Source: a virus
IMG/VR virus record: IMGVR_UViG_3300018080_000149
Location: 1-64,000 of that record
Direction: 5' to 3' (one strand)
Length of the DNA stretch: 64,000 bases
Shown: piece by piece, positions 1 to 64,000 of the stretch
Position numbering within the stretch: position 1 is the stretch's first letter
Layout of the letters: each line of letters begins with the position of its first letter
Translations under genes and position numbers: made by a program
The notes under the pieces: generated by a model
Databases searched by the model: none
What the model was told of the DNA's origin: nothing
Seen by the model: only the letters and a program-made list of their open reading frames with translations

Positions 1-60
1 CGGGAATCGAACCCGACTGACCATCTGATTTACATCAGATCAGGGTTGTGCTTAGCTCGG
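1..60 (-). ncRNA. tRNA-like element E1 (3' end cut off by window edge)
   Basis: Minus strand CCGAGCT...ATCTGAT-GTAA-ATCAGAT...TCGGG-TTCGATT-CCCG. Starts immediately after the stop of 61..549. T-arm is clear; acceptor 3' strand lies outside the window. Confidence 0.6.
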
Positions 61-549
61 TCAGGTGTGGGACTTCATGTATTCCTGGTGATCCCGCCAC
101 TCCTGAGCCATCGTGACACAGTGGTCATGTGCCTTGGAGTAGTTGTCGAAGTCCTGAGTATACAGCCCCATCGACGCCAGCTTATCCATGATGAGATAGA
201 TAGCCGGGTGATGCTCGCACTGAATACCCTCGAACCGAAGGGACCGGAGACCCGTGAACAACGTCCGAGAGACAGCGCGCTCGTTACAGGCGTCCTGTAT
301 GCTCAGAGCGATATGGGCCAACCGGCTCTCCGTGACAATGTCACACCGGGAACGAAGGTCCATTGCGACGGGGCGAGCGTCGTCACCCTTCTCGTCGAAA
401 CGCTTGACGGCGTCGAGGATGAGGTGCTCGAAACACGAGCCGTCGTTATTCCGACACTCTCGAACCATCTTGACGATGGTTATGTCAGCGTCTTCGTCGT
501 CGATGTGTTGCTCACAGATATCCACCAGAACGCTCCCTACGTACTTCAT
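61..549 (-). CDS. hypothetical protein (small-gene array)
   Basis: 162-aa ORF; its ATG overlaps the stop of the upstream peptide (TAATG). Confidence 0.75.
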   Translation of the reverse strand: MKYVGSVLVDICEQHIDDEDADITIVKMVRECRNNDGSCFEHLILDAVKRFDEKGDDARPVAMDLRSRCDIVTESRLAHIALSIQDACNERAVSRTLFTGLRSLRFEGIQCEHHPAIYLIMDKLASMGLYTQDFDNYSKAHDHCVTMAQEWRDHQEYMKSHT

Positions 550-626
550 TAGAAAGCACCTTCATTGTGAGCATTACGACGAGCCGCGATCCTAGCCTTC
601 TTCTGATCCTTTTTCGTGCTGGACAT
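549..626 (-). CDS. 25-aa basic peptide MSSTKKDQKKARIAARRNAHNEGAF
   Basis: Strong SD (GAAAGGAGG) before ATG at 626; TAATG coupling to 61..549; below the ORF-track cutoff, translated by hand. Confidence 0.6.
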   Translation of the reverse strand: MSSTKKDQKKARIAARRNAHNEGAF

Positions 627-645
627 TTTCTGTCCTCCTTTCACC

Positions 646-700
646 TGGCTCCCGGAGGAGGGATCGAACCTCCTAAATGCCTGACCCTTTTGGTCCGGGA
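646..700 (-). ncRNA. tRNA-like element E2 (55 nt)
   Basis: TCCCGGA/TCCGGGA perfect 7-bp acceptor stem, 20-nt linker, GGAGG-TTCGATC-CCTCC T-arm, G-CCA end, then GGTGAAAGGAGG. Confidence 0.8.
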
Positions 701-708
701 ACTTACAC

Positions 709-978
709 CTATGCGCGGAACTCTACGATATCCCGCTCGTCCTTCTGATAACTGCTGTCGCGGTAGATCCGCCGCGACATAATTGCGCGGTGGACGACCT
801 TCTCTACGTACCTGGATACGTCCTTCGCCATCTCTTCTGCCACCTCGTCGGAGATGTAAACCTCGGAGGAGTGTGGAAATAGCGCGTGCTTGAGCCATGA
901 CGCGAATGAGGCAGCGCCCGATCCGGGGCGCTCCATCGCGTCAAGGTCCAGGACTACTAGGTGTCGCGAATGTGCCAT
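709..978 (-). CDS. hypothetical protein
   Basis: 89-aa ORF with GAAAGGAGAG SD, between E3 and E2. Confidence 0.75.
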   Translation of the reverse strand: MAHSRHLVVLDLDAMERPGSGAASFASWLKHALFPHSSEVYISDEVAEEMAKDVSRYVEKVVHRAIMSRRIYRDSSYQKDERDIVEFRA

Positions 979-994
979 TTATCTCTCCTTTCAC

Positions 995-1051
995 TAGAGC
1001 CCTGGGCGGGAATCGAACCCGCCTAAACCGCCCGTTTGACCGGGCCAGGGC
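995..1051 (-). ncRNA. tRNA-like element E3 (57 nt)
   Basis: GCCCTGG/CCAGGGC acceptor, CCCG-GTCAAA-CGGG mini hairpin, GCGGG-TTCGATT-CCCGC T-arm, T-CTA end, then GTGAAAGGAGAG. Confidence 0.8.
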
Positions 1052-1073
1052 TGCCGTCGTGATCTGACTCAGA

Positions 1074-1568
1074 TCACTTGAGAGCGAGCGTCCAAGCCGA
1101 CGCGCGAACCTCGAAAAGGGTGCTCGCGTCCTCCCACTCGATCTCCTCACCGTCCGCCTGAAGGACGACACCATCCTGAATCAGGAGTGCCACCTTGTAC
1201 GGCTCCAGAGCGGCTTCGAGGTCATCGGGGTCGACGTCGTCACCGAGCTGCTCGGTGACGTAGGCCGCCGGGTCCGTGGTGTGGACCATGCTGGACTCTT
1301 CGTCGTCGCCCTCATAGAAGACGAGCGCGATGATCGAGGACTCCTGCTCCTCTTCTTCGACCTCTTCTTCGACCTCTTCTTCGACCTCTTCCTCCTCCTC
1401 GATCTCCTCGATCTCCTCGGGCTCCAGCTGCTTCGCCTTCGCCTTGGCCTTCTGGTTCTTCTTTTGGGCCTTCTGGTTCTGAGCCTTGGCCTTCGCCTTG
1501 CCCTTCCCCTTCGGAGCGTTCTTGGAGTTGTTGGTCTTGGAGTTGTTGGTCTTCTTTCCCTTTGCCAT
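1074..1568 (-). CDS. hypothetical protein with Lys-rich N-terminus and poly-Glu tract
   Basis: 164 aa, GGAGG SD; MAKGKK...KAKAKAK followed by EEIEEIEEEEEVEEEV. Confidence 0.8.
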   Translation of the reverse strand: MAKGKKTNNSKTNNSKNAPKGKGKAKAKAQNQKAQKKNQKAKAKAKQLEPEEIEEIEEEEEVEEEVEEEVEEEEQESSIIALVFYEGDDEESSMVHTTDPAAYVTEQLGDDVDPDDLEAALEPYKVALLIQDGVVLQADGEEIEWEDASTLFEVRASAWTLALK

Positions 1569-1611
1569 GCTCTCCTCCTATGGAGATAGTATCCGCCCAC
1601 CACGGGCGGCC

Positions 1612-1663
1612 CGGACCTCGTACCTGGAATCGAACCAGGTGAATTGCTGACCATAGCCGAGGT
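1612..1663 (-). ncRNA. tRNA-like element E4 (52 nt)
   Basis: ACCTCG/CGAGGT stem, GCT-ATGGTC-AGC mini D-arm with GG, CCTGG-TTCGATT-CCAGG T-arm, CCG end, then a GC-rich hairpin. Confidence 0.75.
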
Positions 1664-1669
1664 TTGTTT

Positions 1670-1930
1670 CTACGTGTGAACTGACCACTCCCCGTTGCAA
1701 TAGTGGAGTAGCCCGTTCATAAAGAACGACCCATCTGATCTCGTCCACAGGACACTGAAACCCCACTGCGAGAAGTCATAACCTAGTGAAACGGTCAGGT
1801 TCTCGCCGTAGTGGTGAAGGTACGACAGTGCCCCCTCCAACGCTTCGAGTAGTACGTCGCCGCCAGTAGCGGCTTCGATAGCCTTCAACGTAGTGTGGAA
1901 GTGCTCCACATTGTCAATCTTGAGAGTCAT
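1670..1930 (-). CDS. small conserved protein, DUF4120-like
   Basis: Start reassigned to ATG 1930 (GAAAGGAGAG SD); YDFSQWGF...MNGLLHY...WSVHT C-terminus recalls the DUF4120 family. Confidence 0.6.
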   Translation of the reverse strand: MTLKIDNVEHFHTTLKAIEAATGGDVLLEALEGALSYLHHYGENLTVSLGYDFSQWGFSVLWTRSDGSFFMNGLLHYCNGEWSVHT

Positions 1931-1945
1931 TAGCTCTCCTTTCAC

Positions 1946-2015
1946 TGGAGCCCCTACCAGGAGTCGAACCTGGCTAGACTTGCGTCTATGTGATCTCCAT
2001 TCGATCACTAGAGGC
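1946..2015 (-). ncRNA. tRNA-like element E5 (70 nt cloverleaf, GNRA tetraloop instead of anticodon loop)
   Basis: GCCTCTA/TAGGGGC acceptor; GTGATC-GAATGGA-GATCAC D-like arm; TAGAC-GCAA-GTCTA; CCAGG-TTCGACT-CCTGG; T-CCA; then GTGAAAGGAGAG. Confidence 0.85.
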
Positions 2016-2022
2016 TAGTTCG

Positions 2023-2529
2023 TCACACTTTGATCTTGAGTTTCATGCCTTTCTTCGCGGGCTTGGTGGCCTTCCTGCCCTTCTTGGCGGGCTTCTTCTT
2101 GGTGGCCTTCTTCGCCAGAGCCTTCTGTGCCTTGACCTCGTCCTCGATGATCTGAACGAAGGCTCGTCCGTACTCATCCATTTGCCTATTGATAGCGCTA
2201 CACTCCTCGACTGAGTCTCTGACCCAGTCCATACCCTTTGGCGAGTCTTTCAATTTCTTCCTGGTAAGCTCCCAGTAGTATGAGCCATCATCCCGAGACG
2301 CCATTTCGCGGAGTGTCTTGCCGTCCTCGGCGGTCCAAGTCTGGACCTCTCGACCGACGTCAAGAATCAGATCTTGTATTGACGACAACTTCTCGACAAC
2401 CAAGCTAGCACGAGGGGCCAGCGGTCCCGTAGCGGTGCCCACAACACGATTGCGTTTCTTGGGAGCCGCCTCCGGCTCGGCCTGCTTGGCCTTCGCCTTC
2501 TTGCCGCCTTTGTTGACCTTGAGCTTCAT
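2023..2529 (-). CDS. Lys-rich, histone-H1-like-tailed protein
   Basis: 168 aa; KKATKKKPAKKGRKATKPAKK tail; GGAGG SD. Confidence 0.8.
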   Translation of the reverse strand: MKLKVNKGGKKAKAKQAEPEAAPKKRNRVVGTATGPLAPRASLVVEKLSSIQDLILDVGREVQTWTAEDGKTLREMASRDDGSYYWELTRKKLKDSPKGMDWVRDSVEECSAINRQMDEYGRAFVQIIEDEVKAQKALAKKATKKKPAKKGRKATKPAKKGMKLKIKV

Positions 2530-2570
2530 AGTATTTCTCCTCCCTTCAAAAGTGCCCTTTCGGGCGGGGT

Positions 2571-2622
2571 TGGTCCCTGTACCTGGAGTCGAACCAGGAT
2601 GATTTGCTGACCGTAGCCAGGG
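2571..2622 (-). ncRNA. tRNA-like element E6 (52 nt, same subtype as E4)
   Basis: CCCTG/CAGGG stem, GCT-ACGGTC-AGC, CCTGG-TTCGACT-CCAGG, A-CCA, then GCCC-GAAA-GGGC hairpin. Confidence 0.8.
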
Positions 2623-2635
2623 GGTTGATTTAGGT

Positions 2636-2703
2636 GGGGAGCCTTCCCGTCTGTCAGTGAAAGGAGGAGAGCGAAATGCCCGTCCACAGACGGGCGGCTC
2701 CCC
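2636..2703. promoter_or_regulatory. stem-loop whose loop is antisense to the shared RBS leader
   Basis: GGGGAGCC-TT-CCCGTCTGT / ACAGACGGG-C-GGCTCCCC arms enclose CAGTGAAAGGAGGAGAGCGAAATG in inverted orientation. Confidence 0.6.
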
Positions 2704-2742
2704 TCAGAGCGCTCCCTTGCCATCTTCTCTCTCTCCTTTCAC

Positions 2743-2788
2743 TGGTCCGTGGGGCGGGAATCGAACCCGCCTACAACCATTCCACAGA
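2743..2788 (-). ncRNA. tRNA-like element E7 (46 nt minihelix)
   Basis: TCTGTGG/CCACGGA stem, short TGG-containing linker, GCGGG-TTCGATT-CCCGC, CCA, then GTGAAAGGAGAG. Confidence 0.7.
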
Positions 2789-2835
2789 TTGCCGCTCCAA
2801 ACGGCCGTCTGAGTAACGAACGTGTGTCCCTGTCG

Positions 2836-3222
2836 TTAGGCTGCGTCTCGCGCGGCCATCTCGGCGTCGATCCGCCGGATCTCGCGAATCCCCGCGTCGC
2901 CCGGACAGGCGAAACAGAGTGCGTCTTCCCACGACTCCAAGTCATCGGGGAACGTGAAACAACAGGAATCGAACGCCCCCCACCGTCTCCAAACGGTGAG
3001 AACGCCATCGTTCGTCGCCTCGTTCACAGAGGCGACGAACATGTCGCCGAGGTAGATGCGAGCGAATCCGCGGGCGATGACGACCGCGCGGAGCGTGCTC
3101 CCCATCAGGGAAGACGTGAACGAGTCACCGATACCGTGAACGGTACCGAGGACCGAACCGCCCTCACGGGCGGTGCCAAGGATTTCGTTACAGGGGCTAG
3201 TCTTCGTCGTCTTCTTACCCAT
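2836..3222 (-). CDS. hypothetical protein
   Basis: 128-aa ORF with AAGGAG SD, between E8 and E7. Confidence 0.75.
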   Translation of the reverse strand: MGKKTTKTSPCNEILGTAREGGSVLGTVHGIGDSFTSSLMGSTLRAVVIARGFARIYLGDMFVASVNEATNDGVLTVWRRWGAFDSCCFTFPDDLESWEDALCFACPGDAGIREIRRIDAEMAARDAA

Positions 3223-3268
3223 GTCAATCTCCTTGCCTAACCCGTTCTAGTGGGCCAGGTCTTTGTTT

Positions 3269-3332
3269 TGGTGGAATCACTGGGAATTGAACCCAATTTG
3301 ATCGGACTCCGATCAACCTACCAAGGAATTCC
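3269..3332 (-). ncRNA. tRNA-like element E8 (64 nt)
   Basis: GGAATT/GATTCC acceptor, CCT-TGGT-AGG mini D-arm, TTGATCGG-AGT-CCGATCAA hairpin, TTGGG-TTCAATT-CCCAG T-arm, A-CCA. Confidence 0.75.
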
Positions 3333-3528
3333 AGGGGCCAGGGCCAGGGCCAGGGCCAGGGGCCAGGGGCCAGGGGCCAGGGGCCAGGGGCCAGGGGCCA
3401 GGGCCAGGGGCCAGGGGCCAGGGGCCAGGGCCAGGGGCCAGGGGCCAGGGGCCAGGGGCCAGGGGCCAGGGGCCAGGGGCCAGGGCCAGGGGCCAGGGGC
3501 CAGGGCCAGGGGCCAGGGCCAGGGGCCA
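3331..3528. repeat. tandem repeat of CCAGGGG/CCAGGG units (29 units)
   Basis: Read directly: 21 heptamers and 8 hexamers; G3-G4 runs separated by CCA. Confidence 0.98.
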
Positions 3529-3740
3529 TAACCCATTGAAAACGAAAGGTGAATTCCCTCCGTCTAATGAAGTACCTATCCCGCGACAGGCCCTACACGA
3601 GAATCTTTCACTGTAGTATAAACACTTACATGTCTCTAAGTACCTGGAATCATTCAGCTTTTCCTGGGGGCTGTAGACCCCAGGAAAAAAGTGATAGAAT
3701 CGTCTAAACCCTTGAAATCATTGGGCTTTTCAGGAATAGC

Positions 3741-3882
3741 TGATCTGATCAGATCAAAACTGGACGAGATCAGGACAAAAAAGTGAAAAAGATCAGGTTT
3801 TCTGGTCAAATTGGTACGGATCTTGATACGCGTGTGAGTGATCTGATCAGATCAAACCTGGACTGAGTCTAGACAAAAAAAG
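3741..3882. repeat. imperfect ~43-bp direct repeat starting with palindrome TGATCTGATCAGATCA
   Basis: Copies at 3741-3783 and 3839-3882 in the non-coding region. Confidence 0.8.
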
Positions 3883-3912
3883 GGTGGCCCCGTGGCCAAA
3901 GCCACGGGGCCA
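3875..3912 (-). terminator. Rho-independent terminator ending the structural operon
   Basis: 12-bp stem TGGCCCCGTGGC/GCCACGGGGCCA, 4-nt loop, followed by T7 on the minus strand. Confidence 0.85.
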
Positions 3913-3923
3913 AGAGCAGGGAA

Positions 3924-4610
3924 TCACGGGTCCACGGATGACTCACCCTCCAGTGGAACGCGTATTCCCCTGCGGATCAAGAGACGCTTTTCTGACTCGT
4001 CCAGGGTTCGCCACCAGACGTCAACAGGAACCTGTTTTGAGTGCCCGTTTGACACCTTTTCAGCGGCGTTCTTCACAACCCTTGTGGTCTGTTTGATTTC
4101 GGTTGTCTGGGATCTCTGAGCACTAAGTATCGAGTCCAGACGTTTAGAGACCTTAGCCTGTTCGACTGTAAGGTGAGCCACATTGGCTTCCATTGTTGCC
4201 TTGGAAGAGAACCACCCGAAGGCGGAACCAATCACGACAACAGCGACACCTAGTACCCAGAAGATGCGTTTCGAGGCCGCGGTTTTGATCTCGTTCAGAT
4301 CAGTCCCATGTCCAGCTATCTCGCTCTCTGCGGTATTTACCTTGAGAGAAAGCATACCTTGGCCGTCACGTAACTCAGTTACCGCCTCGGTATTTGGGCA
4401 ATCTTTCACGGAATGTGGTGTAAGATTTCTGGTATGTTCTTCGAGTTTTTTGACGCGCCCCTTGGTGCCACGAAGATCTGTCTTTAGAGATATAACGTCG
4501 TCCCTTGTGTGTCGGGTGTCGTCTTTTATCGCACGAAGATCATCCTTGACCTCACCGAGAAACGCTCGTATATTAGCGGCAGTTGGTGGCGGTGTCGGTC
4601 TATCAGTCAT
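3924..4610 (-). CDS. coiled-coil protein with one transmembrane helix
   Basis: IFWVLGVAVVVIGSAFGWF hydrophobic segment; heptad-rich flanks. Confidence 0.65.
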   Translation of the reverse strand: MTDRPTPPPTAANIRAFLGEVKDDLRAIKDDTRHTRDDVISLKTDLRGTKGRVKKLEEHTRNLTPHSVKDCPNTEAVTELRDGQGMLSLKVNTAESEIAGHGTDLNEIKTAASKRIFWVLGVAVVVIGSAFGWFSSKATMEANVAHLTVEQAKVSKRLDSILSAQRSQTTEIKQTTRVVKNAAEKVSNGHSKQVPVDVWWRTLDESEKRLLIRRGIRVPLEGESSVDP

Positions 4611-4618
4611 AATGCCCC

Positions 4619-5077
4619 CTAGACCCACGTCCTGAAAACGAGATAAACGTAGGGTTTATCACCAGAGGTTTTCACGCAGTCATAAGAACACTTTATCCTG
4701 GTGTAGTCTGGCGGGAGAGGGGCGGAACCCTCTGCAATGACGGAAATAGATCCAGAGGGCGGGACTGGACACCCAACCTCGTCAACCAAACCACAGGAAA
4801 GTGCTCTCACTTCGATCCAGTCGTACACCCCAGGAGATACCTCCCACAGAGCTTGAATAGCTATGCGTAGAGAATCGCCGTCCACACCAAAAGTGTAATT
4901 GACAAGCTCGACACTGACACCCTGGATCTGCCTTTCCTCTTGGAATTGTACGTAGTAGTCCGTGACGTCATCTAGTTCGGCCTCGAAATCCACTCCGTAG
5001 ATCTGCAAGTTTTTGTTAGAGTCACCCGTAGGCTCCAAGATAGACGGCTGTACAGTCTGGTTTACCACTGACCTCAT
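4619..5077 (-). CDS. hypothetical (probably virion-associated) protein
   Basis: ATGA-coupled ORF in the structural operon. Confidence 0.6.
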   Translation of the reverse strand: MRSVVNQTVQPSILEPTGDSNKNLQIYGVDFEAELDDVTDYYVQFQEERQIQGVSVELVNYTFGVDGDSLRIAIQALWEVSPGVYDWIEVRALSCGLVDEVGCPVPPSGSISVIAEGSAPLPPDYTRIKCSYDCVKTSGDKPYVYLVFRTWV

Positions 5078-5640
5078 AGCAGCACGACCTCCGCGCGACC
5101 CCTGACAATACACTCGAAACGGTCAAGGTCTGTCAGGTCATCGCTCACAGTAAGCGTCAGAGCGCCGTTAGATCCAGCACTTATTACAATACACTCGGGG
5201 AAGTTGATCTCTATCAGTAGGAGATCCACCCCCGAGTCTACGGCGTCCTTGTCGTACTGTATTTCATCTGCGTACAGATAGAAGTCTGACAGCTTGTAGA
5301 CAGGGTCTAAGAACAGTGGTACGTCCTCTCCATCATGCGTAAACTTGAAAGTAATACCGTTGTCCAGGCCGTCTGAATGGCCCTTCCCAAAGTCTTGACC
5401 TTCCTTGCTCGTGATGTTGAGCTTGTCCCCATGAAGGATCAGGCGAATCCTGTCGATTGACTTGTGAAGAGTTGCGTCAGTTGTGACGGAGAACTCGACA
5501 GGTGTCGAAGACCCGTCAACAGCCATGTCCGAGGAGCCCTGGTTCACCAGTTTCTCCAGCAGATATCTGTGACCGTTGGGGTCCACCCCAGCGTCGAGGT
5601 GAGCTTTCACTGTGTTCGTCACTACAGTATTCAGTGGCAT
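5074..5640 (-). CDS. hypothetical (probably virion-associated) protein
   Basis: 188 aa, beta-rich, contiguous in the operon. Confidence 0.6.
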   Translation of the reverse strand: MPLNTVVTNTVKAHLDAGVDPNGHRYLLEKLVNQGSSDMAVDGSSTPVEFSVTTDATLHKSIDRIRLILHGDKLNITSKEGQDFGKGHSDGLDNGITFKFTHDGEDVPLFLDPVYKLSDFYLYADEIQYDKDAVDSGVDLLLIEINFPECIVISAGSNGALTLTVSDDLTDLDRFECIVRGRAEVVLL

Positions 5641-5641
5641 A

Positions 5642-6139
5642 TCATGTCTCCAAATACCCGCGAGCGACCGCGTCTATCTCCTGGCTGGAGTTAGATATGC
5701 GCTCTCTCTTGATAACAAACCTAGTGTTCGTGCCGTTACCAACCATGGACGTACCATCCCTGGTAATTGACGAATCTGGCAGATTGAAACACAACGTCTG
5801 ACCGACGATGTATATCCTGTCGATCAGATGATCCGTCGCAGGACTACCCTCTCGCCAGTAGAACTCCACCTTGGACCCACGCTCCGACGGATCACCGGCG
5901 GCTCCGGCGCACAGCATTTGAACTTTTAGCGTAACACCGTTAGCGATGATTGACGACAAAGTCTCTTTCGGTGTTGTACTAACTGAGAGTTCAGCCTCGT
6001 CCTGCGCTAGAGCGAACTCTGTCGTACCAGTAGGCGGGACAGGCGGGCTAGGGGACACTTTCAAAGCGTTGTTCGAGTTGACGTCTGCTACGCTTGTACC
6101 ATCCTCGTTTACGATCACTCGTGCTGGTCCATCCATCAC
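5642..6139 (-). CDS. hypothetical (probably virion-associated) protein
   Basis: 165 aa, coupled to neighbours. Confidence 0.6.
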   Translation of the reverse strand: MMDGPARVIVNEDGTSVADVNSNNALKVSPSPPVPPTGTTEFALAQDEAELSVSTTPKETLSSIIANGVTLKVQMLCAGAAGDPSERGSKVEFYWREGSPATDHLIDRIYIVGQTLCFNLPDSSITRDGTSMVGNGTNTRFVIKRERISNSSQEIDAVARGYLET

Positions 6140-6717
6140 GCTATCGTCCTTATCCGACTCGTTTCTTTTGACCCGGAGTAGGTCAGCGAGTCTGTAACAG
6201 TTGCGAGTATAGTCGAACCATCAGTGTCGTACATCTTCCACGTTATCGTAGTAGGAAATGCCCCCGTATACGCCAAAGTCTTCTCTACGATTTTCTTCAG
6301 CTTGGAGACAGACTCCCACCATATGATAGCAGTTGGGAAGACTCCCGAGTGTATGGTTTCGCGGTAGGCCCCACTGGTAAAACCTTCTGCGGGTCCGTTG
6401 TCTATGAAGTGTATTAGTTGGCGAAGTGTTCTGTGAGCGCTCTCTGTGAGACCACCACTACCAGACAGTAGCGCAGTAAGCGTAACTGGTGACGTGTTGT
6501 TCTTATCACGAAACCGCATGTCATCGCCTTCGCGCTCTACATACACCTCCTCGTCTCTGTTTGATGCGTCCTGAAGATAGAGCCCGGCGCTCTCGATGGC
6601 GTCCTCTTGAGGTGATATTGGGAGTGGTTGACGATATTCGCCAATGTCCGTATCATCGCCGCCGAGAGCGCTGGACTCTTGCTTCATCAACTGGACGCGG
6701 TCGTCACCAACCGCCAT
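6136..6717 (-). CDS. hypothetical (probably virion-associated) protein
   Basis: 193 aa, follows the fibre-like gene. Confidence 0.6.
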   Translation of the reverse strand: MAVGDDRVQLMKQESSALGGDDTDIGEYRQPLPISPQEDAIESAGLYLQDASNRDEEVYVEREGDDMRFRDKNNTSPVTLTALLSGSGGLTESAHRTLRQLIHFIDNGPAEGFTSGAYRETIHSGVFPTAIIWWESVSKLKKIVEKTLAYTGAFPTTITWKMYDTDGSTILATVTDSLTYSGSKETSRIRTIA

Positions 6718-6732
6718 GTGATCTTACTCCGA

Positions 6733-8193
6733 TCAGGCTAGCTGGGTGTAGTATTGCGGATTGACTTCGAGGTCCGTCGCGTTTACGGCTGTACCTACGA
6801 ACACGATATGGTCCCCGGAAAGGAACGAACTCGTGCCTTGAACCAATCCCCCGTTGCGTCCGACGAAGAACCGCTGACCAACCGTCGCGCCGACAAGAAC
6901 ACCTGCCGCGACACCACGACGAACAACCTTACCAGACGCTCCAGATCCAATACCACCGGACTCTACAACGACGCCGAAGCAGTCGACACGAGCGCCAACA
7001 GAACCTTGACACTCGCGGATACGATCATTTGTAGTGCCCCACTCAATGGGATCACCAAGAGCGAGAGCTTCCTGGGCGGTGAGAGTCTCTTCGAGACGAA
7101 TGGCCGTTGTCGAGCCAAGCACTTCCAGCTCGTTAGAGCCGTTGATCTGGATCGTTGAATCGTCAGTACGAACATGGAGACCGGCTGTGAGTACGTCTAC
7201 CGCACCAGCCGGATCGGGGAGAACCGCCAGCTTACCAGCGTCCGCTCCCGAACCGAACTGAAGACCAGGCTCAATCACTGCGCCTGTTGCTAGGTCAACA
7301 TCAAGGTCGCCAGGGCCAGCGTTCGCGACGAGACCGTCACCAGCGTTGACTGCGACACCATTGGCGTCGACAGTGATACCGTTGTACCCTTTGACGCCGA
7401 CACCATTGGCCGTTACCTCGATACCGTTATGCGGATCAACAGCGAGCTTCCCAAGGTCGGCTCCCGTACCAAACTGGAGACCGGGCTGTACCACAGCGCC
7501 AGTTGCAAGATCAACACTGACCTCCCTGTCGCCAGAGATAGCGATACCATCGCCACCAGTGTAAAGACCCTCGCCACCGTACTGCGACCACTCGATAGCT
7601 GTTGTATCAACAGTAATAGGATCAGGAGTGATAACAACCCAAGCCGTCTCAGCCAGCGTGTTACCTTCCGTAACCCAGCAGTGAGCACCGGAGGTAACTT
7701 CAGCGTCAGCGTCAAAGTCCGTAGCACGCGTCAGACGCCAGGGAGTACCGGCGTCACCGACAGTCGTAACCGTGTAGATTCCGTGGTCGACGTCTGCCCC
7801 ACCAGCGTTTTCGCTCTTGACCAGAATCCGATCACCGACGGACGGTGTTACGCCGTCGACCGAGAGAGCACCATTCGCGTCGGCTTCGAGGTATGCACCA
7901 ACGCCAGAGCCGGTCTTTGTGTAAGCGTCCAAGGCCGCCGCTGTCGCGAAGCGACAAGACGCCTTCGGGTCGAGGCCACTAGCGATGGCATCGACATACG
8001 CCTTTGACGCGGCTTCGTCAGCGTTTGTTGGTGTTGTGGGGAGACCGTTGATCGTGCCACCACCAGTAAGGTCGATGTCACCACCACCAGTGACTTCCAG
8101 TCCCCCGATCTGGATGTCGTCTGATGTTGCCATCTCCTTAGGACCAGGAGGATCTCCAGCGATGTTGTAGTAAAGCGGCTTTACAGTAGCCAT
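6733..8193 (-). CDS. fibre / head-decoration-like structural protein
   Basis: AASKAYVD, DRILVK...GIY...LTRATDFD motifs; Gly-rich GDGI/GNGI repeats; internal duplication VDLATGAV.PGLQFG.GAD.GKLAV. Confidence 0.7.
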   Translation of the reverse strand: MATVKPLYYNIAGDPPGPKEMATSDDIQIGGLEVTGGGDIDLTGGGTINGLPTTPTNADEAASKAYVDAIASGLDPKASCRFATAAALDAYTKTGSGVGAYLEADANGALSVDGVTPSVGDRILVKSENAGGADVDHGIYTVTTVGDAGTPWRLTRATDFDADAEVTSGAHCWVTEGNTLAETAWVVITPDPITVDTTAIEWSQYGGEGLYTGGDGIAISGDREVSVDLATGAVVQPGLQFGTGADLGKLAVDPHNGIEVTANGVGVKGYNGITVDANGVAVNAGDGLVANAGPGDLDVDLATGAVIEPGLQFGSGADAGKLAVLPDPAGAVDVLTAGLHVRTDDSTIQINGSNELEVLGSTTAIRLEETLTAQEALALGDPIEWGTTNDRIRECQGSVGARVDCFGVVVESGGIGSGASGKVVRRGVAAGVLVGATVGQRFFVGRNGGLVQGTSSFLSGDHIVFVGTAVNATDLEVNPQYYTQLA

Positions 8194-8199
8194 GAGGGA

Positions 8200-8652
8200 T
8201 TACTCTTCCTTCTGCGGCCCCGTGTTTTCGTCATCTCCCTTTTGGGAGTCTACGGGGTGAATAAGTTGGATAATGCCCGTATCGGATTCGTAGCCGTGGT
8301 GGTAGAGGAAGTTGACGTCGTACTTTCGCCCAATCCTCATGAGAAGATCTTGATGCTCGATAGCGTGACGCTTGTGTTCAGCCGCCTTTTCATGGCCTTG
8401 TTCCCGAAGGCCACGAATTCGAGCAGCGTAGATCATCTCATCCTTGTCCGCTTGGAGTTTGAGAGCTGTCGAATCCGACATAAGCTTGTCCCGCTTGATA
8501 CGACTTGCCTCTAATTCAAGGAGATCCATCTTAGAAAGATGGAGCCTCCCATCCTTATCCCGCCAAGGCTTTGTCACGTCTTTCGGCGGATTCTCTTGCA
8601 TCGGAATCTTCGGCTTCTTTCCCTTGGAAGGGGTTTTCTTCTTTGCGACCAT
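8200..8652 (-). CDS. hypothetical protein
   Basis: 150-aa ORF in the operon. Confidence 0.6.
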   Translation of the reverse strand: MVAKKKTPSKGKKPKIPMQENPPKDVTKPWRDKDGRLHLSKMDLLELEASRIKRDKLMSDSTALKLQADKDEMIYAARIRGLREQGHEKAAEHKRHAIEHQDLLMRIGRKYDVNFLYHHGYESDTGIIQLIHPVDSQKGDDENTGPQKEE

Positions 8653-8662
8653 GTTATTCCCC

Positions 8663-9484
8663 TCAAACGAGTGTATAAATCATGTACTGTGGTTGAACCC
8701 AGAACTTATTTGTTGACAACGCCACGCCAACAGTCTGCGCGTATCTTGTTCCTGGACCAGCGGGAGGCGTAAGCGCTACACCGCCAGTAGCGGTAACAAA
8801 GTAATACTTGCCAGGCGTCAGACCAGACAGTAGCGAAGTTTCGCCAAGTGACCGAATTACACACTCTGTAGCGGAAGACTTCGAGACTATCATACCGACA
8901 ACAGGCATCTTACTATTAGCTGTCGCGTCAGCCCTAGCAACCTGTGGTTTACCACCAATGTCGGGGCCTGTGATATAAATCAGATCGCCTGCATTGTCTG
9001 AGGCTGTACAATTGGCGTCCTGTGTCAAGTCGGATGGGATGGGTGACGGAGACCCACCCCCGTCACCCGTTGACAATAAAGACGCAGCTACGGCGCGGAA
9101 AGCCAGCCTGACACTAGTAGGGCTTCCAGTGACGGCTGAGACGATTACGCACAGTCGTTTGGCCCCTAGACCGGCTTGTAGTACGTGAAGAGAGTCAATC
9201 GTATTGACGTCTATCTCTTGTAGAAGTTGCCACGGCGTAAGTAGGTCAGTCTCCTCGGGATAGTATCCGTAGACCTGGAGAGTAGCCGTTGGGTCTGTAC
9301 CACCCTCGAAATCCACAAGAGCCAGCACCGCAGGGGGAGACACGGCGATACCCGAGGATAGTGTCCTGACCACATCGAACCCATCGGTGGAGAGCGTAGG
9401 CACCGACTCTGGTATTGAGCCGAAGGCTACGCTTCTCCCTCCGATGTGGATACCGTGGTTCAGAAAGTGTGCGGGCCAACCCAT
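8663..9484 (-). CDS. structural protein with capsid-cement-like C-terminal domain
   Basis: C-terminal ADATA...VVGMI...GLTPGKYYF...VGVALS resembles the C-terminus of 6733..8193. Confidence 0.55.
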   Translation of the reverse strand: MGWPAHFLNHGIHIGGRSVAFGSIPESVPTLSTDGFDVVRTLSSGIAVSPPAVLALVDFEGGTDPTATLQVYGYYPEETDLLTPWQLLQEIDVNTIDSLHVLQAGLGAKRLCVIVSAVTGSPTSVRLAFRAVAASLLSTGDGGGSPSPIPSDLTQDANCTASDNAGDLIYITGPDIGGKPQVARADATANSKMPVVGMIVSKSSATECVIRSLGETSLLSGLTPGKYYFVTATGGVALTPPAGPGTRYAQTVGVALSTNKFWVQPQYMIYTLV

Positions 9485-9489
9485 TCAAG

Positions 9490-9882
9490 CTAGTCCTTTG
9501 TGATCCGCGTGGCTCGTAGCGTAGCGGTCTCCCCCGCATCGCACATGTGGTGAAGGAACTTGAGGTCCGGCGGGTGACCCCCGCCGATACCGCTACTGAC
9601 ATTCTTGACGTCTCGGAGACCAATCTGGACGAAAACAGCACTGTTCTCCTGTGAGCCAAAAGGAAATAGAGGCATTTCCTTGATGGTCATCGTGAACGTA
9701 CCGCCAGAGCCTTCGCGGTGCATACGAACAAACGCGATGTTTGGTCCCATGTTCTGAATTATGTACAAACCTGGTGTGAAGAACTCTTGCACAGCGGCGG
9801 AGTCCGACACAGAGATGTCTAGCGAAGGGCCAATTGTTGGCCGCTTGTACAGGAACATCGTATTGACAATGTCTGAAAGCAA
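9490..9882 (-). CDS. hypothetical protein
   Basis: 130 aa, TTG start with GGAGG SD. Confidence 0.6.
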   Translation of the reverse strand: MLSDIVNTMFLYKRPTIGPSLDISVSDSAAVQEFFTPGLYIIQNMGPNIAFVRMHREGSGGTFTMTIKEMPLFPFGSQENSAVFVQIGLRDVKNVSSGIGGGHPPDLKFLHHMCDAGETATLRATRITKD

Positions 9883-9908
9883 CTTATCCTCCTGTGATCG
9901 GACTCAGA

Positions 9909-11510
9909 TCACGTCCCATAGACGTGAGAAGCTTCATTGATGAGAGTACGTACTCGGCAAATCTCTGGGCTACAGATATTACCAAGGTTACCCTGACCCG
10001 CCACATTTGTGTCCGTGACACGGAAAACGACCCAATACGCGTATGCGTCGTTATCGACAAATATCATTGGGTCACCGCTATAGTTGTCGTGAAACAGTAA
10101 ATCGTGGCGTGTACTGGCTGCGAGCGAGAAGAATTGTTTGGTTCCGCTAGGGGCTGAGAATCCTCCACCGCCCACAGCTTGACGCATTACAGCGCCTTCA
10201 ATTCCCAAGTCAGCCGCGTTCACCCAGTTACCTGTCATGAAGAATTGAACGTAGACTTGATAGATACCGCACTTGTCCAGGACCTTTATAGGTACGCAGA
10301 CATAGGGGCTGTCAAGAGCCCCAGACGTGTTCCACCAAATGTCCAGAGTTTGCTGACCCTGTACGCCAGAAAAGACTCGTGTGTTCCAGCCCCACTCATT
10401 CACGTTCACCGAGGGTGCAGAACCGACAGTCCACGGGTCTTGTGGCCCATCAGGCCGGAAGTCGCAAGCTGGTACAGAGTACGGCTTTATGATAACGCTT
10501 GGGCTGGATGGACCCAACCCTGACGTTCCGTAAAGGTGGCCTTTACCGTTGGATGGGTCAGCGTCTTCAGCGTAAACACCCCTTGCCATGAAGTCACGAA
10601 GGGCCGCAAGGGAAGACATTGTGTTCACACCGACGGTCACAACATCGTTGATCTGCCGAATGAAAACGTCTGACAAGCCACCAGTTGGATCTCCGAAACG
10701 TACACCACCACCAGCAGAGTTCGAGGAGTCGCCCTCCTCGAAACAGCCGTCTGTCAAAGGGTCATCGTTCCATTCACGCGACAACGCGCCAGCGCCAAAC
10801 CTCATACGCTTCGCTATTTGTCGCAGACCAGCCAACCATTCAAACACGCCAATGGGTGTAACATCTGAGTATGGCGGAACAGCCGCCCACGACAGAATGT
10901 CCCGCATAGGGTACTGTTCGTAAACATACAAAAGTGTTATGTCATCGGTCCCATTGGTCTGAAATACAGCTACGTCAACCCAACCAGCGTCACGCAAAGT
11001 AGCGTCAGAATCAGCCGAGGTTGTACTGTCCTGGACCTCGTAATCGTCAATTGTCCTGGTATCAACTGTTTGCGTAGTCTTACCAGAACCAGTTGTGTAG
11101 AACTTCCTCGGCTCAGATGTATCGTTAGTTGCGACGCGTCGAATTTGCACGTACCTGTCTACGCTACCAGGTGCCGCTACTACGGTTAGATCGCGATATG
11201 TAGGCGAGTTCGGCCCCCCTACACGCTCGCCATCTTTATCGTAAACGGCAGCTTCAAATGTAACACCTCCGACGCTAAACTCTCGATTCACTCTGAGCGT
11301 CAGAGATGGAGCCCCCTGTTTTATAGGCAGATACGGATAGGCGATCAAGGGAGCTTTACCGCCCCAGTCACCGGATGATAGGCCGTAGTGGTTTCTCGCC
11401 CCCATGACCAGACGCGCCATGTGGGCAAAGCCATTCTTTATGAATGACTGAAGTCGCGTCATGTCGAGGAGGTCGAAGCGCTGTTGTGCAGTAAGTTTTA
11501 CTTCGTCCAT
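9909..11510 (-). CDS. baseplate/tail-associated protein
   Basis: 533 aa; position downstream of baseplate wedge genes. Confidence 0.55.
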   Translation of the reverse strand: MDEVKLTAQQRFDLLDMTRLQSFIKNGFAHMARLVMGARNHYGLSSGDWGGKAPLIAYPYLPIKQGAPSLTLRVNREFSVGGVTFEAAVYDKDGERVGGPNSPTYRDLTVVAAPGSVDRYVQIRRVATNDTSEPRKFYTTGSGKTTQTVDTRTIDDYEVQDSTTSADSDATLRDAGWVDVAVFQTNGTDDITLLYVYEQYPMRDILSWAAVPPYSDVTPIGVFEWLAGLRQIAKRMRFGAGALSREWNDDPLTDGCFEEGDSSNSAGGGVRFGDPTGGLSDVFIRQINDVVTVGVNTMSSLAALRDFMARGVYAEDADPSNGKGHLYGTSGLGPSSPSVIIKPYSVPACDFRPDGPQDPWTVGSAPSVNVNEWGWNTRVFSGVQGQQTLDIWWNTSGALDSPYVCVPIKVLDKCGIYQVYVQFFMTGNWVNAADLGIEGAVMRQAVGGGGFSAPSGTKQFFSLAASTRHDLLFHDNYSGDPMIFVDNDAYAYWVVFRVTDTNVAGQGNLGNICSPEICRVRTLINEASHVYGT

Positions 11511-11516
11511 CTCTCC

Positions 11517-13226
11517 TCACAAGAGCGCGGTGTCGAGTAACAGAACCCCACACCCCGCCGGTAATGCCTTATCGAGACCCGGAGGGCGCTGTATGTAGCT
11601 CCGGTATGTTGTGTCGACGTTCACCCCATCGTACAATGGTGGCGGTATCTCTGGTGCTGGTGTACCTAGAAGCGACACTATTGGACCACTCAGTACAATC
11701 GGATACGGCCAACCAACAGGGTCTTCCGTGAAGTCTGCCAGAAAGTAGTCACCGTAAAAGCCATCATCTACAGCGTCGTCCCTGTAGTAGGTCTCCTCTA
11801 GGATATCTATGGGCATACCATCAGGCCACGAAATGTGGTCTATCCAGGTCTCCCATGGCTCAACAGGAGGGCTCGTGATCCAACTAAGATCACCGATCTG
11901 GTCATCGTTGCTGAACCAAACTGTAACACAGCCTGGCCACCTTGGGTCTTCACCAACGACGATGTGTACCCAAAGCTGCGGGTATATGTATCTGATAGCC
12001 TCATATACAGTACCCGTAACGCCCCTCATGTTGACCGACGTATGGAAGACCATTCTTCGCAAGTTTGTGTCGTTCAGCGTGGGGTTATCGCTTCGTGGCG
12101 ATCCGTGGTCTTGGGCGACATATTCGAGTGGCCGACCACTAGCGCCAAACGCTAGCATATTGATCTCCGCTTTCGATACAAAAGACGTCGCCCAAACGTC
12201 CTCCACAATATCGCCCTCATCGTGACTTGAGAGTTGCGACATTAGCTGAGCCCTACCGTAGATAACCGCCTGACGTGTGTCGATATCAAGCTCATCGTAT
12301 GCGATAATCTCGTTACCGATACGAATCAGGCTCTTTCTAGGTAAGTAGATAGCCAGAATAGCTGCACCTTTTGGGGGAGCCTCAACCATCATTATCTGTC
12401 GGTCATGTCCCTTGTTTGGGGCATACCAACGAACGCTGTCTACGATACCCTCATCAGCAGTCTCCGCTCTACCAGAGGCTACGACTAGGACACACTCGAA
12501 AGTGTGAAACGGAAGTGTCGCCCGGAACAGTCTGTTTGAACCATCACAGGCACCCCACAACTTATCTACGTGGTAGGGAACCAGTCCGTCTTTGAATGTT
12601 AGTGGGTCGCCGATACCAGGCACAGTAACAGGCGGCGACGAAAAGCCAGCCGGGCTAAAGGTCGTGACCGTCATGGGTTCGTCTGGCCCAGGTAAGGCCG
12701 AGCCGAGATTGCTGATCAGACCACCGGAGAGAAGCTCATTGACCTTACCGATCATGTGAGCTGTGCTGTAGTTCAATGGTTGAATCTCGGTAAACGCGAC
12801 GCGGCCAAGTCTACCAAGCTCGTTGAACGTTTCCCCTGTACGCACACCATCCTGTGACCAGTAAGTGATCGTTTTCAGATCATCAATGACCGTAGAAATG
12901 GTAGCGCTGCCCGTTAGATTGTTACCATCAAAGTCAAGAATGTTGGCCAGTCCCGAGGCTGACATACCGGCCAACAAAGGACCGGATGCTATGACCTCAC
13001 TTGTCACTACGTAGACGCTCTCTGGGGAACCGCCATTCTCTGACACAGGGTCTAGCGGGTTCCATTCTTGCGCCTGAGCGTATGGTAGAAACACATACGC
13101 TACTGTATAGCCAGGGACAGCGTAACTTGCTAAGTCTCGAAGAGTTGTGTCGTTCCTCAATGAATTGTCAAACGTCAGCTTGACACACGCTGGAGAGACG
13201 TGCTCTGTTGAGATGAGTTGTGTCAT
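11517..13226 (-). CDS. baseplate wedge-associated protein
   Basis: 569 aa; follows the baseplate J-like gene. Confidence 0.55.
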   Translation of the reverse strand: MTQLISTEHVSPACVKLTFDNSLRNDTTLRDLASYAVPGYTVAYVFLPYAQAQEWNPLDPVSENGGSPESVYVVTSEVIASGPLLAGMSASGLANILDFDGNNLTGSATISTVIDDLKTITYWSQDGVRTGETFNELGRLGRVAFTEIQPLNYSTAHMIGKVNELLSGGLISNLGSALPGPDEPMTVTTFSPAGFSSPPVTVPGIGDPLTFKDGLVPYHVDKLWGACDGSNRLFRATLPFHTFECVLVVASGRAETADEGIVDSVRWYAPNKGHDRQIMMVEAPPKGAAILAIYLPRKSLIRIGNEIIAYDELDIDTRQAVIYGRAQLMSQLSSHDEGDIVEDVWATSFVSKAEINMLAFGASGRPLEYVAQDHGSPRSDNPTLNDTNLRRMVFHTSVNMRGVTGTVYEAIRYIYPQLWVHIVVGEDPRWPGCVTVWFSNDDQIGDLSWITSPPVEPWETWIDHISWPDGMPIDILEETYYRDDAVDDGFYGDYFLADFTEDPVGWPYPIVLSGPIVSLLGTPAPEIPPPLYDGVNVDTTYRSYIQRPPGLDKALPAGCGVLLLDTALL

Positions 13227-13233
13227 ACATCAC

Positions 13234-14673
13234 CTACAGCGCGATTGTTGACACATCAGCTCGAACAACGCCGAACTTGTTAGACGGGGGCACATCATCC
13301 TGGCCACCGTCGAGGAGAAGGTCTGACACGTAATCCAAACCAGGCGTCTTATGAACGATGCCACCAATAACGTCGTACCTAGCTGGATCGCCAATGGCGA
13401 GACCATTCATATACGACGCTGTATTGGCGATTGCCACAGCGCGACCAAAGTTACTGTCCCAACCCTCCTTGAACACAAGAGTGCCGCTAACACTAGGTTT
13501 CACAACAGACGACGGGGGCCTGATCCGAATCGGATACCCAATGGGCCGCCAGCCCTTTATTGCCTCACTCTTGTAAACGCCATTGACCCATCGCGCCGCT
13601 TCCTTGACCAGCCCAGTGTAGAAATTGAACTGACACCGAATGCGCTCATTGTTAGTGACCAGAATGGGAGACGCGAGGGCGATCATGCCTGTATCGCTGT
13701 TCACCCAGTAGTCTACGCCCTCTGTTTGAGGAATCCACGCCGCGCCATTGTATCGCTCCAATTGGGCATTTATACCGTCGTCCCATGGATCAAACGGATA
13801 GTCTGGTACACGAATGTAGATGTGGTAGCTTGTCGCGTCGAACTGCCACCAGTTACCGCCACCATAGCCGTAGGTGGTGGAGTCGATAGCTCCGATTAGT
13901 GTTGAGTCCCCAGACCCATCGTCAATGATTGCGTACACGAGTCCAGTGAAGAGGGGGGAAGGCTCGTCAAACGCCTCAAACAGGCGAGCGGAAGTAACCT
14001 TCTGCCCAGAGGAAAGCTCTACGTTGGTGAGGAGAGACTCGATACCCGCCCACGTACATTCCCCATGGCCTCGCCTTGCAGCTCTAGCTCGGGTCCGTAG
14101 TGGTGGGTCATCCTCCCTTGTGTATCCGCCTCCGGCGTCCGTTGTAGCCTCAAAGTACGCAACTCCAGTAATGGGGTTCCTCAGTGAGAGCTGGCCACCA
14201 GAGGGGATGTTGTTACCCTTTGAACCTGTCTCTGTGCAAGTTAGAAACACCAAGTTTGACTCGGTGTCAGCGGAGGGGATAACAGCCGCCGCCTCTGATC
14301 TGAATGCGATCTCAGACTGTGTAGCTGTAGCCGGTCTAAGAGCTACTGTCATTGGTGGGATTGGAATAGCTGTGCCTATAGCGCCTGAACGCTTGAATCG
14401 GCCAGCGATTCGCGCGGCTTGAGCCGGTAAGCGAAGCGTGTTGTTTTCCAAAACCCTGCGATCGAGTAGCTGTCCACGGAGCCCCTCTAGGCTACCGCCT
14501 TTTATGAGCCGGAGGGATTCCACATTGGCGTTAGCTCCGAACAGCGCCATCACCTGGACGAGTGCCCTATGGAACGTTCTCTCCGTGAACGGGTACTCGA
14601 CGCCTGTCACTGACCGAACAATCGCCACCCCGAGGGCAAACAGATCTTCGTGAGTGTAGGCTTGTACCTTCAT
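13234..14673 (-). CDS. baseplate J/gp47-like wedge protein
   Basis: LDRR...RLPAQAA, CTETGSKGN, GGYTREDDPPLRTR, YMNGLAIGD, PGLDYV motifs. Confidence 0.85.
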   Translation of the reverse strand: MKVQAYTHEDLFALGVAIVRSVTGVEYPFTERTFHRALVQVMALFGANANVESLRLIKGGSLEGLRGQLLDRRVLENNTLRLPAQAARIAGRFKRSGAIGTAIPIPPMTVALRPATATQSEIAFRSEAAAVIPSADTESNLVFLTCTETGSKGNNIPSGGQLSLRNPITGVAYFEATTDAGGGYTREDDPPLRTRARAARRGHGECTWAGIESLLTNVELSSGQKVTSARLFEAFDEPSPLFTGLVYAIIDDGSGDSTLIGAIDSTTYGYGGGNWWQFDATSYHIYIRVPDYPFDPWDDGINAQLERYNGAAWIPQTEGVDYWVNSDTGMIALASPILVTNNERIRCQFNFYTGLVKEAARWVNGVYKSEAIKGWRPIGYPIRIRPPSSVVKPSVSGTLVFKEGWDSNFGRAVAIANTASYMNGLAIGDPARYDVIGGIVHKTPGLDYVSDLLLDGGQDDVPPSNKFGVVRADVSTIAL

Positions 14674-16799
14674 TATGTCCTCAGATATCCCGCTAGTGTG
14701 ACAGCGGAATCGTAGTTCTCAAAGCGCAGCTTTGACGTGTAGTAAACGGCGTCACCACGAAGGTTTACGTTCACGTATTCCACTTGGGCCACACGATCAT
14801 CCTGTAGCAACCACTGATGTAGAATACCTCGCCAGAAATCTAACGTAGCTCGTCCCTTACCCTTGGTTCCAATGCGAATGAGCGGCCCCTGTACTCGGTC
14901 TGGTGTCACCCCACCAGAGCCTTCGAGTACGATAGACATTTCTTGGTTGTAAGCTTGAGCACCAGAGACGTGACCGACGTCAAACACCGAGTAAGTCATA
15001 TCGCCAGTTCGCTCATTGACCTCGACGTCAAACCCAATAAAGGCATCCTGTTGTGTCACGAGGTCATGTACCTCTGTGATACGTAGTATGTTATCCACAA
15101 CCTCAACAGGCATTGTGGAATCCTCCAAAGGGATCTGAATCTGATCACCAGGCTTGGCCTGGTATGGCCCACCAGTGCGAGAAATGTATGGGTACTTCAG
15201 CCCATTCACAAGCGCGATCTCAGCCCATCGACGCCACGACCCTAGAACAGTCGTTGCTATAGAGTAGATGGTATCCGTGAGCCCCACTGTGTAGTTCTTA
15301 TACAGCGGAGAGAATGTATTTGGGTCTCTCATGCCCAAGTACCACTGACGAAAAGCGCCAATGGACGGTGAAATTCTCTCGTCGTGTGTTGTGGCCCAAG
15401 CGTGTACAATCTTAGATGCCATGTGGGAGAGAGTCATTGTCTCCCTAGTCTGTTGACGCCTAACAGCGTGTCGAGTCTCAACCCCTGATATTGGGTCAGT
15501 AACAACTGTTGTTTCGCCAGCAAGTCCAGCCGAGGCTAGCTCATTCTGGCGACCGTCAATCATACCAGCCCCACCAGACCGAGCCACATGGTGGATATCA
15601 CGAGACTCAGCTCCCGCCTGAGCATTGGGTGATTGACTAGGTAACGGCGCGAAGTCAATGGCTCTATATGTCTCCATCATCATACGCAAAGCGTTACCGT
15701 AGTTCTCAAACCCAGCGTCGTCGAGAGGTAGGTTTGATATCTCTCCACCGGATGCGGGGTCTGTTGGGAACAATTCGACCGTGTACCACGCGATATCCTC
15801 CGTCCTGTTCTGTAGAGCGTCTGCGACATTTACAGGCGTTGGAGGAACGTAAAACATCATTGGGCGACCACTACCCGAGGCTATCGGGGCTTGATCTGTA
15901 ATACGCTTCAGTGGCGCGTTATATCCTGCGGAGTACGTATCAGCCAACGCTAGCTGTTCCGCTACCTCGGTTAGCCGCTCCAAAGAGTATGCAGAATTAC
16001 GTCTGATGTGCTCAGACGTTTGGACGAAGCCTTGTAGACCAGCCGTCATAGCTTCCAAGGTATCTGTGATAGGGGCGAACACAGTGCCCACAGTACCAAT
16101 AGCGATATCCTGGTAAAGCTCAGAGGCTAGTAAGAGTACATTGTCGATAGCGTTTTGCCAGTTTTGAATCCTGGAACGCGTATCGTTCATCCACTCGAAC
16201 CAATCACGACGGAAGGAAGCCTGTTGCTCTCCAATTACTTGAAGGTCAATAGAGAAGCCATAAGACAAGGGCCTAGCTGACGTCCTAGTCTTACGAAAAG
16301 ACATAGGAACAACGTGGAAGATTTCTGCGTCTTTTGAATTCAGGAATAACATGGCGTAGCCATGTGGTCTGTTCTGAACGTAACTACCCCACTTCACAAA
16401 AAACGAAGCTAGGGCAACCCAAATGTTATAGCCATCTCCGTAGTTATCAACCTGAGGGACAATACCCCTAGCAGTCGAAGAGATAGCTGACCCTTGGGCT
16501 CCAAGTACCCTTTCGACAATGTCTTCCTTTGGAAACTGGCCTGTAGTGCCGCGAATAGAAATCGTCTTCACCCCCATCGGATTCAGATCAACGTAAAAGC
16601 CGGTCCCCTGGTCAGCTTGGACCACGTTTGGGAACTGCATCATATCGTCAATATCCGTCGGGTTCGGTGTGAAGATAAACTCTTCAACAGGTGGGTCAGC
16701 GATTATTTCGCCCTGCTCCCGCCTCGCTATGACGAGCGAGTATGTACCTTGACGGTAGTAACCACGGGAGTCATGGGCCTTGTCTCGAAGGACTAGCAT
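14673..16799 (-). CDS. baseplate protein with LysM-like and C-terminal gp25-like region
   Basis: YTVGLTDTIYSIA..VLG...RWAEIALVNGLKYPYI (LysM-like); LLQDDRVAQV near the C-terminus. Confidence 0.7.
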   Translation of the reverse strand: MLVLRDKAHDSRGYYRQGTYSLVIARREQGEIIADPPVEEFIFTPNPTDIDDMMQFPNVVQADQGTGFYVDLNPMGVKTISIRGTTGQFPKEDIVERVLGAQGSAISSTARGIVPQVDNYGDGYNIWVALASFFVKWGSYVQNRPHGYAMLFLNSKDAEIFHVVPMSFRKTRTSARPLSYGFSIDLQVIGEQQASFRRDWFEWMNDTRSRIQNWQNAIDNVLLLASELYQDIAIGTVGTVFAPITDTLEAMTAGLQGFVQTSEHIRRNSAYSLERLTEVAEQLALADTYSAGYNAPLKRITDQAPIASGSGRPMMFYVPPTPVNVADALQNRTEDIAWYTVELFPTDPASGGEISNLPLDDAGFENYGNALRMMMETYRAIDFAPLPSQSPNAQAGAESRDIHHVARSGGAGMIDGRQNELASAGLAGETTVVTDPISGVETRHAVRRQQTRETMTLSHMASKIVHAWATTHDERISPSIGAFRQWYLGMRDPNTFSPLYKNYTVGLTDTIYSIATTVLGSWRRWAEIALVNGLKYPYISRTGGPYQAKPGDQIQIPLEDSTMPVEVVDNILRITEVHDLVTQQDAFIGFDVEVNERTGDMTYSVFDVGHVSGAQAYNQEMSIVLEGSGGVTPDRVQGPLIRIGTKGKGRATLDFWRGILHQWLLQDDRVAQVEYVNVNLRGDAVYYTSKLRFENYDSAVTLAGYLRT

Positions 16800-16800
16800 A

Positions 16801-17697
16801 TCACTCCTCTTCGAGCTTGACCTTTTCTGTTAGGTGATTATTTGGCATGTCTGGGATGGATACAGGAACGGGTAATAGCGCCGACCCAGGAGCTACCGGC
16901 TCAGACGTCTCATAAGTACCAACAGAGCTGCCGCTGGTTACTTCGAGACTATGTGTATGATGGACTGGACCACCCTCTAGCACGGGAACATCTTTGTTCA
17001 TCCACTCCTGAAACCGCTCTCCGAGAATGCCTTTTTCCAAAGCCTTACCAGCTTTACCACCTAATTCGATTCGGACATCGCCCGAGGCTCCGTCTTGGGT
17101 TACTTTCAAGAATTGCTCACCATCGACATTGACGGTCAGACTCCGGTCATGAGCCCCGTAGGAATCATTGAAGTCCACCTCCATGTTGCCGTCAGAGTCG
17201 AAGCGAGCGCGTGTCGTGTTGTACGTTGTCGCGAGTACCTCACCGTCCGATGAGCCTGTATGCCATGAAGCGGAGTCAGCCCCACGTATGTGATTGACAC
17301 AGCCTACGATAACAGGGAGCTTGCCCCCGATGTACTGGACGACAACGAGGTCACCGTCACTTTCCATCACGTTTTGCCAATGTCTATTTGGGTCTTGGGC
17401 ATCTGGTCTACCAGACGCCGCCTTTAGTGTGACCTGTTGACCGCCAGCCGTACCTTGGTATGGAACGACTTGCGTTATTCTCTCTAGCGTGACTTGGTAG
17501 CGCGGAACGTAAACGTCGTACTCTGTAACAACACCGTCCCTAGTACCATCATCATCAGGGTAGTATAAACCAATGACCAAGCCTAGCTCTGCGCCAGACC
17601 ACCCACCAGTCCGAGAGCGAGATCGTATCTCAGCTCGCCTACGTACCCAGCTTTGTAGCCTACCACCGTCTTGCCATAGACCATCTCTTCGTGACAT
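16801..17697 (-). CDS. baseplate central spike (gpV/gp45-like)
   Basis: GDLVVVQYIGG..PVIVG OB-fold motif; C-terminal HHTH metal-binding tip motif. Confidence 0.75.
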   Translation of the reverse strand: MSRRDGLWQDGGRLQSWVRRRAEIRSRSRTGGWSGAELGLVIGLYYPDDDGTRDGVVTEYDVYVPRYQVTLERITQVVPYQGTAGGQQVTLKAASGRPDAQDPNRHWQNVMESDGDLVVVQYIGGKLPVIVGCVNHIRGADSASWHTGSSDGEVLATTYNTTRARFDSDGNMEVDFNDSYGAHDRSLTVNVDGEQFLKVTQDGASGDVRIELGGKAGKALEKGILGERFQEWMNKDVPVLEGGPVHHTHSLEVTSGSSVGTYETSEPVAPGSALLPVPVSIPDMPNNHLTEKVKLEEE

Positions 17698-19388
17698 TAG
17701 AACACCCGTGGTAGATCCCTAGTGGACTCGAATTCGTAGCCTCTAGAGAGTGCGATGTCAGTATCGAACTGACCGTTCTGGCCTGTGTAACTCCAGTCGT
17801 ACCCGTCAACGTAGAAGATCCTACGTGTGCCAGAAGCGAATACACCTTCGTGGCTACCTATGTTGACGATCATACGCCCACCTAGATACATACCACGAAC
17901 GAACTTGTGTATCTGCATATCTCCAGTTAGGACCTCAACCTGGTCAAGGCCCGCCCTCTGAAGCCTCTCGTTCCACTCTCGCATCAACTCAGGTGAAGCT
18001 GTTGGTACTGTCGGAGGAGTGTTATTCGAGCTATTGTCTGGCCAACAAGCGGTTTGGTCCTGATATATCCGCATACCATGACGGCGAATCATATCAAGAG
18101 CCCGTGGTCTGTCAGCGTCGAATCCAGTCAACCCTGTAGCCGCCCTAAACTGCGAGCGGTCTAGTGACGTTGGTTCGATCCATGACAGGTTGTAATGATC
18201 TGAATCCGATATACCGACATTCAACATTGCCAAGTCATTTAGACTAAGCTCTGGTCCATCAAGGGCTGTTAGCTCGTCAGGAAACAACGGACGCCTCATC
18301 AGTATCATGTGCGGGGCGATGTCTTGGAATAGCTTACCAACAGCGTCAGATACAGCGTTGGCCGCACCAACAACGTCGTCAAAAGCTGACTCCAAGTAAC
18401 CACCTTGTACAGTCCTGAGAAGGTTTCCGTTGGCCTCACTTATATGGCTAGCCCCATCAGCAGTGATTCGCCTCACGTCATATATAAGGGCGTTCATTGG
18501 GGTGTTAGCCCACTCGTCAATGAAGCGTGACAGGGGAAGACCAAGCATGTTGACCATACCCTGTGGTGTCGAGAACGTCCTGTCCGGTAAGTTCTCAAAC
18601 TTCATCTTTATCAAGTGCCACAATGGTGTCCTCGTTTGAGGTAGTTCAAACTGCCCCATTATAGCGTTGATTGGTGTCTGTCCAGCGGAGGCTGTCGTGT
18701 CAGTGTATTGTGTCCCGTTGGCCCCAGTAAGCGACGCAACAAGACGGTCGATATCCTCTTGGGCCATAGACTCACGAGTACGAAACTCCGTGGCCTGACG
18801 CTGAAGAAACTCCTCAGTCCCCTCTGCGTCAAGAAACGTCTGTACAACGCTAGCAATAGCCTCACCAATCTTTGGTATGGTTTGGTTGTCAACCATAGCC
18901 CTTATAGCTATGTCGTACATTGTAGCAATGTTGATCGCGGAGGACACCCAAGCGTCACTGATACACGACGTGTTTTGAAATGCCTTTTCCCAACCACTAC
19001 ATGAAACGTGTATGGTCCAGTAAGCCGCGCCAGTAGGTGGGGCATTCATTGTTGAACGAACATCGTCAATGAAACCCATAAACAATGGTTCCGGCGGATC
19101 ACCATCCATGGGGTCAACAAAGATGAACACCCAATCGTTAGGGCGCAAAACATCCATGTAGCCCTGGTCAGTTCTATCGACAAACGACTTTCTACCGGAA
19201 GGCGTGTTCGCAACAACTGACCGAACCTGAGGTACACCTCGTGGGTATAGCTGAAGCTTACATCTTTGCATACCACCGAGTGACTTACTACCACTGGCGC
19301 TGACTATGTCCGATAGAACAACGAAAGGGCCAATAGACCAGGTCCAAAACAGAGCGAATACTCTGTGTCTACCATAGAAGGGCATCAA
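17697..19388 (-). CDS. baseplate hub protein
   Basis: Between tape measure and spike; LRPNDWVFI...LFMGFIDDV; FYVDGYDWSY. Confidence 0.7.
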   Translation of the reverse strand: MMPFYGRHRVFALFWTWSIGPFVVLSDIVSASGSKSLGGMQRCKLQLYPRGVPQVRSVVANTPSGRKSFVDRTDQGYMDVLRPNDWVFIFVDPMDGDPPEPLFMGFIDDVRSTMNAPPTGAAYWTIHVSCSGWEKAFQNTSCISDAWVSSAINIATMYDIAIRAMVDNQTIPKIGEAIASVVQTFLDAEGTEEFLQRQATEFRTRESMAQEDIDRLVASLTGANGTQYTDTTASAGQTPINAIMGQFELPQTRTPLWHLIKMKFENLPDRTFSTPQGMVNMLGLPLSRFIDEWANTPMNALIYDVRRITADGASHISEANGNLLRTVQGGYLESAFDDVVGAANAVSDAVGKLFQDIAPHMILMRRPLFPDELTALDGPELSLNDLAMLNVGISDSDHYNLSWIEPTSLDRSQFRAATGLTGFDADRPRALDMIRRHGMRIYQDQTACWPDNSSNNTPPTVPTASPELMREWNERLQRAGLDQVEVLTGDMQIHKFVRGMYLGGRMIVNIGSHEGVFASGTRRIFYVDGYDWSYTGQNGQFDTDIALSRGYEFESTRDLPRVF

Positions 19389-21835
19389 TCCCTCCCCGCG
19401 TTACGACGTACAGCGTCAACACCAGGATCACCGGCGGGTAACCCGGACCTTATCTGCTGGACCCTTTCCACCAGGCTACCCTGTGCAGCTGCTACTTCCT
19501 CAGATGCCGACCTTCTCTCTCTCACGTAAGATTCCACAGCGCCAGAACGTCGCCGCTCTGGCGCTTGGCCAGCTCTAGCCGCCCGTATGGTTGCGTTCTC
19601 TGGGATCAGTGGTTCCTCAGTAGGAACTTGAAAGTCTGGACCTAACTCTTGGACAGACTCCCACAGAGTACCAGCCATCAGCCTGATATACTGCTCTGGC
19701 GTAATCTGTCCACTACCTAACTGGGAAGCGCCAGCCTCACGAGCCGCATTGATCGCTTGAATTGATGTACCAATTGCTGAAGTTCTCATGAGTCGGGCTG
19801 TGGCCCTCGTCTCTGTCATTTGGGCATTGTAGAACGTCCTGGCGTCAGCCGCCATCTCAGCGGAAATAGCGTATTGTTGTGCCGCAAAACCAGCCTGAGC
19901 CCTCATAGCCCCAAGCTGTTCTCTCATGATAGCCTGGCCGCGTTCGTTGACGTCTCGCATCGTATCAGCGAGGTCTTCGTCGCCTGTCTCAGTAACACCG
20001 ATAATGTCCTGGAGAAGGGCAACCATCTCCTCGTCAGTAAGGTCTCTACCTTCAGCTCTCGCCTGTTGAATCGCGCCACCACCACGTTCGACAATGTCAC
20101 GAATCATCTCAGGTGTTGCTTCTTGTCCTGTGATACCCTGGAACAACTGTTGGACACCAACAGCCGCCCCGTAACGTGTGCTTGATGAACGTAGAATGTT
20201 TCTCATGGCTGGGGCCATCAGCTCCACGCCAGCCCCAAATGGGTCAGCCTGTGCCTCTATAGTACCACCCTCACCATAGATCATCTCGTACATGTCCCCA
20301 CCAAACCGACCACGGTTCGTTGAGATAAGTTGCGACATAGACCAAGGGTCGCCACCACCCGAGAGTAGGGAACGGGTCATTTGACCACCAGCTCCCATGA
20401 TCGGGGCTAGGAACCTACCTGCGGCTTGTAGACCAACCCCGCGCGTTCTGGCGACGTTTGCTGTCGTGGCGGATACGCTGTCTATAAGGTCTCTCATTTG
20501 ATCCTGGCGAATCATACCAGGACCACTGATTGCGATACCGACACCGGAGGAAACAGCCTGGGCGAACTCCGGTAGGCGTCGGCCAAAACCAGAGGCCACA
20601 GCGTCAGTCATGACACGAAGCATAACGCCTTCGCGTGTCTCAGCCGACCCCATAGGTCCGCCAAGCTGACCACCACCGCCAATGTTCACCAGACCACCGA
20701 TTGCGGAACCAAGACCACCCATGTTGAGACCATAGGCTCGCGAAAACGCCATGGATGTTCTTAGTGTGTCATCTGTTAGTGGACCACCGCCAAAACCTTG
20801 TGCTAGAGCTGAAAACTCTGGTCCTATCTGATCTGGTCCGTAGCCGAATGAGACCGGGCGTGCTCGTCTGATCGAACGTAGATCAAGACCGTATTGGCCA
20901 ACGGAAGCCATGGACGCCGAGGTCGACAGGAAGCCGGGATAGCGCTGCATCCCCTCTGAGATGTAGCGCCCCATCATACCTGAGACCATCTGACGACCAA
21001 TCTCCGCGCCACCGATCTGTCCTGCTACTTCGCCAAGGCCAGCGGGTAGCCCCATTGTACGAGCTACGTCAGCGCCAAGATTACCGCCGATACCCACACC
21101 ACCAGCGGCACCAAAAGCGCCACCGATTACTTGTGACATCAAACCGGCTGGACCTTGGCCAATACCACCCAACATACCGCGAACAGCGCCGTATGTGCGT
21201 GCCATATCGGTAGCTGATAGGCCCCTGTCAGCGTTTACACCACCAGTAGCTTGTCCGCCTTCAGCTAAACCGGCTAGGACCAGACTATGCCTCACTCGGT
21301 TACTGGTATCACTACCAAATAGGCCGCCGAGGAGTCCATCGGAGCCCTCCTCTCCTGTCCCTGTAAGGAACCCAGAAACCCCCCGGAGGGCACGACTCAC
21401 CCCATAGCCGACACCAGCGGTACCTAGCGCCCCAAGCGCAAGGGTTCCACCAGTACCCAACAAGCCCATTAGTCCGCCGCCACCAAAGAGGCCCATTAGG
21501 CCACCCAGACCGCCACCACCGCCAGCAGAACCGCCAGCGCCTAAACCACCTGTTGACCCAAGACCAGCTTGTAAGCGGGTTGACGCCATTGATTCACGGA
21601 TGGACTGTGCGGCATCCTTCGCGTCTTTGAAAGAGCCTGACAGGTCTTTCGCCAAGTCGCGAAGCTCGGCCATGGGGCGAACCATGTCGGACAGAGCGCT
21701 CTGCATGGACTGTAGCGAGGTGTCTACGTCGTCGAAACCTTGTTGTAGCTCTTGTACCTGGCTCTCAAAGGCACTTTCCAGGTCAGCCATATCGGCGTCG
21801 AAACCTAAAGTTACTTCAATTTCCTCGTTAGCCAT
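19385..21835 (-). CDS. tape measure protein
   Basis: 816 aa, Gly/Ala-rich and helical; follows the tail chaperones. Confidence 0.8.
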   Translation of the reverse strand: MANEEIEVTLGFDADMADLESAFESQVQELQQGFDDVDTSLQSMQSALSDMVRPMAELRDLAKDLSGSFKDAKDAAQSIRESMASTRLQAGLGSTGGLGAGGSAGGGGGLGGLMGLFGGGGLMGLLGTGGTLALGALGTAGVGYGVSRALRGVSGFLTGTGEEGSDGLLGGLFGSDTSNRVRHSLVLAGLAEGGQATGGVNADRGLSATDMARTYGAVRGMLGGIGQGPAGLMSQVIGGAFGAAGGVGIGGNLGADVARTMGLPAGLGEVAGQIGGAEIGRQMVSGMMGRYISEGMQRYPGFLSTSASMASVGQYGLDLRSIRRARPVSFGYGPDQIGPEFSALAQGFGGGPLTDDTLRTSMAFSRAYGLNMGGLGSAIGGLVNIGGGGQLGGPMGSAETREGVMLRVMTDAVASGFGRRLPEFAQAVSSGVGIAISGPGMIRQDQMRDLIDSVSATTANVARTRGVGLQAAGRFLAPIMGAGGQMTRSLLSGGGDPWSMSQLISTNRGRFGGDMYEMIYGEGGTIEAQADPFGAGVELMAPAMRNILRSSSTRYGAAVGVQQLFQGITGQEATPEMIRDIVERGGGAIQQARAEGRDLTDEEMVALLQDIIGVTETGDEDLADTMRDVNERGQAIMREQLGAMRAQAGFAAQQYAISAEMAADARTFYNAQMTETRATARLMRTSAIGTSIQAINAAREAGASQLGSGQITPEQYIRLMAGTLWESVQELGPDFQVPTEEPLIPENATIRAARAGQAPERRRSGAVESYVRERRSASEEVAAAQGSLVERVQQIRSGLPAGDPGVDAVRRNAGRD

Positions 21836-22310
21836 TAGAGCCTCTCATCCGTTCTTCGATTGCACTAAGAAGGTCAACCTCGTCCGGGAACTCGTCATCG
21901 TCCGGGAAAGCCTCTACAGCTTTTTGCTTGATCTTATCCCGATCACTAGACTGTCCATCGGCCCACTCTTCTTCCATCGCATCGAAAACAGGGCTACCAG
22001 TCTTAGTTATTTCTACCCCCTTGTGTACGACCTTTCGCACAGGTCTACCGTCTACACCTAGCTCAAGTCGCTCATCTTCGATAGCGTCAGCTATCATCTC
22101 AACAAGCATATCCTCGAACGTGTAGTCAGTAAGCCTTGGGTCTGTTCTGGGTAGGTTGTACTTCTTCATGAAGTAACGCAACACATGATCGTTCTTTAGG
22201 TGATCCTGGGCCGCGTCAAACAGATCGTCTGGGATCGTTTTGTCAGTGCGTGGGGCTCCGAGAACCCCGCGTGTCTCAGTCGCCGTCTTCCTTCTGTGAA
22301 GACTCTTCAT
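21828..22310 (-). CDS. tail assembly chaperone, downstream (T-like) ORF
   Basis: Overlaps the upstream chaperone in the +1 frame; KKYNLPRTDPRL motif; directly before the tape measure. Confidence 0.7.
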   Translation of the reverse strand: MKSLHRRKTATETRGVLGAPRTDKTIPDDLFDAAQDHLKNDHVLRYFMKKYNLPRTDPRLTDYTFEDMLVEMIADAIEDERLELGVDGRPVRKVVHKGVEITKTGSPVFDAMEEEWADGQSSDRDKIKQKAVEAFPDDDEFPDEVDLLSAIEERMRGSNG

Positions 22311-22641
22311 TACGAAAAGGCGCAGCCTTGTCCCGCGCCTTTATCATCTTAGAGCCGACGTGGAGGATGACACGAGTGTCCGCGACAGACTCATCTGCTG
22401 TGAGTTCCCCCCACCAATCGGGGATGTTCTCACCACAGACAGTCACCGTCGCGATAGTCGTCATCAAGACCTCGAACTGCGAAGACGTGAAGTTCTCGCC
22501 TTGGTTCATACGCGACAGCGCCGCGCTGATAGCCCCGAGGTCTCCAATGTCAGGACGCCTCATGTGAAAGGTGCCCTCGTACTGTCGCCCGTCGAGACGT
22601 GACTTGATGTCAACGTGGAAGCTGTATTCTTTCTTCAGCAT
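22276..22641 (-). CDS. tail assembly chaperone (G-like)
   Basis: Follows the tube gene; start reassigned to ATG 22641 with GGAGG SD. Confidence 0.7.
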   Translation of the reverse strand: MLKKEYSFHVDIKSRLDGRQYEGTFHMRRPDIGDLGAISAALSRMNQGENFTSSQFEVLMTTIATVTVCGENIPDWWGELTADESVADTRVILHVGSKMIKARDKAAPFRNEESSQKEDGD

Positions 22642-22661
22642 CTTACGGCCCTCCGTAAACG

Positions 22662-22720
22662 AAAAAAGGGTGGGGCGGTTCCTGGCCGGGCGCTTCGACC
22701 CTAACAAGGAACCGCCCCAC
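22662..22720 (-). terminator. terminator/attenuator after tail tube
   Basis: 14-bp stem GTGGGGCGGTTCCT/AGGAACCGCCCCAC with a large loop, followed by CCTTTTTT. Confidence 0.7.
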
Positions 22721-22789
22721 GAGAACAAGCTGGGGCGTTAGCCCCGCACCCGGTAGGCGAACCATCCGGGGGGATTGATCTGTCTCAGA

Positions 22790-23236
22790 TCAGATGTCAG
22801 CGGTCCCTTCGTCAGAGAAGAAGATCGCGACGAACGTGCAGTTGGTCGCCACCAGACCGCGAGCCTGGATAGCGATGTTCCTGGTACGGGGACGGACCCT
22901 GTAGATCTTGCCCACAGGAATATCCAGGTACGAATCCCAGATCTCCGCCGTCATCTCGGGGAAGTCCACGAGAATGTTTTTGTGCTCGTCGGGCGTTCGC
23001 CCAAGCTGGGGCCACAACCCAGAGGCTACGAGGTCCTTCTGTGGAACCTTGTAGATCTGAGCCTGCATCTGAACAGTGTAGCCGGTCGTGACATGTTCCG
23101 CCGGATGGATCATGTCCAACACAACGGCAGGTTCCTGAATGATGTCCTCTGTGATGGTAACGCCCATGGCCCAACCAACACGTACACCATTCAGAAAGAA
23201 CCTAGCTCGTGAGCCAGTGAGGATATTTTGTGCCAT
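22790..23236 (-). CDS. tail tube protein
   Basis: 148 aa directly after the sheath; NILTGSRARFFLNG..VGWA. Confidence 0.85.
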   Translation of the reverse strand: MAQNILTGSRARFFLNGVRVGWAMGVTITEDIIQEPAVVLDMIHPAEHVTTGYTVQMQAQIYKVPQKDLVASGLWPQLGRTPDEHKNILVDFPEMTAEIWDSYLDIPVGKIYRVRPRTRNIAIQARGLVATNCTFVAIFFSDEGTADI

Positions 23237-23248
23237 GACTCAATCCTC

Positions 23249-25123
23249 CTACGCCAGAGCCGTCGGGAGCGTCGCCCGGAACTCGTTGAGCGCCCAGTTG
23301 ATGCCCTGTGTGAAAGTGATCTCTCCGTCACAGTAGAGTTGATCACCGGAAAGCCAGACAGAGATGTCGCGGTACGGAGGAACGGTGTTACCCTGCTCAT
23401 CGGTCCCCTCAATGAGGAGAACGTCGGGGTCGTTAGTGTTGGAGACCGCCCTGAGTACGTCGAGGACTCTCCCCTTGTACGCATTGGCGGATCGTACACC
23501 ACGACCTTTGTGGCCGATGAACGGGCGCTCAACGTTTCGCCGCAGAAGACGGTGGAGCCACAGGCGCGACTCGACAACCTCCAACATGATATGGCCATCA
23601 TTGTCAGAAGTCTTGTAAGTCGTGATGCCCTTGGCGAAGCGGATACCGACACCGGGGTCCGCCTCCAAAAAGAGGAGACCAGCGTTGATCGCGGCGGCGA
23701 AGTCTGCGCTCTCGTCTGGGTCGAAGTCAGTAGCGACTGACCGGAAGTCATACGCTCTGACATACTTGAACGTCAACGGTGTACCGATGGGAGAGCCCGC
23801 CATGATAGCCGCCGCAGCGACAGCCATACAGTGAGCCCCCATCCATTGGATGGTACCGGAAGGCCCCTCTCTGTACACCTCGTTCTGAGTGACTGCGAAC
23901 CATTCGTTGTTGTAGCTCGCGAAGTCCGAGACCAACTGAGCCAGAGTCAAGGTTGAGGCGTGATTCCAGCAACCGAACCCCTGACACTCTGATCTTCCTC
24001 CGATTGGGTTACGCGCGTTCAAGCTGTCAGTAATCCAACCGTTGACTGACGAGAGTGCGATAGCCCCACCAGCTCCATACGTAGCGTCCGAGAACGCCGA
24101 CGCCAGAAACCGACAGTTGATCTTCTTTGCGACTTTGAGGGCCGCCTTGATGGTGGTCTCCGTCGACTCTCCCTGAGTACCACCAGCGAGGTAGGTTGTA
24201 GTGAACGTGTCAGGCACGTAACCACCGAGCCATGTAGCCTCAACGTACACAGAGTTGGCGTTGATCCATGTGACCATGTCGTAGGACACGCCAAAGAACG
24301 ACGCCACGCCAGCAATAGCTGTAGCGGCGAATTCATCCATGTACGTAGCCACTACTTCCGCTCGCTCGGGGCGGAGTACAGTAGCCTCGTAGATCTGTGC
24401 ACCGCCGAACTGGAAGGAGTTGATCTCCGCCACGAGTTCCTGGATCGTCTTGCCAGTGGCGGTGAACGTAGTGTCCTCACCAGCGGTGTCAGAGTCCATA
24501 GTGAGCGTAGTCCCGTCGAAAGCCGCAGTAGCCGTTGGGCCAGTGAAACCGGCGGCGGGACCGATAGAGATCCATTCGTCCGTACCAGCGACAGCGAACA
24601 CACCAGAGGCGTCGCTTGAATCTTGCTCGCCAATGTTGGGCGCGTTGTCGCGACCAACGACGATCTTGATACCTGTACCAGAGGCTTCGACCTTGGCCCA
24701 GGTTTGGTTGCCTTTGAGACCCCAGATAAGGTCTTGGATCTTGAGCGCGTCGTTGGCCGACGCGTCTTTGAGAGTAAGCTCGGCTTGCCCACTCTGATTC
24801 GTCTTGATCACGTACACCTTGTCACAGCCGCCGATGGGGACACCATCTTCGTCTTGACCGTCGAGTGCAGGACCAAAAGCGAACCGAGCGACCTCGGCGA
24901 GATACCCAGACTGGAAGGTGTCTATCATCTGTTGGGCACTGGTGAACACATGGTACACGGGGTCACTAACCGAAGCTTGGGGCTTCCCCGCGTCCGCTTC
25001 CCCAATAATGGCAATCGCTCGCTCCGCCCCGAGGTCGAGGTTTGTGAGCGCTGACATATTGGTGAAGGTGTATGCGCCAGGCCGGTAGAGAGTCTGACCC
25101 TTCCACCGGATGTTCCTTGGCAT
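23249..25123 (-). CDS. tail sheath protein
   Basis: YRPGAY, AIIGEADAGKP, PLTFKY, GIRFAKGITT, FIGHKG motifs. Confidence 0.92.
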   Translation of the reverse strand: MPRNIRWKGQTLYRPGAYTFTNMSALTNLDLGAERAIAIIGEADAGKPQASVSDPVYHVFTSAQQMIDTFQSGYLAEVARFAFGPALDGQDEDGVPIGGCDKVYVIKTNQSGQAELTLKDASANDALKIQDLIWGLKGNQTWAKVEASGTGIKIVVGRDNAPNIGEQDSSDASGVFAVAGTDEWISIGPAAGFTGPTATAAFDGTTLTMDSDTAGEDTTFTATGKTIQELVAEINSFQFGGAQIYEATVLRPERAEVVATYMDEFAATAIAGVASFFGVSYDMVTWINANSVYVEATWLGGYVPDTFTTTYLAGGTQGESTETTIKAALKVAKKINCRFLASAFSDATYGAGGAIALSSVNGWITDSLNARNPIGGRSECQGFGCWNHASTLTLAQLVSDFASYNNEWFAVTQNEVYREGPSGTIQWMGAHCMAVAAAAIMAGSPIGTPLTFKYVRAYDFRSVATDFDPDESADFAAAINAGLLFLEADPGVGIRFAKGITTYKTSDNDGHIMLEVVESRLWLHRLLRRNVERPFIGHKGRGVRSANAYKGRVLDVLRAVSNTNDPDVLLIEGTDEQGNTVPPYRDISVWLSGDQLYCDGEITFTQGINWALNEFRATLPTALA

Positions 25124-25126
25124 TCG

Positions 25127-26122
25127 TTATACCTCACCACATTCGGGGTCTTCACCCCATGTTACTAGGTCAGTTTGGAATTGAAGTGTCGTACTGCCTG
25201 ATCGTCCTGGCGTGTTGGCGTCAAGCTCAGCGTTAGCTCCTCGGAGCCCGCTATCAGGCGGCGGTGAAATGTGCTTGTAAGCCACCCAATCAATCAGACC
25301 ACTGATCGTGATTTCTGATCTGTATCCGATAGCCGGACGAATCTGATCCCACAAGGACATGCTGCGAAAACCGAAGTCAAGGTCGACCAAACCCGCTTCA
25401 AGGATCTCGTCGTGTTTTAGCTGAAGCTCTCGCCAAATCAGCCCTTCTAGGAACAAGGTCAGCAATGGGTTTTCGGTCTCGATAAAGACCACGCCATTGA
25501 ACCGGAACGTGTGGGCGTACAAGTCACCGCCAGTTAGCCCATACGAAGCAAACCTAGTAACAACTAGGCTGTCACCCGCTACAAGGGGTGAGGCCAGAGT
25601 TATCCGACGCGACGCCGAATCCACACTGAACTCGTCCTCGTCTGCATCTAGCTCGATACGCTGACCACCACGTATGACAACAACGTCAACAGAGGACGAG
25701 ATCAACTCACCTGTGACGGGCAGCTTGTAAACGGTTTCACCGCCTACGGCTGACTCCTCTAAAACCGTCTCGGTCTCGACAGGGTTGATGTCCTCGTCAA
25801 CAGCCCCAGCATCATCCCCAATAATTGGGTCCTCTGAGGGCATTGTCTCTCTCATGACAGTGATCATCGGTAGCTGTTGACGCTCAACCGGGAATCGTAA
25901 GGAAACTGACGGGGGTCTTTGCTGGAGTTTGTGGAGACAGGAGTCCACCTGATCGTTTGTCAACGTGGCGAACAGCCGCTCCTCTTGCTCATACTTCGCG
26001 TACTCACCTTTACCAAACACCTCTGGTAGGTGAGACAGCGCCGCGTGAAGAACAATCTGCGGGATCGTGATACCCGCGTTGTCCCTCACAGGCCGTAGGT
26101 ATCGGGGACGAAGTTTCCTCAT
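25127..26122 (-). CDS. neck / tail-completion protein
   Basis: Position immediately upstream of the sheath. Confidence 0.55.
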   Translation of the reverse strand: MRKLRPRYLRPVRDNAGITIPQIVLHAALSHLPEVFGKGEYAKYEQEERLFATLTNDQVDSCLHKLQQRPPSVSLRFPVERQQLPMITVMRETMPSEDPIIGDDAGAVDEDINPVETETVLEESAVGGETVYKLPVTGELISSSVDVVVIRGGQRIELDADEDEFSVDSASRRITLASPLVAGDSLVVTRFASYGLTGGDLYAHTFRFNGVVFIETENPLLTLFLEGLIWRELQLKHDEILEAGLVDLDFGFRSMSLWDQIRPAIGYRSEITISGLIDWVAYKHISPPPDSGLRGANAELDANTPGRSGSTTLQFQTDLVTWGEDPECGEV

Positions 26123-26556
26123 CTTATTGCCTCGCTAACATAGCTAGCGAGTTTCTCCCGGACACGCTCAACAACATTGGCCCCTTTGAAGCCTGGATGT
26201 TTCCATCCTTTGCTATTGGCTGTGACGGTACGGAACTCAGGCTCAGACTGGCCCGGGAGCTGAAGCGGGATTACCCTGCTAAACTGTCCCTTCAAAAGCC
26301 CAGGCTTCATGTCAAAGGACTTCCATCCTGTCTCAAGCAGCCTAGCCACTTTGTCTAGAATGTAGGCTCCTGGCCGAGTCTTGTATGGTGTGATCGCGTG
26401 TAGGTACCTGTTCTTTGCCCTAGCGGACAACCCAGCTCGTTCAACCTCGTTACGCCAGAGTTTCACAGCTACGTTAGCTATGTTCCTACGAGAGCGTGCG
26501 AGTTTACCACGAGCCACATTGGCCAATGAACCTTTGATGGTGAAGCGGGCTTTCAT
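26119..26556 (-). CDS. neck protein
   Basis: FDMKPGLL, FRTVTANS.GWKHPG motifs; synteny. Confidence 0.6.
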   Translation of the reverse strand: MKARFTIKGSLANVARGKLARSRRNIANVAVKLWRNEVERAGLSARAKNRYLHAITPYKTRPGAYILDKVARLLETGWKSFDMKPGLLKGQFSRVIPLQLPGQSEPEFRTVTANSKGWKHPGFKGANVVERVREKLASYVSEAIR

Positions 26557-27371
26557 GAGCCCTCCCCAGAGTCGACGTCGCCGCGCTGCGAGACATCTTT
26601 CTCGAACCTACCAGACCAAATATCAGCTCTGACAGCGCTACAGGACTGAGGCATCTTTACCCACTCCTCCGAGCCATCCTTCGAGAAGGCCGTGGACATT
26701 TGTCCACGAAACGCAGAGGACAGGGAGTCAATGATGTAGTATGGAGACGCCATGAAGACACCACTAATGATGCTCTGATCCCACACAACACCCCTCTCTG
26801 GAAAGCGAAGGATGTTTTTCTTTCTGTCAAGCTGGTAGTCTGTGCCTCGGTTCAAGACACGTATCTTTAGAGTCGTGGGTTCGTTAGTGACAAGAGAGCG
26901 GACGTCCTGTACGTCAAACGGAAGTCTTATGCCCTTCATCCTGGCGTGGTATCGCCTAACGTGGCGGATAGGAACAATCGTCCTATACAGGTGAAGCCTA
27001 TCCCCCTCTGCGATAGTCACGTCAGAGGGCGTCACGACTCTTATTTGGTTAGTCGACAGTGTACCCTCGGGAATGTAAGAGTCCGATGCGCCAGACCCCA
27101 TCACTGGGGCCATGATCTCAATCGGATCACCTGGATAAGCGTAGCCTGTTCCGCTACACTCCGGGCAATCAACAACAGCTTCTCCAGACCCACCTTCCCG
27201 AATGGGTTTGATACATGGACAGATGACATGTGGTGTGAGCTTTATGGGCGTACCCCGCTGACGCAACAGAGTGTTGAGCCACGGAACCTGTTTCGCCAGA
27301 TCGAATCTCATAAATGAGTTCGGAAGACGGGGCAGATTCAGACGGGGGAGCCCATTATCGTCTTTCGACAT
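26553..27371 (-). CDS. head-closure/neck protein with Zn motif
   Basis: CPC...CPECSGTG; synteny after the adaptor. Confidence 0.65.
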   Translation of the reverse strand: MSKDDNGLPRLNLPRLPNSFMRFDLAKQVPWLNTLLRQRGTPIKLTPHVICPCIKPIREGGSGEAVVDCPECSGTGYAYPGDPIEIMAPVMGSGASDSYIPEGTLSTNQIRVVTPSDVTIAEGDRLHLYRTIVPIRHVRRYHARMKGIRLPFDVQDVRSLVTNEPTTLKIRVLNRGTDYQLDRKKNILRFPERGVVWDQSIISGVFMASPYYIIDSLSSAFRGQMSTAFSKDGSEEWVKMPQSCSAVRADIWSGRFEKDVSQRGDVDSGEGS

Positions 27372-27494
27372 GGTGAGCCTCCCTAGAGGAGTGACCAGCC
27401 AGCGCCGGGCCGCAAAGCGCCAAAGATACCAGGCGGAACGGGCGACCAACCTGATACCTGGCTAATCACCCCACTAGGGGGGCTCACCCGGCAC

Positions 27495-28325
27495 TCACAA
27501 CAAAGCGATACCTGGCCTTCTCCACTGTTTCTGAAGTGTCTGGATGAGGCCAGGAACGCCCTGTTCCCCATACAACTCTCTACGGTGCATGATGATCCTG
27601 GCCGAGTAAGCCGCGTTCTCAGCGGAGGATGTCGTGTTGACTGACGTCGACACGCCATCCACTGACCCTGAAATGCTAGCGATACCGGCTCCAAGGACAA
27701 TGTCCCCAAGGATGTTGAGCGGGTGAATAGCCGCCCGAAGTGAAACAGCGCGAATTATGCTCTGTCTCATTCGGCGGTCCTTCCCATTCTCGTCCTTCAT
27801 CCCCTCAATTCCAGCATCGTACTCTACCCTAATCAGAGACGGAGCCCTGTGAGCTTTCACAACGCCAGGGAACAGAAGGGCGTAGTATGGGTCGTAGTTA
27901 TTGCTAATACCCAACATAGGAAGGATATTGACAATACCGAACTTTGACCCCGAGCCGTGGATCTGAATCAGATCAGAAGGCACATCCCACAAGTCCTGAC
28001 CTTGTTCACCATAAGTCAGCTTCAAGCTGTGAACACGAATAACAGGGTACCTACGAAGATTCACTTGCATGAAGTCCTCGAAAGTGTCCATGTCGTAGTC
28101 GTGTCGTTCAACGATGTGCTCATCAAACCTTATGGCGACATCCAGTGTGTCCTCCAACCAGTCAATAGACTCCTCGATTGCCTGTTGGATAACAGAGTCG
28201 GGGATAGTCTGTGACGGGTTCTGAGGATTGGGAAGCGCGACCTCTCCGGTCTCAGGGTCTTCTAGGTATATGCCAAAGAAGTGTTGACGAACCAACCACT
28301 GAGGGGTGAGGTCCTTTAGTAGCAT
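27495..28325 (-). CDS. head-tail adaptor protein
   Basis: GDIVLGAGIAS.S.SVDGVSTS..TTSSAENAAYSARI motif typical of large myophage neck proteins. Confidence 0.7.
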   Translation of the reverse strand: MLLKDLTPQWLVRQHFFGIYLEDPETGEVALPNPQNPSQTIPDSVIQQAIEESIDWLEDTLDVAIRFDEHIVERHDYDMDTFEDFMQVNLRRYPVIRVHSLKLTYGEQGQDLWDVPSDLIQIHGSGSKFGIVNILPMLGISNNYDPYYALLFPGVVKAHRAPSLIRVEYDAGIEGMKDENGKDRRMRQSIIRAVSLRAAIHPLNILGDIVLGAGIASISGSVDGVSTSVNTTSSAENAAYSARIIMHRRELYGEQGVPGLIQTLQKQWRRPGIALL

Positions 28326-28781
28326 CTACCGCCTCTTCGTCTTCTTGGGCTTCTTGGGCTTCAGCTTCGGCTTCGGCTTCGGCTTCGGCTTTTGCTTTTG
28401 TTTCTTGGAAGGTATCTTGACAACAGTTTTGGATTCAGCCTCATCACCATCCACAACCTCGCCAACAGTAACGCCCGGGAGGTCTTCATCGGAAGGCATG
28501 TCTTCTACCGACACAGCCTCCGTGACAACCTCCGTGGTAGGCGCAATAGGCTTCACAGGTACAGACGGTGTGGGAGCTGGCGACTTTTTGTTTTTTGTGA
28601 GAACGCCATAGCTTTTGTACATGTTAGCAATGACAAAAGCCGCAACATCGTCACTTACCGGGTCGCTTACTTCATACCCATCGTCACCTTTGCGAAGTGT
28701 AACGACCTCACTACCAATCAACAAGGTGAATGGCTCGGAATCTCGCCGATGTGAGGGCGCTTTCGCCTTTAGTCTTTTCAC
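28326..28781 (-). CDS. hypothetical protein with KP-repeat tail
   Basis: 151 aa; KPKPKPKPK C-terminus. Confidence 0.6.
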   Translation of the reverse strand: MKRLKAKAPSHRRDSEPFTLLIGSEVVTLRKGDDGYEVSDPVSDDVAAFVIANMYKSYGVLTKNKKSPAPTPSVPVKPIAPTTEVVTEAVSVEDMPSDEDLPGVTVGEVVDGDEAESKTVVKIPSKKQKQKPKPKPKPKLKPKKPKKTKRR

Positions 28782-28791
28782 GGGTGACCCC

Positions 28792-29565
28792 CTAAATGTC
28801 CGTATCGGGCAGGGCGTCAGGAATAGTGGCCGACGGATCTGTCAACGCGCCAGCGGAAATGGCGGCAACGTCCGCTGTGGCCAACGGTGTGTGAACAGCC
28901 AAACGTCGAGGGTACCCCTGAGTAAACCATGCAGTCTGAACAGCGGTAACGCCGTTTGTGAAGTTCTCCGGGATCTGAATCACACCAACGCCGACCTCAC
29001 CAGACGGGACACGAGGGGCCTCGACAGGAGCCGCAGCCGCTACCGCCGAAATCGTCTGTGACAAAACACCAGCGGAAGAGACACCGAGCGTAATAGCTCT
29101 GTACTCTCCAGCACCAGTGTCCGCCCCAGCGCCGCCAGCGTCAATCTGGGTGTCCTGAGTGGCAGCGTACACAGCGGCTAGGTACACACCATTGACCACA
29201 GCGTCGATAGCCGTACCATTCTCAAACTGTGTGTTACCGCCGCCACCAGTATTCTGCTTCCAATCAGGGTCAACCAGAATCTGGTTGAACGCCTTGTCCT
29301 CCAAATCAAGGAGACGATCTGCGATGTCGCCACCAGAGACAAGAAGCGCCCTGATAGCTGAGATAAGGACTTGGTAGTCCCCCGCAGTATTGAGTCGAGT
29401 CCGAAGCTCGTTGACGAGGTCTTGAACTCCACCACCAGAAGCGAGGGAAGCGTGAAGCTCACGCATGAAAGTCGTCCACTGGTAGAAACGTGTACCCAGC
29501 GTGTACTTCGCGAACGGGTACGGCCACTTGTTGAGAGCGGCCACGCTCTTAGGGATTCCGGGCAT
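28792..29565 (-). CDS. probable head decoration/fibre protein
   Basis: Directly after the major capsid gene; start reassigned to ATG 29565 (GGAGG SD). Confidence 0.55.
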   Translation of the reverse strand: MPGIPKSVAALNKWPYPFAKYTLGTRFYQWTTFMRELHASLASGGGVQDLVNELRTRLNTAGDYQVLISAIRALLVSGGDIADRLLDLEDKAFNQILVDPDWKQNTGGGGNTQFENGTAIDAVVNGVYLAAVYAATQDTQIDAGGAGADTGAGEYRAITLGVSSAGVLSQTISAVAAAAPVEAPRVPSGEVGVGVIQIPENFTNGVTAVQTAWFTQGYPRRLAVHTPLATADVAAISAGALTDPSATIPDALPDTDI

Positions 29566-29671
29566 TCTTTCCTCCATCGACGTGTGATTATGGGGCGACC
29601 CAATACAAAGTGATCTGAATTGGATCGCCACCATAACCACAACATCAGGGGCAGAGAACTAGTGGTTACTG

Positions 29672-31135
29672 TCAGACGGTACGACGCCCGATGTTCTTGA
29701 ACATCACCCAACGGTTGGGGATACGCATGATGAGCGCCACAAACATGACGAGAGCGAACCGCTCGGCCAGCGCAAGGGCCGGAAGAGGGATTCGGGTGAA
29801 GGGGAGAAGCTGCGACATGTGAAGAACGTTCTGGTTGAGTTCGCCGAAGAACGCTCGTGACATACCAGGCATGTCCGAACCATCGTCGTCCCAAACAGTG
29901 GTCGCGCCGGGGGTGAGAGCGGAAACCGGGAGGCGCTTTACGCAGCCCCACGGAGAGGCGGTACCGTCGGCGTAGGTATCTCGGCGGTAAATCGAGATGA
30001 AGGCCGGAGCGTTGACGAATCCAGCAGGGTTCGTGATTGTGATCCGAACCTTCTTCTGTCGGTCGGCGTAGGGAACCGCAATGCTAGCCGGGCTCGACAG
30101 AACCGGGACGCCCTCACCGAACTTGTTGCCGAAGGACGCCTGGTACTCAGCCTGGCCCGCGGAGCCAGCGCCAGCCGAGTTGAGGCCGAGGCTGTTGCCC
30201 CAGTCACCATCGCTGGACGCGATGAGGCCGGTGATGGCGACGGACGGATCAGGGGAAGGCGCGTTCAACGCAGCCTGTGTCGGTGGAGTCTCGCGAGTGA
30301 GACCCTTGTACAAGAAGAGGGGGCGAAGCATGTAGTCGCCACCAACCGTCATGAGACGGTCGACCTTCATACCAGCGGCAATTCCGCCACCCGCGACGGG
30401 GGTCGGAATGAACTGCTGCTTGAGGTAGCTCGCCGAATAGTCTTCGAGAACCTCGGTCGGAGCGTAGATGTGGGAGCCGACACCATAGTTTGACACAACA
30501 ACCTGACCGGCGTTGCGAATGTGGCCCTCCTCCAACGGCTGGCCGTGGAGATTGATCACGTTGTCAGCGGGGGCATCGCGCTCTACGTAGGTCTCCAAGC
30601 CGTCGATCTCCTCGAACTCCGCCCCAGCGACGCCAAGCTTGGCGTTCCCTTTGAACAGAGTGCGTTCGAGATTCGACAGAAGCCAGAGAGTACCAGACTG
30701 GGTGACCTCATTACGCTGGTCAACCAAGGTCCGAACCAAAAGGAACGGCATCTTGATCTCACGAACGTCGCCGAGGAACTTGATCAGACCGACTTGACGG
30801 TCATAGTCGCTGTCGTGCGAGAGAGGAAGCTCACCGGACGAGTACCACCCGCCCATCATGTCGCTTCCAAGAGAAGTGCGTCGCGCGTACTCGATGGCTG
30901 TCGATGTAGCCGCAACTTTGGGAACGTCGTTGTAGAACACGATGTGGCGATTCTGTTGTGTGAGAATCGCGAGAGTGTTCTCCAAGAACTCAAGACGCCA
31001 AGCTGCGCCGCCCGCCTGGGAAGCGCCTCCGACGTCGTAACCTGAGTCAATGGCTTTACGGAGCATCTCGAACTCGTCGCCACTCATGGCTCCGAACCCA
31101 CGATGTCCCGCTGCCAGGGAATCGCCGAAATTCAT
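29672..31135 (-). CDS. major capsid protein
   Basis: 487 aa; GGAAWRLEFLE, ERTLFKGN, EEIDGL, INLHGQPL; follows protease and scaffold. Confidence 0.92.
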   Translation of the reverse strand: MNFGDSLAAGHRGFGAMSGDEFEMLRKAIDSGYDVGGASQAGGAAWRLEFLENTLAILTQQNRHIVFYNDVPKVAATSTAIEYARRTSLGSDMMGGWYSSGELPLSHDSDYDRQVGLIKFLGDVREIKMPFLLVRTLVDQRNEVTQSGTLWLLSNLERTLFKGNAKLGVAGAEFEEIDGLETYVERDAPADNVINLHGQPLEEGHIRNAGQVVVSNYGVGSHIYAPTEVLEDYSASYLKQQFIPTPVAGGGIAAGMKVDRLMTVGGDYMLRPLFLYKGLTRETPPTQAALNAPSPDPSVAITGLIASSDGDWGNSLGLNSAGAGSAGQAEYQASFGNKFGEGVPVLSSPASIAVPYADRQKKVRITITNPAGFVNAPAFISIYRRDTYADGTASPWGCVKRLPVSALTPGATTVWDDDGSDMPGMSRAFFGELNQNVLHMSQLLPFTRIPLPALALAERFALVMFVALIMRIPNRWVMFKNIGRRTV

Positions 31136-31202
31136 TGAGTTGTCCTCCCGAAACTGATGATCGGATTTCGATCAGGGTTTACTCCGATTGTGTTGTTGCT
31201 TG

Positions 31203-31496
31203 TCAGCCCGCCGCGACCCTGGAACGCGCGGCCATGGAACGCCGACCAGTCGCCGTCTGTGCTGAAGCCTCGCGAGAGGCCGCCAGAACGGCCTCTCGCG
31301 AACGTGCCTCACGGTCCCGGGCGGTGGCGGCGCGGTTCCGAGTGATCACGACCTTCGCGAGCTGGTTCTGGAAGCGATTGATGTCGGCCTGGTTGCCCTC
31401 ACGGCGGGCCTGAGCCAGAGCATCTCGAATACCGGGCTCTCGGGCGTTCGCCTCGGCGACGGTCCACCCAGCGTGAACGAATGCAGTACGATTCAT
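31203..31496 (-). CDS. small Arg/Ala-rich protein
   Basis: 97 aa with GGAGG SD. Confidence 0.6.
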   Translation of the reverse strand: MNRTAFVHAGWTVAEANAREPGIRDALAQARREGNQADINRFQNQLAKVVITRNRAATARDREARSREAVLAASREASAQTATGRRSMAARSRVAAG

Positions 31497-31567
31497 TGTT
31501 TCCTCCCCTAGTGGGAATTTTCGTGAAAGCGGCCCGGCTTTTACGATGTTTGGATACCGCCCTATCT

Positions 31568-32209
31568 CTAGAGCTTCTGCGACTCGATGAGCCCCTTGAC
31601 GATTCGCTGACCGCCAGGCGACAGCGAAGGGATGAAGTCCTCGACCTCGACAACACGCATCGAAGAACCGCCACCCAGAGAGGACTCGGCCTTCATGACA
31701 TCGTCAGGGGTGCAAGCCTCATCCTTGGAACCTTCAACCAGAACACGGACCACGTCGGCCTTCGACAGTGTAGCCCCCTCCAGGGGATTCACCTGCGGAG
31801 CGTCGACAGGATTGTCCGTCTGAGCGTCGAGGACTTCCTGGGCCTCACCCTTCGAGAGCGCAGCCTTACGAGGTCGAGGAACCGCACCAAGCGACACAAT
31901 GGCCTCGCTGAGATTCTCAAGCTTCTCATTGAAGCCCTTGAGAACGTCTCCGAGCGCAGCCGTAGCCGCCATGTTGTTACCGACAGCTTGAGCGAGAAGC
32001 TCGACGTTGGCGTCCTGGTTTCTGGCCAAGGACAGCATGAAGTCGTCAGCCTGAATCAACTCAGCGACGTCGTCTTCCGCCTTGATCATGTCAATCTCGA
32101 CGTCACTTTTCTGCACGTCCTCTTCCTCTGTCTCGACGACCTCTTCCTCGGGCTCCTCACCCTTGAGAAGATCCATAGCGCTGTCGATGTCGTTAGCGAA
32201 GTTGCTCAT
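31568..32209 (-). CDS. scaffold-like protein
   Basis: Acidic, coiled-coil; between protease and capsid; many K-[A/S/G] sites. Confidence 0.7.
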   Translation of the reverse strand: MSNFANDIDSAMDLLKGEEPEEEVVETEEEDVQKSDVEIDMIKAEDDVAELIQADDFMLSLARNQDANVELLAQAVGNNMAATAALGDVLKGFNEKLENLSEAIVSLGAVPRPRKAALSKGEAQEVLDAQTDNPVDAPQVNPLEGATLSKADVVRVLVEGSKDEACTPDDVMKAESSLGGGSSMRVVEVEDFIPSLSPGGQRIVKGLIESQKL

Positions 32210-32238
32210 TGATTTCTCCCATGGTGGTGAAGTCTGGG

Positions 32239-33135
32239 CTACTCGCCCAGTCCGAACACCTTGAAGCAGTCTGTCAGCGAAGCTTCGCTGACAAGGAATG
32301 TGTAGAGGGCGGACTCAGCTTTTGTGAGCCTCCCCCCACGCGTACCGGAGATATTGACAAGTGCTGTTCCGATCTTGTGAAGCTCCCCGCTCTTGTCGAG
32401 CTTACCAAGGAGCTTAGCGTTTTGTTCCGAGAACGCGACGAGGTCTGCGTAGTCGCCTTCAACCTCTTCCTTCCTCACAGCGGCTCCTCCCTTTTGGTCG
32501 GTACCACCGATCTCGAAGCCTGAGCCGAGTGCCTTAGTGATGGCTGACGTAACGAGCCCTTCGACTCGCTCGATGATCTGATCCCGATCACTGTCATCAA
32601 GAATTGGGGCAAACCTGTCAGACGCCCCGTCCTCTTCGTGGACAATAGCCTTGACCAGCGCTTCTGCCGTTGTATCCGTGTTCTTCGGAGTCGGCGTCAG
32701 AGCGATGTTCATCACCTTGGCCTTTTTGATTGCGCCTTTAGGCCCCACCGCGAGTTTCTTTCCCTCGAGTGACAGCCCAAGAGAGCGGCCAGTACCCTTG
32801 AGAGATCTGCTGAGTTCCCAAACTTCTTTGGCGAAGCTGTGATCCTTCAGCAGTTCAAACTCAGTGTAAAGCCCCTTCCCGAGGGATTCGCCCCTGTCGC
32901 GAAGCTCTGCCACCTTTGGGATTCCGATGATCTTGTGACTCTGGTGGTTCCAGTTGATCCAGCCGCTCTTGAGCAGCGGGTCGACGTCCAAGCCTTCCTG
33001 GATAACTCGCTCGCCATCGGCGTCAAGGTTAGGCGTAGAGGCCCAACCAAACATCCTCATCTCGTTGCCTTCACCGGCTTTGAGGAAACCAACGTCGTCA
33101 AGCGTACACACCATGTCAAAGCGTTCTGAAGACAT
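32239..33135 (-). CDS. prohead protease
   Basis: GWASTPNLDADGERV, INWNH, GLSLEG, IALTPTPKN motifs. Confidence 0.9.
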   Translation of the reverse strand: MSSERFDMVCTLDDVGFLKAGEGNEMRMFGWASTPNLDADGERVIQEGLDVDPLLKSGWINWNHQSHKIIGIPKVAELRDRGESLGKGLYTEFELLKDHSFAKEVWELSRSLKGTGRSLGLSLEGKKLAVGPKGAIKKAKVMNIALTPTPKNTDTTAEALVKAIVHEEDGASDRFAPILDDSDRDQIIERVEGLVTSAITKALGSGFEIGGTDQKGGAAVRKEEVEGDYADLVAFSEQNAKLLGKLDKSGELHKIGTALVNISGTRGGRLTKAESALYTFLVSEASLTDCFKVFGLGE

Positions 33136-36100
33136 GTATAATACCTCGTGGAGGCGCATCAACCGCGCCCAAGATGTGCGTTTGTGTAGAGAAAGCGAAC
33201 TTAGGTCGCCCGGCGGAGGTTACTACGTCGGGGTGTTTGTAGCTTGGTGACTCGGCAACTTTTTTCTGTTGACGAGTCTCGTCAGATGGTAGTGAGCCGC
33301 GATAGGCGCTTAGCGCTTCCCTGTATGCGTCTTGATAGCTGTCAAGGACCGCCTGTCTAGAACGTGGGATAGGCTTACCATCCGACTTCATCTTGTGCTG
33401 AGACTTTAGCTCCCTCACAAGGCGACTCCTGGCGTCAATGTAAGCCTGACGTACCTCTGATACATGTTCTGCTGTAGGCGGTATAGGTGTGTGAACAGCC
33501 TCACCGCCTTTCGGGGTATCGTACTTAGGCTTAGTCGGTATGCCCATACGCTTATAGGCTGACCACTCACGCGCTATAGCTTTCGCTGTCACTGGGTCAA
33601 TCGGCTTGACCTCGTTAGCACTTGGTTTATCCACGCTAACGGCGACGGCTCCTGTTCGAGCCTTCTTGGTCTTCGCCGGAGGACGAGCGCGACCTATACT
33701 AGTCGGCGGTTTGTCGTAACCAGCAACACGAGCTTGGTGAGACATTGATTGCGGAGGGGCCTCTGGAGGAATCTCCGACGGCGGTTTGAGAGTAACGGAC
33801 TCAGCCACATCACCATGGTAGTACCCATGATGTTCTTGCGGTATATGAATCGCCTCTGGCTTACCCTGAAGGGACGGTGGAACTGGCGGTTGTTTGGGCG
33901 CTGTGACCTTTACAACCTGCTCCTTGGGTGTTTTGTAAACAACAGTCTGCGACCCGTCTTTGTGGTCGACAACCTGAGGCTGACTCACCCTCGGCCTTCC
34001 AGTTTTCGGCAGAACTCTCGAAACCTCCTCGTAGTGTTCCTCGTATGTCTTACCTGAGTTTGAAGCAGTCTGACCACGGTACCTAGCCCCCCTCGCCGTA
34101 ACCCTGCCCTTTTTCTTCCGGGTGACAGTGTATATGTCATCCCGAAGAACGGGCTCTTTCGTCTTACTGTCGCGGATTACTTTGCCGTTTTCATCCCTGG
34201 CGTAAGCCTGAGAGACTGACGTCAAAGCGTGGAGGACATTACGAACTTCCGACCGTCTACTTGCTACACGGTCGGAGTTACGCGCCATGTTGTCGTGTAT
34301 AGCGCGTATGACGGAAAGGACTTGGTCAGTAGATATGAAACGAAGGAACGGATGGTGCATCTCAGCGCTGGCTATTATCTCAGGGTGGCCGGAAGGGTCT
34401 AGAGCTGATGACGGGTCTTTGGCCCCCATCGCCTGCTTGAAAGCCTGGTCAGCTTCATACATTATGATAGAGTGACTGTCAAACACAGCGTCAGTAGAGA
34501 TGTTGATATCGGCCAAAAACCGTGCGTACTCTTCGCCAAACCTAGACCCGTGAATGAGCCCATCCAATAGCGCCGAGTGAACCTTGACTGCGTCATACGA
34601 CCTAGCTTCTAGAACAGCGAGCTTGCCCTGTAGGGACTTCAGCTTCCGCTTGTTCTTAGTCTTGGAGATCTCGTCTTTGAGCGCGGCGATCTTATTCAGA
34701 TCAGCTTTGTCTTGCCCATACGAGCGGTTCATCCACTTCTCTAGCTCGTCAGCGCGGGGGTCCTTGCCAGCCTTTAGCTTCTCACTCCACCTGTCAAGAG
34801 AGCGTCGCAATTTCTTATTGAAGATAGGGAGATCGACCTCACGAGACCTCGCAACCGTACCACGAGGTTCTCTTTGGTGTTCTGTAATACCATGGCGGAA
34901 CTCCCTGAGACGCTGATTGAAAGCCTTTCGTGTGCGATCTTTCCAGTCAAGAAAGGCAATGACCTCCTTGTACCTGACCTTGGCTTCCGCCAGTGCCTTC
35001 TTGGCGTTTTTCTTCTTCTCGCCCTTTGTAACCTTGACGCGCTCCTTCAGCTTTTTGACGCGCTCTGCCCGAGACTTAGCCTCAGTCCGAGTGAAGTCCT
35101 GTTTGCGGGTGACATACCGAATCTCACCCGAGGGTTCGATTTCTTCGTCTACCACATACTTACTCTGACCAAGTGGCGGGCCGCTAATGAACAGCTCAGG
35201 AGCATCCTCTTTGAGGTCTTTGACAAGCTGGAGTGTCGGTTTGTCCTTATCGAAGTAACCTCGTGTCCTCACCAGGTCCTTCATGCGCCTGACGTCTTCT
35301 AGCGCCGCCTCAACCATGTCGTCTGTCAAGACGGAGTACATGGGTATCGTCTTTCCTCGTTTGCCGTCCTCGTCAACCAAGGTCGCGTCGTGAACCAAGG
35401 GCTGGCGCTCACCCGGTTGTTGTTTAGGCAACCCGGGGGGGAAGATGAACTCGGTCTTAGTACGCTCCAGAACCTTAGTACCGTCCTTAGCCACTCTGGT
35501 ACGTAGTCCATGTTTGCTTGGGGAGATCCTCTCCTCGTACTCGGCGCTGGTTCCAGGGTGGCGCGTTACAGTGACCTCAGCCGGAAGTTCGCCTGTCTCA
35601 AAAAAGACACGCGCCGCCTTGCGTAGGTCTGGATTGTCTAAGACCTCAGGTTTGAACACACTAGTTGTTCTACCGTACTTAGGCTCCGCTAGCTCTCGCC
35701 GCAAAGCTATGTGAAGCGCGGCGTCATAGTCAGCGCTCTTACCGATCCGCGACACGATGTCTTTGCTAAGGTATCGCGCCAGTAGCTTCCTGTTGGGGTT
35801 CCCCTCGGCGTCAACAGGGACACCAGGGAAGTTCAACATGCCCTCTGTGGCCATACTGGCTGGAGCCGCGTCTGGGTAGAACACCTCTGGGTTTGAGGAG
35901 CTGTAAGCTTCAGCGGCGGCTTTGCGTTCTTTCTTCAGCTTACGCTTCTTATTCTCCGCTGTGATCCGATGACGATCAATAGCCGACTCTTTCGCGCCTT
36001 CCTCTCGCATTCGGAGGATAGCGTTACCGACGGACATCTCGAACGGTGTGGTAGTAGAGCCCAGCTTCAGCTTACTACCAGACCAAGCTTCGATAGCTGC

Positions 36101-38770
36101 CTTAGCTCCAGGGTTGTCCTTGAGGTACTTGGATGTGATCTTTATCGGATCAACCAAGCCCTTCAGCCTTGACAGCTCTCTGCGACGCTCCTCGACCCTG
36201 TCATGTTCGTCATGGTAGTCTTGGTATGGGTCTATCGGGAGCCCCCGGAAGTACAACATATCAAGTATGCGAGCGTCCTCAGCGGTCAACACATACTGTT
36301 CACCGGGCCTCTGTCTTGACAGAGCCTCGAACAGCTCGCGACGAATATGTGCCGCTACTTCTAGCTTTTCTAGCTGGAGCGGTGACACAACAGAGCCGCC
36401 AGCGAACGTTGAATAAGCCCTATTGTTTGGCACAAGCTGGTCGAGGACAATAAGCTTACCGCTTTTATCCTCTTCGTACTTGACAGAGTCGGGCTCAACA
36501 CGAGGAACCTCTGAGCCGTTCTTGCGGCGATAGACACCATGGCGATCACGATAGAAGTCCAAGCGTGATAACTCGGACTTGTCTATACGTACGGCATCAC
36601 CTTCAGCGTCTCTAAGGGGCTCTCGCTTGAACGTACCGTCCCTATTACGAACCCACTCTTCGCGCAGGATAAGAGGCCCCTTAGGGTCATCCTTGATCTC
36701 ACCTGTCCAGTGGTCTCGAAAGCCGCGCCTGATGTTCTTCTTTGCATCTCTTTCGTAGGTACGAACGCGAACAGCGGACGCCCCAACTTGACCCATGGTC
36801 TTTGGACCGCCACGATATTGCAGGTTGTACCACTGTCTAGCGTCCGAGTACAACTTACCAACAGGCATTCGCCTTGTCTGATCGGCGGAGTCTTCCTCGT
36901 CGCCTGATTGTGACTCGTCGAATAGCTCTAGCTCCAAGCCTTTTGTAAGTTGCTCCTTGATCCACGCCATGACAGCGTTCGGGTCTTTCTCCCGGATGGA
37001 GGCGGGGACATACTCTAGGAATTGCCCCTCCATCGTCTTCGCTGTTTCCATCATGTCAGCGAGAGATGGCTCCTCGAATACTCCGCGTGCCGCTAGCCGT
37101 CGCTGTGTATCGGCCATCAACAAAGCTAGCTTCTTGAAGACCCCATACGAACCTGACGTGTACTGTCGAATTGTTAGACTTGCAAGCTTATCGTCACCCT
37201 CGTTCTCACCCTTGATATTGAGAGCCTCTAACTCTGCAAAGTCGGAAGCCCTATTAGTTACGTGGTTCATTAGGGCGAGTACAGGGTCGACACTGTAGTC
37301 TTTGTAGCGTTTCCTGCCAAGGTCTGGTCCGTAGGACACTAGCGCGTCCATCATACCAGTCATGGCCGCTCCCATGACACGCTCGAAGTCATGCTGCGTA
37401 ACACCTTGTATCTTGAGCGTCGTTCTAACGATGGGAACGATTGTATCCATAAAGCCACCAAGCCAAACCTTCTTTGCAAGGGTTGACCTGATGTCACCTT
37501 CTGGTAGAGATACAGCCGAGGGTATCGCGTTACCGTCACTGTCAAAGACAGCCATGCGAGCGCCCATCAACTCGGAGACAAGGGTGTCATACTCGACGGC
37601 TGTCAAGTAGCGCTTACCGCCAGGCCCCATCTTACCCATGAGGCTTTTGTCTGCCTTGTTGACTACACGCTTCCGCTGGCCCTTCGGCTGAATAGTAGTC
37701 CTGTGTACAGGAACTAGAAGCTCACCTGCTGCGACCTTACGCGACAAGGAGAACGCCTCACCACGGGCGGTCTCGGGTAGCGTCGGCTCCGACTTAGGCT
37801 CATCTGAAAACGGATGCTCTGTGACGTCCACAAGAGCGCCGTATGTTGACGGGTACATATCCGCCAACGTGTTCTTCATGTGCCAAGTTATGATACGCCT
37901 GATAGCGCGTCGTGTCGCTTCCCAGCGAGCCGTGTGATCGTCCTTCGATTCGTTGGGTCCAGGATTGGAAGACTGCTGGTCCTTCAAAAAGCCGAACATC
38001 TTGTTCCGCTCGGAAGCGAACTTAGCGTCTTCCTCAATGCGCCTGTTTATGATCTTTCTCAGATCATCGTCAGAAACATCTTCGCTGGGTAGTGACTGTA
38101 CGAGTTTCTCAACACGCCGGTTCAGCTTTGCGATAACAGCGGGGCTTACCGTAAGCCCGAGGCCATCAACGTCTTCAGAGCTGATCTTCGGTTTTAGCCT
38201 GCGCTTTTTCTTACCGCCGCCAATATCTTCCAGGACCTCTTCATAATGCTCCTCGATGGAGCGAATAGCGTCCTTCAGGTCAGACGCTTGTCCTTTCAGC
38301 TTGTCGAGGTTCTTAGTCGGCTTACCTACTTGCTTGGCTACTACGTTCTCCTCGGCGATCTCCTTCTGTACAGCTTGGAGGTCTTTTCTGACACGCGCCA
38401 AATCATGAGGCGCGTGACCGAGGTTAGCTAGCAAAGTCTCAGCGTGTATTCTAGCGTCGAGTCGTCGCTGTTCATTCGGGTTTAGGAACTTGTCTAAGTC
38501 CCCCTCACGGATGTAAACGATTGCGGGATATGACCGCTCATTCTCACCGCGCCCTACGATATGTAGCTTGTCTTTATCGTGGTCAGGACCGACGTACTCT
38601 AGCTCGTGCGGGTCAACCTCACCGGGTTTCTTGTACACCAGCTTGGTATGAGCCCGTACCTTTCCACTGCCAGACACGAACACGCGAACAGGAATCAATC
38701 CTGGGCGTGGTGGTCCTTTTCTGGCCTTCATAAGAGTGGGCTCACTCATCCGAAAGCAGTATACCTTCAC
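33116..38770 (-). CDS. giant 1884-aa basic protein, probable internal head protein with sigma70-like segments
   Basis: Long uninterrupted ORF in the head module; N-terminal LMKA site; sigma region 2/3/4-like segments (see findings). Confidence 0.6.
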   Translation of the reverse strand: MKVYCFRMSEPTLMKARKGPPRPGLIPVRVFVSGSGKVRAHTKLVYKKPGEVDPHELEYVGPDHDKDKLHIVGRGENERSYPAIVYIREGDLDKFLNPNEQRRLDARIHAETLLANLGHAPHDLARVRKDLQAVQKEIAEENVVAKQVGKPTKNLDKLKGQASDLKDAIRSIEEHYEEVLEDIGGGKKKRRLKPKISSEDVDGLGLTVSPAVIAKLNRRVEKLVQSLPSEDVSDDDLRKIINRRIEEDAKFASERNKMFGFLKDQQSSNPGPNESKDDHTARWEATRRAIRRIITWHMKNTLADMYPSTYGALVDVTEHPFSDEPKSEPTLPETARGEAFSLSRKVAAGELLVPVHRTTIQPKGQRKRVVNKADKSLMGKMGPGGKRYLTAVEYDTLVSELMGARMAVFDSDGNAIPSAVSLPEGDIRSTLAKKVWLGGFMDTIVPIVRTTLKIQGVTQHDFERVMGAAMTGMMDALVSYGPDLGRKRYKDYSVDPVLALMNHVTNRASDFAELEALNIKGENEGDDKLASLTIRQYTSGSYGVFKKLALLMADTQRRLAARGVFEEPSLADMMETAKTMEGQFLEYVPASIREKDPNAVMAWIKEQLTKGLELELFDESQSGDEEDSADQTRRMPVGKLYSDARQWYNLQYRGGPKTMGQVGASAVRVRTYERDAKKNIRRGFRDHWTGEIKDDPKGPLILREEWVRNRDGTFKREPLRDAEGDAVRIDKSELSRLDFYRDRHGVYRRKNGSEVPRVEPDSVKYEEDKSGKLIVLDQLVPNNRAYSTFAGGSVVSPLQLEKLEVAAHIRRELFEALSRQRPGEQYVLTAEDARILDMLYFRGLPIDPYQDYHDEHDRVEERRRELSRLKGLVDPIKITSKYLKDNPGAKAAIEAWSGSKLKLGSTTTPFEMSVGNAILRMREEGAKESAIDRHRITAENKKRKLKKERKAAAEAYSSSNPEVFYPDAAPASMATEGMLNFPGVPVDAEGNPNRKLLARYLSKDIVSRIGKSADYDAALHIALRRELAEPKYGRTTSVFKPEVLDNPDLRKAARVFFETGELPAEVTVTRHPGTSAEYEERISPSKHGLRTRVAKDGTKVLERTKTEFIFPPGLPKQQPGERQPLVHDATLVDEDGKRGKTIPMYSVLTDDMVEAALEDVRRMKDLVRTRGYFDKDKPTLQLVKDLKEDAPELFISGPPLGQSKYVVDEEIEPSGEIRYVTRKQDFTRTEAKSRAERVKKLKERVKVTKGEKKKNAKKALAEAKVRYKEVIAFLDWKDRTRKAFNQRLREFRHGITEHQREPRGTVARSREVDLPIFNKKLRRSLDRWSEKLKAGKDPRADELEKWMNRSYGQDKADLNKIAALKDEISKTKNKRKLKSLQGKLAVLEARSYDAVKVHSALLDGLIHGSRFGEEYARFLADINISTDAVFDSHSIIMYEADQAFKQAMGAKDPSSALDPSGHPEIIASAEMHHPFLRFISTDQVLSVIRAIHDNMARNSDRVASRRSEVRNVLHALTSVSQAYARDENGKVIRDSKTKEPVLRDDIYTVTRKKKGRVTARGARYRGQTASNSGKTYEEHYEEVSRVLPKTGRPRVSQPQVVDHKDGSQTVVYKTPKEQVVKVTAPKQPPVPPSLQGKPEAIHIPQEHHGYYHGDVAESVTLKPPSEIPPEAPPQSMSHQARVAGYDKPPTSIGRARPPAKTKKARTGAVAVSVDKPSANEVKPIDPVTAKAIAREWSAYKRMGIPTKPKYDTPKGGEAVHTPIPPTAEHVSEVRQAYIDARSRLVRELKSQHKMKSDGKPIPRSRQAVLDSYQDAYREALSAYRGSLPSDETRQQKKVAESPSYKHPDVVTSAGRPKFAFSTQTHILGAVDAPPRGIIHVFRTL

Positions 38771-38773
38771 ACC

Positions 38774-39694
38774 CTACTCCATCTTGACCCCTAACCCGCT
38801 CAACGGGTCATAGGTCACACGAGCTTTCTGCCCATACGGTATGATCGTATTTAGATCACCTAGATGCCCAAAGTCGACACCGCTTACCATCTGAAGGTCT
38901 GGGAACACAGCTTTGTAGTCATACAGTACATCAGACGCAAATGGTACGGAGCCGACAGCGAGGATACCATCGCTAATTGCCAGAGCCTCAACAACCTCAG
39001 TAAGAGCCGTAAGGTCCTCATACAGTGCGAGAGTACCGACAGCGTTGTTTGGATACGCGTCGTCAAACATAAGTACGCTGGGGTCTCTTTGGAGACGATC
39101 AACTAGCGCCTGTTTGACTCTGCGACTTGTTTGACGTAATGTACCTGGACAAACCGGGACAAGTTTGTACGTCTTAGGCTGTGGACGACCAAATCCGTTG
39201 ACAATCTCTGCGGAATGGAAAGTTACGTTAGAGTTGGGAACAGTAGCCTGAGTCAACAAGCCATACATGTCTCTCAACCCCTCAGCGTCCATTGCGCCAA
39301 AGTCTACAACGTTTGGCCCATGGTAACAGTTTCTATAGCCCCACAGCCAAGCCATAAGTGGGTACACGGATGCGTCGGAGAAACCCATCACCATTGGGTG
39401 GTCTAGTCTGCCGCCTCTTGTAATGAGCGTATCTCCACTGAAGTACCTTGTAGTTCTGGCAGCGCCCGTACCGCCATCAGCGAAGAGGATAACATCGTCC
39501 CCGTCACTTCGTTTGAGGATACTAAGGAACATACTGAAGAGTTCGTGCGGTCGGCCATCAAGCCAACGATGTTGGCTATCCACCTGGGAAACCTCCACAG
39601 GCTCCCCCTCTTCACACGAAAGCTGCACCGCCCTTAGCCCTCTACGGAACTTCCCAACATCAGGTCGTATGCTACCTGATATGATGTAGATCAT
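38774..39694 (-). CDS. S66 family peptidase (LD-carboxypeptidase/MccF-like)
   Basis: DGGTGA, MGFSD (catalytic Ser), YHGP, DFGH...IPYG motifs. Confidence 0.8.
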   Translation of the reverse strand: MIYIISGSIRPDVGKFRRGLRAVQLSCEEGEPVEVSQVDSQHRWLDGRPHELFSMFLSILKRSDGDDVILFADGGTGAARTTRYFSGDTLITRGGRLDHPMVMGFSDASVYPLMAWLWGYRNCYHGPNVVDFGAMDAEGLRDMYGLLTQATVPNSNVTFHSAEIVNGFGRPQPKTYKLVPVCPGTLRQTSRRVKQALVDRLQRDPSVLMFDDAYPNNAVGTLALYEDLTALTEVVEALAISDGILAVGSVPFASDVLYDYKAVFPDLQMVSGVDFGHLGDLNTIIPYGQKARVTYDPLSGLGVKME

Positions 39695-39714
39695 TCGGCC
39701 CCTCCCTGATTACC

Positions 39715-40932
39715 CTAGTTCATTATCACGGCTGGTTTCTTGCGTTTCTTACGATCTACCTTTGACTTGGACTGTTCCTTGTCCCGCTTCTCTTGTAGCT
39801 TCGCCAGTCGGCCCTCAGCGCTTTGCGCTTTCTTTTCCGCCGACTTCGCCCGCTTCTTAGCGGCTTCATGTCTAGCTTTGTGTTTCTTCGCGACAGAATT
39901 ATGCTTATCTGTCAGCGTGGCGTAGCGTTCCCGCTTCGCCTTGGCGCGTTCATGAGCCACCTCGTACCCTTTGGCTTTCGCCTTACCCTCAACGGTAGAA
40001 ACGTCCTGGGTCATCTGACCGCCACGCTCCATCTCAGCGCCAGCCGCCAAACTGCCTGTGGCCATTTGACCCATACTAGCAGCGGCTCGCTCCGTACCGG
40101 ATGTGACGTGTCGTAGACCAACCAGCAGAACAGAAGTGGCCTTGAAGCCGTGAGCTACGAGCCCGTTGACTCGGAACCGCCTACCGTCCTTGTGGCGCTC
40201 TACCTCGTGCCCTTCGACCGTTCCCTTAGTCCCCGGTTTCAACTTACGAAGACCACCAACGATCTTGTTGAGCGTCTTTTTATACGCCTCACTGGCTTTG
40301 ACTTGCTGTACCTTCTCTTTGACCTTTTCAACCCCAGCCTTGATGTCCTTCTCAGCATCGCCGACAGTGTACTTGGTTGTACGCTTGATGCCTTCTTTGA
40401 CCCTCTCGCCAAGGGGCTTTTTCTGTTCTTCTTTTTCCTTGCGACCAACAAGACGCTCCTGGTAGAATGTCTTACCGCCGCGTGTGACCTTGACCTTTTC
40501 ACGGTGCTTACCCAATTGTTGAGTGGCCATAGTAGCCCCATCAGGACCCTTCACAAATACATGAGCTTTACGACCAGTAATGAGCAAGTCAGACCGCGAA
40601 AGCTGTTCACCCTTCCTCACTACTTTCTCCGTTGACCATGTACACAAACAGTTAGGGTGCGGAAGTGGATACCGCCAACCGATAACTGTTTTGAGTCTCT
40701 GACGACGACCATCATGTTTTTGACACAGTGGGCAACAATTAGGATTGGCGTGAAACACAGCGTGAGTGTGGCCCAGTAAAGCCCCGTTATACAGGATACT
40801 ACGAATGATCGGATTGCGATCACGTATCACCGAAGGAGCCCAGTCTTTAGGGTCTTTTGTTTTCCCTATGCCGGGACGCCAGCCCTTCGGCCACTTGTGT
40901 TTGAAGGGCTTTCGCGAACGCTTTTTAGGCAT
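39715..40932 (-). CDS. basic protein with minor-head (SPP1 gp7/Mu gpF-like) Cys-His motif
   Basis: CCPLC...PLPHPNCLC motif followed by a Lys-rich region. Confidence 0.6.
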   Translation of the reverse strand: MPKKRSRKPFKHKWPKGWRPGIGKTKDPKDWAPSVIRDRNPIIRSILYNGALLGHTHAVFHANPNCCPLCQKHDGRRQRLKTVIGWRYPLPHPNCLCTWSTEKVVRKGEQLSRSDLLITGRKAHVFVKGPDGATMATQQLGKHREKVKVTRGGKTFYQERLVGRKEKEEQKKPLGERVKEGIKRTTKYTVGDAEKDIKAGVEKVKEKVQQVKASEAYKKTLNKIVGGLRKLKPGTKGTVEGHEVERHKDGRRFRVNGLVAHGFKATSVLLVGLRHVTSGTERAAASMGQMATGSLAAGAEMERGGQMTQDVSTVEGKAKAKGYEVAHERAKAKRERYATLTDKHNSVAKKHKARHEAAKKRAKSAEKKAQSAEGRLAKLQEKRDKEQSKSKVDRKKRKKPAVIMN

Positions 40933-41023
40933 CCCCGTTACATCCTTTCCTATCCCTGAGGAACCCCCTCACGAAAGAAATATCATATTTTTGCGATATT
41001 TCTTGTGGGTGATCTGACGAAGA

Positions 41024-41728
41024 TCACTTTTTCAGGGCGCGTTCCCGGAGTTGACACTCGAAACAGACCCCACACGGGGGCCAGAGGTCGCAACTATTTG
41101 TGGCTTCTATGTCCACCCCTAGCTCTCTGGCTAGGCCCATGACCTCTTCCTTGTAGAGAGTTGCCAGTGGAGGAAGGTCGAACAATGGGGCGTTTGGCCC
41201 CCACAGAACATCCCTCATCTCATTGAGCACGTTTAGGAACGATATTGACGTGTCCATCAGATCAGACGTCACACGTTCCAAAAGATCTTTTGGTTGCTTA
41301 TGGTGTCCTGTCCAAATCAGGTCGTAAAGCTCTGACGCGCCAAGGGCTCCCACAAGATTCCAGATCATCATATAAAGCCCAGGCACATACAGTTCCAGAA
41401 ACCTGTCGTCGCTGATACACATATCAGCCACGCCCTGCTTACGGCGCTTTACCTCCGCCTCATACAGAGCTTTATTGAACAGGTAGTATCTATCCCGTAT
41501 CTGCGAAGGTACTTCAGCCCGGAGGGCGAAGAACTCACAACCAAGGTTCGTCTTCAGGTGACGAACCACCACCTCTGCCTTGTGAGCGTGTACCGTACCA
41601 GTGTCGACATAGACCAAGCCGACGTTGTCATGGCCGTAGTCCCTTACGGCCAGGTGAGCGGCTACTGCTGAGTCTAGGCCGCCACTGACCGTCACGAGGA
41701 CCCTAATCCGGCCCTTCTGTTTCGTCAT
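41024..41728 (-). CDS. divergent QueC-like PP-loop ATPase
   Basis: SGGLDS, PL..LYKEEV, TNSC....CGVCFEC; lacks VPxRN and YPDC. Confidence 0.8.
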   Translation of the reverse strand: MTKQKGRIRVLVTVSGGLDSAVAAHLAVRDYGHDNVGLVYVDTGTVHAHKAEVVVRHLKTNLGCEFFALRAEVPSQIRDRYYLFNKALYEAEVKRRKQGVADMCISDDRFLELYVPGLYMMIWNLVGALGASELYDLIWTGHHKQPKDLLERVTSDLMDTSISFLNVLNEMRDVLWGPNAPLFDLPPLATLYKEEVMGLARELGVDIEATNSCDLWPPCGVCFECQLRERALKK

Positions 41729-42408
41729 AGGTCAAGACCCTTTCTCTGCATACAGGAGCCACACTTACCACACGGTGACAGTTGGTCACGACCCATGGTG
41801 TCCTTCGTCACCGTAGGAAAGAAGCAACCCCATGTGTGTTCCAGCGGGACACCTAGCTCTTTGGCCTCCGCTACGATCTCATCCTTCAGATGTTTGATGA
41901 GCGGTGCCCTAAACTTCGGCTTGACAGCGTCACGGGCCAGTCCAGTATTCTCCCACTCGAACAGGGTTGAAACTATTGCAACCCAGTGAGGTGTACAGTC
42001 TGGATACGGTAGCTCCCCATCCTCATGTACAGAGGAGTTGATGCCGATGACAACAATCTCCGCCCCGAGAGAAACGGCCTGACCATACGCCGTCATGGCG
42101 AACAGTGTGTTGCGCCCAGGAACCAGGAGCGGTGTCATACCCTCGGCGTACTCCACAGCGTCACCACCGCATACGTAGTGGCTACCAGCGTTATGCTGGA
42201 CTGTGACACGCCCACAGTAATGACCAGGAAAGTCCAGACGCTTCACGGCGTGTGTCAGATTGTGAATGGCCTGCAAGTCGCCCATAAGGCTCTGCTGGCC
42301 GTAGTCGAAGTACAGCGCGTGTACGTCGTATCCATCTCTCAGGCACCGATACAGACAGACTGTGGAGTCGATCCCACCGCTCCATAGTACGATTGCTTTC
42401 TTAGCCAT
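41725..42408 (-). CDS. queC: 7-cyano-7-deazaguanine synthase
   Basis: SGGIDS, FDYGQ, VPGRN, YPDC, TWGC...CGKCGSC. Confidence 0.92.
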   Translation of the reverse strand: MAKKAIVLWSGGIDSTVCLYRCLRDGYDVHALYFDYGQQSLMGDLQAIHNLTHAVKRLDFPGHYCGRVTVQHNAGSHYVCGGDAVEYAEGMTPLLVPGRNTLFAMTAYGQAVSLGAEIVVIGINSSVHEDGELPYPDCTPHWVAIVSTLFEWENTGLARDAVKPKFRAPLIKHLKDEIVAEAKELGVPLEHTWGCFFPTVTKDTMGRDQLSPCGKCGSCMQRKGLDL

Positions 42409-43237
42409 GGGTCTCCTCCTCGAATCCAGGCTCGGCGTACACACAGACCTCGCCGCTAGGTGATGTAAGCGTCAGGTGAGATTCTGCCTGACCTATGATG
42501 TAATCGTTGGTCAAGGGAATCTTCCCGAGGCGGGTGTACGCTATGTATCTGGGTATTGCGTATCCAGAGACGGTGTGGTGTAGGTCTCGTATGATGAGAC
42601 GCCCTGTGTAGCTGTGAACCCTTAGATGCGCGAGACTAGGCTGTGGGTCACACTGGTATAGGTAGTAGGGTCGAACCCCACACTCGATCAGCGCCCCCAC
42701 GAGATCCCTCTGTGCTTGTGGTGTATCGTTGATCCCTTTGAGTAGGACGGACTGGTTCAGGACACTGACGCCAAACTGACGTAGACGATGGAGTGCTCGT
42801 TTGACAGGCCGTGATAGCTCGTTGGCGTGGTTGACGTGAACCGCCAGCCACGTACCATGTAGAGCCATACACAGCGCATCATCGAACAGGTCCGGTCGTA
42901 CTACTGGCGCTCTTGATCCGATTCGGATCACCCCCACCCCCATCAGCCTTAGTCTGGCTATGATGCGAAGTAGGTTGTCGACCGAGGTAAAGGGGTCGCC
43001 CCCGGTTAGCAGTACCTCACGAACGTCACTCTTCTCGATGTAAAAGAGTGCCTTATCTAAGTCAGCCCAGGTTGGGCCGTCACCCTGAACCACGTCGCCT
43101 CGACAGCAATGTTCACAGTATGTAAAACACCGTGTTGTTACCATCAAGGCGACGCGGTCAGGGTAACGGTGGATCAACCATGGAACAGGCATCAGTTCCT
43201 TGTCACCAGCGTAGTCCAACCATCGCGGCCCGGACAT
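42401..43237 (-). CDS. kamA: KamA/EpmB-family radical SAM aminomutase (N-terminally short)
   Basis: HRYPDR, CFTYCEHC, LTGGDP, RIGSR, HVNHANE, NQSVLLKGIND, PYYLYQCD, GKIP (PLP lysine). Confidence 0.9.
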   Translation of the reverse strand: MSGPRWLDYAGDKELMPVPWLIHRYPDRVALMVTTRCFTYCEHCCRGDVVQGDGPTWADLDKALFYIEKSDVREVLLTGGDPFTSVDNLLRIIARLRLMGVGVIRIGSRAPVVRPDLFDDALCMALHGTWLAVHVNHANELSRPVKRALHRLRQFGVSVLNQSVLLKGINDTPQAQRDLVGALIECGVRPYYLYQCDPQPSLAHLRVHSYTGRLIIRDLHHTVSGYAIPRYIAYTRLGKIPLTNDYIIGQAESHLTLTSPSGEVCVYAEPGFEEETHG

Positions 43238-43238
43238 A

Positions 43239-43514
43239 TTACCTCAACATGTCCGTGAGTAGGAAGGACACGCCACGCAACGACATGACGTCCATCCCAG
43301 TGACGTCCGCGATGATCTGAGCGAGATCAACTTCCTTGGTTGGGTCCACTTTGCGAACTTTCGCCTTGACAGCGTCCTTCTGTTCAGCGGTCAAGACGAT
43401 CTTTGAGACGTCGATGTTTTCAGAGATGCTAGCTCCATCGCTAGAGTCAGCGATCTCCACCTTTCGCCCGCTACGCTCGATATCATCGAGCTTCTTACCG
43501 ACATCATCACTCAT
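43239..43514 (-). CDS. hypothetical protein
   Basis: 91-aa ORF with GGAG SD. Confidence 0.6.
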   Translation of the reverse strand: MSDDVGKKLDDIERSGRKVEIADSSDGASISENIDVSKIVLTAEQKDAVKAKVRKVDPTKEVDLAQIIADVTGMDVMSLRGVSFLLTDMLR

Positions 43515-43523
43515 TGCGGTCTC

Positions 43524-46487
43524 CTAGTTCCCTTTCTTCGCGGCCTTCCGTTGAGACGGAGTCATCCCGAAGGCTTCGAGATGGACGGCGGCGCAGAAAG
43601 CGTTGGGGTCTGACGCAAAGTCCCTAGCCTTCTTGAGACAGAACGTGTACGGGTGGTCCCCGCCCTCGCGCTTCATCTTGGCTGCCCAAGCCTGGATAGC
43701 CTTGGACGGATGGGCCTTGAGGAAGTCTACAAGGTCGAGTGACTCACCGATGATCGGAATCGGATCACTGCCCTTCATCATCTTCTTGAGACGGGCGGCG
43801 AGCTTCTTGGGGTCTTCACCACGCTCAAAAGCTGCCTTCAACTCCTTGGGACCGAACTTCCCTCGGAGCTTTGTCATGGCCCCGCCAAGGGCCATACCGA
43901 GAGCCTGGCCAACTGCAAAGGAGAAGTTGTTACGGGCGATCCTGTACTCGTCAGAGTTGGGGTCCATCTTCCCAGCCTTAGACGCCCCAGCGGACGCACG
44001 AGACTTGGGAACCGGCGAAGTCTTCTTGGGGCGTACCTTGATACCAGCCTTCTTTGGGGTCTTCCCTTGCGGTGTGGGTCCAGCCTTCGGCTCTTTCTTC
44101 GGCTTGGGGGGCTTCCCCGGCTTGGACTTGACAGTGACGCCTTTGCCCTTGGGGACCGCAGATTCAGGCGTAGCCAACGGATCGTGCTTCGGAGTCTTTC
44201 GTCGAGACTTGACGGGAGTCGAGCTGAGAGTTTTTTCAGCACCCTTGGGCTTCTTCTCCGAGGACTTGCGCTTGACACCCCTGATCTTTGCAAACGGATT
44301 ACCACGCTTCATAGCCTGGTCAATCGGCTCGCGTCGCGTGACACCGCCCATTTTCCGCCGCACCTTGAGGTCGCTATGGTGGAATGGGCCTTTGACCTTG
44401 CCGTCTTTGTGGGACCTGACCTTGACACCATCAGGGCCGACTTCGACGACATCAGCGTAGTTGCCCGACTTCAACTGGACAACAACCCCAACCTTGATAC
44501 CTGACGCCTCCGCTGAAGCCATACGAGCGGCATCTTCAGTCTTCTTTTTCTCGTCCAAACTACCAGCGCCGCCATAGCCCTGAGACTTCAGCTTCTCGAT
44601 GTATCGTTGTGCCCCAGCCGCCGTGGAGAAATCCTTGGACAACCCCGGACGCTGGACGACATACTCTTTGTTGTACTGCGTAGGCTTACCACGCTTTACG
44701 TGAATCGAACCGCCGATAGAGAAGCCCTCACCTGTCTTGAGGTCTTTGACAGGCTTCTCACTGCCACCAAGGGAACTCCTCGTGATCGGGTTCTCTGGAT
44801 CGTCAGGGCCAACCTGCTTGACGTAGACCGTCTGACGACGCCCACGCTTGTTGGTGATAGTCTTCTTAGTCAGCTTGGTAACGTCTTTACGACCAGCCTT
44901 GTGAAAGTCGATGAACTCAGCTTTGGAGTAGCTCTTACTACCAGACATAGCACAGTTGTCGATGACGGTGTACACCTTCTTGGCGAGTGGAGTACACACG
45001 TCACAGGTGTGCATGACCTCGCCACCCTTCAGCGTGAGCTTCGTCGTGGCGGGCTTCTTACAGCCCTTGTACTCGCAGGTCATGTCACCCTTGATCAGAT
45101 TCAGATCAGTGTCGGACTTTGGAAAGTAGCCGCCACCGCCATAGTCGCGCCGTGCCCTGGAGCGTTCCGCCCGCCCAACATCGGAAGCGAGCTTGGCTTC
45201 ATTTGATGACTTCCCGCCACCTCGACGGCCACCACCGTAATGCCGCTTCACACCCTCGCGCTCGCGCTGAGCCGCCCCGGCGAGAGATTTGGCCTCGGCG
45301 GCCTCATCGGCTGTACGTGTCGTGTGGTAGTTTTGCAACTTTCGGAAAAAGTCCCCTGACGAGAGACCACTAGACTTACCATACTTCTCGTACAGTTTGT
45401 CCGCTGCGGCCTTCATCTGTGAGACACTGGCGTCATCATCCCAGAGCTTTTCCGCTACTGATTTCACAGCGGACGCTACAGTAGATCCCCCCTTGGGCTT
45501 CTGCTCAGACTTTGAGGGGCGAACCCACTTGGTCTGTCGTCGACCACGCTTGTCCGTGATGACCTTGCGAACGAGACCCTCACGGGCTTTGAAGACGTCA
45601 TAGCCTCCGGCCCACGCTTCCTCAGAGAACTCGTCAAGGAGGTCGACGTTCTCATCCTTGAGCATCGCTTCGGCCCAAGCCTCGGCGTTGGTGTGAATGT
45701 CGTAGACGATCCGCTGAGCGATGTCTTGACGGAATCGCTCCTCACGAATGAGGGGCATCTGAGCCTTGAACATCTCAGCGCCACACGGGGGACAGATGTC
45801 TGTAACTTGAGCCCGAGAGAGGAACCCCTTGGGGACCACGCCATGCGAACGGAACAGCTCCAGGTCCTCACGGGACCTCGGTACGAAGTCAGCGATGTTC
45901 GGCTTAGGCGCGAATGCCTTGACCAGGTCCTCACGGACCTCGTCGGCCAGAGCGACGACCTGTTCTGAATAGGTCATGGACTTGGCGTTTTCGTTCTTGT
46001 GCCCGATGTCGATAGTGACAGAGCCCCTTGGCGTAGCCGACTCATCATCAGACTTCACGGGCTCGGGCTCCTTGTATTTGCGGTCTTGGTATTGTTCCGC
46101 CGAGCGCTTCCCGGCTTTACAGAGTTCGATCTCTTGCTCAATGGCGTCGTCGACAGCCTCACGACAGGCTGACTTGGTGACCACGTCCTTCGCGGCTTTG
46201 AGCCATTTGTTTATGCCCATAGCGGCTGTGAGCTTGTCACAGATGGACTGACCAGCGATCTTGGAAACCTTGTCCTTGAACTCTTGCGAGGCTTTCTCCC
46301 AGAACGTGTCGCCATTCTCGCGAACCTTGGCCCAGTCGATACCTTTATCGTGGCTTGCGTATCTCTTCCACTCGTATGAATGATGAATCGTGTCTCTAGC
46401 CGAATCGCGAATAATCGCCTTGGCGTAGGACTCTGCATCATCTTTACCCATAGCGGGAGAGTCCTTGTCAGTGGACGGAACGTACAT
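43524..46487 (-). CDS. 987-aa Lys-rich probable internal head polyprotein
   Basis: Repeated hydrophobic-x-K-[A/S/G] sites; duplicated IT[D/N]KRGRRQT motif; follows the portal. Confidence 0.65.
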   Translation of the reverse strand: MYVPSTDKDSPAMGKDDAESYAKAIIRDSARDTIHHSYEWKRYASHDKGIDWAKVRENGDTFWEKASQEFKDKVSKIAGQSICDKLTAAMGINKWLKAAKDVVTKSACREAVDDAIEQEIELCKAGKRSAEQYQDRKYKEPEPVKSDDESATPRGSVTIDIGHKNENAKSMTYSEQVVALADEVREDLVKAFAPKPNIADFVPRSREDLELFRSHGVVPKGFLSRAQVTDICPPCGAEMFKAQMPLIREERFRQDIAQRIVYDIHTNAEAWAEAMLKDENVDLLDEFSEEAWAGGYDVFKAREGLVRKVITDKRGRRQTKWVRPSKSEQKPKGGSTVASAVKSVAEKLWDDDASVSQMKAAADKLYEKYGKSSGLSSGDFFRKLQNYHTTRTADEAAEAKSLAGAAQREREGVKRHYGGGRRGGGKSSNEAKLASDVGRAERSRARRDYGGGGYFPKSDTDLNLIKGDMTCEYKGCKKPATTKLTLKGGEVMHTCDVCTPLAKKVYTVIDNCAMSGSKSYSKAEFIDFHKAGRKDVTKLTKKTITNKRGRRQTVYVKQVGPDDPENPITRSSLGGSEKPVKDLKTGEGFSIGGSIHVKRGKPTQYNKEYVVQRPGLSKDFSTAAGAQRYIEKLKSQGYGGAGSLDEKKKTEDAARMASAEASGIKVGVVVQLKSGNYADVVEVGPDGVKVRSHKDGKVKGPFHHSDLKVRRKMGGVTRREPIDQAMKRGNPFAKIRGVKRKSSEKKPKGAEKTLSSTPVKSRRKTPKHDPLATPESAVPKGKGVTVKSKPGKPPKPKKEPKAGPTPQGKTPKKAGIKVRPKKTSPVPKSRASAGASKAGKMDPNSDEYRIARNNFSFAVGQALGMALGGAMTKLRGKFGPKELKAAFERGEDPKKLAARLKKMMKGSDPIPIIGESLDLVDFLKAHPSKAIQAWAAKMKREGGDHPYTFCLKKARDFASDPNAFCAAVHLEAFGMTPSQRKAAKKGN

Positions 46488-46722
46488 CAGGGTATGCCCT
46501 CCCAGCGCTTGTGGCGCTGATATGAATTAGATCACCTCTGAAGTTTAGGAGGCACTTTCTCCAGGTCCTTCACGAAGTCTTGAATAGTGTCGTAACGAGT
46601 ACCCAGCGCTTCAAGCAACTGGATAGCTACGAGGTGACTGGTAGTAAGCTCACCGCCCGTCTGAGCCGCCTCCGCCACCTCGCGTCGAACAGCCATCAAA
46701 AGATGAGCAAGCTTCGACTGGA

Positions 46723-48288
46723 CTACCAGAGATCTCCCTCCTCTGGCTCGTCCATGTCCCACTGCTCGCCCTTCGAGGCCGGTGTCGTCGAGGATTCCCA
46801 CTCTTCGCCTCCTCCAGCGTCACCACCTTGTTGTGCGGCCTCTCCCTCGCCCTCTTCGCCCTGTTGGGCCATCATCTGGTCAGCCTGTTTGGCTTGCATC
46901 CAGATAGCGTCTCGAATGACATCACCGTCGTCCCGAGTGTCCAATCCATGCGACACCCGGATCTCGTTGATCGTCATGTATACCCTGGACTTTTTGTCGT
47001 CCTGGTCAAGCCTCTCAGAATCCGACTGCCGGTCAAACCCAATGAAAGAAAACTCAAAGTCTTCTGTCTGGTCAAGAAGGGGCATCAACTCTTCGTTGAG
47101 ACAGTCCTCCAAGAAAGCCAACAGCGTCCTGAGTCCCTTGTCTCTTGAAGCAGTCAAACGTGTGGCTTCGGGTGAGGATTGAATCATCGCTGGTGACGCC
47201 CCAGCTATACCGCCTGAGCGGTTCGGAAAGTTCACCTCTGCCGGGTCCATCCCATACAGAGCCGTCACTGTGTTGACTAGGTAGTCAAGAAAGTTCCCAA
47301 ATTCGATGTCCGTCGCTTGTGGAAAGTGGATGAATTGCATCTGTCCACCGCGAGGGATTGGTAGAAGGGGGATACGGTGTTTCCCCCTGTACGTTGCAAC
47401 CTGTGTCTTATACTTGTTTTCCAAGACCTGGAGCTGAGCCTCTGACATGTCAGCGCCCGTCAGCGCCATGAGCCCCTTCGGCATTGAGCCGGGGTGGAAC
47501 TGACGGCTATTTGTCTCGTCAATCCCCAGATGAGCCATCACCTTCTTCAGCGCAATTTCTGTCTCGGCGAGAGAATACCCTGAGTAAGCCAGCTCAGTCG
47601 TTACATTCTCTGGGCAGAACATAAGTTCCTTGTCGGAGAACGTGGCGACAGCCTGATTATTGTAGAGCTGTACGTATGCCTGATCTGGTGTCTTACGCTT
47701 GGTCGGGTCGACGATTCTGATCGAAGCCCCGTCAATAGCGTAAAACTGGATTGGGTCGCCCTTCCTGTCAAGCTGAATCTCAGCGCACGCTTGATCAATG
47801 GTGAGCCTGTCCTTCGTAAACCTCCACAGGAACGTGGCGAAGGATCGCTCAATACGCTGATCCTGTGGCACGTCTTCACGACAACAGCGAGCTAGGAAAC
47901 CATTGATCTCGTCTTCGCGCTTCTCTACCGCTGGCGTCCTATCACCAGCAGCGGCTTTCAACCTAACCCGGAAGCCTGTGGCGTTTGTCTTTTCAGCCTC
48001 GTCATGGGTGCGGATTCGCGAGAAAGCTTTGACCTGTCGAAGACGGGTCAAGATAATCATCGCTAGTACAGTGTCGCGCTTACAGAGGTATCGCAGGACA
48101 TTGTAGTTCACTACCTGGGGTTTCTCTTTATGAGCGATCCCAGCGATGGCCCACACATCGGGGTCCACCACAAGTGCTACTCCTGGCCCTCGCGCTTCGT
48201 CGTACTTAGCCGCTCCCATCTTGGTAGCTTTTTGGATATCCATGGTGGTGTCTTGCACCCATCCAACGATATCCGTAATCAGCCCCAT
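46723..48288 (-). CDS. portal protein
   Basis: Follows terminase; YAIDGASI, GYSLAE, LYGMDPAE, SRDKGL, MTINEIR. Confidence 0.92.
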   Translation of the reverse strand: MGLITDIVGWVQDTTMDIQKATKMGAAKYDEARGPGVALVVDPDVWAIAGIAHKEKPQVVNYNVLRYLCKRDTVLAMIILTRLRQVKAFSRIRTHDEAEKTNATGFRVRLKAAAGDRTPAVEKREDEINGFLARCCREDVPQDQRIERSFATFLWRFTKDRLTIDQACAEIQLDRKGDPIQFYAIDGASIRIVDPTKRKTPDQAYVQLYNNQAVATFSDKELMFCPENVTTELAYSGYSLAETEIALKKVMAHLGIDETNSRQFHPGSMPKGLMALTGADMSEAQLQVLENKYKTQVATYRGKHRIPLLPIPRGGQMQFIHFPQATDIEFGNFLDYLVNTVTALYGMDPAEVNFPNRSGGIAGASPAMIQSSPEATRLTASRDKGLRTLLAFLEDCLNEELMPLLDQTEDFEFSFIGFDRQSDSERLDQDDKKSRVYMTINEIRVSHGLDTRDDGDVIRDAIWMQAKQADQMMAQQGEEGEGEAAQQGGDAGGGEEWESSTTPASKGEQWDMDEPEEGDLW

Positions 48289-48299
48289 TGAACTACCTC

Positions 48300-50129
48300 C
48301 TAAAAGTCGAACAGATCCATGGCATCTACCACATCGTCAAACGTTGGTAGCCCCAAGGAGCTGTGTGGATCTGTATCAGATCGAATGGAGCCTGGCGGGT
48401 CAATCTCTCGCACACTTACGTTGTGTACCCTCAACCACCTTAGCCCTATCATAGCGTAGTTGAACGCGTGCAGGAAGTGGTCTGGACCCGTACTCTCCGC
48501 CACCTCGACCATCGACCCATCCCTCAGTTCTTCAACCGTGATAGCCACGTTTCTGAAGTGCATGTCGATAACGTCGAGGTGTTTCTCAAGGTGTTGTAAC
48601 TTTGGTATGGTGAGTTGCTTGTTGTACAGTTCGTTGAGCCGCTCCTTGATCGAAGGAGCCCTACCTATGGCACACGATGGGTACGCCGCGTTGTTACTCG
48701 GGTTCTGAGGCCCGAAGAGAACTTCTGACGTAGCCCCAGCCGTTCCTGCCGGTGGGTACTTACAGATCCAGGTCTGACACGGAGCGCGTTGGTAGAGTTT
48801 AGGATTCCTGTCTTGCCCATAGCCGTAGTCAGCGACCACACAGTCAGCCTTCCACCGCTGGGCCAACTCCACCATTGCGTTGACGGTGTCCTCTGGGTCC
48901 GTGGTGTCAAGGAACATAAACGGTTCGAGTAGTATGGGATTCTGATGCTCTGGTGTGATACCGAGTACAAAGGCCCAGTTCGATTTACCCCAGTCAATAC
49001 CGACTACGACATTAGTTGCCTTGAACTGACGGTCGAAGTCTGATCTTGATGAGATCATGATCTCAGGGTGAACCAACTGGTACACGAAGTTTTCTGCTAG
49101 CTGAGCGGAGTCTCCCATGTACCCCTCGGCTAGTACGTAGTTGTACCACTTACCGATAGGCTTGTACTCACGAAGCTTCCGCATAATGTCATCGGCGGTG
49201 ATCCAGACACAGTCGAGCTGACTCGCCTTGTAGCCTCGAATCTCGCCTTTAGCGTTGTGCGATACCCATTCGTTCTTGGCCCCCCAACGGTCAAGCTCCT
49301 TCCCACACTTTAGACACGCGATGATGAAAGCGCCATCAGGAACACTTGCTGTTTCATCATGGGCCTCTAGCCTTTGAAGGAGCGTAGAGGAGCCCTTGAC
49401 CTGTTGTATGTTGGAGCTTGTCAAGAACTGCCAATGGCCACACTTGTTACACTTGTACATCCATCTGTGTTGGTCACTGTTGACATATTGCCCATCGACG
49501 CCAACCTTTGGGAACGTTGGCGTAGAGAAGATACGAAGGTGTTTCATCTTTGATGACGACAGGCACTCTCGGAAGGCCGCGATGACCCCCGGTTTCATCC
49601 TGTCAAACTCATCAAGGAACACTCTATCGGCTGCGGTTGATTCACCGAGGTCTTCGTTCCAGCTACCAGTAATGAGAATGTCAGACTCACCGCCACCATT
49701 CAGCGGAGTGATCTGCTTGTTCATCACTGACCCCCAACCGTCCAACAACCCGAGGACCGGATCAATGAACGCATCGGGGTGGCCTGGCTTACCTACTGGA
49801 GAGATACGAGTCCGCGCGATCTCTTGGGCCTTATCCCACTTAGGCATCGTGTAGATTGTACGACACCGACCGAGGGTAGCCATGTAGATCATGTTGCTGA
49901 TGAAGATCTCAGTGAACCCCATCTGTCGGCCCTTGGTAATAACCACTGTCCGGGACATGTCGTCGACCGGAGCGATCTGCCATGGCCTATGAGAGTGGGG
50001 GTCTTTCTTCGAGTAGAATTGCATAGGGCGTCGCTTGAGGTTACGGTACTTCGTCAACCACATCGACGGTACTAGCCAGTCCCCTATGCTTTTCTTATAC
50101 GCGGCTCGGTTCCGCTTCTTTTTCGCCAC
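48300..50129 (-). CDS. terL: terminase large subunit (gpA-like, Zn-ribbon insertions)
   Basis: KGRQMGFTE, FLDEFD, STPT, CNKC/CLKC, GIDWG, PDHFLHA. Confidence 0.93.
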   Translation of the reverse strand: MAKKKRNRAAYKKSIGDWLVPSMWLTKYRNLKRRPMQFYSKKDPHSHRPWQIAPVDDMSRTVVITKGRQMGFTEIFISNMIYMATLGRCRTIYTMPKWDKAQEIARTRISPVGKPGHPDAFIDPVLGLLDGWGSVMNKQITPLNGGGESDILITGSWNEDLGESTAADRVFLDEFDRMKPGVIAAFRECLSSSKMKHLRIFSTPTFPKVGVDGQYVNSDQHRWMYKCNKCGHWQFLTSSNIQQVKGSSTLLQRLEAHDETASVPDGAFIIACLKCGKELDRWGAKNEWVSHNAKGEIRGYKASQLDCVWITADDIMRKLREYKPIGKWYNYVLAEGYMGDSAQLAENFVYQLVHPEIMISSRSDFDRQFKATNVVVGIDWGKSNWAFVLGITPEHQNPILLEPFMFLDTTDPEDTVNAMVELAQRWKADCVVADYGYGQDRNPKLYQRAPCQTWICKYPPAGTAGATSEVLFGPQNPSNNAAYPSCAIGRAPSIKERLNELYNKQLTIPKLQHLEKHLDVIDMHFRNVAITVEELRDGSMVEVAESTGPDHFLHAFNYAMIGLRWLRVHNVSVREIDPPGSIRSDTDPHSSLGLPTFDDVVDAMDLFDF

Positions 50130-50139
50130 TTGATCTGTT

Positions 50140-50967
50140 TCAGATCAGGCCAGCTTTGCGAGCTAGCTCACTGTGAATGTCAGCTACCGTCATGAACGGG
50201 AAGCGCCAGGCGAAGCCGTAGCCCTCCTTCCCAGGCTTGACCTTGAGAAGCTGCCCAAGCGCCTTGTACGTCTTAGACCCGTTCTTCGCCAACGGGAGAC
50301 CACCATGGCCACCGATTGGTGAACCCATGCCGTCCATGATCTTGATGTCTCTGTTGTAGAACGTATGGCCAGGCGAGTAGTGGGTCACAACCCTGTTGAA
50401 CGTACACTGGCGAGCGCACAGCGCGTCACGTAGGAGATCACCGAAACTGTCATCACCGGAGCCGGGAGCCGAGTTTGGGTCATCGTCAGGATCGTCCCCC
50501 GTCGAGCAGGCGTAGAGAATCACAACCGGAGCGGGGTGACGACCGATAGCCGCCACGAACCGCTCCCAGTGACCCCTGTCGGTGCTCGTGAACCGTCGAC
50601 CTGGGGTAGGACTCCTGATACCAAACTGGATACCGGAGATGTAGCCGTGACAGAAGAACACGTAGACTTGCGGATACAGATAGTCCCCTGTCTCCGGCCA
50701 GACTGTCCTGGCGGCTTCCATCTTTGACAAAAGCTGTCGGGCTTGAATGTGCTTGGAGTTCTCATTGTCGATGTAGTGGACTACCTTTTCGCGGTCGAGG
50801 CCGTAGTAGTCACAGAACATCTTTGCTCCTGGGTGAAACGCTCCCGTGGCGTCACGCTTACCCTGAGTGTTGAACTCTGGAGCGAAGACGATAACCTCTT
50901 CGTTTGAAAGCAATGGTTGTTCCACTCCGCTAGCGATCTTATCATTGTAAGGGTTAGGTTCCAACAT
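50140..50967 (-). CDS. hypothetical protein (possible His/Cys hydrolase fold)
   Basis: FFCHG and ILYACSTG motifs. Confidence 0.55.
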   Translation of the reverse strand: MLEPNPYNDKIASGVEQPLLSNEEVIVFAPEFNTQGKRDATGAFHPGAKMFCDYYGLDREKVVHYIDNENSKHIQARQLLSKMEAARTVWPETGDYLYPQVYVFFCHGYISGIQFGIRSPTPGRRFTSTDRGHWERFVAAIGRHPAPVVILYACSTGDDPDDDPNSAPGSGDDSFGDLLRDALCARQCTFNRVVTHYSPGHTFYNRDIKIMDGMGSPIGGHGGLPLAKNGSKTYKALGQLLKVKPGKEGYGFAWRFPFMTVADIHSELARKAGLI

Positions 50968-50983
50968 TGCGGCCCTTCCTTCC

Positions 50984-51505
50984 TCAAATTGGTCTGAAAT
51001 TAGGGTGGTAGGGATACATGAAGTTGAACAGCTTGCCTGGGTGTATAACCTCGGCGTCTAACTGTTCCCAGCTCTCAACCCCAACGTCCCGTAGGACTAC
51101 CGACACAAACTCTGAGCAGTGAAGCTCACGAGGATTGTAACGAGGGCGCGAGATATGGCCCGTCTTCAGATACCACCACAGTTTGATCCCGTTCATAATG
51201 ATGCCCCAGTCATAGGGCGTACCGATCTTGTCTATCGCTGAAGCGATAGCTTGTCGCACTGTATCCTGACTGACACCAACAAGCTCAAAGCGCCTGAACG
51301 TTGGGTACTTGGCCCACACTTTACCCATGCGCTCTTTGACAACACCGTCTGACTGAGCGTGTATGGCCCACATACCACCAAAGGAAAGAGAACTGTACTC
51401 AATCCAGGCATGTGAACACCAGGAATCTGTCATACGACAAATCATCTTGGATGTGCGCTCGGTGTTCGTCCCTACGCCAACAACAAAGACATCAGCGGCG
51501 GGCAT
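50984..51505 (-). CDS. permuted NlpC/P60 (YiiX-like) amidase
   Basis: SHA, GTPYD, CSEFV motifs. Confidence 0.8.
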   Translation of the reverse strand: MPAADVFVVGVGTNTERTSKMICRMTDSWCSHAWIEYSSLSFGGMWAIHAQSDGVVKERMGKVWAKYPTFRRFELVGVSQDTVRQAIASAIDKIGTPYDWGIIMNGIKLWWYLKTGHISRPRYNPRELHCSEFVSVVLRDVGVESWEQLDAEVIHPGKLFNFMYPYHPNFRPI

Positions 51506-51715
51506 CGAAGTCTCCTGTCAGACCAAGACCCGAGGCGATAGTCCTAAGCCCTGTACACGCGTCGCAAGTATCAACCATACGACACGTAGATTCCACAGGG
51601 GAGATACCATCTACCTCCTCCTCTGTCTCAGTTATGGAATTGCATAGCCGACAGATCAAGGTCAACTGACGCTTAGATTTGTCAAAAGCTGACCCGTCAC
51701 ACCACGGCCACCCCA

Positions 51716-52360
51716 TTACCCGACGTTCCTCTCAAGCCAGCGAATAGCCACTTGCGATGTAGCGTTGATGACACCACCAGCCTCCACAGTCTTGTACGAC
51801 ATGCGAAGAAACTTCTTGACCACAGCGATGTCATCGGAGGAACACCCGTAGTTCTTCAGGGCTTCGGCGACACTCTGTGCCTGGTATATAGTGAACTCAC
51901 CCTCAGTGAGCCACCACGAAATCTCCAGGTTACAGCGGAACGCTTCCGCCTCAAAGATTGCTCTCTGGGCTCTATCCGCCAGGTAACGGATAACGAATGA
52001 GATAGGCTCGTGTCGATACTGTAGAACGTGTTGGTGCTCGTGGACACAGACCTTTACCTGGCTCTCAAGCGAGTGTGTCGAGGCGTCCCCGATCTCGAAC
52101 GGAATGTAGATGCGGTCACCGAGCGTCGTGGTGTACCGCTCCATGAATGTTCGTTTGTCAATAACATCAAGCTTGTCAAGGAACAACGCTACAAGTTGCA
52201 TCTCAGCGCCACCGCCGAGATTGGCCAACAAGTCGACAAAGTTCCCACCATCACCGATCTTACTAAGATCAATGTCACCCTTGCGAATGAGAGTAGTCCT
52301 GTAGTGGTCCATCATGTAATCCCAGAACCGACGGACATCTCTGCTTGTAAGGTCCTTCAT
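51716..52360 (-). CDS. HExxH zinc metallopeptidase-like protein
   Basis: VHEHQHVLQY...FEAEAF. Confidence 0.7.
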   Translation of the reverse strand: MKDLTSRDVRRFWDYMMDHYRTTLIRKGDIDLSKIGDGGNFVDLLANLGGGAEMQLVALFLDKLDVIDKRTFMERYTTTLGDRIYIPFEIGDASTHSLESQVKVCVHEHQHVLQYRHEPISFVIRYLADRAQRAIFEAEAFRCNLEISWWLTEGEFTIYQAQSVAEALKNYGCSSDDIAVVKKFLRMSYKTVEAGGVINATSQVAIRWLERNVG

Positions 52361-52537
52361 TGAAACGCGTTCCTTTCGCTTCTCAACGGTGGAGCCATAC
52401 GCCCCACATGATGTGTACAGACGTAATGCCTCTCTTTGACCGGCCTAAATGGGTCGTTATTCTTGAAGTAGACAACGACCTCTACTGACGTAAACGCCGG
52501 ACGTCCACAATCCGTAACCCAGCACTTGTGGGCGCGT

Positions 52538-52831
52538 CTAGTCCCCGGTCCCCTCACTGGACCCCTCCTCTGGCTCAGGTAGGCACGTATGGCCAACCTC
52601 ATCGCCGTCCATCGTCTCCTGACACGAGAACGTTACATCACCGTTCACCTGGTCGCAGTCCATCATCGAACGCCAATGGCCTCGGGAGTCACAGATCTGA
52701 GCCTCATGGCCCTCACACCTTGTCGATTGAGCTGTACAGACTGCACAGCCGTAGGAAAAAACCAACAGCGCCAACATCAGTAGCGCCATGGCTATTGTTG
52801 CAAGGTTTAGCTTGTACAGATAGTCCTTCAC
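52538..52831 (-). CDS. Cys-rich putative lipoprotein
   Basis: Hydrophobic signal ending FSYGC; several further Cys. Confidence 0.55.
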   Translation of the reverse strand: MKDYLYKLNLATIAMALLMLALLVFSYGCAVCTAQSTRCEGHEAQICDSRGHWRSMMDCDQVNGDVTFSCQETMDGDEVGHTCLPEPEEGSSEGTGD

Positions 52832-53560
52832 TTCTTCACCCCTTTACACGGCCCCATGTGAGCGAGGCCAGGCATCTTGTATCTGTTAGACGTGAGTCCA
52901 CACTTATCACAGCGCCACCTTGGTTTGAGATAACAACTATGATAGGTGCGAACCCACGCGTGTCTAATTGACGGAGATGATATCTTCGACATCGGTGAAC
53001 ACCCCGCCGAGGAGAACTTCGCAAATGGCTATGAACACCCGGACCAGCCAGCGAAGGAGCTTCAACGGTTGCGTAAATGAACGTAGGAGCCTGACCCACC
53101 AGAACCAAAGGATCTCAGGCCCAAACTGTACGATACCAGGCATTACTACCTCGTGTACTTCAAGGTGGTGAGTAGATTCTCCAGCTTGTTTACCCTGTCG
53201 TAGTGGAAGTCCCTACTTGGTAGCTCTTGCTCCGTAAAGCTCTCATACAGACTGAGTGACGCCCTGGACTGTTTGAGTTCACACGCCAACAGGTACTCGA
53301 CAGCCTCCTGAAGTGCCTTTAGTTTCTCCTCACTCATCCCGTTCCTCCCAGCGTCGAGCCAATCTCCCGAAGTAGCGGCCAAAGATGGGCATTATACCTA
53401 CAGAGGACAGCTTACTGTCCGCTCGAAGGCTACTAGATCGTACCATGTCATCGGCCAGCTTTCTTGCCTCAGATCTGAACAGTGGGTATGGGTAGCGATG
53501 GTATGGCCCAGTCTCCCCAACGTATGAGTACAGAAGACTGACATATGTATAGGCTCGCAC

Positions 53561-54244
53561 CTACAGATCCTCTACGAGTACAGGACTGATCTGACTCAGA
53601 TCATCCTTGACTTTGTTGAATAGTGTTTGCATCTCTGGGGCGGCTTTCTTCGATGTACGGAGCCGTATCATGTGACGCCACTGTCGGAAGTTAGCCGTGA
53701 CTACTATGTCAGCCTTGAGACAGTGCGGTAGTAGGTAGCGGGCTGACTCACGGGCTACACCCTGATCGCGTTCGTGTTGGTAGTCTCGCACAGCCTCAGT
53801 AGCCACCTGTACCCAACGAGAAGGCTGAACCCCACTGTCAGACGTCAGCACAGTACCAGACTCATCGTAGCTCAACGTGTAGAGACCAACGTCACCGCTA
53901 AACATATGCGGTGGCTTGACAAATACAACCGCGTCCTTCTCTTCGATGTAGCGTGTAGAGGACTGAGTGAAGGCACACAGCCTGTGTCTAACGATCTCGT
54001 GAGTAGCGATTCGTGAACACTGGAACAGGAACGATACAGCGCTATGTTCCAGCACTGACTCATGAGGGTTCGGCCTGAACCCGAGGAGTTTCTTCAGGAG
54101 TTCCTCAGCCTCGGGCAGTAGGTAGACATTACCCACGCGCCCTCGCGAAATACCGGCGGCGTAAGCGCAGCGTATAAACTGGCTCACACACTCGTCCATT
54201 GGCGTCAACGCAGTAACGCGAGGATCTATGACTTGGATCTTCAT
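53561..54244 (-). CDS. thyX: flavin-dependent thymidylate synthase
   Basis: HESVLEH, RHRLCAFTQSSTRY (RHRx7S), ARYLLP, NFRQWRH. Confidence 0.95.
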   Translation of the reverse strand: MKIQVIDPRVTALTPMDECVSQFIRCAYAAGISRGRVGNVYLLPEAEELLKKLLGFRPNPHESVLEHSAVSFLFQCSRIATHEIVRHRLCAFTQSSTRYIEEKDAVVFVKPPHMFSGDVGLYTLSYDESGTVLTSDSGVQPSRWVQVATEAVRDYQHERDQGVARESARYLLPHCLKADIVVTANFRQWRHMIRLRTSKKAAPEMQTLFNKVKDDLSQISPVLVEDL

Positions 54245-54388
54245 GGGGTTGCGGCCCCTTTCTTTAGTGGTTAGCGAGTCCGTTGGCGTAGCCACACGCC
54301 ACACACGTCGCTAGTGGTAAAACAACGAACACGAGTGCTAGCGCCGCTAAGACGCCCATCGTAGATTTGAATGCTCTCACAATAGCCC

Positions 54389-54991
54389 CTAGTCTATTGG
54401 CCAAGACTCGTCACAGTCTGGCCGGATCATACAGTAGAAGCGTCTGGCTTGCTTAGCTGAGAAGTCTAGCCTGGCGGCCTCCTCAGAGACACAACGACCA
54501 TACTTGTAGCTCGCAACCTTTCTCCACAGTGACCCCGGACACTCACGGAACATGTGAGACAACATGTTGACCCCTGTTCTGAATGAGCACTGAGGCGTCA
54601 TGTTGTACAGGTTCTTATGTTGACACCCGGAGGGCTGGAACTGTCGCCAGCCAGAGCTAGGGTGGATCTGCATAGCTCCAAGCTCGCCTCTCTTACCGCG
54701 TAGCCTACCGAGCCATACACTGTTCCAGAATGCGCTCTCCCGCCGGATGATAGCTGTTAGTACGTATGGGTAGTCCAGGCCGAACTCAGCGTCAGCGTCA
54801 ATGATACGCTGTGCCCACTCCAGGCGGCTGTCAGGCGACAGCTTTGAGTAACGGCCCAACTCCTCGACAGCCTCACTGATCTGATACAGATCGGCAAAGT
54901 CATCGGGTGACGTCCCGTCTGTGACGTCTGTCGGCTGAGCCAACACTGTCAGTGGGACAATGATTGCTAGTAGCGTAAGCGTCCACCTCAT
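54389..54991 (-). CDS. lytic transglycosylase (SLT-like) with signal peptide
   Basis: AIIRRESAF, GAMQI, SYKYG; N-terminal hydrophobic leader ending VLA. Confidence 0.8.
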   Translation of the reverse strand: MRWTLTLLAIIVPLTVLAQPTDVTDGTSPDDFADLYQISEAVEELGRYSKLSPDSRLEWAQRIIDADAEFGLDYPYVLTAIIRRESAFWNSVWLGRLRGKRGELGAMQIHPSSGWRQFQPSGCQHKNLYNMTPQCSFRTGVNMLSHMFRECPGSLWRKVASYKYGRCVSEEAARLDFSAKQARRFYCMIRPDCDESWPID

Positions 54992-55212
54992 AGGTCACTC
55001 CGTGTTGATTGGCTTGTGTAGGACGCCGTGGTCATCACAGAACGAGATCACAGCATCCTGATCAGTAAAGCTAATCTTCTCACCGCTGGGTAATGTCATC
55101 GAGCCAGGCATCTTCGCCGAGCGAGTTCCCGGCTTACCACAGTAGATACATTTCGCCCCAGGAGGGGCGTATGGGATGCCGAGATGGATCTCAACCATAG
55201 GCTGGGCTTCTG

Positions 55213-55695
55213 TCATCGCTTCTCCCCAGCGACACGGATCGTAATCGTGTCGCCCTTTGTTCTATACTCTGCTGTTGTGTGTCCTATGACAGAGCCGTGA
55301 CGATACATGGAGTCGCCCTTGTCCAGTACCTCACAGTGTACTGTGACCCACATGTTCTCTTTGCGGTCAATACGGTACTCCTCAAAGATACACAGGAACC
55401 CCTTTTTGAAGTGGTCCATGATGTATTCACAGAGATCTCCCACTGGATTTGCTTGGGGCCACTCCTCGTCTGGAATGGCTATCGCCACCCGGACGGTTGG
55501 GACGGTGTGTACTTTGACCGAGACGTCTGTGGGTGCGATGTCCATCGCGACACACACCGATTCTATGGGCGGTTCCTCCGCCCATTGGAAAGCGAGTGGA
55601 ACCGGCCCTGATTGCTTTTTAGCGTTCCAACCCCTACGGGTCAGGCGGCTAGCGATCAGGGCCGGTATATCCACACCTAAGCCGTTACTCTTCAT
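55213..55695 (-). CDS. hypothetical protein
   Basis: 160-aa ORF coupled to neighbours. Confidence 0.55.
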   Translation of the reverse strand: MKSNGLGVDIPALIASRLTRRGWNAKKQSGPVPLAFQWAEEPPIESVCVAMDIAPTDVSVKVHTVPTVRVAIAIPDEEWPQANPVGDLCEYIMDHFKKGFLCIFEEYRIDRKENMWVTVHCEVLDKGDSMYRHGSVIGHTTAEYRTKGDTITIRVAGEKR

Positions 55696-56824
55696 TGCCT
55701 GAAACGATCTTATTCAGATCACGGAGGCGACTCAGTACCTCGATCCCCATGACCTGTGTGTCAGATCTTGCCATTGTGTTCTCAACCCACTCGATGAGGT
55801 TTGTCAGTTTGTAACGCGCCCTCGGTACGTCAATCACGTCTGCGTGATCCAGTTGATCCACCTTCGCCATGAGTTCTCGAATCTGTGCGTTTTTGTCCGC
55901 GAGCTTGACCTTGAGATCGTCAAAGAGCTTCTGCCAGTCAGCGCTACCTGACGTATCGCGCTCCAACATCACCTGATTTGACACAGGAGACTGGATACTC
56001 ACAGGGAGTCTCGTGTTTGCCTCGTATATACGCTCTCTAAGGAACTGAATGTACTCGACAACCGTTCGACAGGTATCCTCGACACCGGACATGTCCTCTT
56101 CGATGAGCCCTGTGTGAGCACAGATCATCTGACGAAACTGGACCATTGACTCGACCCAGCCGTCCAGTTTCTCTTGTGTCTCTGCGAGCCGTCGTTCCGC
56201 GTCTATCTTAGCCGCTGTAATCGTGTCGACACCGTCAGCCATACGCTGGTATGTATCTATAATCTCCTCGGGAGACATGCCGGTCTTGGAGATACCCATC
56301 GGACCCGGAAGCTCCAAGGTCTCGTACTGACGGAGGCGTTCTTCCTTGGCCAGCCATTGCTCTTTGTCTTTGAGCCTGGGCTCAGCGCGTTCCGCTTCGA
56401 GCCGTTTACGGAGTTCCAAGTTACGCTCGTCAGATTGCCTAAGTTTCGCCTCAAGATTACCAATCTTGTCGAGAAGCTTTGGAACCTTATCGGCCTCAAC
56501 AATCAATGCGTCGACCTTATCCTCTATGTCCCTTCGTATATGGTCTAGCGGGACATGAGAGGCTGCGCGGGAAGTATACCTCGTTGTAGAGTTACCCAGC
56601 TTCACAGCGAGGCTAATCAACTGTCTACGAAGTGAACGTGTCTCAACAATCGGTGCGTCGGCCTTATCCTCCATGGCTTTCCATTGAACCCACATAGGAC
56701 AAACCTTGGTACGCGCCCTAGCAATACCGTAGTAGTGAGCCCTGGTGTTCAAACACTTCGACTTACCAGAGTCATCCACTACGTCCGCCTCGTAGAACTT
56801 GCAAGTTCTACAGAACCTATCCAT
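55685..56824 (-). CDS. coiled-coil protein with N-terminal Cys cluster
   Basis: 379 aa; CRTC...C...C; GGAGG SD. Confidence 0.65.
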   Translation of the reverse strand: MDRFCRTCKFYEADVVDDSGKSKCLNTRAHYYGIARARTKVCPMWVQWKAMEDKADAPIVETRSLRRQLISLAVKLGNSTTRYTSRAASHVPLDHIRRDIEDKVDALIVEADKVPKLLDKIGNLEAKLRQSDERNLELRKRLEAERAEPRLKDKEQWLAKEERLRQYETLELPGPMGISKTGMSPEEIIDTYQRMADGVDTITAAKIDAERRLAETQEKLDGWVESMVQFRQMICAHTGLIEEDMSGVEDTCRTVVEYIQFLRERIYEANTRLPVSIQSPVSNQVMLERDTSGSADWQKLFDDLKVKLADKNAQIRELMAKVDQLDHADVIDVPRARYKLTNLIEWVENTMARSDTQVMGIEVLSRLRDLNKIVSGNEE

Positions 56825-57065
56825 TACGACCCTCCTAACTACACGCGTCTAGTGTTTTGCCCGTTCACCATACGCGCGAGTGATATTCCAACCTGTCACA
56901 CGGTAACCCTTCACCATGTTTACAAGTTTGGCCAACAGCTCAAGAGCCTCGGCCACCTCAACTAGTTTGCTTTGATCTTGTACTTCAACAGCTAGTTCTA
57001 TCGGATCACGATGACCCTCGGTATAGACCAGTAACACTATCCTGTCTGCCATGATCTGACTCAGA

Positions 57066-57524
57066 TCACTTCGGAGGAATGAGCCCAGCCTGCTGAAGTT
57101 GGGCCATCTGTTCCGGCGTCACGCCGACTACGTTGTTGCCATCCATTGGTGGCCCATCATAGTCGTCCATGGGATTGTGGTTGAGATCGTTATCCACTTT
57201 CCTGTACTCCAGGAATGATGCGTACTCTCTGTGGATCATCTCATAGGCCGCCACCCCCACGTTCTCCGGTGTCACCTTGTACGCTGTGGTGTAACCCTGC
57301 ACCACGTAGCGTTTGATCGGACCTCGGTTGTATCCCCCGATACCAACCATGATCGCCTCTCTCATCACCTGTCCATTAGGCAACGGGGCGGTTCGGACCA
57401 TGATCTGGCCAGCGTCGAGAAGATGGTCGACCTTAGGGGATTCTACGAACTTACCGATGTAAAGCACGTTCATAACCATGATTACCGTAAGTTCTGGCTT
57501 TTTGTCGCCCATTTCAGCCCTCAT
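57066..57524 (-). CDS. hypothetical protein
   Basis: 152-aa ORF. Confidence 0.6.
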   Translation of the reverse strand: MRAEMGDKKPELTVIMVMNVLYIGKFVESPKVDHLLDAGQIMVRTAPLPNGQVMREAIMVGIGGYNRGPIKRYVVQGYTTAYKVTPENVGVAAYEMIHREYASFLEYRKVDNDLNHNPMDDYDGPPMDGNNVVGVTPEQMAQLQQAGLIPPK

Positions 57525-57560
57525 TTGTCTTGATAGCGTGTAGCTACCGTTAGGTGAACT

Positions 57561-57638
57561 GCTTGATCGGATAACGATACTTTCTGTGTAGGTGTAATCA
57601 TGACACCGTAACTTCCAGTGATCGTTATCCGATCAAGC
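57561..57638. other. intergenic 18-bp perfect inverted repeat with internal hairpin
   Basis: GCTTGATCGGATAACGAT / ATCGTTATCCGATCAAGC; inner GGTGT/ACACC. Confidence 0.8.
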
Positions 57639-57660
57639 CATTGGAATCCTTGCGTTTGTA

Positions 57661-58161
57661 CTACGTAGCGTCACTGAACGGGTCACTCTCTGTGTTGGTA
57701 TCCCGACACCTTGATCGGACACGGACAGATTTCCCCCTTTGCCATTTCTTAGAGCCCACGGGAACCACGTCGACCGAATCGAATAGCCGGCTGACTATGT
57801 CCTCCAATCTACAACAAATCAGTGACCTGCTCGGCCTTCTATACCGACAAAGAGTCTCTTCGTTCTGGTGGTCTGTAGGAGCTATGGCGAGAGCTGGTCT
57901 CCACTTGTCGAAGTATACCAACCAACGGTCATAGCCCGTTTTTGCCGATGACGTACCGACTGGTTCTAGTTGGAAATGAGCCTCAACTACCTCCTCACCC
58001 ACTACTGCGCCAGACTCGTCTAGCGCTTCCGATGTATGTTCGATGACCAATTCACGGCCTCGCTTCCACACCCGGAAGTCGGAGATGATTCTGTTGCTTT
58101 TCATTTCCTGTAGAATCGGTACGAGGTCGCCGAGGTTGGCGACTGATCGTACTTCGATCAT
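57661..58161 (-). CDS. hypothetical protein
   Basis: 166 aa, ATGA-coupled. Confidence 0.55.
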   Translation of the reverse strand: MIEVRSVANLGDLVPILQEMKSNRIISDFRVWKRGRELVIEHTSEALDESGAVVGEEVVEAHFQLEPVGTSSAKTGYDRWLVYFDKWRPALAIAPTDHQNEETLCRYRRPSRSLICCRLEDIVSRLFDSVDVVPVGSKKWQRGKSVRVRSRCRDTNTESDPFSDAT

Positions 58162-58577
58162 TTGAGTTCCAACTTTGCCTGATTCTCATGGCGTCTGATG
58201 ATGGCGTCGAGAATCCCCTTGATGTCTGGTTCCTTCCAGTTTGGGGGCTTCAGTATCTTGCCATCTTCTCTGACAGGTCCGCCGACCTTTTCCATGTTGG
58301 CGCGGTGAACTTCCTCGAAGAATGGTTCGATGTCGATGCCCATTGTTGACGCGGCCCCATACGTGACGTACAGGAGATCCGCGAGGGCGTCGATAGCCTT
58401 GTCCCATTCCAGCTTGCACTCATCGTCCTCATAGACGGCGTCGGCGAACTCTTCCGATTCCTCGTAGATGAGGTCGACTCTGAGATCTGCTGGATAGCCG
58501 TCGAACGTTGGCCTAGAGGGAACGTATTGTCCCGTCGCCTTCATGAACTCCTCGACCATCTTTTGATGCTTGTTCAT
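58158..58577 (-). CDS. MazG-like / PRA-PH-like NTP pyrophosphohydrolase
   Basis: EESEE, DALADLLYVTYG, EVHRANMEK, REDGKILKP. Confidence 0.88.
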   Translation of the reverse strand: MNKHQKMVEEFMKATGQYVPSRPTFDGYPADLRVDLIYEESEEFADAVYEDDECKLEWDKAIDALADLLYVTYGAASTMGIDIEPFFEEVHRANMEKVGGPVREDGKILKPPNWKEPDIKGILDAIIRRHENQAKLELK

Positions 58578-58779
58578 GGCTTCACCGTGTCTTGTCGGAA
58601 CTTCAACCAAGAGTCACACACCTTGTCAAACCATGTGACGTGGACAGAGGCTAGGCGCTTCCACACCTTGAAATAAGGCGGGAACCTTTGCTCCAGGCGA
58701 ACAACGCCGGAACCTTCGTAGTGGATAAACCGAAACCGTCCAGGTTTGTCGGTCAACTCCCATGCTGTAACTCTAGCCA

Positions 58780-59118
58780 TCACATACCCCTCCTCATGAT
58801 AGGCTTAGGTGGGATCTTTGGGCTTGGCGGAGACTCTCCACCTCTGTAGTCGGAGAACCATACGGGCTTGAATGCGTCGTATGTTTCCCTGGACAACAGG
58901 TAGAAAGCTAGTCCGTTGATCGGAACCTTTTTCAAGTCGTCAACGGTCAGCTTTCTTCCGATGAGCTTTTCGAGGCACCCCAGGTGTAGGACACCGCCAC
59001 GCTTCTCCAAGCCTGACTCCTTCCACACAGAGTCAAGTACCATGTACTGCTCTGAGACGTAACCGCCACATTCGTTACAGTCCAGGTACTTATTGAACGG
59101 TCTGCGTTGTCTGCCCAT
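58780..59118 (-). CDS. small Cys/His protein
   Basis: CNEC...YMV...VW...LHLGCLEKLIGRKL. Confidence 0.6.
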   Translation of the reverse strand: MGRQRRPFNKYLDCNECGGYVSEQYMVLDSVWKESGLEKRGGVLHLGCLEKLIGRKLTVDDLKKVPINGLAFYLLSRETYDAFKPVWFSDYRGGESPPSPKIPPKPIMRRGM

Positions 59119-59579
59119 CAGAACGCCTCCTGGTCGTGTATCCCGAGTTTCTTCGCCACCTTCTCGGTGAACTGAGGTACGTGTATTGCTAGATAGGAAC
59201 AGATCCTCACGCGAGAATCCTTCATACCCGCCCCAGGGTACATCCTGGCCCAGGTCTCATACCTAGCGCACTCTTCGTGGTTCGGACACTCCTCGTCACA
59301 GTCCGAGACGCCAACACATCGGACACCAGCTTGGCGACCGTACCAGCCTCGTAGGACTGCATCTATCAGAATGGAGCCGAGTTCGTAGTGGTCCTGTGTG
59401 ATCTGACAAAAATCAAGTTGCGACTCCAGCTCCCGCTGGAGCCCCAGAGCCCTTCGTAGGCGAGAATCATTGTCTGGAAACTCCGATATATCATCCATGA
59501 TATTGCGGAGCCATTTATCCCAGGTAATGAACGGTCGTTCTACGAAAGGCTCTGGGACGACGTCTTTGGCTTTTGCCAT
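59118..59579 (-). CDS. hypothetical protein
   Basis: 153-aa coupled ORF. Confidence 0.55.
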   Translation of the reverse strand: MAKAKDVVPEPFVERPFITWDKWLRNIMDDISEFPDNDSRLRRALGLQRELESQLDFCQITQDHYELGSILIDAVLRGWYGRQAGVRCVGVSDCDEECPNHEECARYETWARMYPGAGMKDSRVRICSYLAIHVPQFTEKVAKKLGIHDQEAF

Positions 59580-59872
59580 CAGTCCTGGTAATCCTCGTCC
59601 TCTGGCTCCTCGGGCTTTAGCGTCGTCGCGATGGACGAGATCTCAACCCCAGAGACCGCTGGACGATTGGCGAACTGCGACATGACATCGGTGATCGTGT
59701 GACCCCCGATAGCCAAGCCTGTCAAACCGAGAACGAACGTCATGACCTGCTCAGACGTGAACGTCACCGTACCCGTCAAAGCGAAAGTCGTGAAGACCGC
59801 TGCGGCGAGAACCGTGTACCAGAACTTACGGCTCAGCCAGAAAACTCCCTCTTCGTTCTTTTGCTCGCTCAT
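59579..59872 (-). CDS. holin-like two-TM protein
   Basis: WLSRKFW start motif, two hydrophobic helices, charged C-terminus. Confidence 0.6.
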   Translation of the reverse strand: MSEQKNEEGVFWLSRKFWYTVLAAAVFTTFALTGTVTFTSEQVMTFVLGLTGLAIGGHTITDVMSQFANRPAVSGVEISSIATTLKPEEPEDEDYQD

Positions 59873-60248
59873 TGAGCTACCTCCCTCTTCTGTAGTAGGT
59901 CATCAACCATTAGACAACCAACCACGACCAAAACCGTCAGGAACATGCTTGTCAACCTCCACCTTTGGCGCTTGGGTAAGCGGATACCTAATATCGACCT
60001 CGTCCTCGTGGACAGTGCCGAACATAGCTTTCGTGAGATATGTAGTAGAAGGACCAGACAGTTTTGGCCTATCCTTCTTTGCCCATATAGGACACAACAA
60101 GTCAACACGCTTGGGGAACGTCACATCGCCCGTAACTGAGCGAAGTGCCCCATGGTATCTAAGAGTATTCCACGACCATTCATCGCAAATATCAATCCGA
60201 GGCGGCGGGACAGGGAACCAACCCATACCCAACACAGCGGAAAACAAT

Positions 60249-60599
60249 CTATTTGCGTTTGATCTTGATCGTGACACTCTTACCTCCCTGGCTTGGGTGG
60301 AGACCAGCTTTCATGAGTGCTCGTCTGTGTTCACGATAGGGCTTCAGCCCACACGTCATACAGATGAGATGGGGTTCGCCGCTTTGCCTTATCAACACAT
60401 TGAGGTAGCGCTTCTTACCACACAACGGACACCGACCATTTCGACATGGTGGTATCTCAAAGCTGCGATCTTTACGCCGGGCCTCTATACGCTGAATAAG
60501 CGCCCTCATCTCAGCCTTTGCCTCTTTCGAGGTTATGTTGACCGGATCAGGCTTCACGACGACCTTGACACGCTTGTTCTTGCGTATCGAGATCTTCAT
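60249..60599 (-). CDS. basic Zn-ribbon protein
   Basis: CPLC...CMTC; GGAGG SD. Confidence 0.6.
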   Translation of the reverse strand: MKISIRKNKRVKVVVKPDPVNITSKEAKAEMRALIQRIEARRKDRSFEIPPCRNGRCPLCGKKRYLNVLIRQSGEPHLICMTCGLKPYREHRRALMKAGLHPSQGGKSVTIKIKRK

Positions 60600-60676
60600 A
60601 GTACCTCCCTCATTACTAACTTACATGTCCTGGCGAGAGGGTATCACGAGAGGAAGTTACTGTGTAGGGAATACAC

Positions 60677-61411
60677 CTACCCTTCGTCAGCCTCTCTGCT
60701 AAGATTGGCCTTTCTGACCAAGTCGGCCACCTTGGAATGGTCCTGTGGGTTTGACTTGGCCAATGACTCTATGTGCTGGTAGACGACATCCATGTCGCCC
60801 TCTTCGATCCCAGTAGCGTGAGATGACGCGCCTTGTGCTTGAGACTGATTGACGTTCACTGTAACACCCTGTTGAGTGTCTGGGTCCGTCATAGCCATAG
60901 CCAAGCGTGCGTTGGCTTGAAACTCGCGACTGAATGTAGCGAAGTCCTGTACTGTTGGTTCCTCGGCTATCTTCTCAGCTAGTGCTCGTTCATTAGAAGG
61001 AAGGTTTGGATTATCAAGCGCCATCGCGGCCCGAGTACGAGCTATGAAGCGCTGACCAGCCATACCTGCGGAAGCGCTACTGATCTGAATAAGATTAGCG
61101 GCCCTCTCCGTCAGCTTCCCGTCTTGAATTTCTAGAGCTTTGTGCAGAATCCTGGCGCGTCGCCTGTACAGAGGCTCGATCTCCCTAGCGGGGTCGCCTT
61201 CCTCAATGTACTTATGTACTGTTGTGCGAGAAACTCCAAGTGTAGACGCTATAGCCCCCTCTGACATGTCCTGACAATAGAGGTCGAACATCTCCGCCAC
61301 TACATGTAGTGAGAGTTTGCGCCGCTTCTTTACCTCTGGAACGATCTTTAGCTTCACCTTCTTAGGCTTCGCCTCTTTGGGCTTCACCCTCGGTTTTATC
61401 TTTATCTTCAT
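60677..61411 (-). CDS. HTH DNA-binding protein (terminase-small-subunit-like)
   Basis: MSEGAIASTLGVSRTTVHKY HTH, helical middle, VTVNVNQ strand. Confidence 0.65.
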   Translation of the reverse strand: MKIKIKPRVKPKEAKPKKVKLKIVPEVKKRRKLSLHVVAEMFDLYCQDMSEGAIASTLGVSRTTVHKYIEEGDPAREIEPLYRRRARILHKALEIQDGKLTERAANLIQISSASAGMAGQRFIARTRAAMALDNPNLPSNERALAEKIAEEPTVQDFATFSREFQANARLAMAMTDPDTQQGVTVNVNQSQAQGASSHATGIEEGDMDVVYQHIESLAKSNPQDHSKVADLVRKANLSREADEG

Positions 61412-62186
61412 GTGCTACCCATTCGGCCATAGCCTCGACGTTATGAGGGTGTATACTCTCATAACTCGTTGCAGTGACTTCGACCCGTCTGGCTAGCTGT
61501 CCAACTCGTCGTATGCTGGCTTCTAGAGTGGCTCTGACCACGTCCTCGACGAACATGGGATTACTAAAGCCGTCGTCAACCACACGCTTTTCGTCTTCCC
61601 TGCGAAGTACAGAAAAGACAGGGGCGGAGCCTCTAACACTATCTACCAGCGATTCGAGCCAAACTGTATTAGGTGCAGACGATTCGGCCACAACGCTTAC
61701 ATCACAGCGTTGGGAGTGAGCGGCCACTCCTCCACTAAGTTCTAGACTGCAAGGACACACCGTCATAACGGGAACTGTAACGCCGGAAGTTGTTACTCCT
61801 GTAGTGCCGACAGACTCATACTCCAGAAATGCGGGAATGTACACCTCAAAAGGTATTCCCGACTCTGGGCTGGTCCTGTCAACGCGATACAGAAAGTCCA
61901 TCCTAGCCCTAGCAATCGCTGTGTCCATAGACTGTCGTAGCTGGGCCACCAAAGCGGGGAGAATAGGACTAGCCTTTCTCACGACCCTGAGCGCACGAAG
62001 GAAGCGACTCATATGAGCGCCTCTAGAGTAGCAACTCAGGTGAGCTGACATAGTGAACACAGCGTCTACGTGTTGATCTTTGCCCGTTTGTGACCTGAGG
62101 ATAATCCGCTTATGTACGGACTTCACTGTCACAACCAGAGGTATGCCCCTCTGATCGGATTCCGACTGTACGTCTGGTAGTTTCAT
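61362..62186 (-). CDS. folE2: GTP cyclohydrolase IB
   Basis: LPDVQ, RGAHMSRF, TVCPCS, HSQR, REDEK, NPMFVEDVVR, ESIHPHN. Confidence 0.93.
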   Translation of the reverse strand: MKLPDVQSESDQRGIPLVVTVKSVHKRIILRSQTGKDQHVDAVFTMSAHLSCYSRGAHMSRFLRALRVVRKASPILPALVAQLRQSMDTAIARARMDFLYRVDRTSPESGIPFEVYIPAFLEYESVGTTGVTTSGVTVPVMTVCPCSLELSGGVAAHSQRCDVSVVAESSAPNTVWLESLVDSVRGSAPVFSVLRREDEKRVVDDGFSNPMFVEDVVRATLEASIRRVGQLARRVEVTATSYESIHPHNVEAMAEWVAHEDKDKTEGEAQRGEA

Positions 62187-62192
62187 GGTTGC

Positions 62193-63263
62193 TCACGAGA
62201 AAAGGAAGTAGGCGTCGTAAAGCTCGCCGTTCCCAAAGGACGACACATCCAAAAGGATCTCGACCCGGTACATCTTTGTGGAACCAGTCTTTAGGTCACC
62301 AGGAGCCACACCAACAGGTATGACTGATGACACGACATTTGTCGGATTGGGTGTGCCTATGACGTTCACAAGAGAGTTTGTCACAACCTCACTGTCTGTA
62401 ATGTTGTACAATCTGGCGTCAATACGTGCGCTCCCGGTATCAGCTATCACAGCGCCAAACTGGACGTTTGTGAATGAGATACCCATAGACGCAAAATCTA
62501 ACGGCCTCATAAGAGCCACAATTGTCCAAAAGCCTACAGAATAGGCGGATTGTTGATTACAGAAAGGGGTACTGGACAACGGAAAGTGAACAGCAGGGTA
62601 CACACCACCACCGCCACCACCCGGTATTGTGACGTTGGCTTTACCACCCCCAGCATCGGAAGCTGTAACGCCAGCGCCAGTGAAGTTGATAGTGTCAAAA
62701 TTGCCAAGTGGCGAACCACCGTTCTCAACATCGACACCACCCCCGCCTCCGCCACCCAAAAGGGGCACAGCTTCACCGGAGCGAAGCTGGTACAGTATCC
62801 TCCATAATTCCTGCTGAGCGCCATGAACATTCTCGGCGCTGTAGTAGTCTTGCCAGTTAGCGTATGTCGCCTCGGAGAACGCTGGGAGGTCCCAGTCACA
62901 CAACTCGTCGCCCCAGCTTGCTGTCCCAAGCGATGGGAAAGAGACAGACGCGACGAGTATTTGGCTGCCTGGTGTGTCATCTCCCATGTCATTCACACGA
63001 AGCTGTACAACGTACCTACCGTATACATCGGCTTCAAGTTCTGCTGTTCTCGTGTTAGCGCCCGAAAGGACGGCTACCGAGCCGGGAGGAGATTCGAGTA
63101 ATGACCATTCGTACTTCACTGCCCCGACGTGTCCATCGTCGGAGTTTGTAAACACAATTGGTTCTGTATTTGTTGCGTGCAAGTCCAGCCCACGGGCTGA
63201 TTTCCCAGCCTGGCCAACCGGCCTTGGTGTGGTCTGAGTGATAACAATGTCAGCCTTGGGCAT
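62193..63263 (-). CDS. PKD/Ig-like structural-type protein
   Basis: YEWSLLESPPGS...ADVYGRYVVQLRVND; INFTGAGVTASD; poly-Gly linkers. Confidence 0.6.
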   Translation of the reverse strand: MPKADIVITQTTPRPVGQAGKSARGLDLHATNTEPIVFTNSDDGHVGAVKYEWSLLESPPGSVAVLSGANTRTAELEADVYGRYVVQLRVNDMGDDTPGSQILVASVSFPSLGTASWGDELCDWDLPAFSEATYANWQDYYSAENVHGAQQELWRILYQLRSGEAVPLLGGGGGGGVDVENGGSPLGNFDTINFTGAGVTASDAGGGKANVTIPGGGGGGVYPAVHFPLSSTPFCNQQSAYSVGFWTIVALMRPLDFASMGISFTNVQFGAVIADTGSARIDARLYNITDSEVVTNSLVNVIGTPNPTNVVSSVIPVGVAPGDLKTGSTKMYRVEILLDVSSFGNGELYDAYFLFS

Positions 63264-63271
63264 TTCGCCTC

Positions 63272-63946
63272 CTACGGATTGTTTACGTACTTGTGACCTT
63301 GAATAGACAGCCTCGGGCGGTAGCCTGTGATCTCTTCATAGATCTCAGCACAGCGCTTTACACCCTTCATAGCGTTCCACTCAATCGGCCACTGTGGCTG
63401 GAAGTACACCCTACTTGGGTCTGCACCAAAGTCTAGGACCTGACGCGCTATCCCCTCAGGGGACTCCCAATCACCGGGCACCACATACTTCAAGTGATAT
63501 CGTCCTGGGTCTTCCATGTATCGGACAGGAAAACCGGCCTTCGGCGATATGACTGTGTGGTGGTTCAACAGAGCTTGTATTGCAGACGAGCGCGGTTTGA
63601 CACCGTTCGTCTCTATCAGAATCTTCGGCGGCTCAGAAGTAACAAACTGCTTCTGGTATTTACTAAGTACCCGTACTAGTGAGTCGTCTATGTACAACGT
63701 GGGCTCACCGCCAGTCAACAGAATGTGTCTATACTTGGATGGTAATTGCACTTCGAGCCCGGAGATGGAAAGTCTCCTGTCAGCCGCGAGCCCGTAGTCA
63801 CTCCTAGCGTCGGGCTGGTCACACCACGAGCACGTAAGGTTACACCCGGCGAACCGGATAAGCCAGATCGCTAGACCAGCGTGTGGCCCTTCGCCTTGCC
63901 AAGTATCTGCCATCTCTATGACAGGATACTTTTTCACTATTCTCAT
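63272..63946 (-). CDS. queE: 7-carboxy-7-deazaguanine synthase (radical SAM)
   Basis: QGEG, RFAGCNLTCSWCD, TGGEP, ETNG, SPK, RLSIQGHK. Confidence 0.93.
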   Translation of the reverse strand: MRIVKKYPVIEMADTWQGEGPHAGLAIWLIRFAGCNLTCSWCDQPDARSDYGLAADRRLSISGLEVQLPSKYRHILLTGGEPTLYIDDSLVRVLSKYQKQFVTSEPPKILIETNGVKPRSSAIQALLNHHTVISPKAGFPVRYMEDPGRYHLKYVVPGDWESPEGIARQVLDFGADPSRVYFQPQWPIEWNAMKGVKRCAEIYEEITGYRPRLSIQGHKYVNNP

Positions 63947-63962
63947 GGTTCGGCCCTCGCAG

Positions 63963-64000
63963 AAAAAGGATGGGGCGGACTCGTCGGGTCAAAACGAGTC
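63963..64000 (-). terminator. probable terminator upstream of queE (cut by window edge)
   Basis: + strand AAAAAGG-A-TGGGGCGGACTCGT...ACGAGTC; same style as 22662-22720. Confidence 0.5.

Follow-up and report, generated by a model that had tools for sequence, protein, structure and literature searches.

The window analysed here is a 64-kb stretch of DNA, the first part of an 87.4-kb contig from an uncultured myophage whose genes lie nearly all on the minus strand. An array of early genes extends from 3.3 kb down to position 1 and resumes at 87.4-83.9 kb; it is preceded by a non-coding region of about 340 nt and by a strong terminator just upstream, at 3912-3885. Nearly every intergenic gap of the array is occupied by a tRNA-like fold that consists of an acceptor stem and a T arm and has no anticodon. 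Through N73-C74-C75-R76 this fold leads into an extended Shine-Dalgarno (SD) leader, (GU)GAAAGGAG, and then a start codon. Early genes mostly begin with one repeated unit, a tRNA-shaped fold running into an unusually long ribosome-binding site. At least 12 such elements are found in about 7 kb, many of them only 45-55-nt acceptor/T-arm hairpins, and the packing is tight: in three cases the element starts 7-8 nt past the upstream stop codon and ends at the SD. A weak consensus promoter scan of the coding strand found no sigma-70-like promoter inside the array, from which we infer that the array is co-transcribed as a polycistronic early RNA.

Read in the direction of transcription, and with all features on the minus strand, the array opens with E8 (3269-3332), which has an acceptor stem, a TGATC-N7-GATCA palindrome arm, a T arm and the tail A-CCA; an SD, AAGGAG, lies 36 nt downstream, and a 128-aa early gene that matches no family follows (2836-3222). 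E7 (2743-2787) is a 45-nt mini-tRNA with acceptor CTGTGGA/CCCACGG, a 10-nt linker, T arm GCGGG-TTCGATT-CCCGC and tail A-CCA, and is followed by the leader GTGAAAGGAGAGAGAGAAG with an ATG (2721-2742). E6 (2571-2622), a mini-tRNA of the GGCTAYGGTCAGCAA type, ends in A-CCA and runs into a hairpin instead of a leader; the spacer (2527-2570) holds this hairpin, GCCCGAAAGGGC, then the SD GGGAGGAG and the ATG of gene X (2023-2529; 168 aa, with a Lys-rich N-terminus). E5 (1946-2015) combines a fully paired acceptor (7/7), a palindrome arm, a GCAA-tetraloop arm and a T arm with the tail T-CCA, and its leader, GTGAAAGGAGAGCTA with an ATG (1928-1945), starts gene Y (1670-1930; 86 aa). E4 (1612-1662), a mini-tRNA paralogous to E6, ends in T-CCG before a hairpin, CCGCCC-GTGGT-GGGCGG, which shares the spacer (1566-1611) with the SD AGGAGGAG and the ATG of gene Z (1074-1568; 164 aa, Lys-rich and then acidic). 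E3 (995-1051), with a 7/7 acceptor, a small hairpin and a T arm, has the tail T-CTA and precedes the leader GTGAAAGGAGAGATAA with the ATG (976-994) of an 89-aa gene (709-978). E2 (646-700) is a mini-tRNA with a 7/7 acceptor, TCCCGGA/TCCGGGA, T arm GGAGG-TTCGATC-CCTCC and tail G-CCA; its leader, G-GTGAAAGGAGGACAGAAA with an ATG (624-645), opens a pair of ORFs (61-626), one basic and of 25 aa (626-549), the other of 162 aa (549-61), which overlap through TAATG and match no family. The 5' part of a further element, E1/J5 (1-50), is cut by the contig start. E4, E6 and E8 are thus the unfused elements, with a hairpin or a 30-36-nt spacer before the SD.

The sequence GTGAAAGGAG occurs exactly five times in the window against 0.18 expected, a count reached in none of 100 shuffles. 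The minus (coding) strand carries four of them, at 644-635, 994-985, 1945-1936 and 2742-2733, and each begins 0-1 nt past position 76 of E2, E3, E5 or E7, the junctions reading GCCA-G-GTGAAAGGAGG for E2, TCTA-GTGAAAGGAGA for E3, TCCA-GTGAAAGGAGA for E5 and ACCA-GTGAAAGGAGA for E7. A fifth exact sense-strand copy, TCCA-GTGAAAGGAGG, is found outside the window at 87373, at the contig end. We found no other sense-strand copy in the 87.4 kb, so that all five start 0-1 nt after position 76 of an element; three degenerate copies, GGTGAAAAGGAG, GTGTGAAAGAGAGGAG and TGTGAAAGGGGG, lie behind further elements in the rest of the contig. The first-pass annotation had described a CCA end abutting the leader, which is true of E2, E5 and E7 but not of E3, with its CTA tail. 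It had also placed an ATG a few nucleotides on, and ATGs do follow the four leaders by 5-9 nt (626, 978, 1930 and 2723), but the one after E7 is probably not a start codon: the fifth window copy of GTGAAAGGAG (plus strand, 2657-2666) is an antisense copy on the transcript, and the E7 leader is predicted to pair with it in a 17-bp stem. This leader is probably not a working ribosome-binding site.

None of the elements can decode. ARAGORN finds no tRNA, and the best RF00005 score, that of E7, is 16.2 bits against a threshold of 29; the remaining Rfam matches are sub-threshold ones to tRNA-Sec (21.6 bits for E8) and mascRNA only. The folds nevertheless bear the marks of constraint. The T-loop motif is found 12 times where 2.3 would be expected, and T stems are paired at 5/5 positions in 21/21 elements, with GC, CG, AU and UA exchanges (permutation null mean 3.36, maximum 4.05). 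Acceptor pairs 6:67 and 7:66 are often mismatched and several acceptor stems form only 5/7 pairs, but mean acceptor pairing is 6.05, compared with 5.51 for a re-optimised permutation null (maximum 5.86 in 2000 permutations). In the model alignment 94% of cells pair and both sides change in 10 of 12 pairs; the covariation score is 0.52 against 0.12 for shuffled alignments (0/500 reach 0.52) and at most 0.10 when the alignment is slid. A covariance model built from this phage's elements alone detects those of the only close relative, G001 (capsid 74% identical), with E values of 6e-4 to 6e-3, and all its matches in the window at E<=1 fall on elements. On these sequence comparisons, the tRNA-like folds are real structures under selection. 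Such evidence bears on the idea that an ancestral phage tRNA cluster, whose genes abutted small-gene ribosome sites, left them behind as relics without function, with the leader a local SD. In other IMG/VR contigs (L067, L068, L071, L083, L079 and L053, for example), real phage tRNA genes with an encoded CCA do run into (T)GAAAGGAGG, and extra arms are retained in E5, E8 and the relative's B_599. However, neither array holds a single intact tRNA, and all 25 elements of the two phages lack decoding ability yet have a perfect T stem and a near-consensus T loop, the deviants being two copies of TCCGATT in the relative and one TTCGTGA. Their acceptor stems pair above chance, with compensatory changes. 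Neutral decay would keep neither C74C75 nor a leader absent from the rest of the genome; we consider this origin without function very improbable.

The first 8.8 kb of G001 contain 14 modules, most of which have their SD beginning 0-4 nt past the tail, and the genes behind them are largely not those of our phage. Of about 15 array genes only 4 are common to both phages, among them homologues of gene X (B_3082, 34-35% identity), gene Y (B_5408, 35-39%) and gene Z (B_3743, 34-36%), and B_5408 lies elsewhere in the G001 array, with a matching element, ending A-CCA-TGAAAGGAGG, in front of it; gene Y has been relocated together with its element. The array is absent from a more distant relative, G002 (capsid 59% identical). 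Within G001, the modules B_599 and B_1537 align at about 90% over 88 nt, from the element through tail and leader to the ATG, and further look-alike groups (E7/J3/E3, E2/87047 and B_8233/B_8721/B_5369) also stand before unrelated genes. Gene order, whose comparison had been named beforehand as a test, is not invariant between the two phages, and the suggestion that the array is a variable accessory locus is borne out, as is the description of mini-tRNA plus ribosome-binding site as one repeated module. Because the same 40-90-nt module precedes unrelated genes, it may also give homology for swapping cassettes, a proposal that the comparison of the two phages supports.

One could go further and see in the module nothing but a cassette boundary, repeated DNA for the swap, duplication and loss of early genes with no role in RNA processing. 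The near-identical modules and the gene turnover just described would fit, as would the contig break, which lies inside a repeated T arm: the two contig ends overlap by 15 nt of T arm, and the element joined across them looks chimeric (T stem 4/5, acceptor 4/7). Homology requires identity, not compensatory change, however, and the stems here differ freely yet pair. E4 and its positional counterpart in G001, B_3679, are alike in architecture and keep their pairing with almost all of the stem sequence different, and a T-loop consensus with C74C75 is a feature of RNA, not of DNA. A boundary role on its own thus seems unlikely to us.

The 3' tails would fit a role in RNA processing. Among 25 elements, 11 from this phage and 14 from G001, C74 is present in 20 (p ~1e-8) and C74C75 in 14 (p ~3e-11), being absent from 11, while position 76 varies between A and G. 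A full CCA end is found in just 7 of the 25 (6/11 here and 1/14 in the relative), and what has been conserved is N-C74-C75. Since CC at 74-75 is kept while position 76 varies, the pattern suits docking of RNase P, which trims the 5' ends of tRNAs, better than it suits a true CCA end. The textbook minimal RNase P substrate is indeed an acceptor/T-arm hairpin carrying C74C75. Such hairpins are cleaved efficiently (PMC11143913), and small substrates depend on the RCCA motif (PMC12710915). The tails also bear on the notion that a dozen or more free acceptor/T-arm RNAs are themselves the product, acting as decoys or sponges for processing enzymes, CCA-adding enzyme or tRNA-directed defence nucleases, with the SD fusion a side effect of packing. 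Many copies in the first-expressed region, the retention of the tRNA part that such factors would bind and the CCA encoded in 6/11 elements here would suit it. On the other side stand the rarity of CCA in the relative, the wide variation in size and extra arms, and the lack of anticodon loops, the usual target of known anti-phage tRNA nucleases. Released mini-tRNAs as the purpose of the array strike us as a very remote prospect.

The reading that we prefer, with roughly even confidence, is that the module is a cut mark for host tRNA-processing enzymes on a long early message. The phage carries neither a CCA-adding enzyme nor an RNase Z-type gene, which would leave the work to host enzymes. Each fold would say 'cut here' on the polycistronic early RNA, with RNase P as the best-fitting enzyme. 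By cutting at position +1, RNase P would release the upstream cistron and leave a downstream mRNA that starts with a base-paired 5' end followed directly by the 8-9-nt SD. If RNase Z or an RNase E/Y-type enzyme then cut again, at or just past the tail, the mRNA would start 0-6 nt before the SD. RNase Z, for which CCA is an anti-determinant, should be hindered by a CC(A/G) tail, and the 3'-side cut is therefore uncertain for exactly the fused elements of the E2/E3/E5/E7 type. RNase P alone can separate polycistronic tRNA transcripts (PMC2190699).

Either cut would leave a 5' stabiliser of a known type, a terminal structure or a strong 5'-proximal SD of the STAB-SD kind; after E4 and E6 the hairpin would serve. 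The leader genes can pair over 8-9 nt with a generic 16S rRNA tail, standing in for that of the host, while most other genes pair over 4-6 nt with the same tail and only 2/91 reach 8; AAAGGAG is confined to the early region. A strong 5'-proximal SD protects mRNA from RNase J1 (PMC4113751), and mutation of the ribosome-binding site shortens the half-life of a phage SP82 mRNA (PMC7509114). Because the new 5' end would carry a known stabiliser after either cut, each early message most likely owes its ends and its lifetime to the module. The module is probably no structural switch of translation: the first-pass annotation had proposed that processing could gate translation or stability, and gating of translation by structure finds no support, since neither the 5' cut nor the 3' cut changes predicted SD accessibility from that of the precursor.

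A generic SD does not require the leader's GTG portion. The same strand carries the complement of this portion at two antisense 'anti-leader' sites, AL1 in the array (2668-2657) and AL2 in a later transcript (genome 73063-73052). It is conceivable, though we doubt it, that the leader beyond the SD (GUGA and the preceding base) is kept by pairing with these phage RNAs, which would mask the ribosome sites of all the early genes, for example in early shut-off; the folds would then mainly excise or present anti-leader RNAs, a role that can coexist with processing. In the 87.4 kb, TCCTCCTTTCAC occurs on the sense strand only at AL1 and AL2, and it is found once in G001, at the syntenic spot upstream of gene X, where 16 nt (CTCTCCTCCTTTCAC and one base) are identical in both phages amid unalignable spacer DNA. 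AL1 is complementary over 11-13 nt to the E7, E5, E3, E2 and J3 leaders, and AL2 over 13 nt to that of E2 and over 10 nt to variant leaders, GUGUGAAAG(G). Predicted duplex energies of -22 to -31 kcal/mol fall, for most leaders, in the best 0.1-0.7% of 1500 random sense-strand windows, whereas the same leaders with the generic 16S tail give only -11 to -16.5 kcal/mol; strong SDs, however, match any anti-SD-like sequence. The flanks covary, with leader CAGUGAAAGG and anti-leader CCUUUCACUG here and leader UCGGUGAAA and anti-leader UUUCACCGA in G001, but this amounts to one base pair in two phages. GTGAAA is kept in G001 even where the SD lies 9 nt further on, yet most G001 leaders lack GUGA and match through the SD core alone. 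Finally, the G001 anti-leader sits in the 8-nt hairpin loop of a stable predicted fold (z = -3.1 and -4.9), but in our phage the predicted fold pairs all of AL1 in cis with the E7 leader, so that AL1 may not be free in trans, and the local fold of AL2 is not significant (z = -1.0).

Several known systems resemble parts of this arrangement. The PeSL repeats of T4-type phages, which combine an early promoter with a terminator-like stem-loop, flank variable small early genes and have been proposed as mobile cassettes. The modules are likewise short repeated regulatory units beside variable small early genes, possibly shuffled, but we found no promoter consensus in them and their fold is tRNA-like. 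In phages P1 and P7, the C4 antisense RNA masks a ribosome-binding region within the operon that encodes it. It is a phage RNA matured by RNase P, as listed in PMC11143913. The anti-leader AL1, flanked by the tRNA-like E7 and E6, resembles it; AL1 has no sequence or structural relationship to C4, and its target, by putative action in trans, would be a leader common to many genes. A further parallel is provided by the RNase P model hairpins, an acceptor stem and T stem-loop with RCCA (McClain, Guerrier-Takada and Altman 1987, reviewed in PMC11143913). The phage elements share the 7-bp acceptor on a 5-bp T stem and T loop, followed by N-C-C. Unlike these synthetic RNAs with a free 3' end, the presumed phage substrates continue into mRNA, with A or G at position 76 and acceptor pairs 6-7 often mismatched.

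For the preferred reading, the stabilisers of processed messages offer a parallel on the mRNA side. In SP82, an SPO1-type phage, RNase III generates the end of the early RNA, and its site is a hairpin instead of a tRNA-like fold; the terminase of our phage is distantly SPO1-like (33% identity). In SP82 a polypurine stabiliser (Hue et al. 1995, as cited in PMC7509114), and in cry3A the STAB-SD, a long SD near the processed 5' end (PMC4113751), bind 30S subunits and so block 5'-to-3' decay. The phage leaders share the long complementarity to the 16S tail near a 5' end, processed in the known cases and proposed to be so here; STAB-SD starts no translation, whereas the phage SD also serves its gene. 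On the tRNA side, plant-mitochondrial t-elements carry the same GGTTCRANYCC motif, and their ends coincide with 5' or 3' ends of mRNAs that RNase P and RNase Z generate (Forner et al. 2007, PMC1920247). As in mitochondrial tRNA punctuation, non-decoding tRNA-like folds with this T arm mark the borders of protein messages. The phage array differs in its density, in its many reduced hairpins and in a conserved SD leader that organelle messages lack. Phage and bacterial tRNA clusters, finally, include tRNA-mRNA co-transcripts, and in other IMG/VR phage contigs real CCA-encoding tRNA genes run directly into (T)GAAAGGAGG and a small gene. No element of the array is a tRNA, but the module looks like such a junction minus the decoding half of the tRNA, the tRNA-shaped part seemingly retained only for its effect on the message.

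The 87,400-bp contig is listed as linear in IMG/VR, with a completeness of 100% as estimated by CheckV, and encodes a tail sheath, a major head protein, a portal and a large terminase that is 33% identical to the terminases of SPO1-type Bacillus phages. Its GC content is 51-60%, and since the minus strand carries nearly all long ORFs, everything that follows has to be read on that strand. A megablast of positions 1-6000 against phage records returned no near-identical phage. A capsid search led us to two large relatives, G001 (95.8 kb, capsid 74% identical) and G002 (capsid 59% identical). G001 carries 14 tRNA-like elements, every one of them on the coding strand and within 8.8 kb of its start, and in most of them a Shine-Dalgarno (SD) sequence begins 0-4 nt past the tail. 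The array was not recognisable in G002, nor in another contig, G003, and a helicase-based metagenome scan yielded only G001's own contig and distant helicases.

The leader, an extended SD segment that follows the tails of these elements, is found in its exact form, GTGAAAGGAG, five times in the 64-kb window, against 0.18 copies expected. Four copies lie on the coding (minus) strand at 644-635, 994-985, 1945-1936 and 2742-2733, each starting 0-1 nt past the last tail base of an element, and their junctions read ...TCCGGGA-G-CCA-G-GTGAAAGGAGG for E2, ...CCAGGGC-T-CTA-GTGAAAGGAGA for E3, ...TAGGGGC-T-CCA-GTGAAAGGAGA for E5 and ...CCCACGG-A-CCA-GTGAAAGGAGA for E7. An ATG stands 5-9 nt after GGAG in all four (626, 978, 1930 and 2723). 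The first-pass annotation had described these four junctions as a CCA end followed at once by the leader and an ATG, which is correct apart from the CTA tail of E3 and the doubtful ATG of E7. The sole further sense-strand copy in the whole contig, TCCA-GTGAAAGGAGG, lies at 87373 directly behind a T arm, and three further elements, at 87047, 84986 and 83965, are followed by degenerate leaders (GGTGAAAAGGAG, GTGTGAAAGAGAGGAG and TGTGAAAGGGGG, respectively). A start-codon role for the leader's GTG was rejected, because two of the four copies have it out of frame with the ATG and no SD precedes it. The first ORF behind the E2 leader (549-626, minus strand) encodes 25 very basic amino acids, and its stop codon overlaps the ATG of a 162-aa gene (TAATG), which suggests translational coupling of the two.

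The leader genes match the complement of a generic 16S tail, AGAAAGGAGGTGATC, over 8-9 contiguous nucleotides, with the proviso that the host's own 16S may differ, while 81 of the other 91 predicted genes match this generic tail over 4-6 nt and two reach 8. On the coding strand AAAGGAG is confined to 74.7-87.4 kb and 0-2.7 kb, that is, to the early region. The GTG before GAAAGGAG is unaccounted for by a generic SD.

Tail positions 73-76 were tabulated for 11 elements of the present contig and 14 of G001. C74 is present in 11/11 and 9/14 elements (20/25 in both; p about 1e-8), C74C75 in 7/11 and 7/14 (14/25; p about 3e-11) and a full CCA in 6/11 and 1/14 (7/25; p about 3e-8). The predominant tail in G001 is N-CCG-AAAGGAGG, and CTA and TCG also recur. 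C74C75 is missing in 11 of the 25 elements, and the 3' end of the tail continues into the mRNA instead of being free. From these counts, what is conserved is CC plus a purine; this much of the CCA end that had been claimed stands, and CCA as such does not. Bacterial RNase P RNA pairs with two tail cytosines (the RCCA interaction). By analogy, CC plus a purine would fit docking to RNase P RNA, and an aminoacylation-type CCA end would fit less well. Hairpins made of an acceptor stem and a T arm are efficient RNase P substrates (PMC11143913), and cleavage of a small substrate has been reported to depend on the RCCA motif (PMC12710915).

The T-loop motif GGTTCGAWTCC, with one mismatch allowed, has 12 matches where 2.3 are expected; eight of the nine on the minus strand fall in intergenic gaps of the first 3.3 kb, and the ninth (2965-2975) is within a 128-aa gene. 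All 21 elements examined in the two phages have every pair of the 5-bp T stem, with GC, CG, AU and UA exchanged at three positions; when strands were swapped between elements, 2000 permutations had a mean of 3.36 pairs and did not exceed 4.05. In the acceptor stem, the best pairing is on average 6.05 of 7, against 5.51 (at most 5.86) for a null in which the position was re-optimised, and pairs 6:67 and 7:66 are frequently mismatched. With E6 and E4 as its sole seeds, a covariance model picked up six of the phage's other elements at E<0.03. Training a second model on eight elements of this contig brought up four G001 elements (E 6e-4 to 6e-3) and mini-elements in three unrelated contigs, and all of this model's window matches at E<=1 were elements. 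Pairing holds in 94% of the cells of its alignment, both partners vary in 10 of the 12 pairs, and the covariation score is 0.52, against 0.12 in shuffles (0/500 reach the observed value) and <=0.10 for slid partners, figures that are somewhat flattered by an alignment fitted to the model. We used this alignment in place of a whole-element MAFFT alignment that put the 5' acceptor strand wrongly, and dropped a loose structural descriptor as a detector because it gave about eight matches per strand in shuffled sequence.

These elements are not tRNAs. They do carry a T arm (5-bp stem, loop TTCRANY) on a 7-bp acceptor stem, as a tRNA does, and a standard anticodon loop (7 nt, with U33 and a purine at 37) is absent from every one of them; the interval between acceptor stem and T arm is occupied by a 10-22-nt linker, often with UGGU, or by one or two hairpins (a palindrome, a tetraloop). 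ARAGORN called no canonical tRNA gene in the window or the whole contig, and an Rfam scan gave no match at gathering thresholds. The top RF00005 match, E7, scores 16.2 bits (gathering score 29). Apart from RF00005, the Rfam hints were confined to sub-threshold tRNA-Sec and mascRNA matches, E3 scoring 18.7 bits for RF01684 (mascRNA-menRNA; gathering score 42.5). The mitochondrial mode of ARAGORN made 28 calls spread over the genome and was uninformative. A TGATC-N7-GATCA palindrome that occurs genome-wide doubles as an extra arm in E5 (1991-2007) and E8 (3299-3315), and the same arm is seen in the G001 elements at 1865, 2541, 5369 and 8721.

Comparison of the two phages bears on the fold as well. 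Ahead of two array genes that both phages have in common, X (2023-2529) and Z (1074-1568), a hairpin stands between the element and the SD in each phage. E4 agrees with its G001 counterpart, B_3679, in having a 16-nt linker, an N-CCG tail, this hairpin and a TAGGAGGAGA SD, and the sequences of their stems are quite different with pairing retained, which is good comparative evidence that the elements are real folds. X and Z have Lys/Ala-rich N-termini, to which Z adds a long Glu-rich repeat. The two proteins are conserved in G001, have no family match, and could be nucleic-acid-binding early proteins. Among the array genes, Pfam and PHROGs put a name only to a helicase and a Kyano_Gp96-like protein.

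Local alignments between modules (element, tail and leader) run from the interior of the element through tail and leader to the ATG. In G001, B_599 matches B_1537 at about 90% identity across 88 nt, and B_8233, B_8721 and B_5369 form a family; E7, E3 and the contig-end copy J3 form another, and E6/E4 and E2/87047 are pairs. The likeness even crosses phages, E3 resembling B_599 and B_1537 with CTA tail and GTGAAA included. The proteins encoded behind look-alike modules have no similarity to one another, so that element, tail and leader spread together as a unit that is independent of the gene. This bears out the proposal that mini-tRNA and ribosome-binding site constitute one repeated module.

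In both phages the array starts at a short tandem repeat and ends near the helicase (66% identical), and four of about 15 array genes are common to the two (X, Z, the helicase and Y, at 1670-1930). Y lies between X and Z in the present contig; in G001, X neighbours Z directly and Y is found 1.2 kb further on. Y stands in both phages behind a similar element, with an acceptor stem, a TGATC-N7-GATCA arm, a T arm, N-CCA and (G)TGAAAGGAG. Relocated and yet preceded by a similar element, Y points to a cassette that moved as element, leader and gene together. As its position differs, gene order is not invariant, and our comparison supports the earlier suggestion of cassette shuffling at a variable locus. 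The module also provides a concrete explanation for gene exchange among phage early regions.

The repeat at the start of the array, (CCTGGCC/CCTGGCCC)n on the coding strand at 3334-3530, is directly upstream of the first element, E8, and the corresponding place in G001 (L022:1-125) holds a different repeat, (CCTGGAGCCCGGC)n, that contains the 119-bp 'terminal repeat' of G001. The repeat upstream of E8 may mark a genome end or a packaging site, or act as a leader. The two ends of our contig (1-15 and 87386-87400) have 15 nt of T arm in common, and the element obtained by joining them is poorly paired (T stem 4/5, acceptor stem 4/7) and differs from all others. The contig break therefore probably falls at a repeated module, and some sequence may be missing there.

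Upstream of the array, a strong terminator (3912-3885, 12-bp stem and T run) ends the preceding operon and is followed by about 340 nt of non-coding sequence. A consensus scan, in itself a weak test, detected no sigma-70-like promoter on the coding strand of 1-3880. The non-coding stretch at 3540-3912 contains TGATCTGATCAGATCA palindromes and a GTGAAAG (3611-3605) 3 nt after a TATACT box, and is likely to be the early promoter or control region. If transcription starts at that GTGAAAG, the primary RNA would open with GUGAAAG like the processed leaders.

The elements occupy the intergenic gaps, three of them beginning 7-8 nt past the upstream stop codon. We propose that the array would be transcribed as one early RNA, which host enzymes would cleave at the elements; a search for a phage CCA-adding enzyme or an RNase Z-type gene or fold found none. 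RNase P cleavage at +1 would give a downstream message with a fully paired 5' end and an 8-9-nt SD within 4-10 nt. Were the RNA also cut at or after the tail, the message would begin just before the SD or, for E4, E6 and their G001 counterparts, with a hairpin. Each of these 5' ends would be a known type of stabiliser. A CC(A/G) tail is expected to disfavour RNase Z. E. coli RNase E cuts 1-3 nt past an encoded CCA, and RNase P can work on its own on polycistronic tRNA transcripts (PMC2190699). A strong 5'-proximal SD blocks RNase J1 (STAB-SD; PMC4113751), and the stability of phage SP82 mRNA requires the ribosome site (PMC7509114). It had also been proposed that processing could gate translation. 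For gating through structure we obtained no support: the computed probability that the SD is unpaired is essentially equal in the precursor, 5'-cut and 3'-cut forms, so that the in-silico cuts leave its predicted accessibility unchanged. A putative role of the module in processing and stability is plausible and specific.

The fifth window copy of GTGAAAGGAG is on the plus strand (2657-2666) and appears on the transcript as CUCUCCUCCUUUCAC, complementary to the leaders; it belongs to the first of two such anti-leaders, AL1 (2657-2668). The RNA of the interval between E7 and E6 (2623-2745, minus strand) is predicted to adopt a three-way fold in which the E7 leader and AL1 pair as a closing 17-bp stem (-54.8 kcal/mol, z = -3.4). 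A 65-aa ORF after E7 extends through E6, and because of this and of the locking of the E7 leader in the stem, it is probably no gene. The E7-E6 RNA, as modelled, may be a small RNA freed by the flanking tRNA-like cuts, or else an RNase III-type site. We also considered AL1 as the plus-strand ribosome site of a 46-aa ORF and rejected this, since neither the G001 copy nor the second anti-leader has a following start codon.

On the sense strand, the 12-mer TCCTCCTTTCAC occurs only in AL1 and at 73063-73052 (AL2), and once in G001, upstream of X. AL2 (UCCUCCUUUCAC; contig 73052-73063, minus strand, beyond the window) lies in a gap, 9 nt past a later gene. AL1 is complementary to five leaders over 11-13 nt, and AL2 to the E2 leader over 13 nt and to the GUGUGAAAG(G) variants (84939 and 83902) over 10 nt. 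Predicted leader/anti-leader duplexes have energies of -22 to -31 kcal/mol, and for most leaders they are among the best 0.1-0.7% of random sense-strand windows. The base before GUGAAA is A in our phage (from CCA) and G in G001, and the anti-leaders read CACUG and CACCG, respectively, remaining complementary. The G001 anti-leader is placed in the 8-nt hairpin loop of a stable predicted fold; the local fold of AL2 is no better than that of shuffled sequences (z = -1.0). Anti-leader pairing, compared across these two genomes, offers a possible reason for the conservation of GUGA beyond the SD.

It is conceivable, though in our judgement rather unlikely, that the module is a two-part control in which the fold recruits the tRNA-processing enzymes of the host and the leader, (C)AGUGAAAGGAG, is the address for phage-encoded anti-leader RNAs that mimic the 16S tail. 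Under such control the cuts would yield single messages with protected 5' ends and would excise AL1 from the array, AL2 would come from the later transcript, and the two together would tune or shut off all leader-bearing early genes at once. The leader and its two antisense copies suggest an early gene set that could be controlled via one short RNA address. To our knowledge, a one-leader regulon matured by tRNA enzymes is undescribed for phages.

The junction of a tRNA-type 3' end with an SD is found elsewhere. Other IMG/VR contigs contain real phage tRNA genes whose encoded CCA directly abuts (T)GAAAGGAGG, so that such a junction is ordinary in phage tRNA clusters, and a scan of IMG/VR for a T loop followed by GTGAAAGGAG returned mainly real tRNAs and no second array. 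Single or paired anticodon-less mini-elements of the same layout occur in unrelated contigs (L060/G004, L064, L041/L086, the L028 family and L015), for example at L060:4375-4422 and 4780-4825, L064:4254-4297 and L028:1214-1258. In these, a linker of about 10 nt joins a 7-bp acceptor stem to a T arm, and GAAAGGAGG follows after 3-6 nt, and then a start codon; several are matched at E 0.01-0.03 by the model trained on our phage. They suggest that the device is wider than one lineage. The module probably descends from the tRNA 3' end/SD junction of phage tRNA clusters. What is unusual here is that every copy is non-decoding and retains the processing-relevant half, that the unit stands, in at least 12 copies, as the regular head of the early genes, and that its leader has matching antisense sites. 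The phage has seemingly kept only the part of a tRNA that enzymes read, joined it to a very strong ribosome site, and set the unit before a dozen fast-evolving early genes.

Phage early-message processing is known chiefly from the RNase III hairpins of T7 and SP82 and from real tRNA genes, and our literature search found no phage paper on such a module, which belongs as a variant to the tRNA-like mRNA-end signals. In minimal substrates of RNase P an N-C74-C75 tail can pair with the RNA of the enzyme; C74C75 is present in 14 and absent from 11 of the 25 elements of the two phages, and the 3' end is not free here. STAB-SD has a long match to the 16S rRNA 3' end; the leaders match the generic tail over 8-9 nt, and the host's tail may differ from it. 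As with the PeSL repeats of T4-type phages, the modules lie beside variable small early genes; PeSL carries an early promoter, whereas a sigma-70 consensus scan found none in the modules. The closest described systems are the t-elements of plant mitochondria and mitochondrial tRNA punctuation (PMC1920247). With t-elements our elements share a non-canonical fold, the GGTTCRANYCC motif and placement beside coding regions. If the cuts do occur, the module would offer operon building a compact and portable 'cut here, then translate' part, and the array would do in a bacterial virus what tRNA punctuation does in mitochondria and t-elements do in plants.

Follow-up and report, generated by a model that had tools for sequence, protein, structure and literature searches.

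The DNA analysed here, a 64,000-nt window of the 87.4-kb genome of an uncultured tailed phage whose genes all lie on a single strand (minus), is dotted with copies of a 17-bp palindrome, TGATC-N7-GATCA. We counted 30 exact copies in the window where 0.07 were expected, a number reached by 0 of 100 shuffles, and 41 in the whole genome; the array is strongly nonrandom. The first-pass annotation had listed 27 exact copies, all of which are present as listed, and had overlooked three (starting at 20869, 35962 and 58144). The five one-mismatch copies that it named (15131, 27959, 46518, 52255 and 55705) are likewise real, and one-mismatch copies number 15 in the window versus 2.4 expected. The exact copies and the other core copies (GATC-N7-GATC with mismatched flanks) in the window are given below without strand; CDS denotes coding sequence, and G001 is a complete relative of the phage.

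1060..1076, exact, full consensus TGATCTGACTCAGATCA, gene junction; the first TGA (minus strand) is the stop codon of gene 1074-1568
1991..2007, exact, intergenic, early small-gene region
3299..3315, exact, intergenic, within a weak tRNA-like element (Rfam sub-threshold tRNA match 3272-3333, minus strand)
4286..4302, exact, in CDS 3924-4610; position common to G001
6719..6735, exact, fills a gene junction; TGA is the stop of 6733-8193, and spacer GGAG lies 9 nt before the ATG of 6136-6717
9895..9911, exact, gene junction; TGA is the stop of 9909-11510, and the next gene's ribosome-binding site then follows
11876..11892, exact, in CDS 11517-13226; position common to G001
12866..12882, exact, in CDS 11517-13226
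14296..14312, core, one flank mismatch, in CDS
15131..15147, core, one flank mismatch, in CDS
20869..20885, exact, in CDS 19385-21835
21929..21945, exact, in CDS 21828-22310
22776..22792, exact, gene junction; TGA is the stop of 22790-23236
27113..27129, exact, in CDS 26553-27371
27959..27975, core, one flank mismatch, in CDS
29611..29627, core, one flank mismatch, intergenic
31158..31174, exact, intergenic, 23 nt upstream of the start of gene 29672-31135
32574..32590, exact, in CDS 32239-33135
34687..34703, core, one flank mismatch, in the 1877-aa gene
35962..35978, exact, in the 1877-aa gene; position common to G001
36136..36152, exact, in the 1877-aa gene
38050..38066, exact, in the 1877-aa gene
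38842..38858, exact, in CDS 38774-39694
40806..40822, exact, in CDS if 39715-40932 begins at its first ATG, else intergenic
41010..41026, exact, gene junction; TGA is the stop of the QueC-like gene 41024-41728
42914..42930, exact, in CDS 42401-43237 (KamA-like radical SAM)
43313..43329, exact, in CDS 43239-43514
43751..43767, exact, in CDS 43524-46487
45092..45108, exact, in CDS 43524-46487
48367..48383, core, both flanks mismatched, in the large terminase gene
49041..49057, exact, in the large terminase gene 48300-50129
50131..50147, exact, fills the junction of gene 50140-50967 and the terminase start
52255..52271, core, one flank mismatch, in CDS 51716-52360; the sole position kept in all three genomes
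53587..53603, exact, full consensus, in the ThyX gene 53561-54244; position common to G001
54877..54893, core, one flank mismatch, in CDS
55705..55721, core, one flank mismatch, in CDS
57052..57068, exact, full consensus, gene junction; TGA is the stop of 57066-57512, and the next ATG overlaps the last bases
57619..57635, exact, intergenic
58144..58160, exact, in the overlap of genes 58158-58610 and 57661-58161

The copy at 3299 occupies the anticodon-arm position of the weak tRNA-like element.

The array recurs with the same consensus in two complete relatives: G001 (terminase 68% identical) carries 46 exact and 64 core copies, and G002 (terminase 49% identical) 38 and 77. Density in the phage and its distant relatives is one copy per ∼1.1 to 1.6 kb, i.e., ∼0.6 to 0.9 per kb. 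The palindrome is also present in three fragments (G003, L007 and L061), and the motif-poor relatives are solely fragments of 5.7 to 6.4 kb (L003/L005 and L009). Counting GATC-Nx-GATC for x = 0 to 26, as the first-pass annotation had proposed, gave a sole spike at x = 7, with 39 copies in the window and 53, 64, and 77 in the whole genome, G001, and G002, while all other spacers gave 0 to 9 in these genomes. About two-thirds of the copies lie in CDS, in agreement with the earlier remark that many do, and their excess there persisted under a synonymous-codon shuffle preserving protein sequence and codon usage: 33, 42, and 54 copies fall wholly within CDS in the phage, G001, and G002, versus 3.2, 5.3, and 5.0 expected (maximum 12). 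The remaining third is found at gene junctions (18 of 53, 21 of 64, and 22 of 77 sites, versus ∼10% expected), a threefold enrichment with P values of 1e-5 to 1e-7.

The bias of the spacer toward TGANTCA noted in the first pass was confirmed, and it lengthens the palindrome, in each of the three genomes, to TGATC-K-G-A-N-T-C-M-GATCA. The one-mismatch variants cluster symmetrically at the outer T/A. As all genes lie on one strand, every copy is transcribed, and the motif could act in RNA as a hairpin (5-bp stem with 7-nt loop or 7-bp stem with 3-nt loop) that would flag processing or stability sites or imitate a tRNA arm; the third of copies at junctions, overlapping stop codons or ribosome-binding sites, and the position of the copy at 3299 would suit such a role. 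We consider this extremely improbable. One stem sequence alone is used, with no 5-bp arms other than TGATC enriched at spacers 0 to 12 and no enrichment of compensatory stems; the "loop" K-G-A-N-T-C-M is itself symmetric and self-complementary, and the logo is identical read from either strand; wobble-type, G–U-compatible changes show no coding-strand excess (11 vs. 7); and most copies are intragenic, where cleavage would harm. The exact symmetry, fixed spacer, and lack of compensatory stems and of strand bias thus fit a dimer reading duplex DNA, not an RNA hairpin.

Individual sites turn over among the genomes, 10 of 26 positions being held in common with G001 and 1 of 21 with G002. Their spacing is nevertheless more even than under random placement: the coefficients of variation of the gaps are 0.70, 0.59, and 0.52 in the phage, G001, and G002, against 0.97 (P = 0.004, <5e-5, and <5e-5), and the smallest gaps between sites are 174 to 251 bp, against a random median of 10 to 22 bp. 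These patterns suggest that selection most likely acts on site density and even spacing and does not keep individual positions.

Could a host-level process have produced the array? Each site carries two GATC 11 bp apart on one helical face, and a SeqA-like factor might read such paired, helically phased Dam sites; alternatively, methylation-linked biased repair might have acted as proposed for HIP1 (GCGATCGC), a palindrome with a GATC core that is found in coding and noncoding DNA and is present in some cyanophages. TTAA is entirely missing from all three genomes, which shows strong host-imposed sequence selection in the clade, and HIP1 resembles the phage motif in being greatly overrepresented and written into coding sequence. 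We nevertheless regard a host origin as very unlikely. Conservation covers the flanking T/A and the spacer as well as the paired sites, and SeqA is not known to require either of the former. The total of 460 GATC, against 335 expected from base composition and 421 in shuffles, includes 106 in N7 pairs, and GATC outside the pairs is near expectation; a mutational drive predicts neither even spacing nor minimum gaps; and the motif-rich G002 lacks the phage's MT-A70 methyltransferase. HIP1, moreover, is an 8-bp contiguous trait of host genomes, whereas the phage word is a 17-bp bipartite one that seems confined to the phage clade. Across IMG/VR, enrichment of the palindrome was detected solely in this clade, and a search of 185,579 species genomes with the consensus 17-mer gave no genome-wide enrichment among the matches listed, which are scattered singles in unrelated taxa and one 657-bp tandem repeat.

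The first-pass annotation had taken the palindromes for binding sites of a dimeric phage protein, serving as a stoperator-like regulator, genome organizer, or packaging factor. A role in packaging is unlikely given ∼40 to 77 evenly spread sites. Stoperators, known from Cluster A mycobacteriophages, are asymmetric elements of 13 bp that run in the direction of transcription and serve the immunity repressor of a temperate phage as binding sites. They share with the phage motif its many dispersed copies, often at gene ends, and are likewise sites in a phage genome, bound there by a phage protein, but the comparison fits poorly since stoperators are asymmetric and oriented and the phage motif is a perfect palindrome; neither an integrase nor an immunity repressor was found in partial domain scans of the phage proteins. 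Cluster O mycobacteriophages have >30 genome-wide copies of a 17-bp dyad repeat, TGTTCGG-N3-CCGAACA, which lie between and inside genes without orientation bias, and encode a protein with a ParB-like domain (PMC4351075). Compared by description, the two differ in sequence, in layout (7+3+7 vs. 5+7+5 or 8+1+8 in our phage), and in the actinobacterial hosts of Cluster O. As putative binding sites of a dimeric phage protein acting as organizer or regulator, the palindromes are best accounted for in symmetry, fixed spacing, lack of alternative stems, conservation with turnover, and even spacing. The genes that bear on the identity of the reader are these:

60677..61411, minus strand, 244-aa Lys-rich HTH protein, alternative candidate reader (Pfam HTH_7, 25.2 bits vs. 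cutoff 23.8)
64401-65246 of the genome, ParB-fold "DGHHR" protein without HTH (identified by ParB_N), overlapping the DpdA gene
65218-66222 of the genome, TGT-like DpdA (identified by PHROG queuine tRNA-ribosyltransferase, 7e-13)
73393-74676 of the genome (L001:9393-10676), just beyond the window, minus strand, canonical ParB of 427 aa with CTPase and HTH

Sites are found near the ParB, HTH, and dpdA genes alike, so location cannot separate the candidates, and structure models (pLDDT 50 to 58) were too poor for use.

The HTH protein at 60677..61411, put forward as a binder in the first pass, exists and is kept in all three genomes (orthologs 39% and 34% identical). HTH dimers typically bind operators of this kind, 17 bp long with 12 bp between half-site centers, and the threefold enrichment at gene junctions, several sites adjoining ribosome-binding sites, would suit operators of a global transcription regulator or roadblock, be it this protein or an unrecognized one. 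Such operators are an unlikely explanation, and we prefer ParB as the reader. Two-thirds of the sites lie within genes and turn over freely, unlike promoter-linked operators, and their even spacing is independent of operon structure. As for the protein itself, its HTH matches are marginal, with models other than HTH_7 scoring below cutoff, and resemble the HTHs of transposases, resolvases, or small terminases; the start of its putative recognition helix varies between genomes (R/V/H, T/P/S) while the motif is constant; and its structure model has low confidence.

The first-pass annotation had also considered a signal tied to DNA methylation or modification. Two findings weaken the methylation variant: the genome with most copies lacks the MT-A70 enzyme, and GATC by itself shows no enrichment. 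The modification variant is retained, as the phage has genes for a complete 7-deazaguanine pathway including DpdA. The palindromes would then be recognition or landmark sites at or around which DpdA and its ParB-fold neighbor exchange guanines. FolE2, QueE, QueD, QueC, a QueC-like protein, and a KamA-like protein make up the preQ0 pathway, and the adjoining DpdA-like and DGHHR proteins are kept in all three genomes. Bacterial DpdA requires the ParB-fold DpdB and modifies ∼1 in 10^3 nucleotides at specific sites, its target in pUC19 being a site within a palindrome (PMC10164549), and the density of the phage sites is of the same order. Phage ParB-fold proteins without a DNA-binding domain also activate DNA-modifying enzymes (bioRxiv 10.1101/2025.08.14.668559). 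We judge this explanation quite unlikely, however. The DpdA-like and ParB-fold proteins match neither the bacterial DpdA nor the DpdB model (PADLOC), and the bacterial motif data, which are partial (CxGCxG), are unlike the palindrome. Characterized phage DpdAs act on short contexts such as GA or GGC, not on long palindromes, with a large fraction of G being modified (PMC7544227, PMC10484667). A protective modification, finally, gives no reason for enriching or evenly spacing a 17-bp target, and the paired sites are just 106 of the 460 GATC.

The palindromes are most likely genome-wide docking sites in duplex DNA for a predicted dimeric DNA-binding protein of the phage; the candidate reader that we favor, tentatively and with a probability of roughly 0.4, is ParB lacking ParA. 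The protein combines a CTPase domain, in which the motifs GFRRFEA and ENLRED occur, with an HTH domain and has Lys-rich stretches at both ends, an N-terminal extension of ∼90 aa and a tail. It contains the Pfam domains ParB_N and HTH_ParB and scores 65.7 against a TIGR00180 cutoff of 58.45, and its profile matches the structures of Spo0J, ParB, Noc, and KorB over both CTPase and HTH (E-values 2e-18 to 8e-6). All three genomes preserve its CTP motif and its HTH. The ParA-type motif KGGxxK[ST] occurs in no protein searched, and the ParA-binding motif LG[KR]GL was not found in the phage ParB, which is thus by its sequence an orphan without a ParA partner. Only nine close homologs of this subfamily were found among 5.8 billion proteins, a rarity that appears to parallel the clade-restricted enrichment of the motif, a matching distribution; the proposed link between the two rests on co-occurrence in a single small clade, in which numerous other genes co-occur as well. 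The genomes contain no parS-, NBS-, or OB-like sites or other shared palindrome family as a competing target for this ParB, and a 17-bp site with weakly conserved inner positions is unlike any known ParB-family site, parS and NBS being contiguous 14- to 16-bp palindromes.

Two known systems show how such a protein might work. KorB is a CTP-dependent sliding clamp with 12 dispersed OB sites on RK2, and like the phage protein it is a ParB-family CTPase with an HTH encoded by a mobile element, here an IncP plasmid (PMC11790492). OB, too, is a short odd-length palindrome (13 bp with a central base) in many copies over tens of kilobases, and KorB acts at a distance by clamp loading and sliding, as we infer for the phage ParB by analogy. 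The phage clade differs in having 41 to 77 sites, mostly intragenic, evenly spaced, turning over, and unrelated in sequence to OB, with no IncC/ParA or KorA-like partner identified, and in being tailed phages with replication, recombination, and structural modules. The second system, Noc of Bacillus subtilis, is an orphan ParB paralog without the ParA-binding motif whose ∼70 dispersed palindromic NBS mark the whole chromosome. NBS is, however, a contiguous 14-bp palindrome at ∼50-fold lower density, and Noc has a membrane-targeting N-terminal helix where the phage ParB has its Lys-rich extension; NCBIfam nucleoid_noc is the second-best match of the phage protein, far below cutoff (62 vs. 315 bits).

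By analogy with ParB–parS, Noc–NBS, and KorB–OB, a dimer of the phage ParB would recognize the two 8-bp half-sites (TGATCKGA), then bind CTP, close as a clamp, and slide onto the DNA on either side. Loading sites at intervals of 1.1 to 1.6 kb would cause the entire phage chromosome to become coated, while host DNA would be left uncoated because chance alone yields the 10 fixed bases about once in a megabase. Such a coat could silence or regulate transcription, as KorB does, or could organize or mark the phage DNA.

We found 30 exact copies of the 17-bp palindrome TGATC-N7-GATCA in the window, against 0.07 expected, and 41 in the whole genome. All 27 copies located by eye in the first-pass annotation had correct coordinates, three further copies having been overlooked, and the five one-mismatch copies named there were among the 15 that we identified (2.4 expected). 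The histogram of distances between GATC pairs peaked solely at a spacer of 7 bp, with 39 core copies (GATC-N7-GATC) in the window and 53 in the genome, and with counts of 0–9 at other spacers. GATC itself was not unusual, its 460 occurrences comparing with 335 expected from composition and 421 in synonymous shuffles, which exchange codons among genes while leaving codon usage and all protein sequences intact. The excess at N7 survived this codon control, as the coding sequences contained 33 copies compared with 3.2 ± 1.8 after shuffling. The spike is thus retained after the controls, and the shuffles rule out that the array is a by-product of peptide repeats or codon usage. No other 5-bp arms were enriched at spacers of 0–12, and no further palindrome families common to the related genomes were found.

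The sequence logo, T-GATC-K-G-A-N-T-C-M-GATC-A, consists of two 8-bp half-sites flanking one free base, together 17 bp, and is identical when derived from the coding and the noncoding strands. The one-mismatch variants mainly affect the outermost T/A and do so symmetrically (Y-GATC...GATC-R). Approximately one-third of the copies touch noncoding DNA or a stop codon, a threefold enrichment (P = 1.5e-5). In at least seven of the junction copies, the upstream gene terminates at the first TGA that the motif presents on the coding strand, and several copies span the entire gap to the next ribosome-binding site. Within genes, 25 of 33 copies use one reading frame, giving D-x-x-x-I, and exact copies never use the frame with an in-frame TGA. 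Given this frame preference and the exclusion of the TGA frame, the motif looks to be placed where its cost is lowest.

The window covers the initial 64 kb of one virus record of 87,400 bp. From its genes for a large terminase, a portal, and a tail sheath, we conclude that the virus is a tailed phage of the myovirus type. According to our own gene calls, 97 of the 98 genes are on the minus strand; the coordinates come from a simple in-house gene caller, and the start codons are therefore approximate. Megablast of 20 kb gave no match among GenBank phages, and the best GenBank matches of the large terminase, used as a single query gene in tblastn, were SPO1-like phages at ~33% identity. Four palindrome copies are held by a gene of the head/tail region (window 33116–38770, minus strand), whose 1877–1884-aa protein has no PHROG match and aligns with the corresponding proteins of the relatives only over parts of the sequence, at 27–34% identity. 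Among the small early genes, Rfam gave sub-threshold tRNA-type matches of 21–22 bits at window 998–1052 and 3272–3333 (minus strand), at which ARAGORN called no tRNA. The latter element ends GGTTCAATTCC...CCA, and the palindrome copy at 3299 is its arm in the anticodon position.

Aligning the terminase against metagenomes and IMG/VR, we identified two relatives, G001 (95,808 bp, terminase 68% identical) and G002 (87,079 bp, 49% identical), both complete and with terminal repeats, as well as fragments; a terminase 83% identical was found on a 52.7-kb contig. The palindrome is iterated in all three complete genomes, with 41 exact copies in the present genome (G000), 46 in G001, and 38 in G002. 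The core occurs 64 times in G001 and 77 times in G002, with a spike at N7 only and a logo matching that of G000, and the copies in coding sequences number 42 in G001 and 54 in G002, against 5.3 and 5.0 in synonymous shuffles. The individual sites turn over: of the G000 copies within orthologous genes, 10 of 26 have a G001 counterpart at the same aligned position, compared with 1 of 21 for G002. The sole copy that is position-conserved across the three genomes is at residue 30 of a 214-aa protein with no Pfam match (window 51716–52360, minus strand). The spacing is even, the coefficients of variation of the gaps being 0.70, 0.59, and 0.52 in G000, G001, and G002 compared with 0.97 for random placement (P = 0.004, <5e-5, and <5e-5), and the minimum distance between copies is 174–251 bp across the genomes. 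Turnover of sites together with retained density and evenness argues for selection on coverage of the chromosome and not on single sites.

Two terminase relatives at a greater distance, found on short contigs (L003/L005 and L009), contain few or no copies. A search of IMG/VR with the consensus 17-mer returned chance singles only, with the exception of G001, and among the matches listed from 185,579 species genomes, we found scattered chance singles and one tandem repeat. The latter is located in an unrelated 2.6-Mb bacterial genome (L170, G004:C1:1086406-1096277) and consists of at least 16 units of 657 bp, each including the exact consensus TGATCTGAGTCAGATCA; it resembles a repetitive gene, and its match to the consensus appears to be coincidental and not a host signal.

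The first-pass annotation had proposed binding sites for a dimeric phage protein, among other roles. The dyad symmetry extending into the spacer, the strict spacing, the single fixed sequence, and the lack of strand bias fit a dimer binding duplex DNA and disfavor an RNA hairpin; a generic RNA hairpin or terminator was rejected on the grounds of the single fixed stem, the symmetric loop, and the lack of wobble bias. Several of the more specific roles suggested earlier fared less well. A stoperator-like system is contradicted by the symmetry of the phage site, and the sites are too numerous and spread too evenly for a packaging signal. The candidate enzyme for a phage methylation signal is the MT-A70 adenine methyltransferase of G000 and G001; yet G002, the genome richest in core copies, has no such gene by blastp and tblastn, making methylation by the phage an unlikely explanation. 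The loci considered in connection with the palindrome are as follows.

Genome 73393–74676 (9393–10676 of L001, the stretch beyond the window), minus strand: ParB, 427 aa, with Pfam domains ParB_N and HTH_ParB
Window 60677–61411: Lys-rich protein of 244 aa with a marginal helix-turn-helix (HTH) of the resolvase/transposase type
Window 41024–43237, 61362–62186, and 63272–63946, and genome 64401–66443 (L001, 401–2443): 7-deazaguanine gene set, including DpdA and a ParB-fold protein
Genome 72320–72841: MT-A70 adenine methyltransferase

Three recognizable DNA-related proteins or pairs are common to G000, G001, and G002: ParB, the 244-aa HTH protein, and the DpdA/ParB-fold pair. Palindrome copies adjoin the ParB, HTH, and dpdA genes alike, and proximity does not discriminate between the candidates. 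Structure models computed from three-sequence alignments were of too low a quality for fold searching, with a mean pLDDT of 50.3 for ParB and 57.9 for the 244-aa protein.

ParB-family proteins are the known class that, once bound to short palindromes at dispersed positions, goes on to spread in the form of CTP-dependent clamps; Noc does so from about 70 NBS sites. For KorB, 12 OB sites have been described (PMC11790492). The phage ParB scores 65.7 against the TIGR00180 cutoff of 58.45, and its CTP-binding box GFRRFEA, ENLRED box, and HTH are all conserved. Its profile matches the structures of Spo0J, ParB, Noc, and KorB in PDB over both domains (residues 99–288), and its tail is Lys-rich. Motif searches of G000, G001, and G002 revealed no protein with KGGxxK[ST] that could be a ParA partner, and the ParA-binding motif LG[KR]GL is missing from ParB in each of them; with no ParA recognized in these motif searches, a ParABS partition system was rejected. 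The subfamily is narrowly distributed, as is the motif: a search of 5.8 billion proteins yielded 9 close homologues, the homologues P0040–P0044 being encoded on short contigs, and tblastn of ParB gave no match among GenBank phages. Alignments of ParB and the ParB-fold protein, when searched against IMG/VR, recovered only the known clade members, besides distant ParB-fold homologues that are 26–45% identical and lack the motif. An orphan ParB requires a site, and since the palindrome is the sole iterated one available, we propose it as the ParB target. The behavior of the family, the uniqueness of the iterated palindrome, and the equally narrow distribution place ParB first among the candidates. 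The assignment builds on co-occurrence and family behavior and is tentative, with a probability of roughly 40%.

The palindromes could in principle instead be the targets of DpdA acting together with a 281-aa ParB-fold protein. The phage carries a full 7-deazaguanine pathway: a KamA-like radical SAM protein, QueC, and a divergent QueC-like protein are encoded within the structural region, and FolE2, QueE, QueD, the ParB-fold protein, and a TGT-like DpdA beyond it. The dpdA gene overlaps the gene of the 281-aa ParB_N protein by 29 nt; the latter has a DGHHR box and no HTH. Bacterial DpdA depends on the ParB-fold DpdB, and its site-specific modification affects about one base in 10^3 (PMC10164549); phage ParB-fold proteins without a DNA-binding domain have been reported to activate DNA-modifying enzymes (bioRxiv 10.1101/2025.08.14.668559). 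Based on this dependence and precedent, the 281-aa protein is probably a cofactor of DpdA. As for the palindromes being its targets, the characterized phage DpdAs act in short contexts such as GA (PMC10484667, PMC7544227), and protection from restriction gives no motive for enriching and evenly spacing a 17-bp word. In addition, the PADLOC models of bacterial DpdA and DpdB match neither the TGT-like DpdA nor the ParB-fold protein. The DpdA/ParB-fold pairing and the KamA and second QueC genes may produce an undescribed derivative.

TTAA is completely absent from G000, G001, and G002, compared with 161, 178, and 86 occurrences in synonymous-codon shuffles, and TGCA is underrepresented in G000 and G001, as is CTAG in G002. 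As TTAA contains no G, 7-deazaguanine modification could not protect it, and its absence was likely caused by a host restriction enzyme cutting TTAA. The family A DNA polymerase (genome 76667–79231; L001, 12667–15231, minus strand) has an N-terminal domain of the uracil-DNA glycosylase superfamily, joined to the exonuclease and polymerase domains in one protein.

With ParB as the candidate reader, KorB on OB and Noc on NBS are the closest mechanistic analogues, although the phage site is unrelated in sequence to parS, NBS, and OB. The best matches to these consensus sequences in the three genomes were single occurrences with 2–4 mismatches, and the sites of ParB families are 13–16 bp long in comparison with the 17 bp of the phage palindrome. 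The array also differs from HIP1 in the strict sense, as the phage word is long, bipartite, and seemingly restricted to the phage clade. Among described phenomena, the nearest is that of the Cluster O mycobacteriophages, which contain >30 copies of a 17-bp dyad repeat and encode a protein with a ParB-like domain (PMC4351075). The two arrays share the iteration of one dyad-symmetric word of 17 bp in >30 copies, in and between genes and without orientation, but the Cluster O word, TGTTCGG-N3-CCGAACA, differs from that of the present phage. Kinship with Cluster O is not indicated, the best tblastn matches of the terminase, one gene only, being SPO1-like phages. In the literature searched, we found nothing on the present palindrome, and phage palindromes tiling a genome had been described once, in Cluster O in 2015, and left unexplained.

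The array described here is under selection for density and evenness through deep divergence, despite a clear cost to coding sequences, and is accompanied by a concrete candidate reader, an orphan ParB-CTPase. A far more speculative proposal, which we consider improbable, is that the orphan ParB-CTP clamp would load about every kilobase and mark phage DNA alone. By writing a ParB loading site roughly each kilobase, a lytic phage would produce a coat on its own DNA only, and this coat could act as a self-mark that licenses or guides further phage machinery. It could, for example, confine the 7-deazaguanine exchange by DpdA and the ParB-fold protein to phage DNA or, alternatively, shield that DNA against nucleases. 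If true, such a self-mark would put the ParB switch to a new biological use and represent a novel means by which a virus distinguishes its genome from that of the host. The 17-bp site and its candidate protein form a defined pair amenable to in vitro testing without phage culture. Should ParB be the reader, a CTP clamp loaded at many sites would coat the entire viral chromosome, which would bear on the organization, marking, and protection of phage DNA and on the role of orphan phage ParB-fold proteins.

Follow-up and report, generated by a model that had tools for sequence, protein, structure and literature searches.

A conserved stem-loop with an anti-Shine-Dalgarno-like core, and possible regulatory RNA, in a mini-tRNA-punctuated phage operon

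An array of small genes punctuated by mini-tRNAs

The phage described here (G000) is IMG/VR record IMGVR_UViG_3300018080_000149, an 87.4-kb sequence from a sediment metagenome, and the window that we analyzed comprises its bases 1-64000. The first 3.3 kb of G000 hold minus-strand genes with anticodon-less, tRNA-like minihelices between them. These mini-tRNAs consist of an acceptor stem and a T-arm whose loop is of the GGTTCRANYC type; a CCA is often encoded as well. Folding of one of them, E7, in a 301-nt context predicts the same acceptor stem and T-arm. ARAGORN called no tRNA among the mini-tRNAs of G000, and Rfam returned only sub-threshold matches to their T-arms; the T-arm of E7 alone matches the tmRNA model, and does so only locally. 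Hairpins also stand 5’ of other mini-tRNAs of the array.

The array extends past the window, with further elements and their Shine-Dalgarno (SD) leaders at approximately 87019, 84963 and 83927, giving at least 11 elements in total. Element E1 straddles the point where the two ends of the record meet, with window 1-60 following on 87375-87400. The two ends of the record have a 15-nt overlap, CGGGAATCGAACCCG, in common, indicating that the record is circularly permuted. A helicase gene follows next after the array. On the minus strand at window 3885-3912, a 12-bp GC-rich hairpin followed by a T-run is a strong candidate for an intrinsic terminator that would close the upstream (late) operon; a scan of the sequence between this terminator (3912-3885) and the array found no sigma-70-like promoter. 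When sequencing runs were searched, the stretch matched only the DNA run of the source sediment and no RNA run.

The gene-less interval between E7 and E6

Our focus is the interval between two of these elements, both on the minus strand, which is the coding strand here. Mini-tRNA E7 (2743..2788) has a 7-bp acceptor stem, a 6-bp T-arm and an encoded CCA, and forms the 5’ boundary of a cassette with no credible gene. Mini-tRNA E6 (2571..2622) has a 5-bp acceptor stem, the T-arm CCUGG-UUCGACU-CCAGG and an ACCA end, and forms the 3’ boundary. Immediately behind E7 lies an orphan leader with an SD and an AUG (CAGUGAAAGGAGAGAGAGAAGAUG, also read CAGTGAAAGGAGAGAGAGAAGATG; 2721..2744, minus strand), behind which we see no credible gene. 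The orphan start AUGGCAAGGGAG (2709-2723) resembles the start of the 164-aa lysine-rich gene of the array, AUGGCAAAGGGA (1554-1568), and this likeness may be the remnant of a lost paralogous gene.

The body of the cassette is a stem-loop at 2636..2703 (minus strand) that ends 13 nt before E6 begins. Its two helices, P1 (2703-2696/2643-2636) and P2 (2694-2686/2654-2646), make up the 17-bp interrupted stem (2703-2686/2654-2636) that an earlier note on this DNA had described, and we find it where that note had placed it. Within it, an inner hairpin pairs GGA.GGGC with GCUC.UCC, and an 11-nt stretch, UCCUUUCACUG (2665-2655, minus strand), is left single-stranded in an internal loop. The stem-loop holds a 17-nt core, CGCUCUCCUCCUUUCAC (2657..2673, minus strand), which is anti-Shine-Dalgarno-like and which we refer to as the anti-leader.

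The core is part of a longer antisense copy of the E7 leader (2655..2678, minus strand; CATTTCGCTCTCCTCCTTTCACTG / CAUUUCGCUCUCCUCCUUUCACUG). The earlier note had reported such a copy at 2678-2655 on the coding strand, and the inverted repeats that our search recovers bear this out: 2655-2666 and 2733-2744 match at 12/12 positions, with a 10-nt extension at 90%. The complementarity had been taken to cover the leader as a whole; 12 perfect base pairs and five more do form, but they account for 17 of the 24 positions and not for the full 24 nt. The same search recovers the 9/9 repeat 2646-2654/2686-2694, and a 13-nt match (92%) between the anti-leader at 2658-2670 and the SD of the next gene at 2536-2548. 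A 31-bp invertible segment between 9-bp repeats was also considered, and was dropped as unsupported.

The leader itself is a recurrent component of the array, as had been claimed. Across all 87.4 kb of G000, GTGAAAGGAG occurs at five sites on the minus strand (644, 994, 1945, 2742 and 87373), every one of them directly after a mini-tRNA, and at two sites on the plus strand (2657 and 73052). Outside the window, a second UCCUCCUUUCAC lies at G000 73064-73052 on the minus strand, which is the coding strand there also, in an intergenic gap just past a stop codon. Two such 10-mers on that strand of G000 exceed expectation (approximately 0.08), and the RNA around 73064-73052 has no significant predicted structure.

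Competing folds of the interval

The energies given here are nearest-neighbor predictions, a model to which ribosomes, proteins and co-transcriptional kinetics are external. Within that model the pattern exceeds chance, as both the stem-loop and the interval fold better than their shuffles. The 68-nt stem-loop is predicted at -40.7 kcal/mol, and none of 200-300 shuffles reached that stability (z between -4.7 and -5.5); the 121-nt E7-E6 interval is predicted at -54.8 kcal/mol (z -3.2).

The minimum free energy structure of the interval, which is also the centroid, is a closed form (-54.8 kcal/mol) in which the E7 leader pairs with the anti-leader over 12 + 5 bp, the antisense copy providing the 3’ strand of the helix with 2744-2721. 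The E7 SD is only 0.08 unpaired in this form and the anti-leader 0.03 unpaired, and in the ensemble the SD is unpaired 8-13% of the time. The closed form also contains a local hairpin, GCCCGUC-UGUG-GACGGGC (2678..2695, minus strand), that competes with P2; it is the competing hairpin of the earlier note (there GCCCGTC-CACA-GACGGGC at 2678-2695), and the plus-strand ATG reported along with it is likewise present at 2676-2678. Forcing the 17-bp stem yields an open form at -47.5 kcal/mol, approximately 7 kcal/mol above the closed form, in which the leader is free and UCCUUUCACUG lies in the internal loop.

A third pairing emerges when the E7 leader is removed. The minimum free energy partner of the anti-leader is then UGAAGGGAGGAGA (2536..2548, minus strand), the SD that belongs to the following 168-aa gene (2529-2023). 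The resulting 13-bp helix, including one G-U pair, encloses E6 and has almost the same energy as the open form. Because the closed, open and downstream-SD pairings compete, the E7-E6 region is switch-like on paper, and it has two features of a cis SD-sequestering hairpin: an anti-SD in the same RNA and a dominant predicted fold that hides the SD.

Predicted SD accessibility is lowest for the leaders that precede no credible gene (0.13 for E7 and 0.03 for E0), as compared with 0.20-0.87 unpaired for gene-bearing leaders; the values for E5 and E1 (0.20-0.22) lie near that of E7. The E0 leader, GGUGAAAAGGAGAGAUAG, belongs to a second gene-less cassette at L019:6839-6999 (G000 86998-86838, minus strand). 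It is predicted to pair with CUAUUUCUUC and with UUCACC 140 nt downstream, around a strong terminator-like GGGGCCGGGCC/GGCCCGGCCCC hairpin. This cassette (z -4.4; SD 0.03 unpaired) resembles that of E7 in layout.

What is kept in a related phage

Alignment of terminase homologues led us to G001 (IMGVR_UViG_3300017963_000220), a complete 95.8-kb IMG/VR phage with a terminase 68% identical to that of G000. A terminase homologue closer to G000 (P0003, 83% identical) is encoded on a 52.7-kb contig; two others, P0004 and P0009, are 69% and 51% identical. Our conservation comparison is between two element-bearing genomes, G000 and G001, and is one of DNA sequences. The array of G001 lies on the plus strand at 1-6300 (L025:1-6400) and holds at least nine mini-tRNAs. 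The two arrays are syntenic from a 234-aa gene to the helicase, an orthologue of which is present in G001; a search by helicase alignment retrieves G001 again. Three small genes (168 aa, 164 aa and 86 aa) are orthologous at 34-39% identity, while the other small genes differ and the order has changed. A third phage, G002, with a terminase 49% identical, has neither a mini-tRNA array nor the motif, which marks the array as a lineage-specific invention with rapid turnover of its cassettes.

Other searches returned no further relatives. The 128-aa and 168-aa proteins have none among viral contigs, and neither the helicase among metagenome contigs nor the module patterns among metagenome and viral contigs found any; a search of 5.8 billion proteins with the 128-aa protein returned no homologue except itself. 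Megablast against GenBank phages returned nothing. The pattern of a T-arm plus a leader matched only ordinary tRNAs followed by SDs, and the motif-plus-T-arm pattern matched only chance SD leaders in GTDB genomes. In viral contigs the 16-mer occurred only in G001 and in ten SD leaders on the opposite strand.

On the coding strand of G001, GCGCUCUCCUCCUUUCACC lies within a 194-nt non-coding gap. The 17-nt core CGCUCUCCUCCUUUCAC is identical at 17/17 positions in the two phages (G001 L025:2465-2481), amid sequence that cannot otherwise be aligned. Only two exact matches between the arrays are longer, one in an orthologous gene and one in a T-arm; an exact match of at least 17 nt arose in 1/200 dinucleotide shuffles. 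The surrounding RNA of G001 folds into a stem-loop as well (L025:2415-2507; -47.5 kcal/mol, z -4.6), and in both phages a mini-tRNA begins 1-13 nt downstream of the stem-loop. In G001 this mini-tRNA (L025:2504-2562) has an 8-bp acceptor stem and a D-like arm formed by a TGATC-N7-GATCA palindrome that is also seen in elements of G000; its T-loop is a degenerate UUCGUGA, and it ends in GCC in place of CCA.

The two stem-loops share a layout. A long outer stem encloses the motif, GCUC(U) of the motif pairs with an upstream GGGC, and CUUUCAC is left single-stranded; in both, CUUUCAC is predicted to be 0.96-1.0 unpaired and (UCC)UUUCAC 0.8-1.0. RNAalifold on the two sequences gives 15 consensus pairs, six of which are changed on both sides, four of these six in the outer stem. 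The outer stem is thus maintained through compensatory changes, with 4-6 double changes. The presence of the same core, the same fold and a compensated stem in both phages indicates that the open-form stem-loop is the conserved object.

The closed form is not shared. Upstream of its stem-loop G001 has no leader, and a 73-aa gene and a small hairpin stand there instead; the hairpin at 2678-2695 is not kept either. It follows that the closed form is lineage-specific and the switch geometry peculiar to G000, and also that the conserved function cannot be sequestration of the E7 leader itself. Nor is the SD:anti-SD pairing conserved in G001, where pairing with the downstream SD costs 12 kcal/mol. 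Judging from the two arrays, the closed form arose in G000 because a gene-less module of mini-tRNA and leader lies directly upstream of a pre-existing anti-leader. The cis SD-sequestering switch of the earlier note therefore stands for G000 as a prediction (closed -54.8 vs open -47.5 kcal/mol, with the SD 8% unpaired), but its geometry is absent in G001.

A possible anti-Shine-Dalgarno regulatory RNA

As judged from the recovery of the core and its fold in a distant relative, the anti-leader is a real, selected element, and probably a translation-control RNA of an uncatalogued kind. The reading that we favor, and hold tentatively, is that of a conserved anti-Shine-Dalgarno regulatory RNA in a mini-tRNA-punctuated early operon, which would act by pairing with an SD leader and is predicted to be locked in cis in this phage.

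Under this reading the E7-E6 interval would be a gene-less cassette of the early operon, with the non-coding stem-loop at 2703-2636 as its body. The stem-loop would offer CGCUCUCCUCCUUUCAC, the complement of the GUGAAAGGAG(G) leaders that follow mini-tRNAs, for RNA-RNA pairing with such a leader. In G000 a partner would be at hand within the same interval of approximately 120 nt, namely the orphan leader after E7. In the closed state, the predicted ground state, the 17-bp leader:anti-leader helix would hide the SD and block translation into the stem-loop and E6; in the open state, the conserved 17-bp stem would free the leader and display UCCUUUCAC single-stranded. In favor of this reading are the core and fold kept in G001, the single element per array with a tail that is the strongest duplex partner of every leader, the closed form as the predicted minimum, the poor SD accessibility of the two leaders with no credible gene, and the failure of the coding readings. 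Counting against it are the absence of the closed form from G001, the cost of cis pairing there, the nil net binding of the folded G001 stem-loop, and the partly automatic match of any SD complement to many leaders. The sequences, how far they and the fold are conserved, and the relative energies are shown directly; processing of the transcript at the mini-tRNAs, control of translation through the pairing, and the choice of partner in vivo we infer.

It is possible that the element also acts on sibling leaders, either within the uncut precursor or, once excised, in trans. That both phages display the seed in the same way, and that a single copy faces a shared target, favors such action; the cis lock in G000 and the weak binding predicted in G001 count against it.

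If pairing with the shared leader is indeed what the element does, these phages would run an operon with tRNA-like cutting signals between its genes and a single master anti-leader RNA embedded in it. This would tie tRNA-type RNA processing to translational timing, for which the c4 RNA of phages P1 and P7 has so far been the only, isolated case. The conserved 17-mer and the compensating stems offer a short and directly testable target.

Alternative explanations

The earlier note proposed a diffusible form of the same idea, and we consider it an unlikely alternative. In the version weighed here, processing at the mini-tRNAs would cut free a stable RNA of approximately 70-120 nt, whose CUUUCAC seed would pair with the GUGAAAGGAG leaders of sibling genes and shut off their translation as the RNA accumulates. 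The motif and the scaffold that displays it are kept, with the seed single-stranded in both phages, and each array has one anti-leader element, complementary to all of the leaders. By raw duplex energy the tail of the element is the best partner of every array leader, and genome-wide the top three non-self targets are the E7 leader, the SD of the 164-aa gene and that of the 168-aa gene. In raw terms the complementarity is strongest toward leaders of the array itself. In the other cassettes the 3’ tail does not pair with the 5’ leader, so that the arrangement is not a general design of the array. Once folded, the G000 stem-loop still has a net binding of -8 to -9 kcal/mol with the E7, E2 and E1 leaders, as against 0.0 with 30 non-array gene starts. 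Just past the motif the two phages differ (UG in G000, C in G001), in each case such that pairing reaches further into the phage’s own type of leader (CAGUGAAAG and GGUGAAAU, respectively), though by 1-2 nt only. The c4 RNA provides a precedent.

Part of this complementarity is automatic, since the complement of a strong SD will pair with any strong SD. Moreover, an RNA cut between E7 and E6 would hold both leader and anti-leader, and the predicted 97% pairing of the anti-leader to the leader of its own molecule would leave it unavailable for trans action in this phage. The folded stem-loop of G001 has a net binding of 0.0 for all of its leaders, and an RNA of this kind would be produced 1:1 with its targets from one transcript. 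The specific proposal of an sRNA from between E7 and E6 that blocks ribosome binding sites in trans is not borne out by these predictions.

We give about the same low chance to the alternative that the stem-loop is a structural or processing element whose anti-SD likeness serves some other partner. It might be a hairpin that protects the 3’ end of the upstream transcript once RNase P has cleaved it, or a 5’ leader guiding the cut at the adjacent mini-tRNA. It might also be a site for RNase III, or imitate the 3’ end of 16S rRNA and so bind the 30S subunit or a protein. Its position, in both phages 5’ of a mini-tRNA at a distance of 1-13 nt, is consistent with this, as are the hairpins that precede other mini-tRNAs of the array; in G001 the element follows a gene, and would become the 3’ end of that mRNA after cleavage. 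The motif and the 3’ end of many bacterial 16S rRNAs have CCUCCUUUC in common. However, a protective or guide hairpin would need no invariant 17-nt block, and other junctions do without one. The stem is followed by ACCUAAAUCAACC in G000 and by AGGGGCGG in G001; a scan found no intrinsic terminator at the stem-loop, and the lack of a U-tract after the stem means that it is not one. The element has no known protein partner. Phages do have abundant non-coding RNAs of unknown role near tRNA genes, the Kayvirus lncRNAs among them (PMC9241854).

It is tempting to speculate, at comparably low probability, that the stem-loop is a stable mimic of the ribosomal anti-SD end, released by tRNA-type cuts. 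Such an RNA could outlive the early mRNAs and act as a timer, silencing the early operon by titration of the GUGAAAGGAG leaders, or it could be a decoy for a factor that recognizes the 16S 3’ end. If so, phages would have a new class of riboregulator, one associated with an operon that tRNA-like elements punctuate.

A non-functional relic seems improbable to us. The stem-loop would then be the scar of an inverted duplication or recombination of the mini-tRNA-plus-leader module, left behind on loss of a gene. The inverted copy in G000 does retain the whole layout of a leader, including a correctly spaced ATG, and is closest to the E1 leader; we see no credible gene in the cassette, and turnover of small genes between the two phages is rapid. 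In G001, however, the core is identical; it lies on the coding strand there too, has the same fold and adjoins a mini-tRNA, whereas the ATG and the flanks are lost. Retention of the core and the fold while the ATG and flanks disappear points to selection on the RNA, and argues against a neutral relic.

Two open reading frames raise the question of a small protein, and each has a good SD and an ATG ahead of it. As the earlier note stated, the sole ORF in the E7-E6 interval (ORF65, 65 aa, 2526..2723, minus strand) crosses E6; it opens at the orphan AUG and reads across the stem-loop before it reaches the mini-tRNA. Its codon score is 0.074 per codon, as compared with 0.27 +/- 0.12 for in-frame and -0.24 +/- 0.14 for out-of-frame sequence; this is above 98.7% of out-of-frame chunks, while 95% of in-frame chunks score higher. 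With a GC3 of 0.56 it falls short of the neighboring genes (0.68-0.82). The stop codon of ORF65 overlaps the start of the 168-aa gene (ATGA, window 2526-2529), an overlap that may be due to chance, as E6 is free of stop codons in two of its three frames. On these sequence properties ORF65 is probably not a gene. A 46-aa ORF lies on the plus strand behind the inverted SD and ATG (2676..2816). The plus-strand ORFs score -0.10 and -0.15, like non-coding sequence (-0.15 for the 46-aa ORF), and no promoter-like site was found for the latter. On the opposite strand of G001 the plus-strand ATG is missing, the first start codon comes 16 nt past GGAGG, and the ORF is not kept. Neither ORF65 nor the plus-strand ORF has a Pfam match or a homologue in G001 or G002. 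We therefore reject the plus-strand antisense peptide gene, the alternative by which the earlier note would have been refuted, for want of a conserved ATG and ORF, a positive codon score or a promoter-like site. That either ORF is a real small gene, with ORF65 coupled to the next gene through its ATGA, is the least probable of all the readings, and we regard it as very unlikely.

Comparison with known systems

In Rfam, no family matches near its gathering score in either phage, and the matches seen are to chance hairpins only. Our search of full-text literature turned up no account of a phage mRNA operon punctuated by tRNA-like elements, nor of one that contains an anti-leader RNA. Several known systems nevertheless share parts of what we describe.

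The early transcripts of the T4 genes e, soc and I-TevI carry hairpins that sequester the SD. A similar hairpin is present in the type I toxin mRNA aapA1 (PMC6733600). In these hairpins an anti-SD of the same RNA, located upstream or downstream, pairs with the SD and a competing fold sets the open or closed state, much as in the closed form described here. They control a real gene, however, and their pairing is conserved, whereas the leader of G000 has no credible gene behind it and G001 keeps the anti-SD stem-loop without the leader.

Small RNAs are also derived from tRNA-type precursors, as exemplified by the 3’ETS-leuZ sponge of E. coli, the tRNA-miRNA TMERs of MHV68 and the stable RNAs of the T4 tRNA cluster. 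Common to these and to our element is a structured RNA beside tRNAs or tRNA-like folds, whose ends could be set by the processing enzymes. In contrast, the known examples lie beside real tRNAs or in Pol III units and have no anti-SD, while the G000 element is found among anticodon-less minihelices inside an mRNA operon.

The Kayvirus RNAs lnc001 and lnc002, which have been compared with GOLLD and ROOL, are abundant phage non-coding RNAs encoded beside tRNA genes, and their role is not understood (PMC9241854). All four resemble our element as phage non-coding RNAs of unknown role by tRNA genes. They are, however, much larger, have their own promoters and are unrelated in sequence; the element of G000 and G001 measures 68-93 nt and lies in an mRNA array.

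In its way of working, the nearest analogue is an antisense RNA of phages P1 and P7, c4. Encoded in the immI operon, c4 comes from the transcript that also carries its targets; RNase P generates the mature form, which blocks a ribosome binding site further down the operon. Our element is likewise phage-encoded, lies on the transcript of its putative targets and is complementary to the ribosome binding site regions of its own operon, any processing of it being putative; its recognition sequence is predicted to be single-stranded on a stable, conserved scaffold, as in an RNA of the c4 type. The two have no sequence or Rfam match. The c4 RNA itself mimics the acceptor end of a tRNA, whereas the G000 element is flanked by separate mini-tRNAs. 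Moreover, c4 serves two specific sites in a lysogeny-immunity circuit, while the G000 element is the complement of a generic, repeated SD leader in an early operon of lytic type. The element is probably an antisense or anti-Shine-Dalgarno riboregulator that would be linked to tRNA-type processing.
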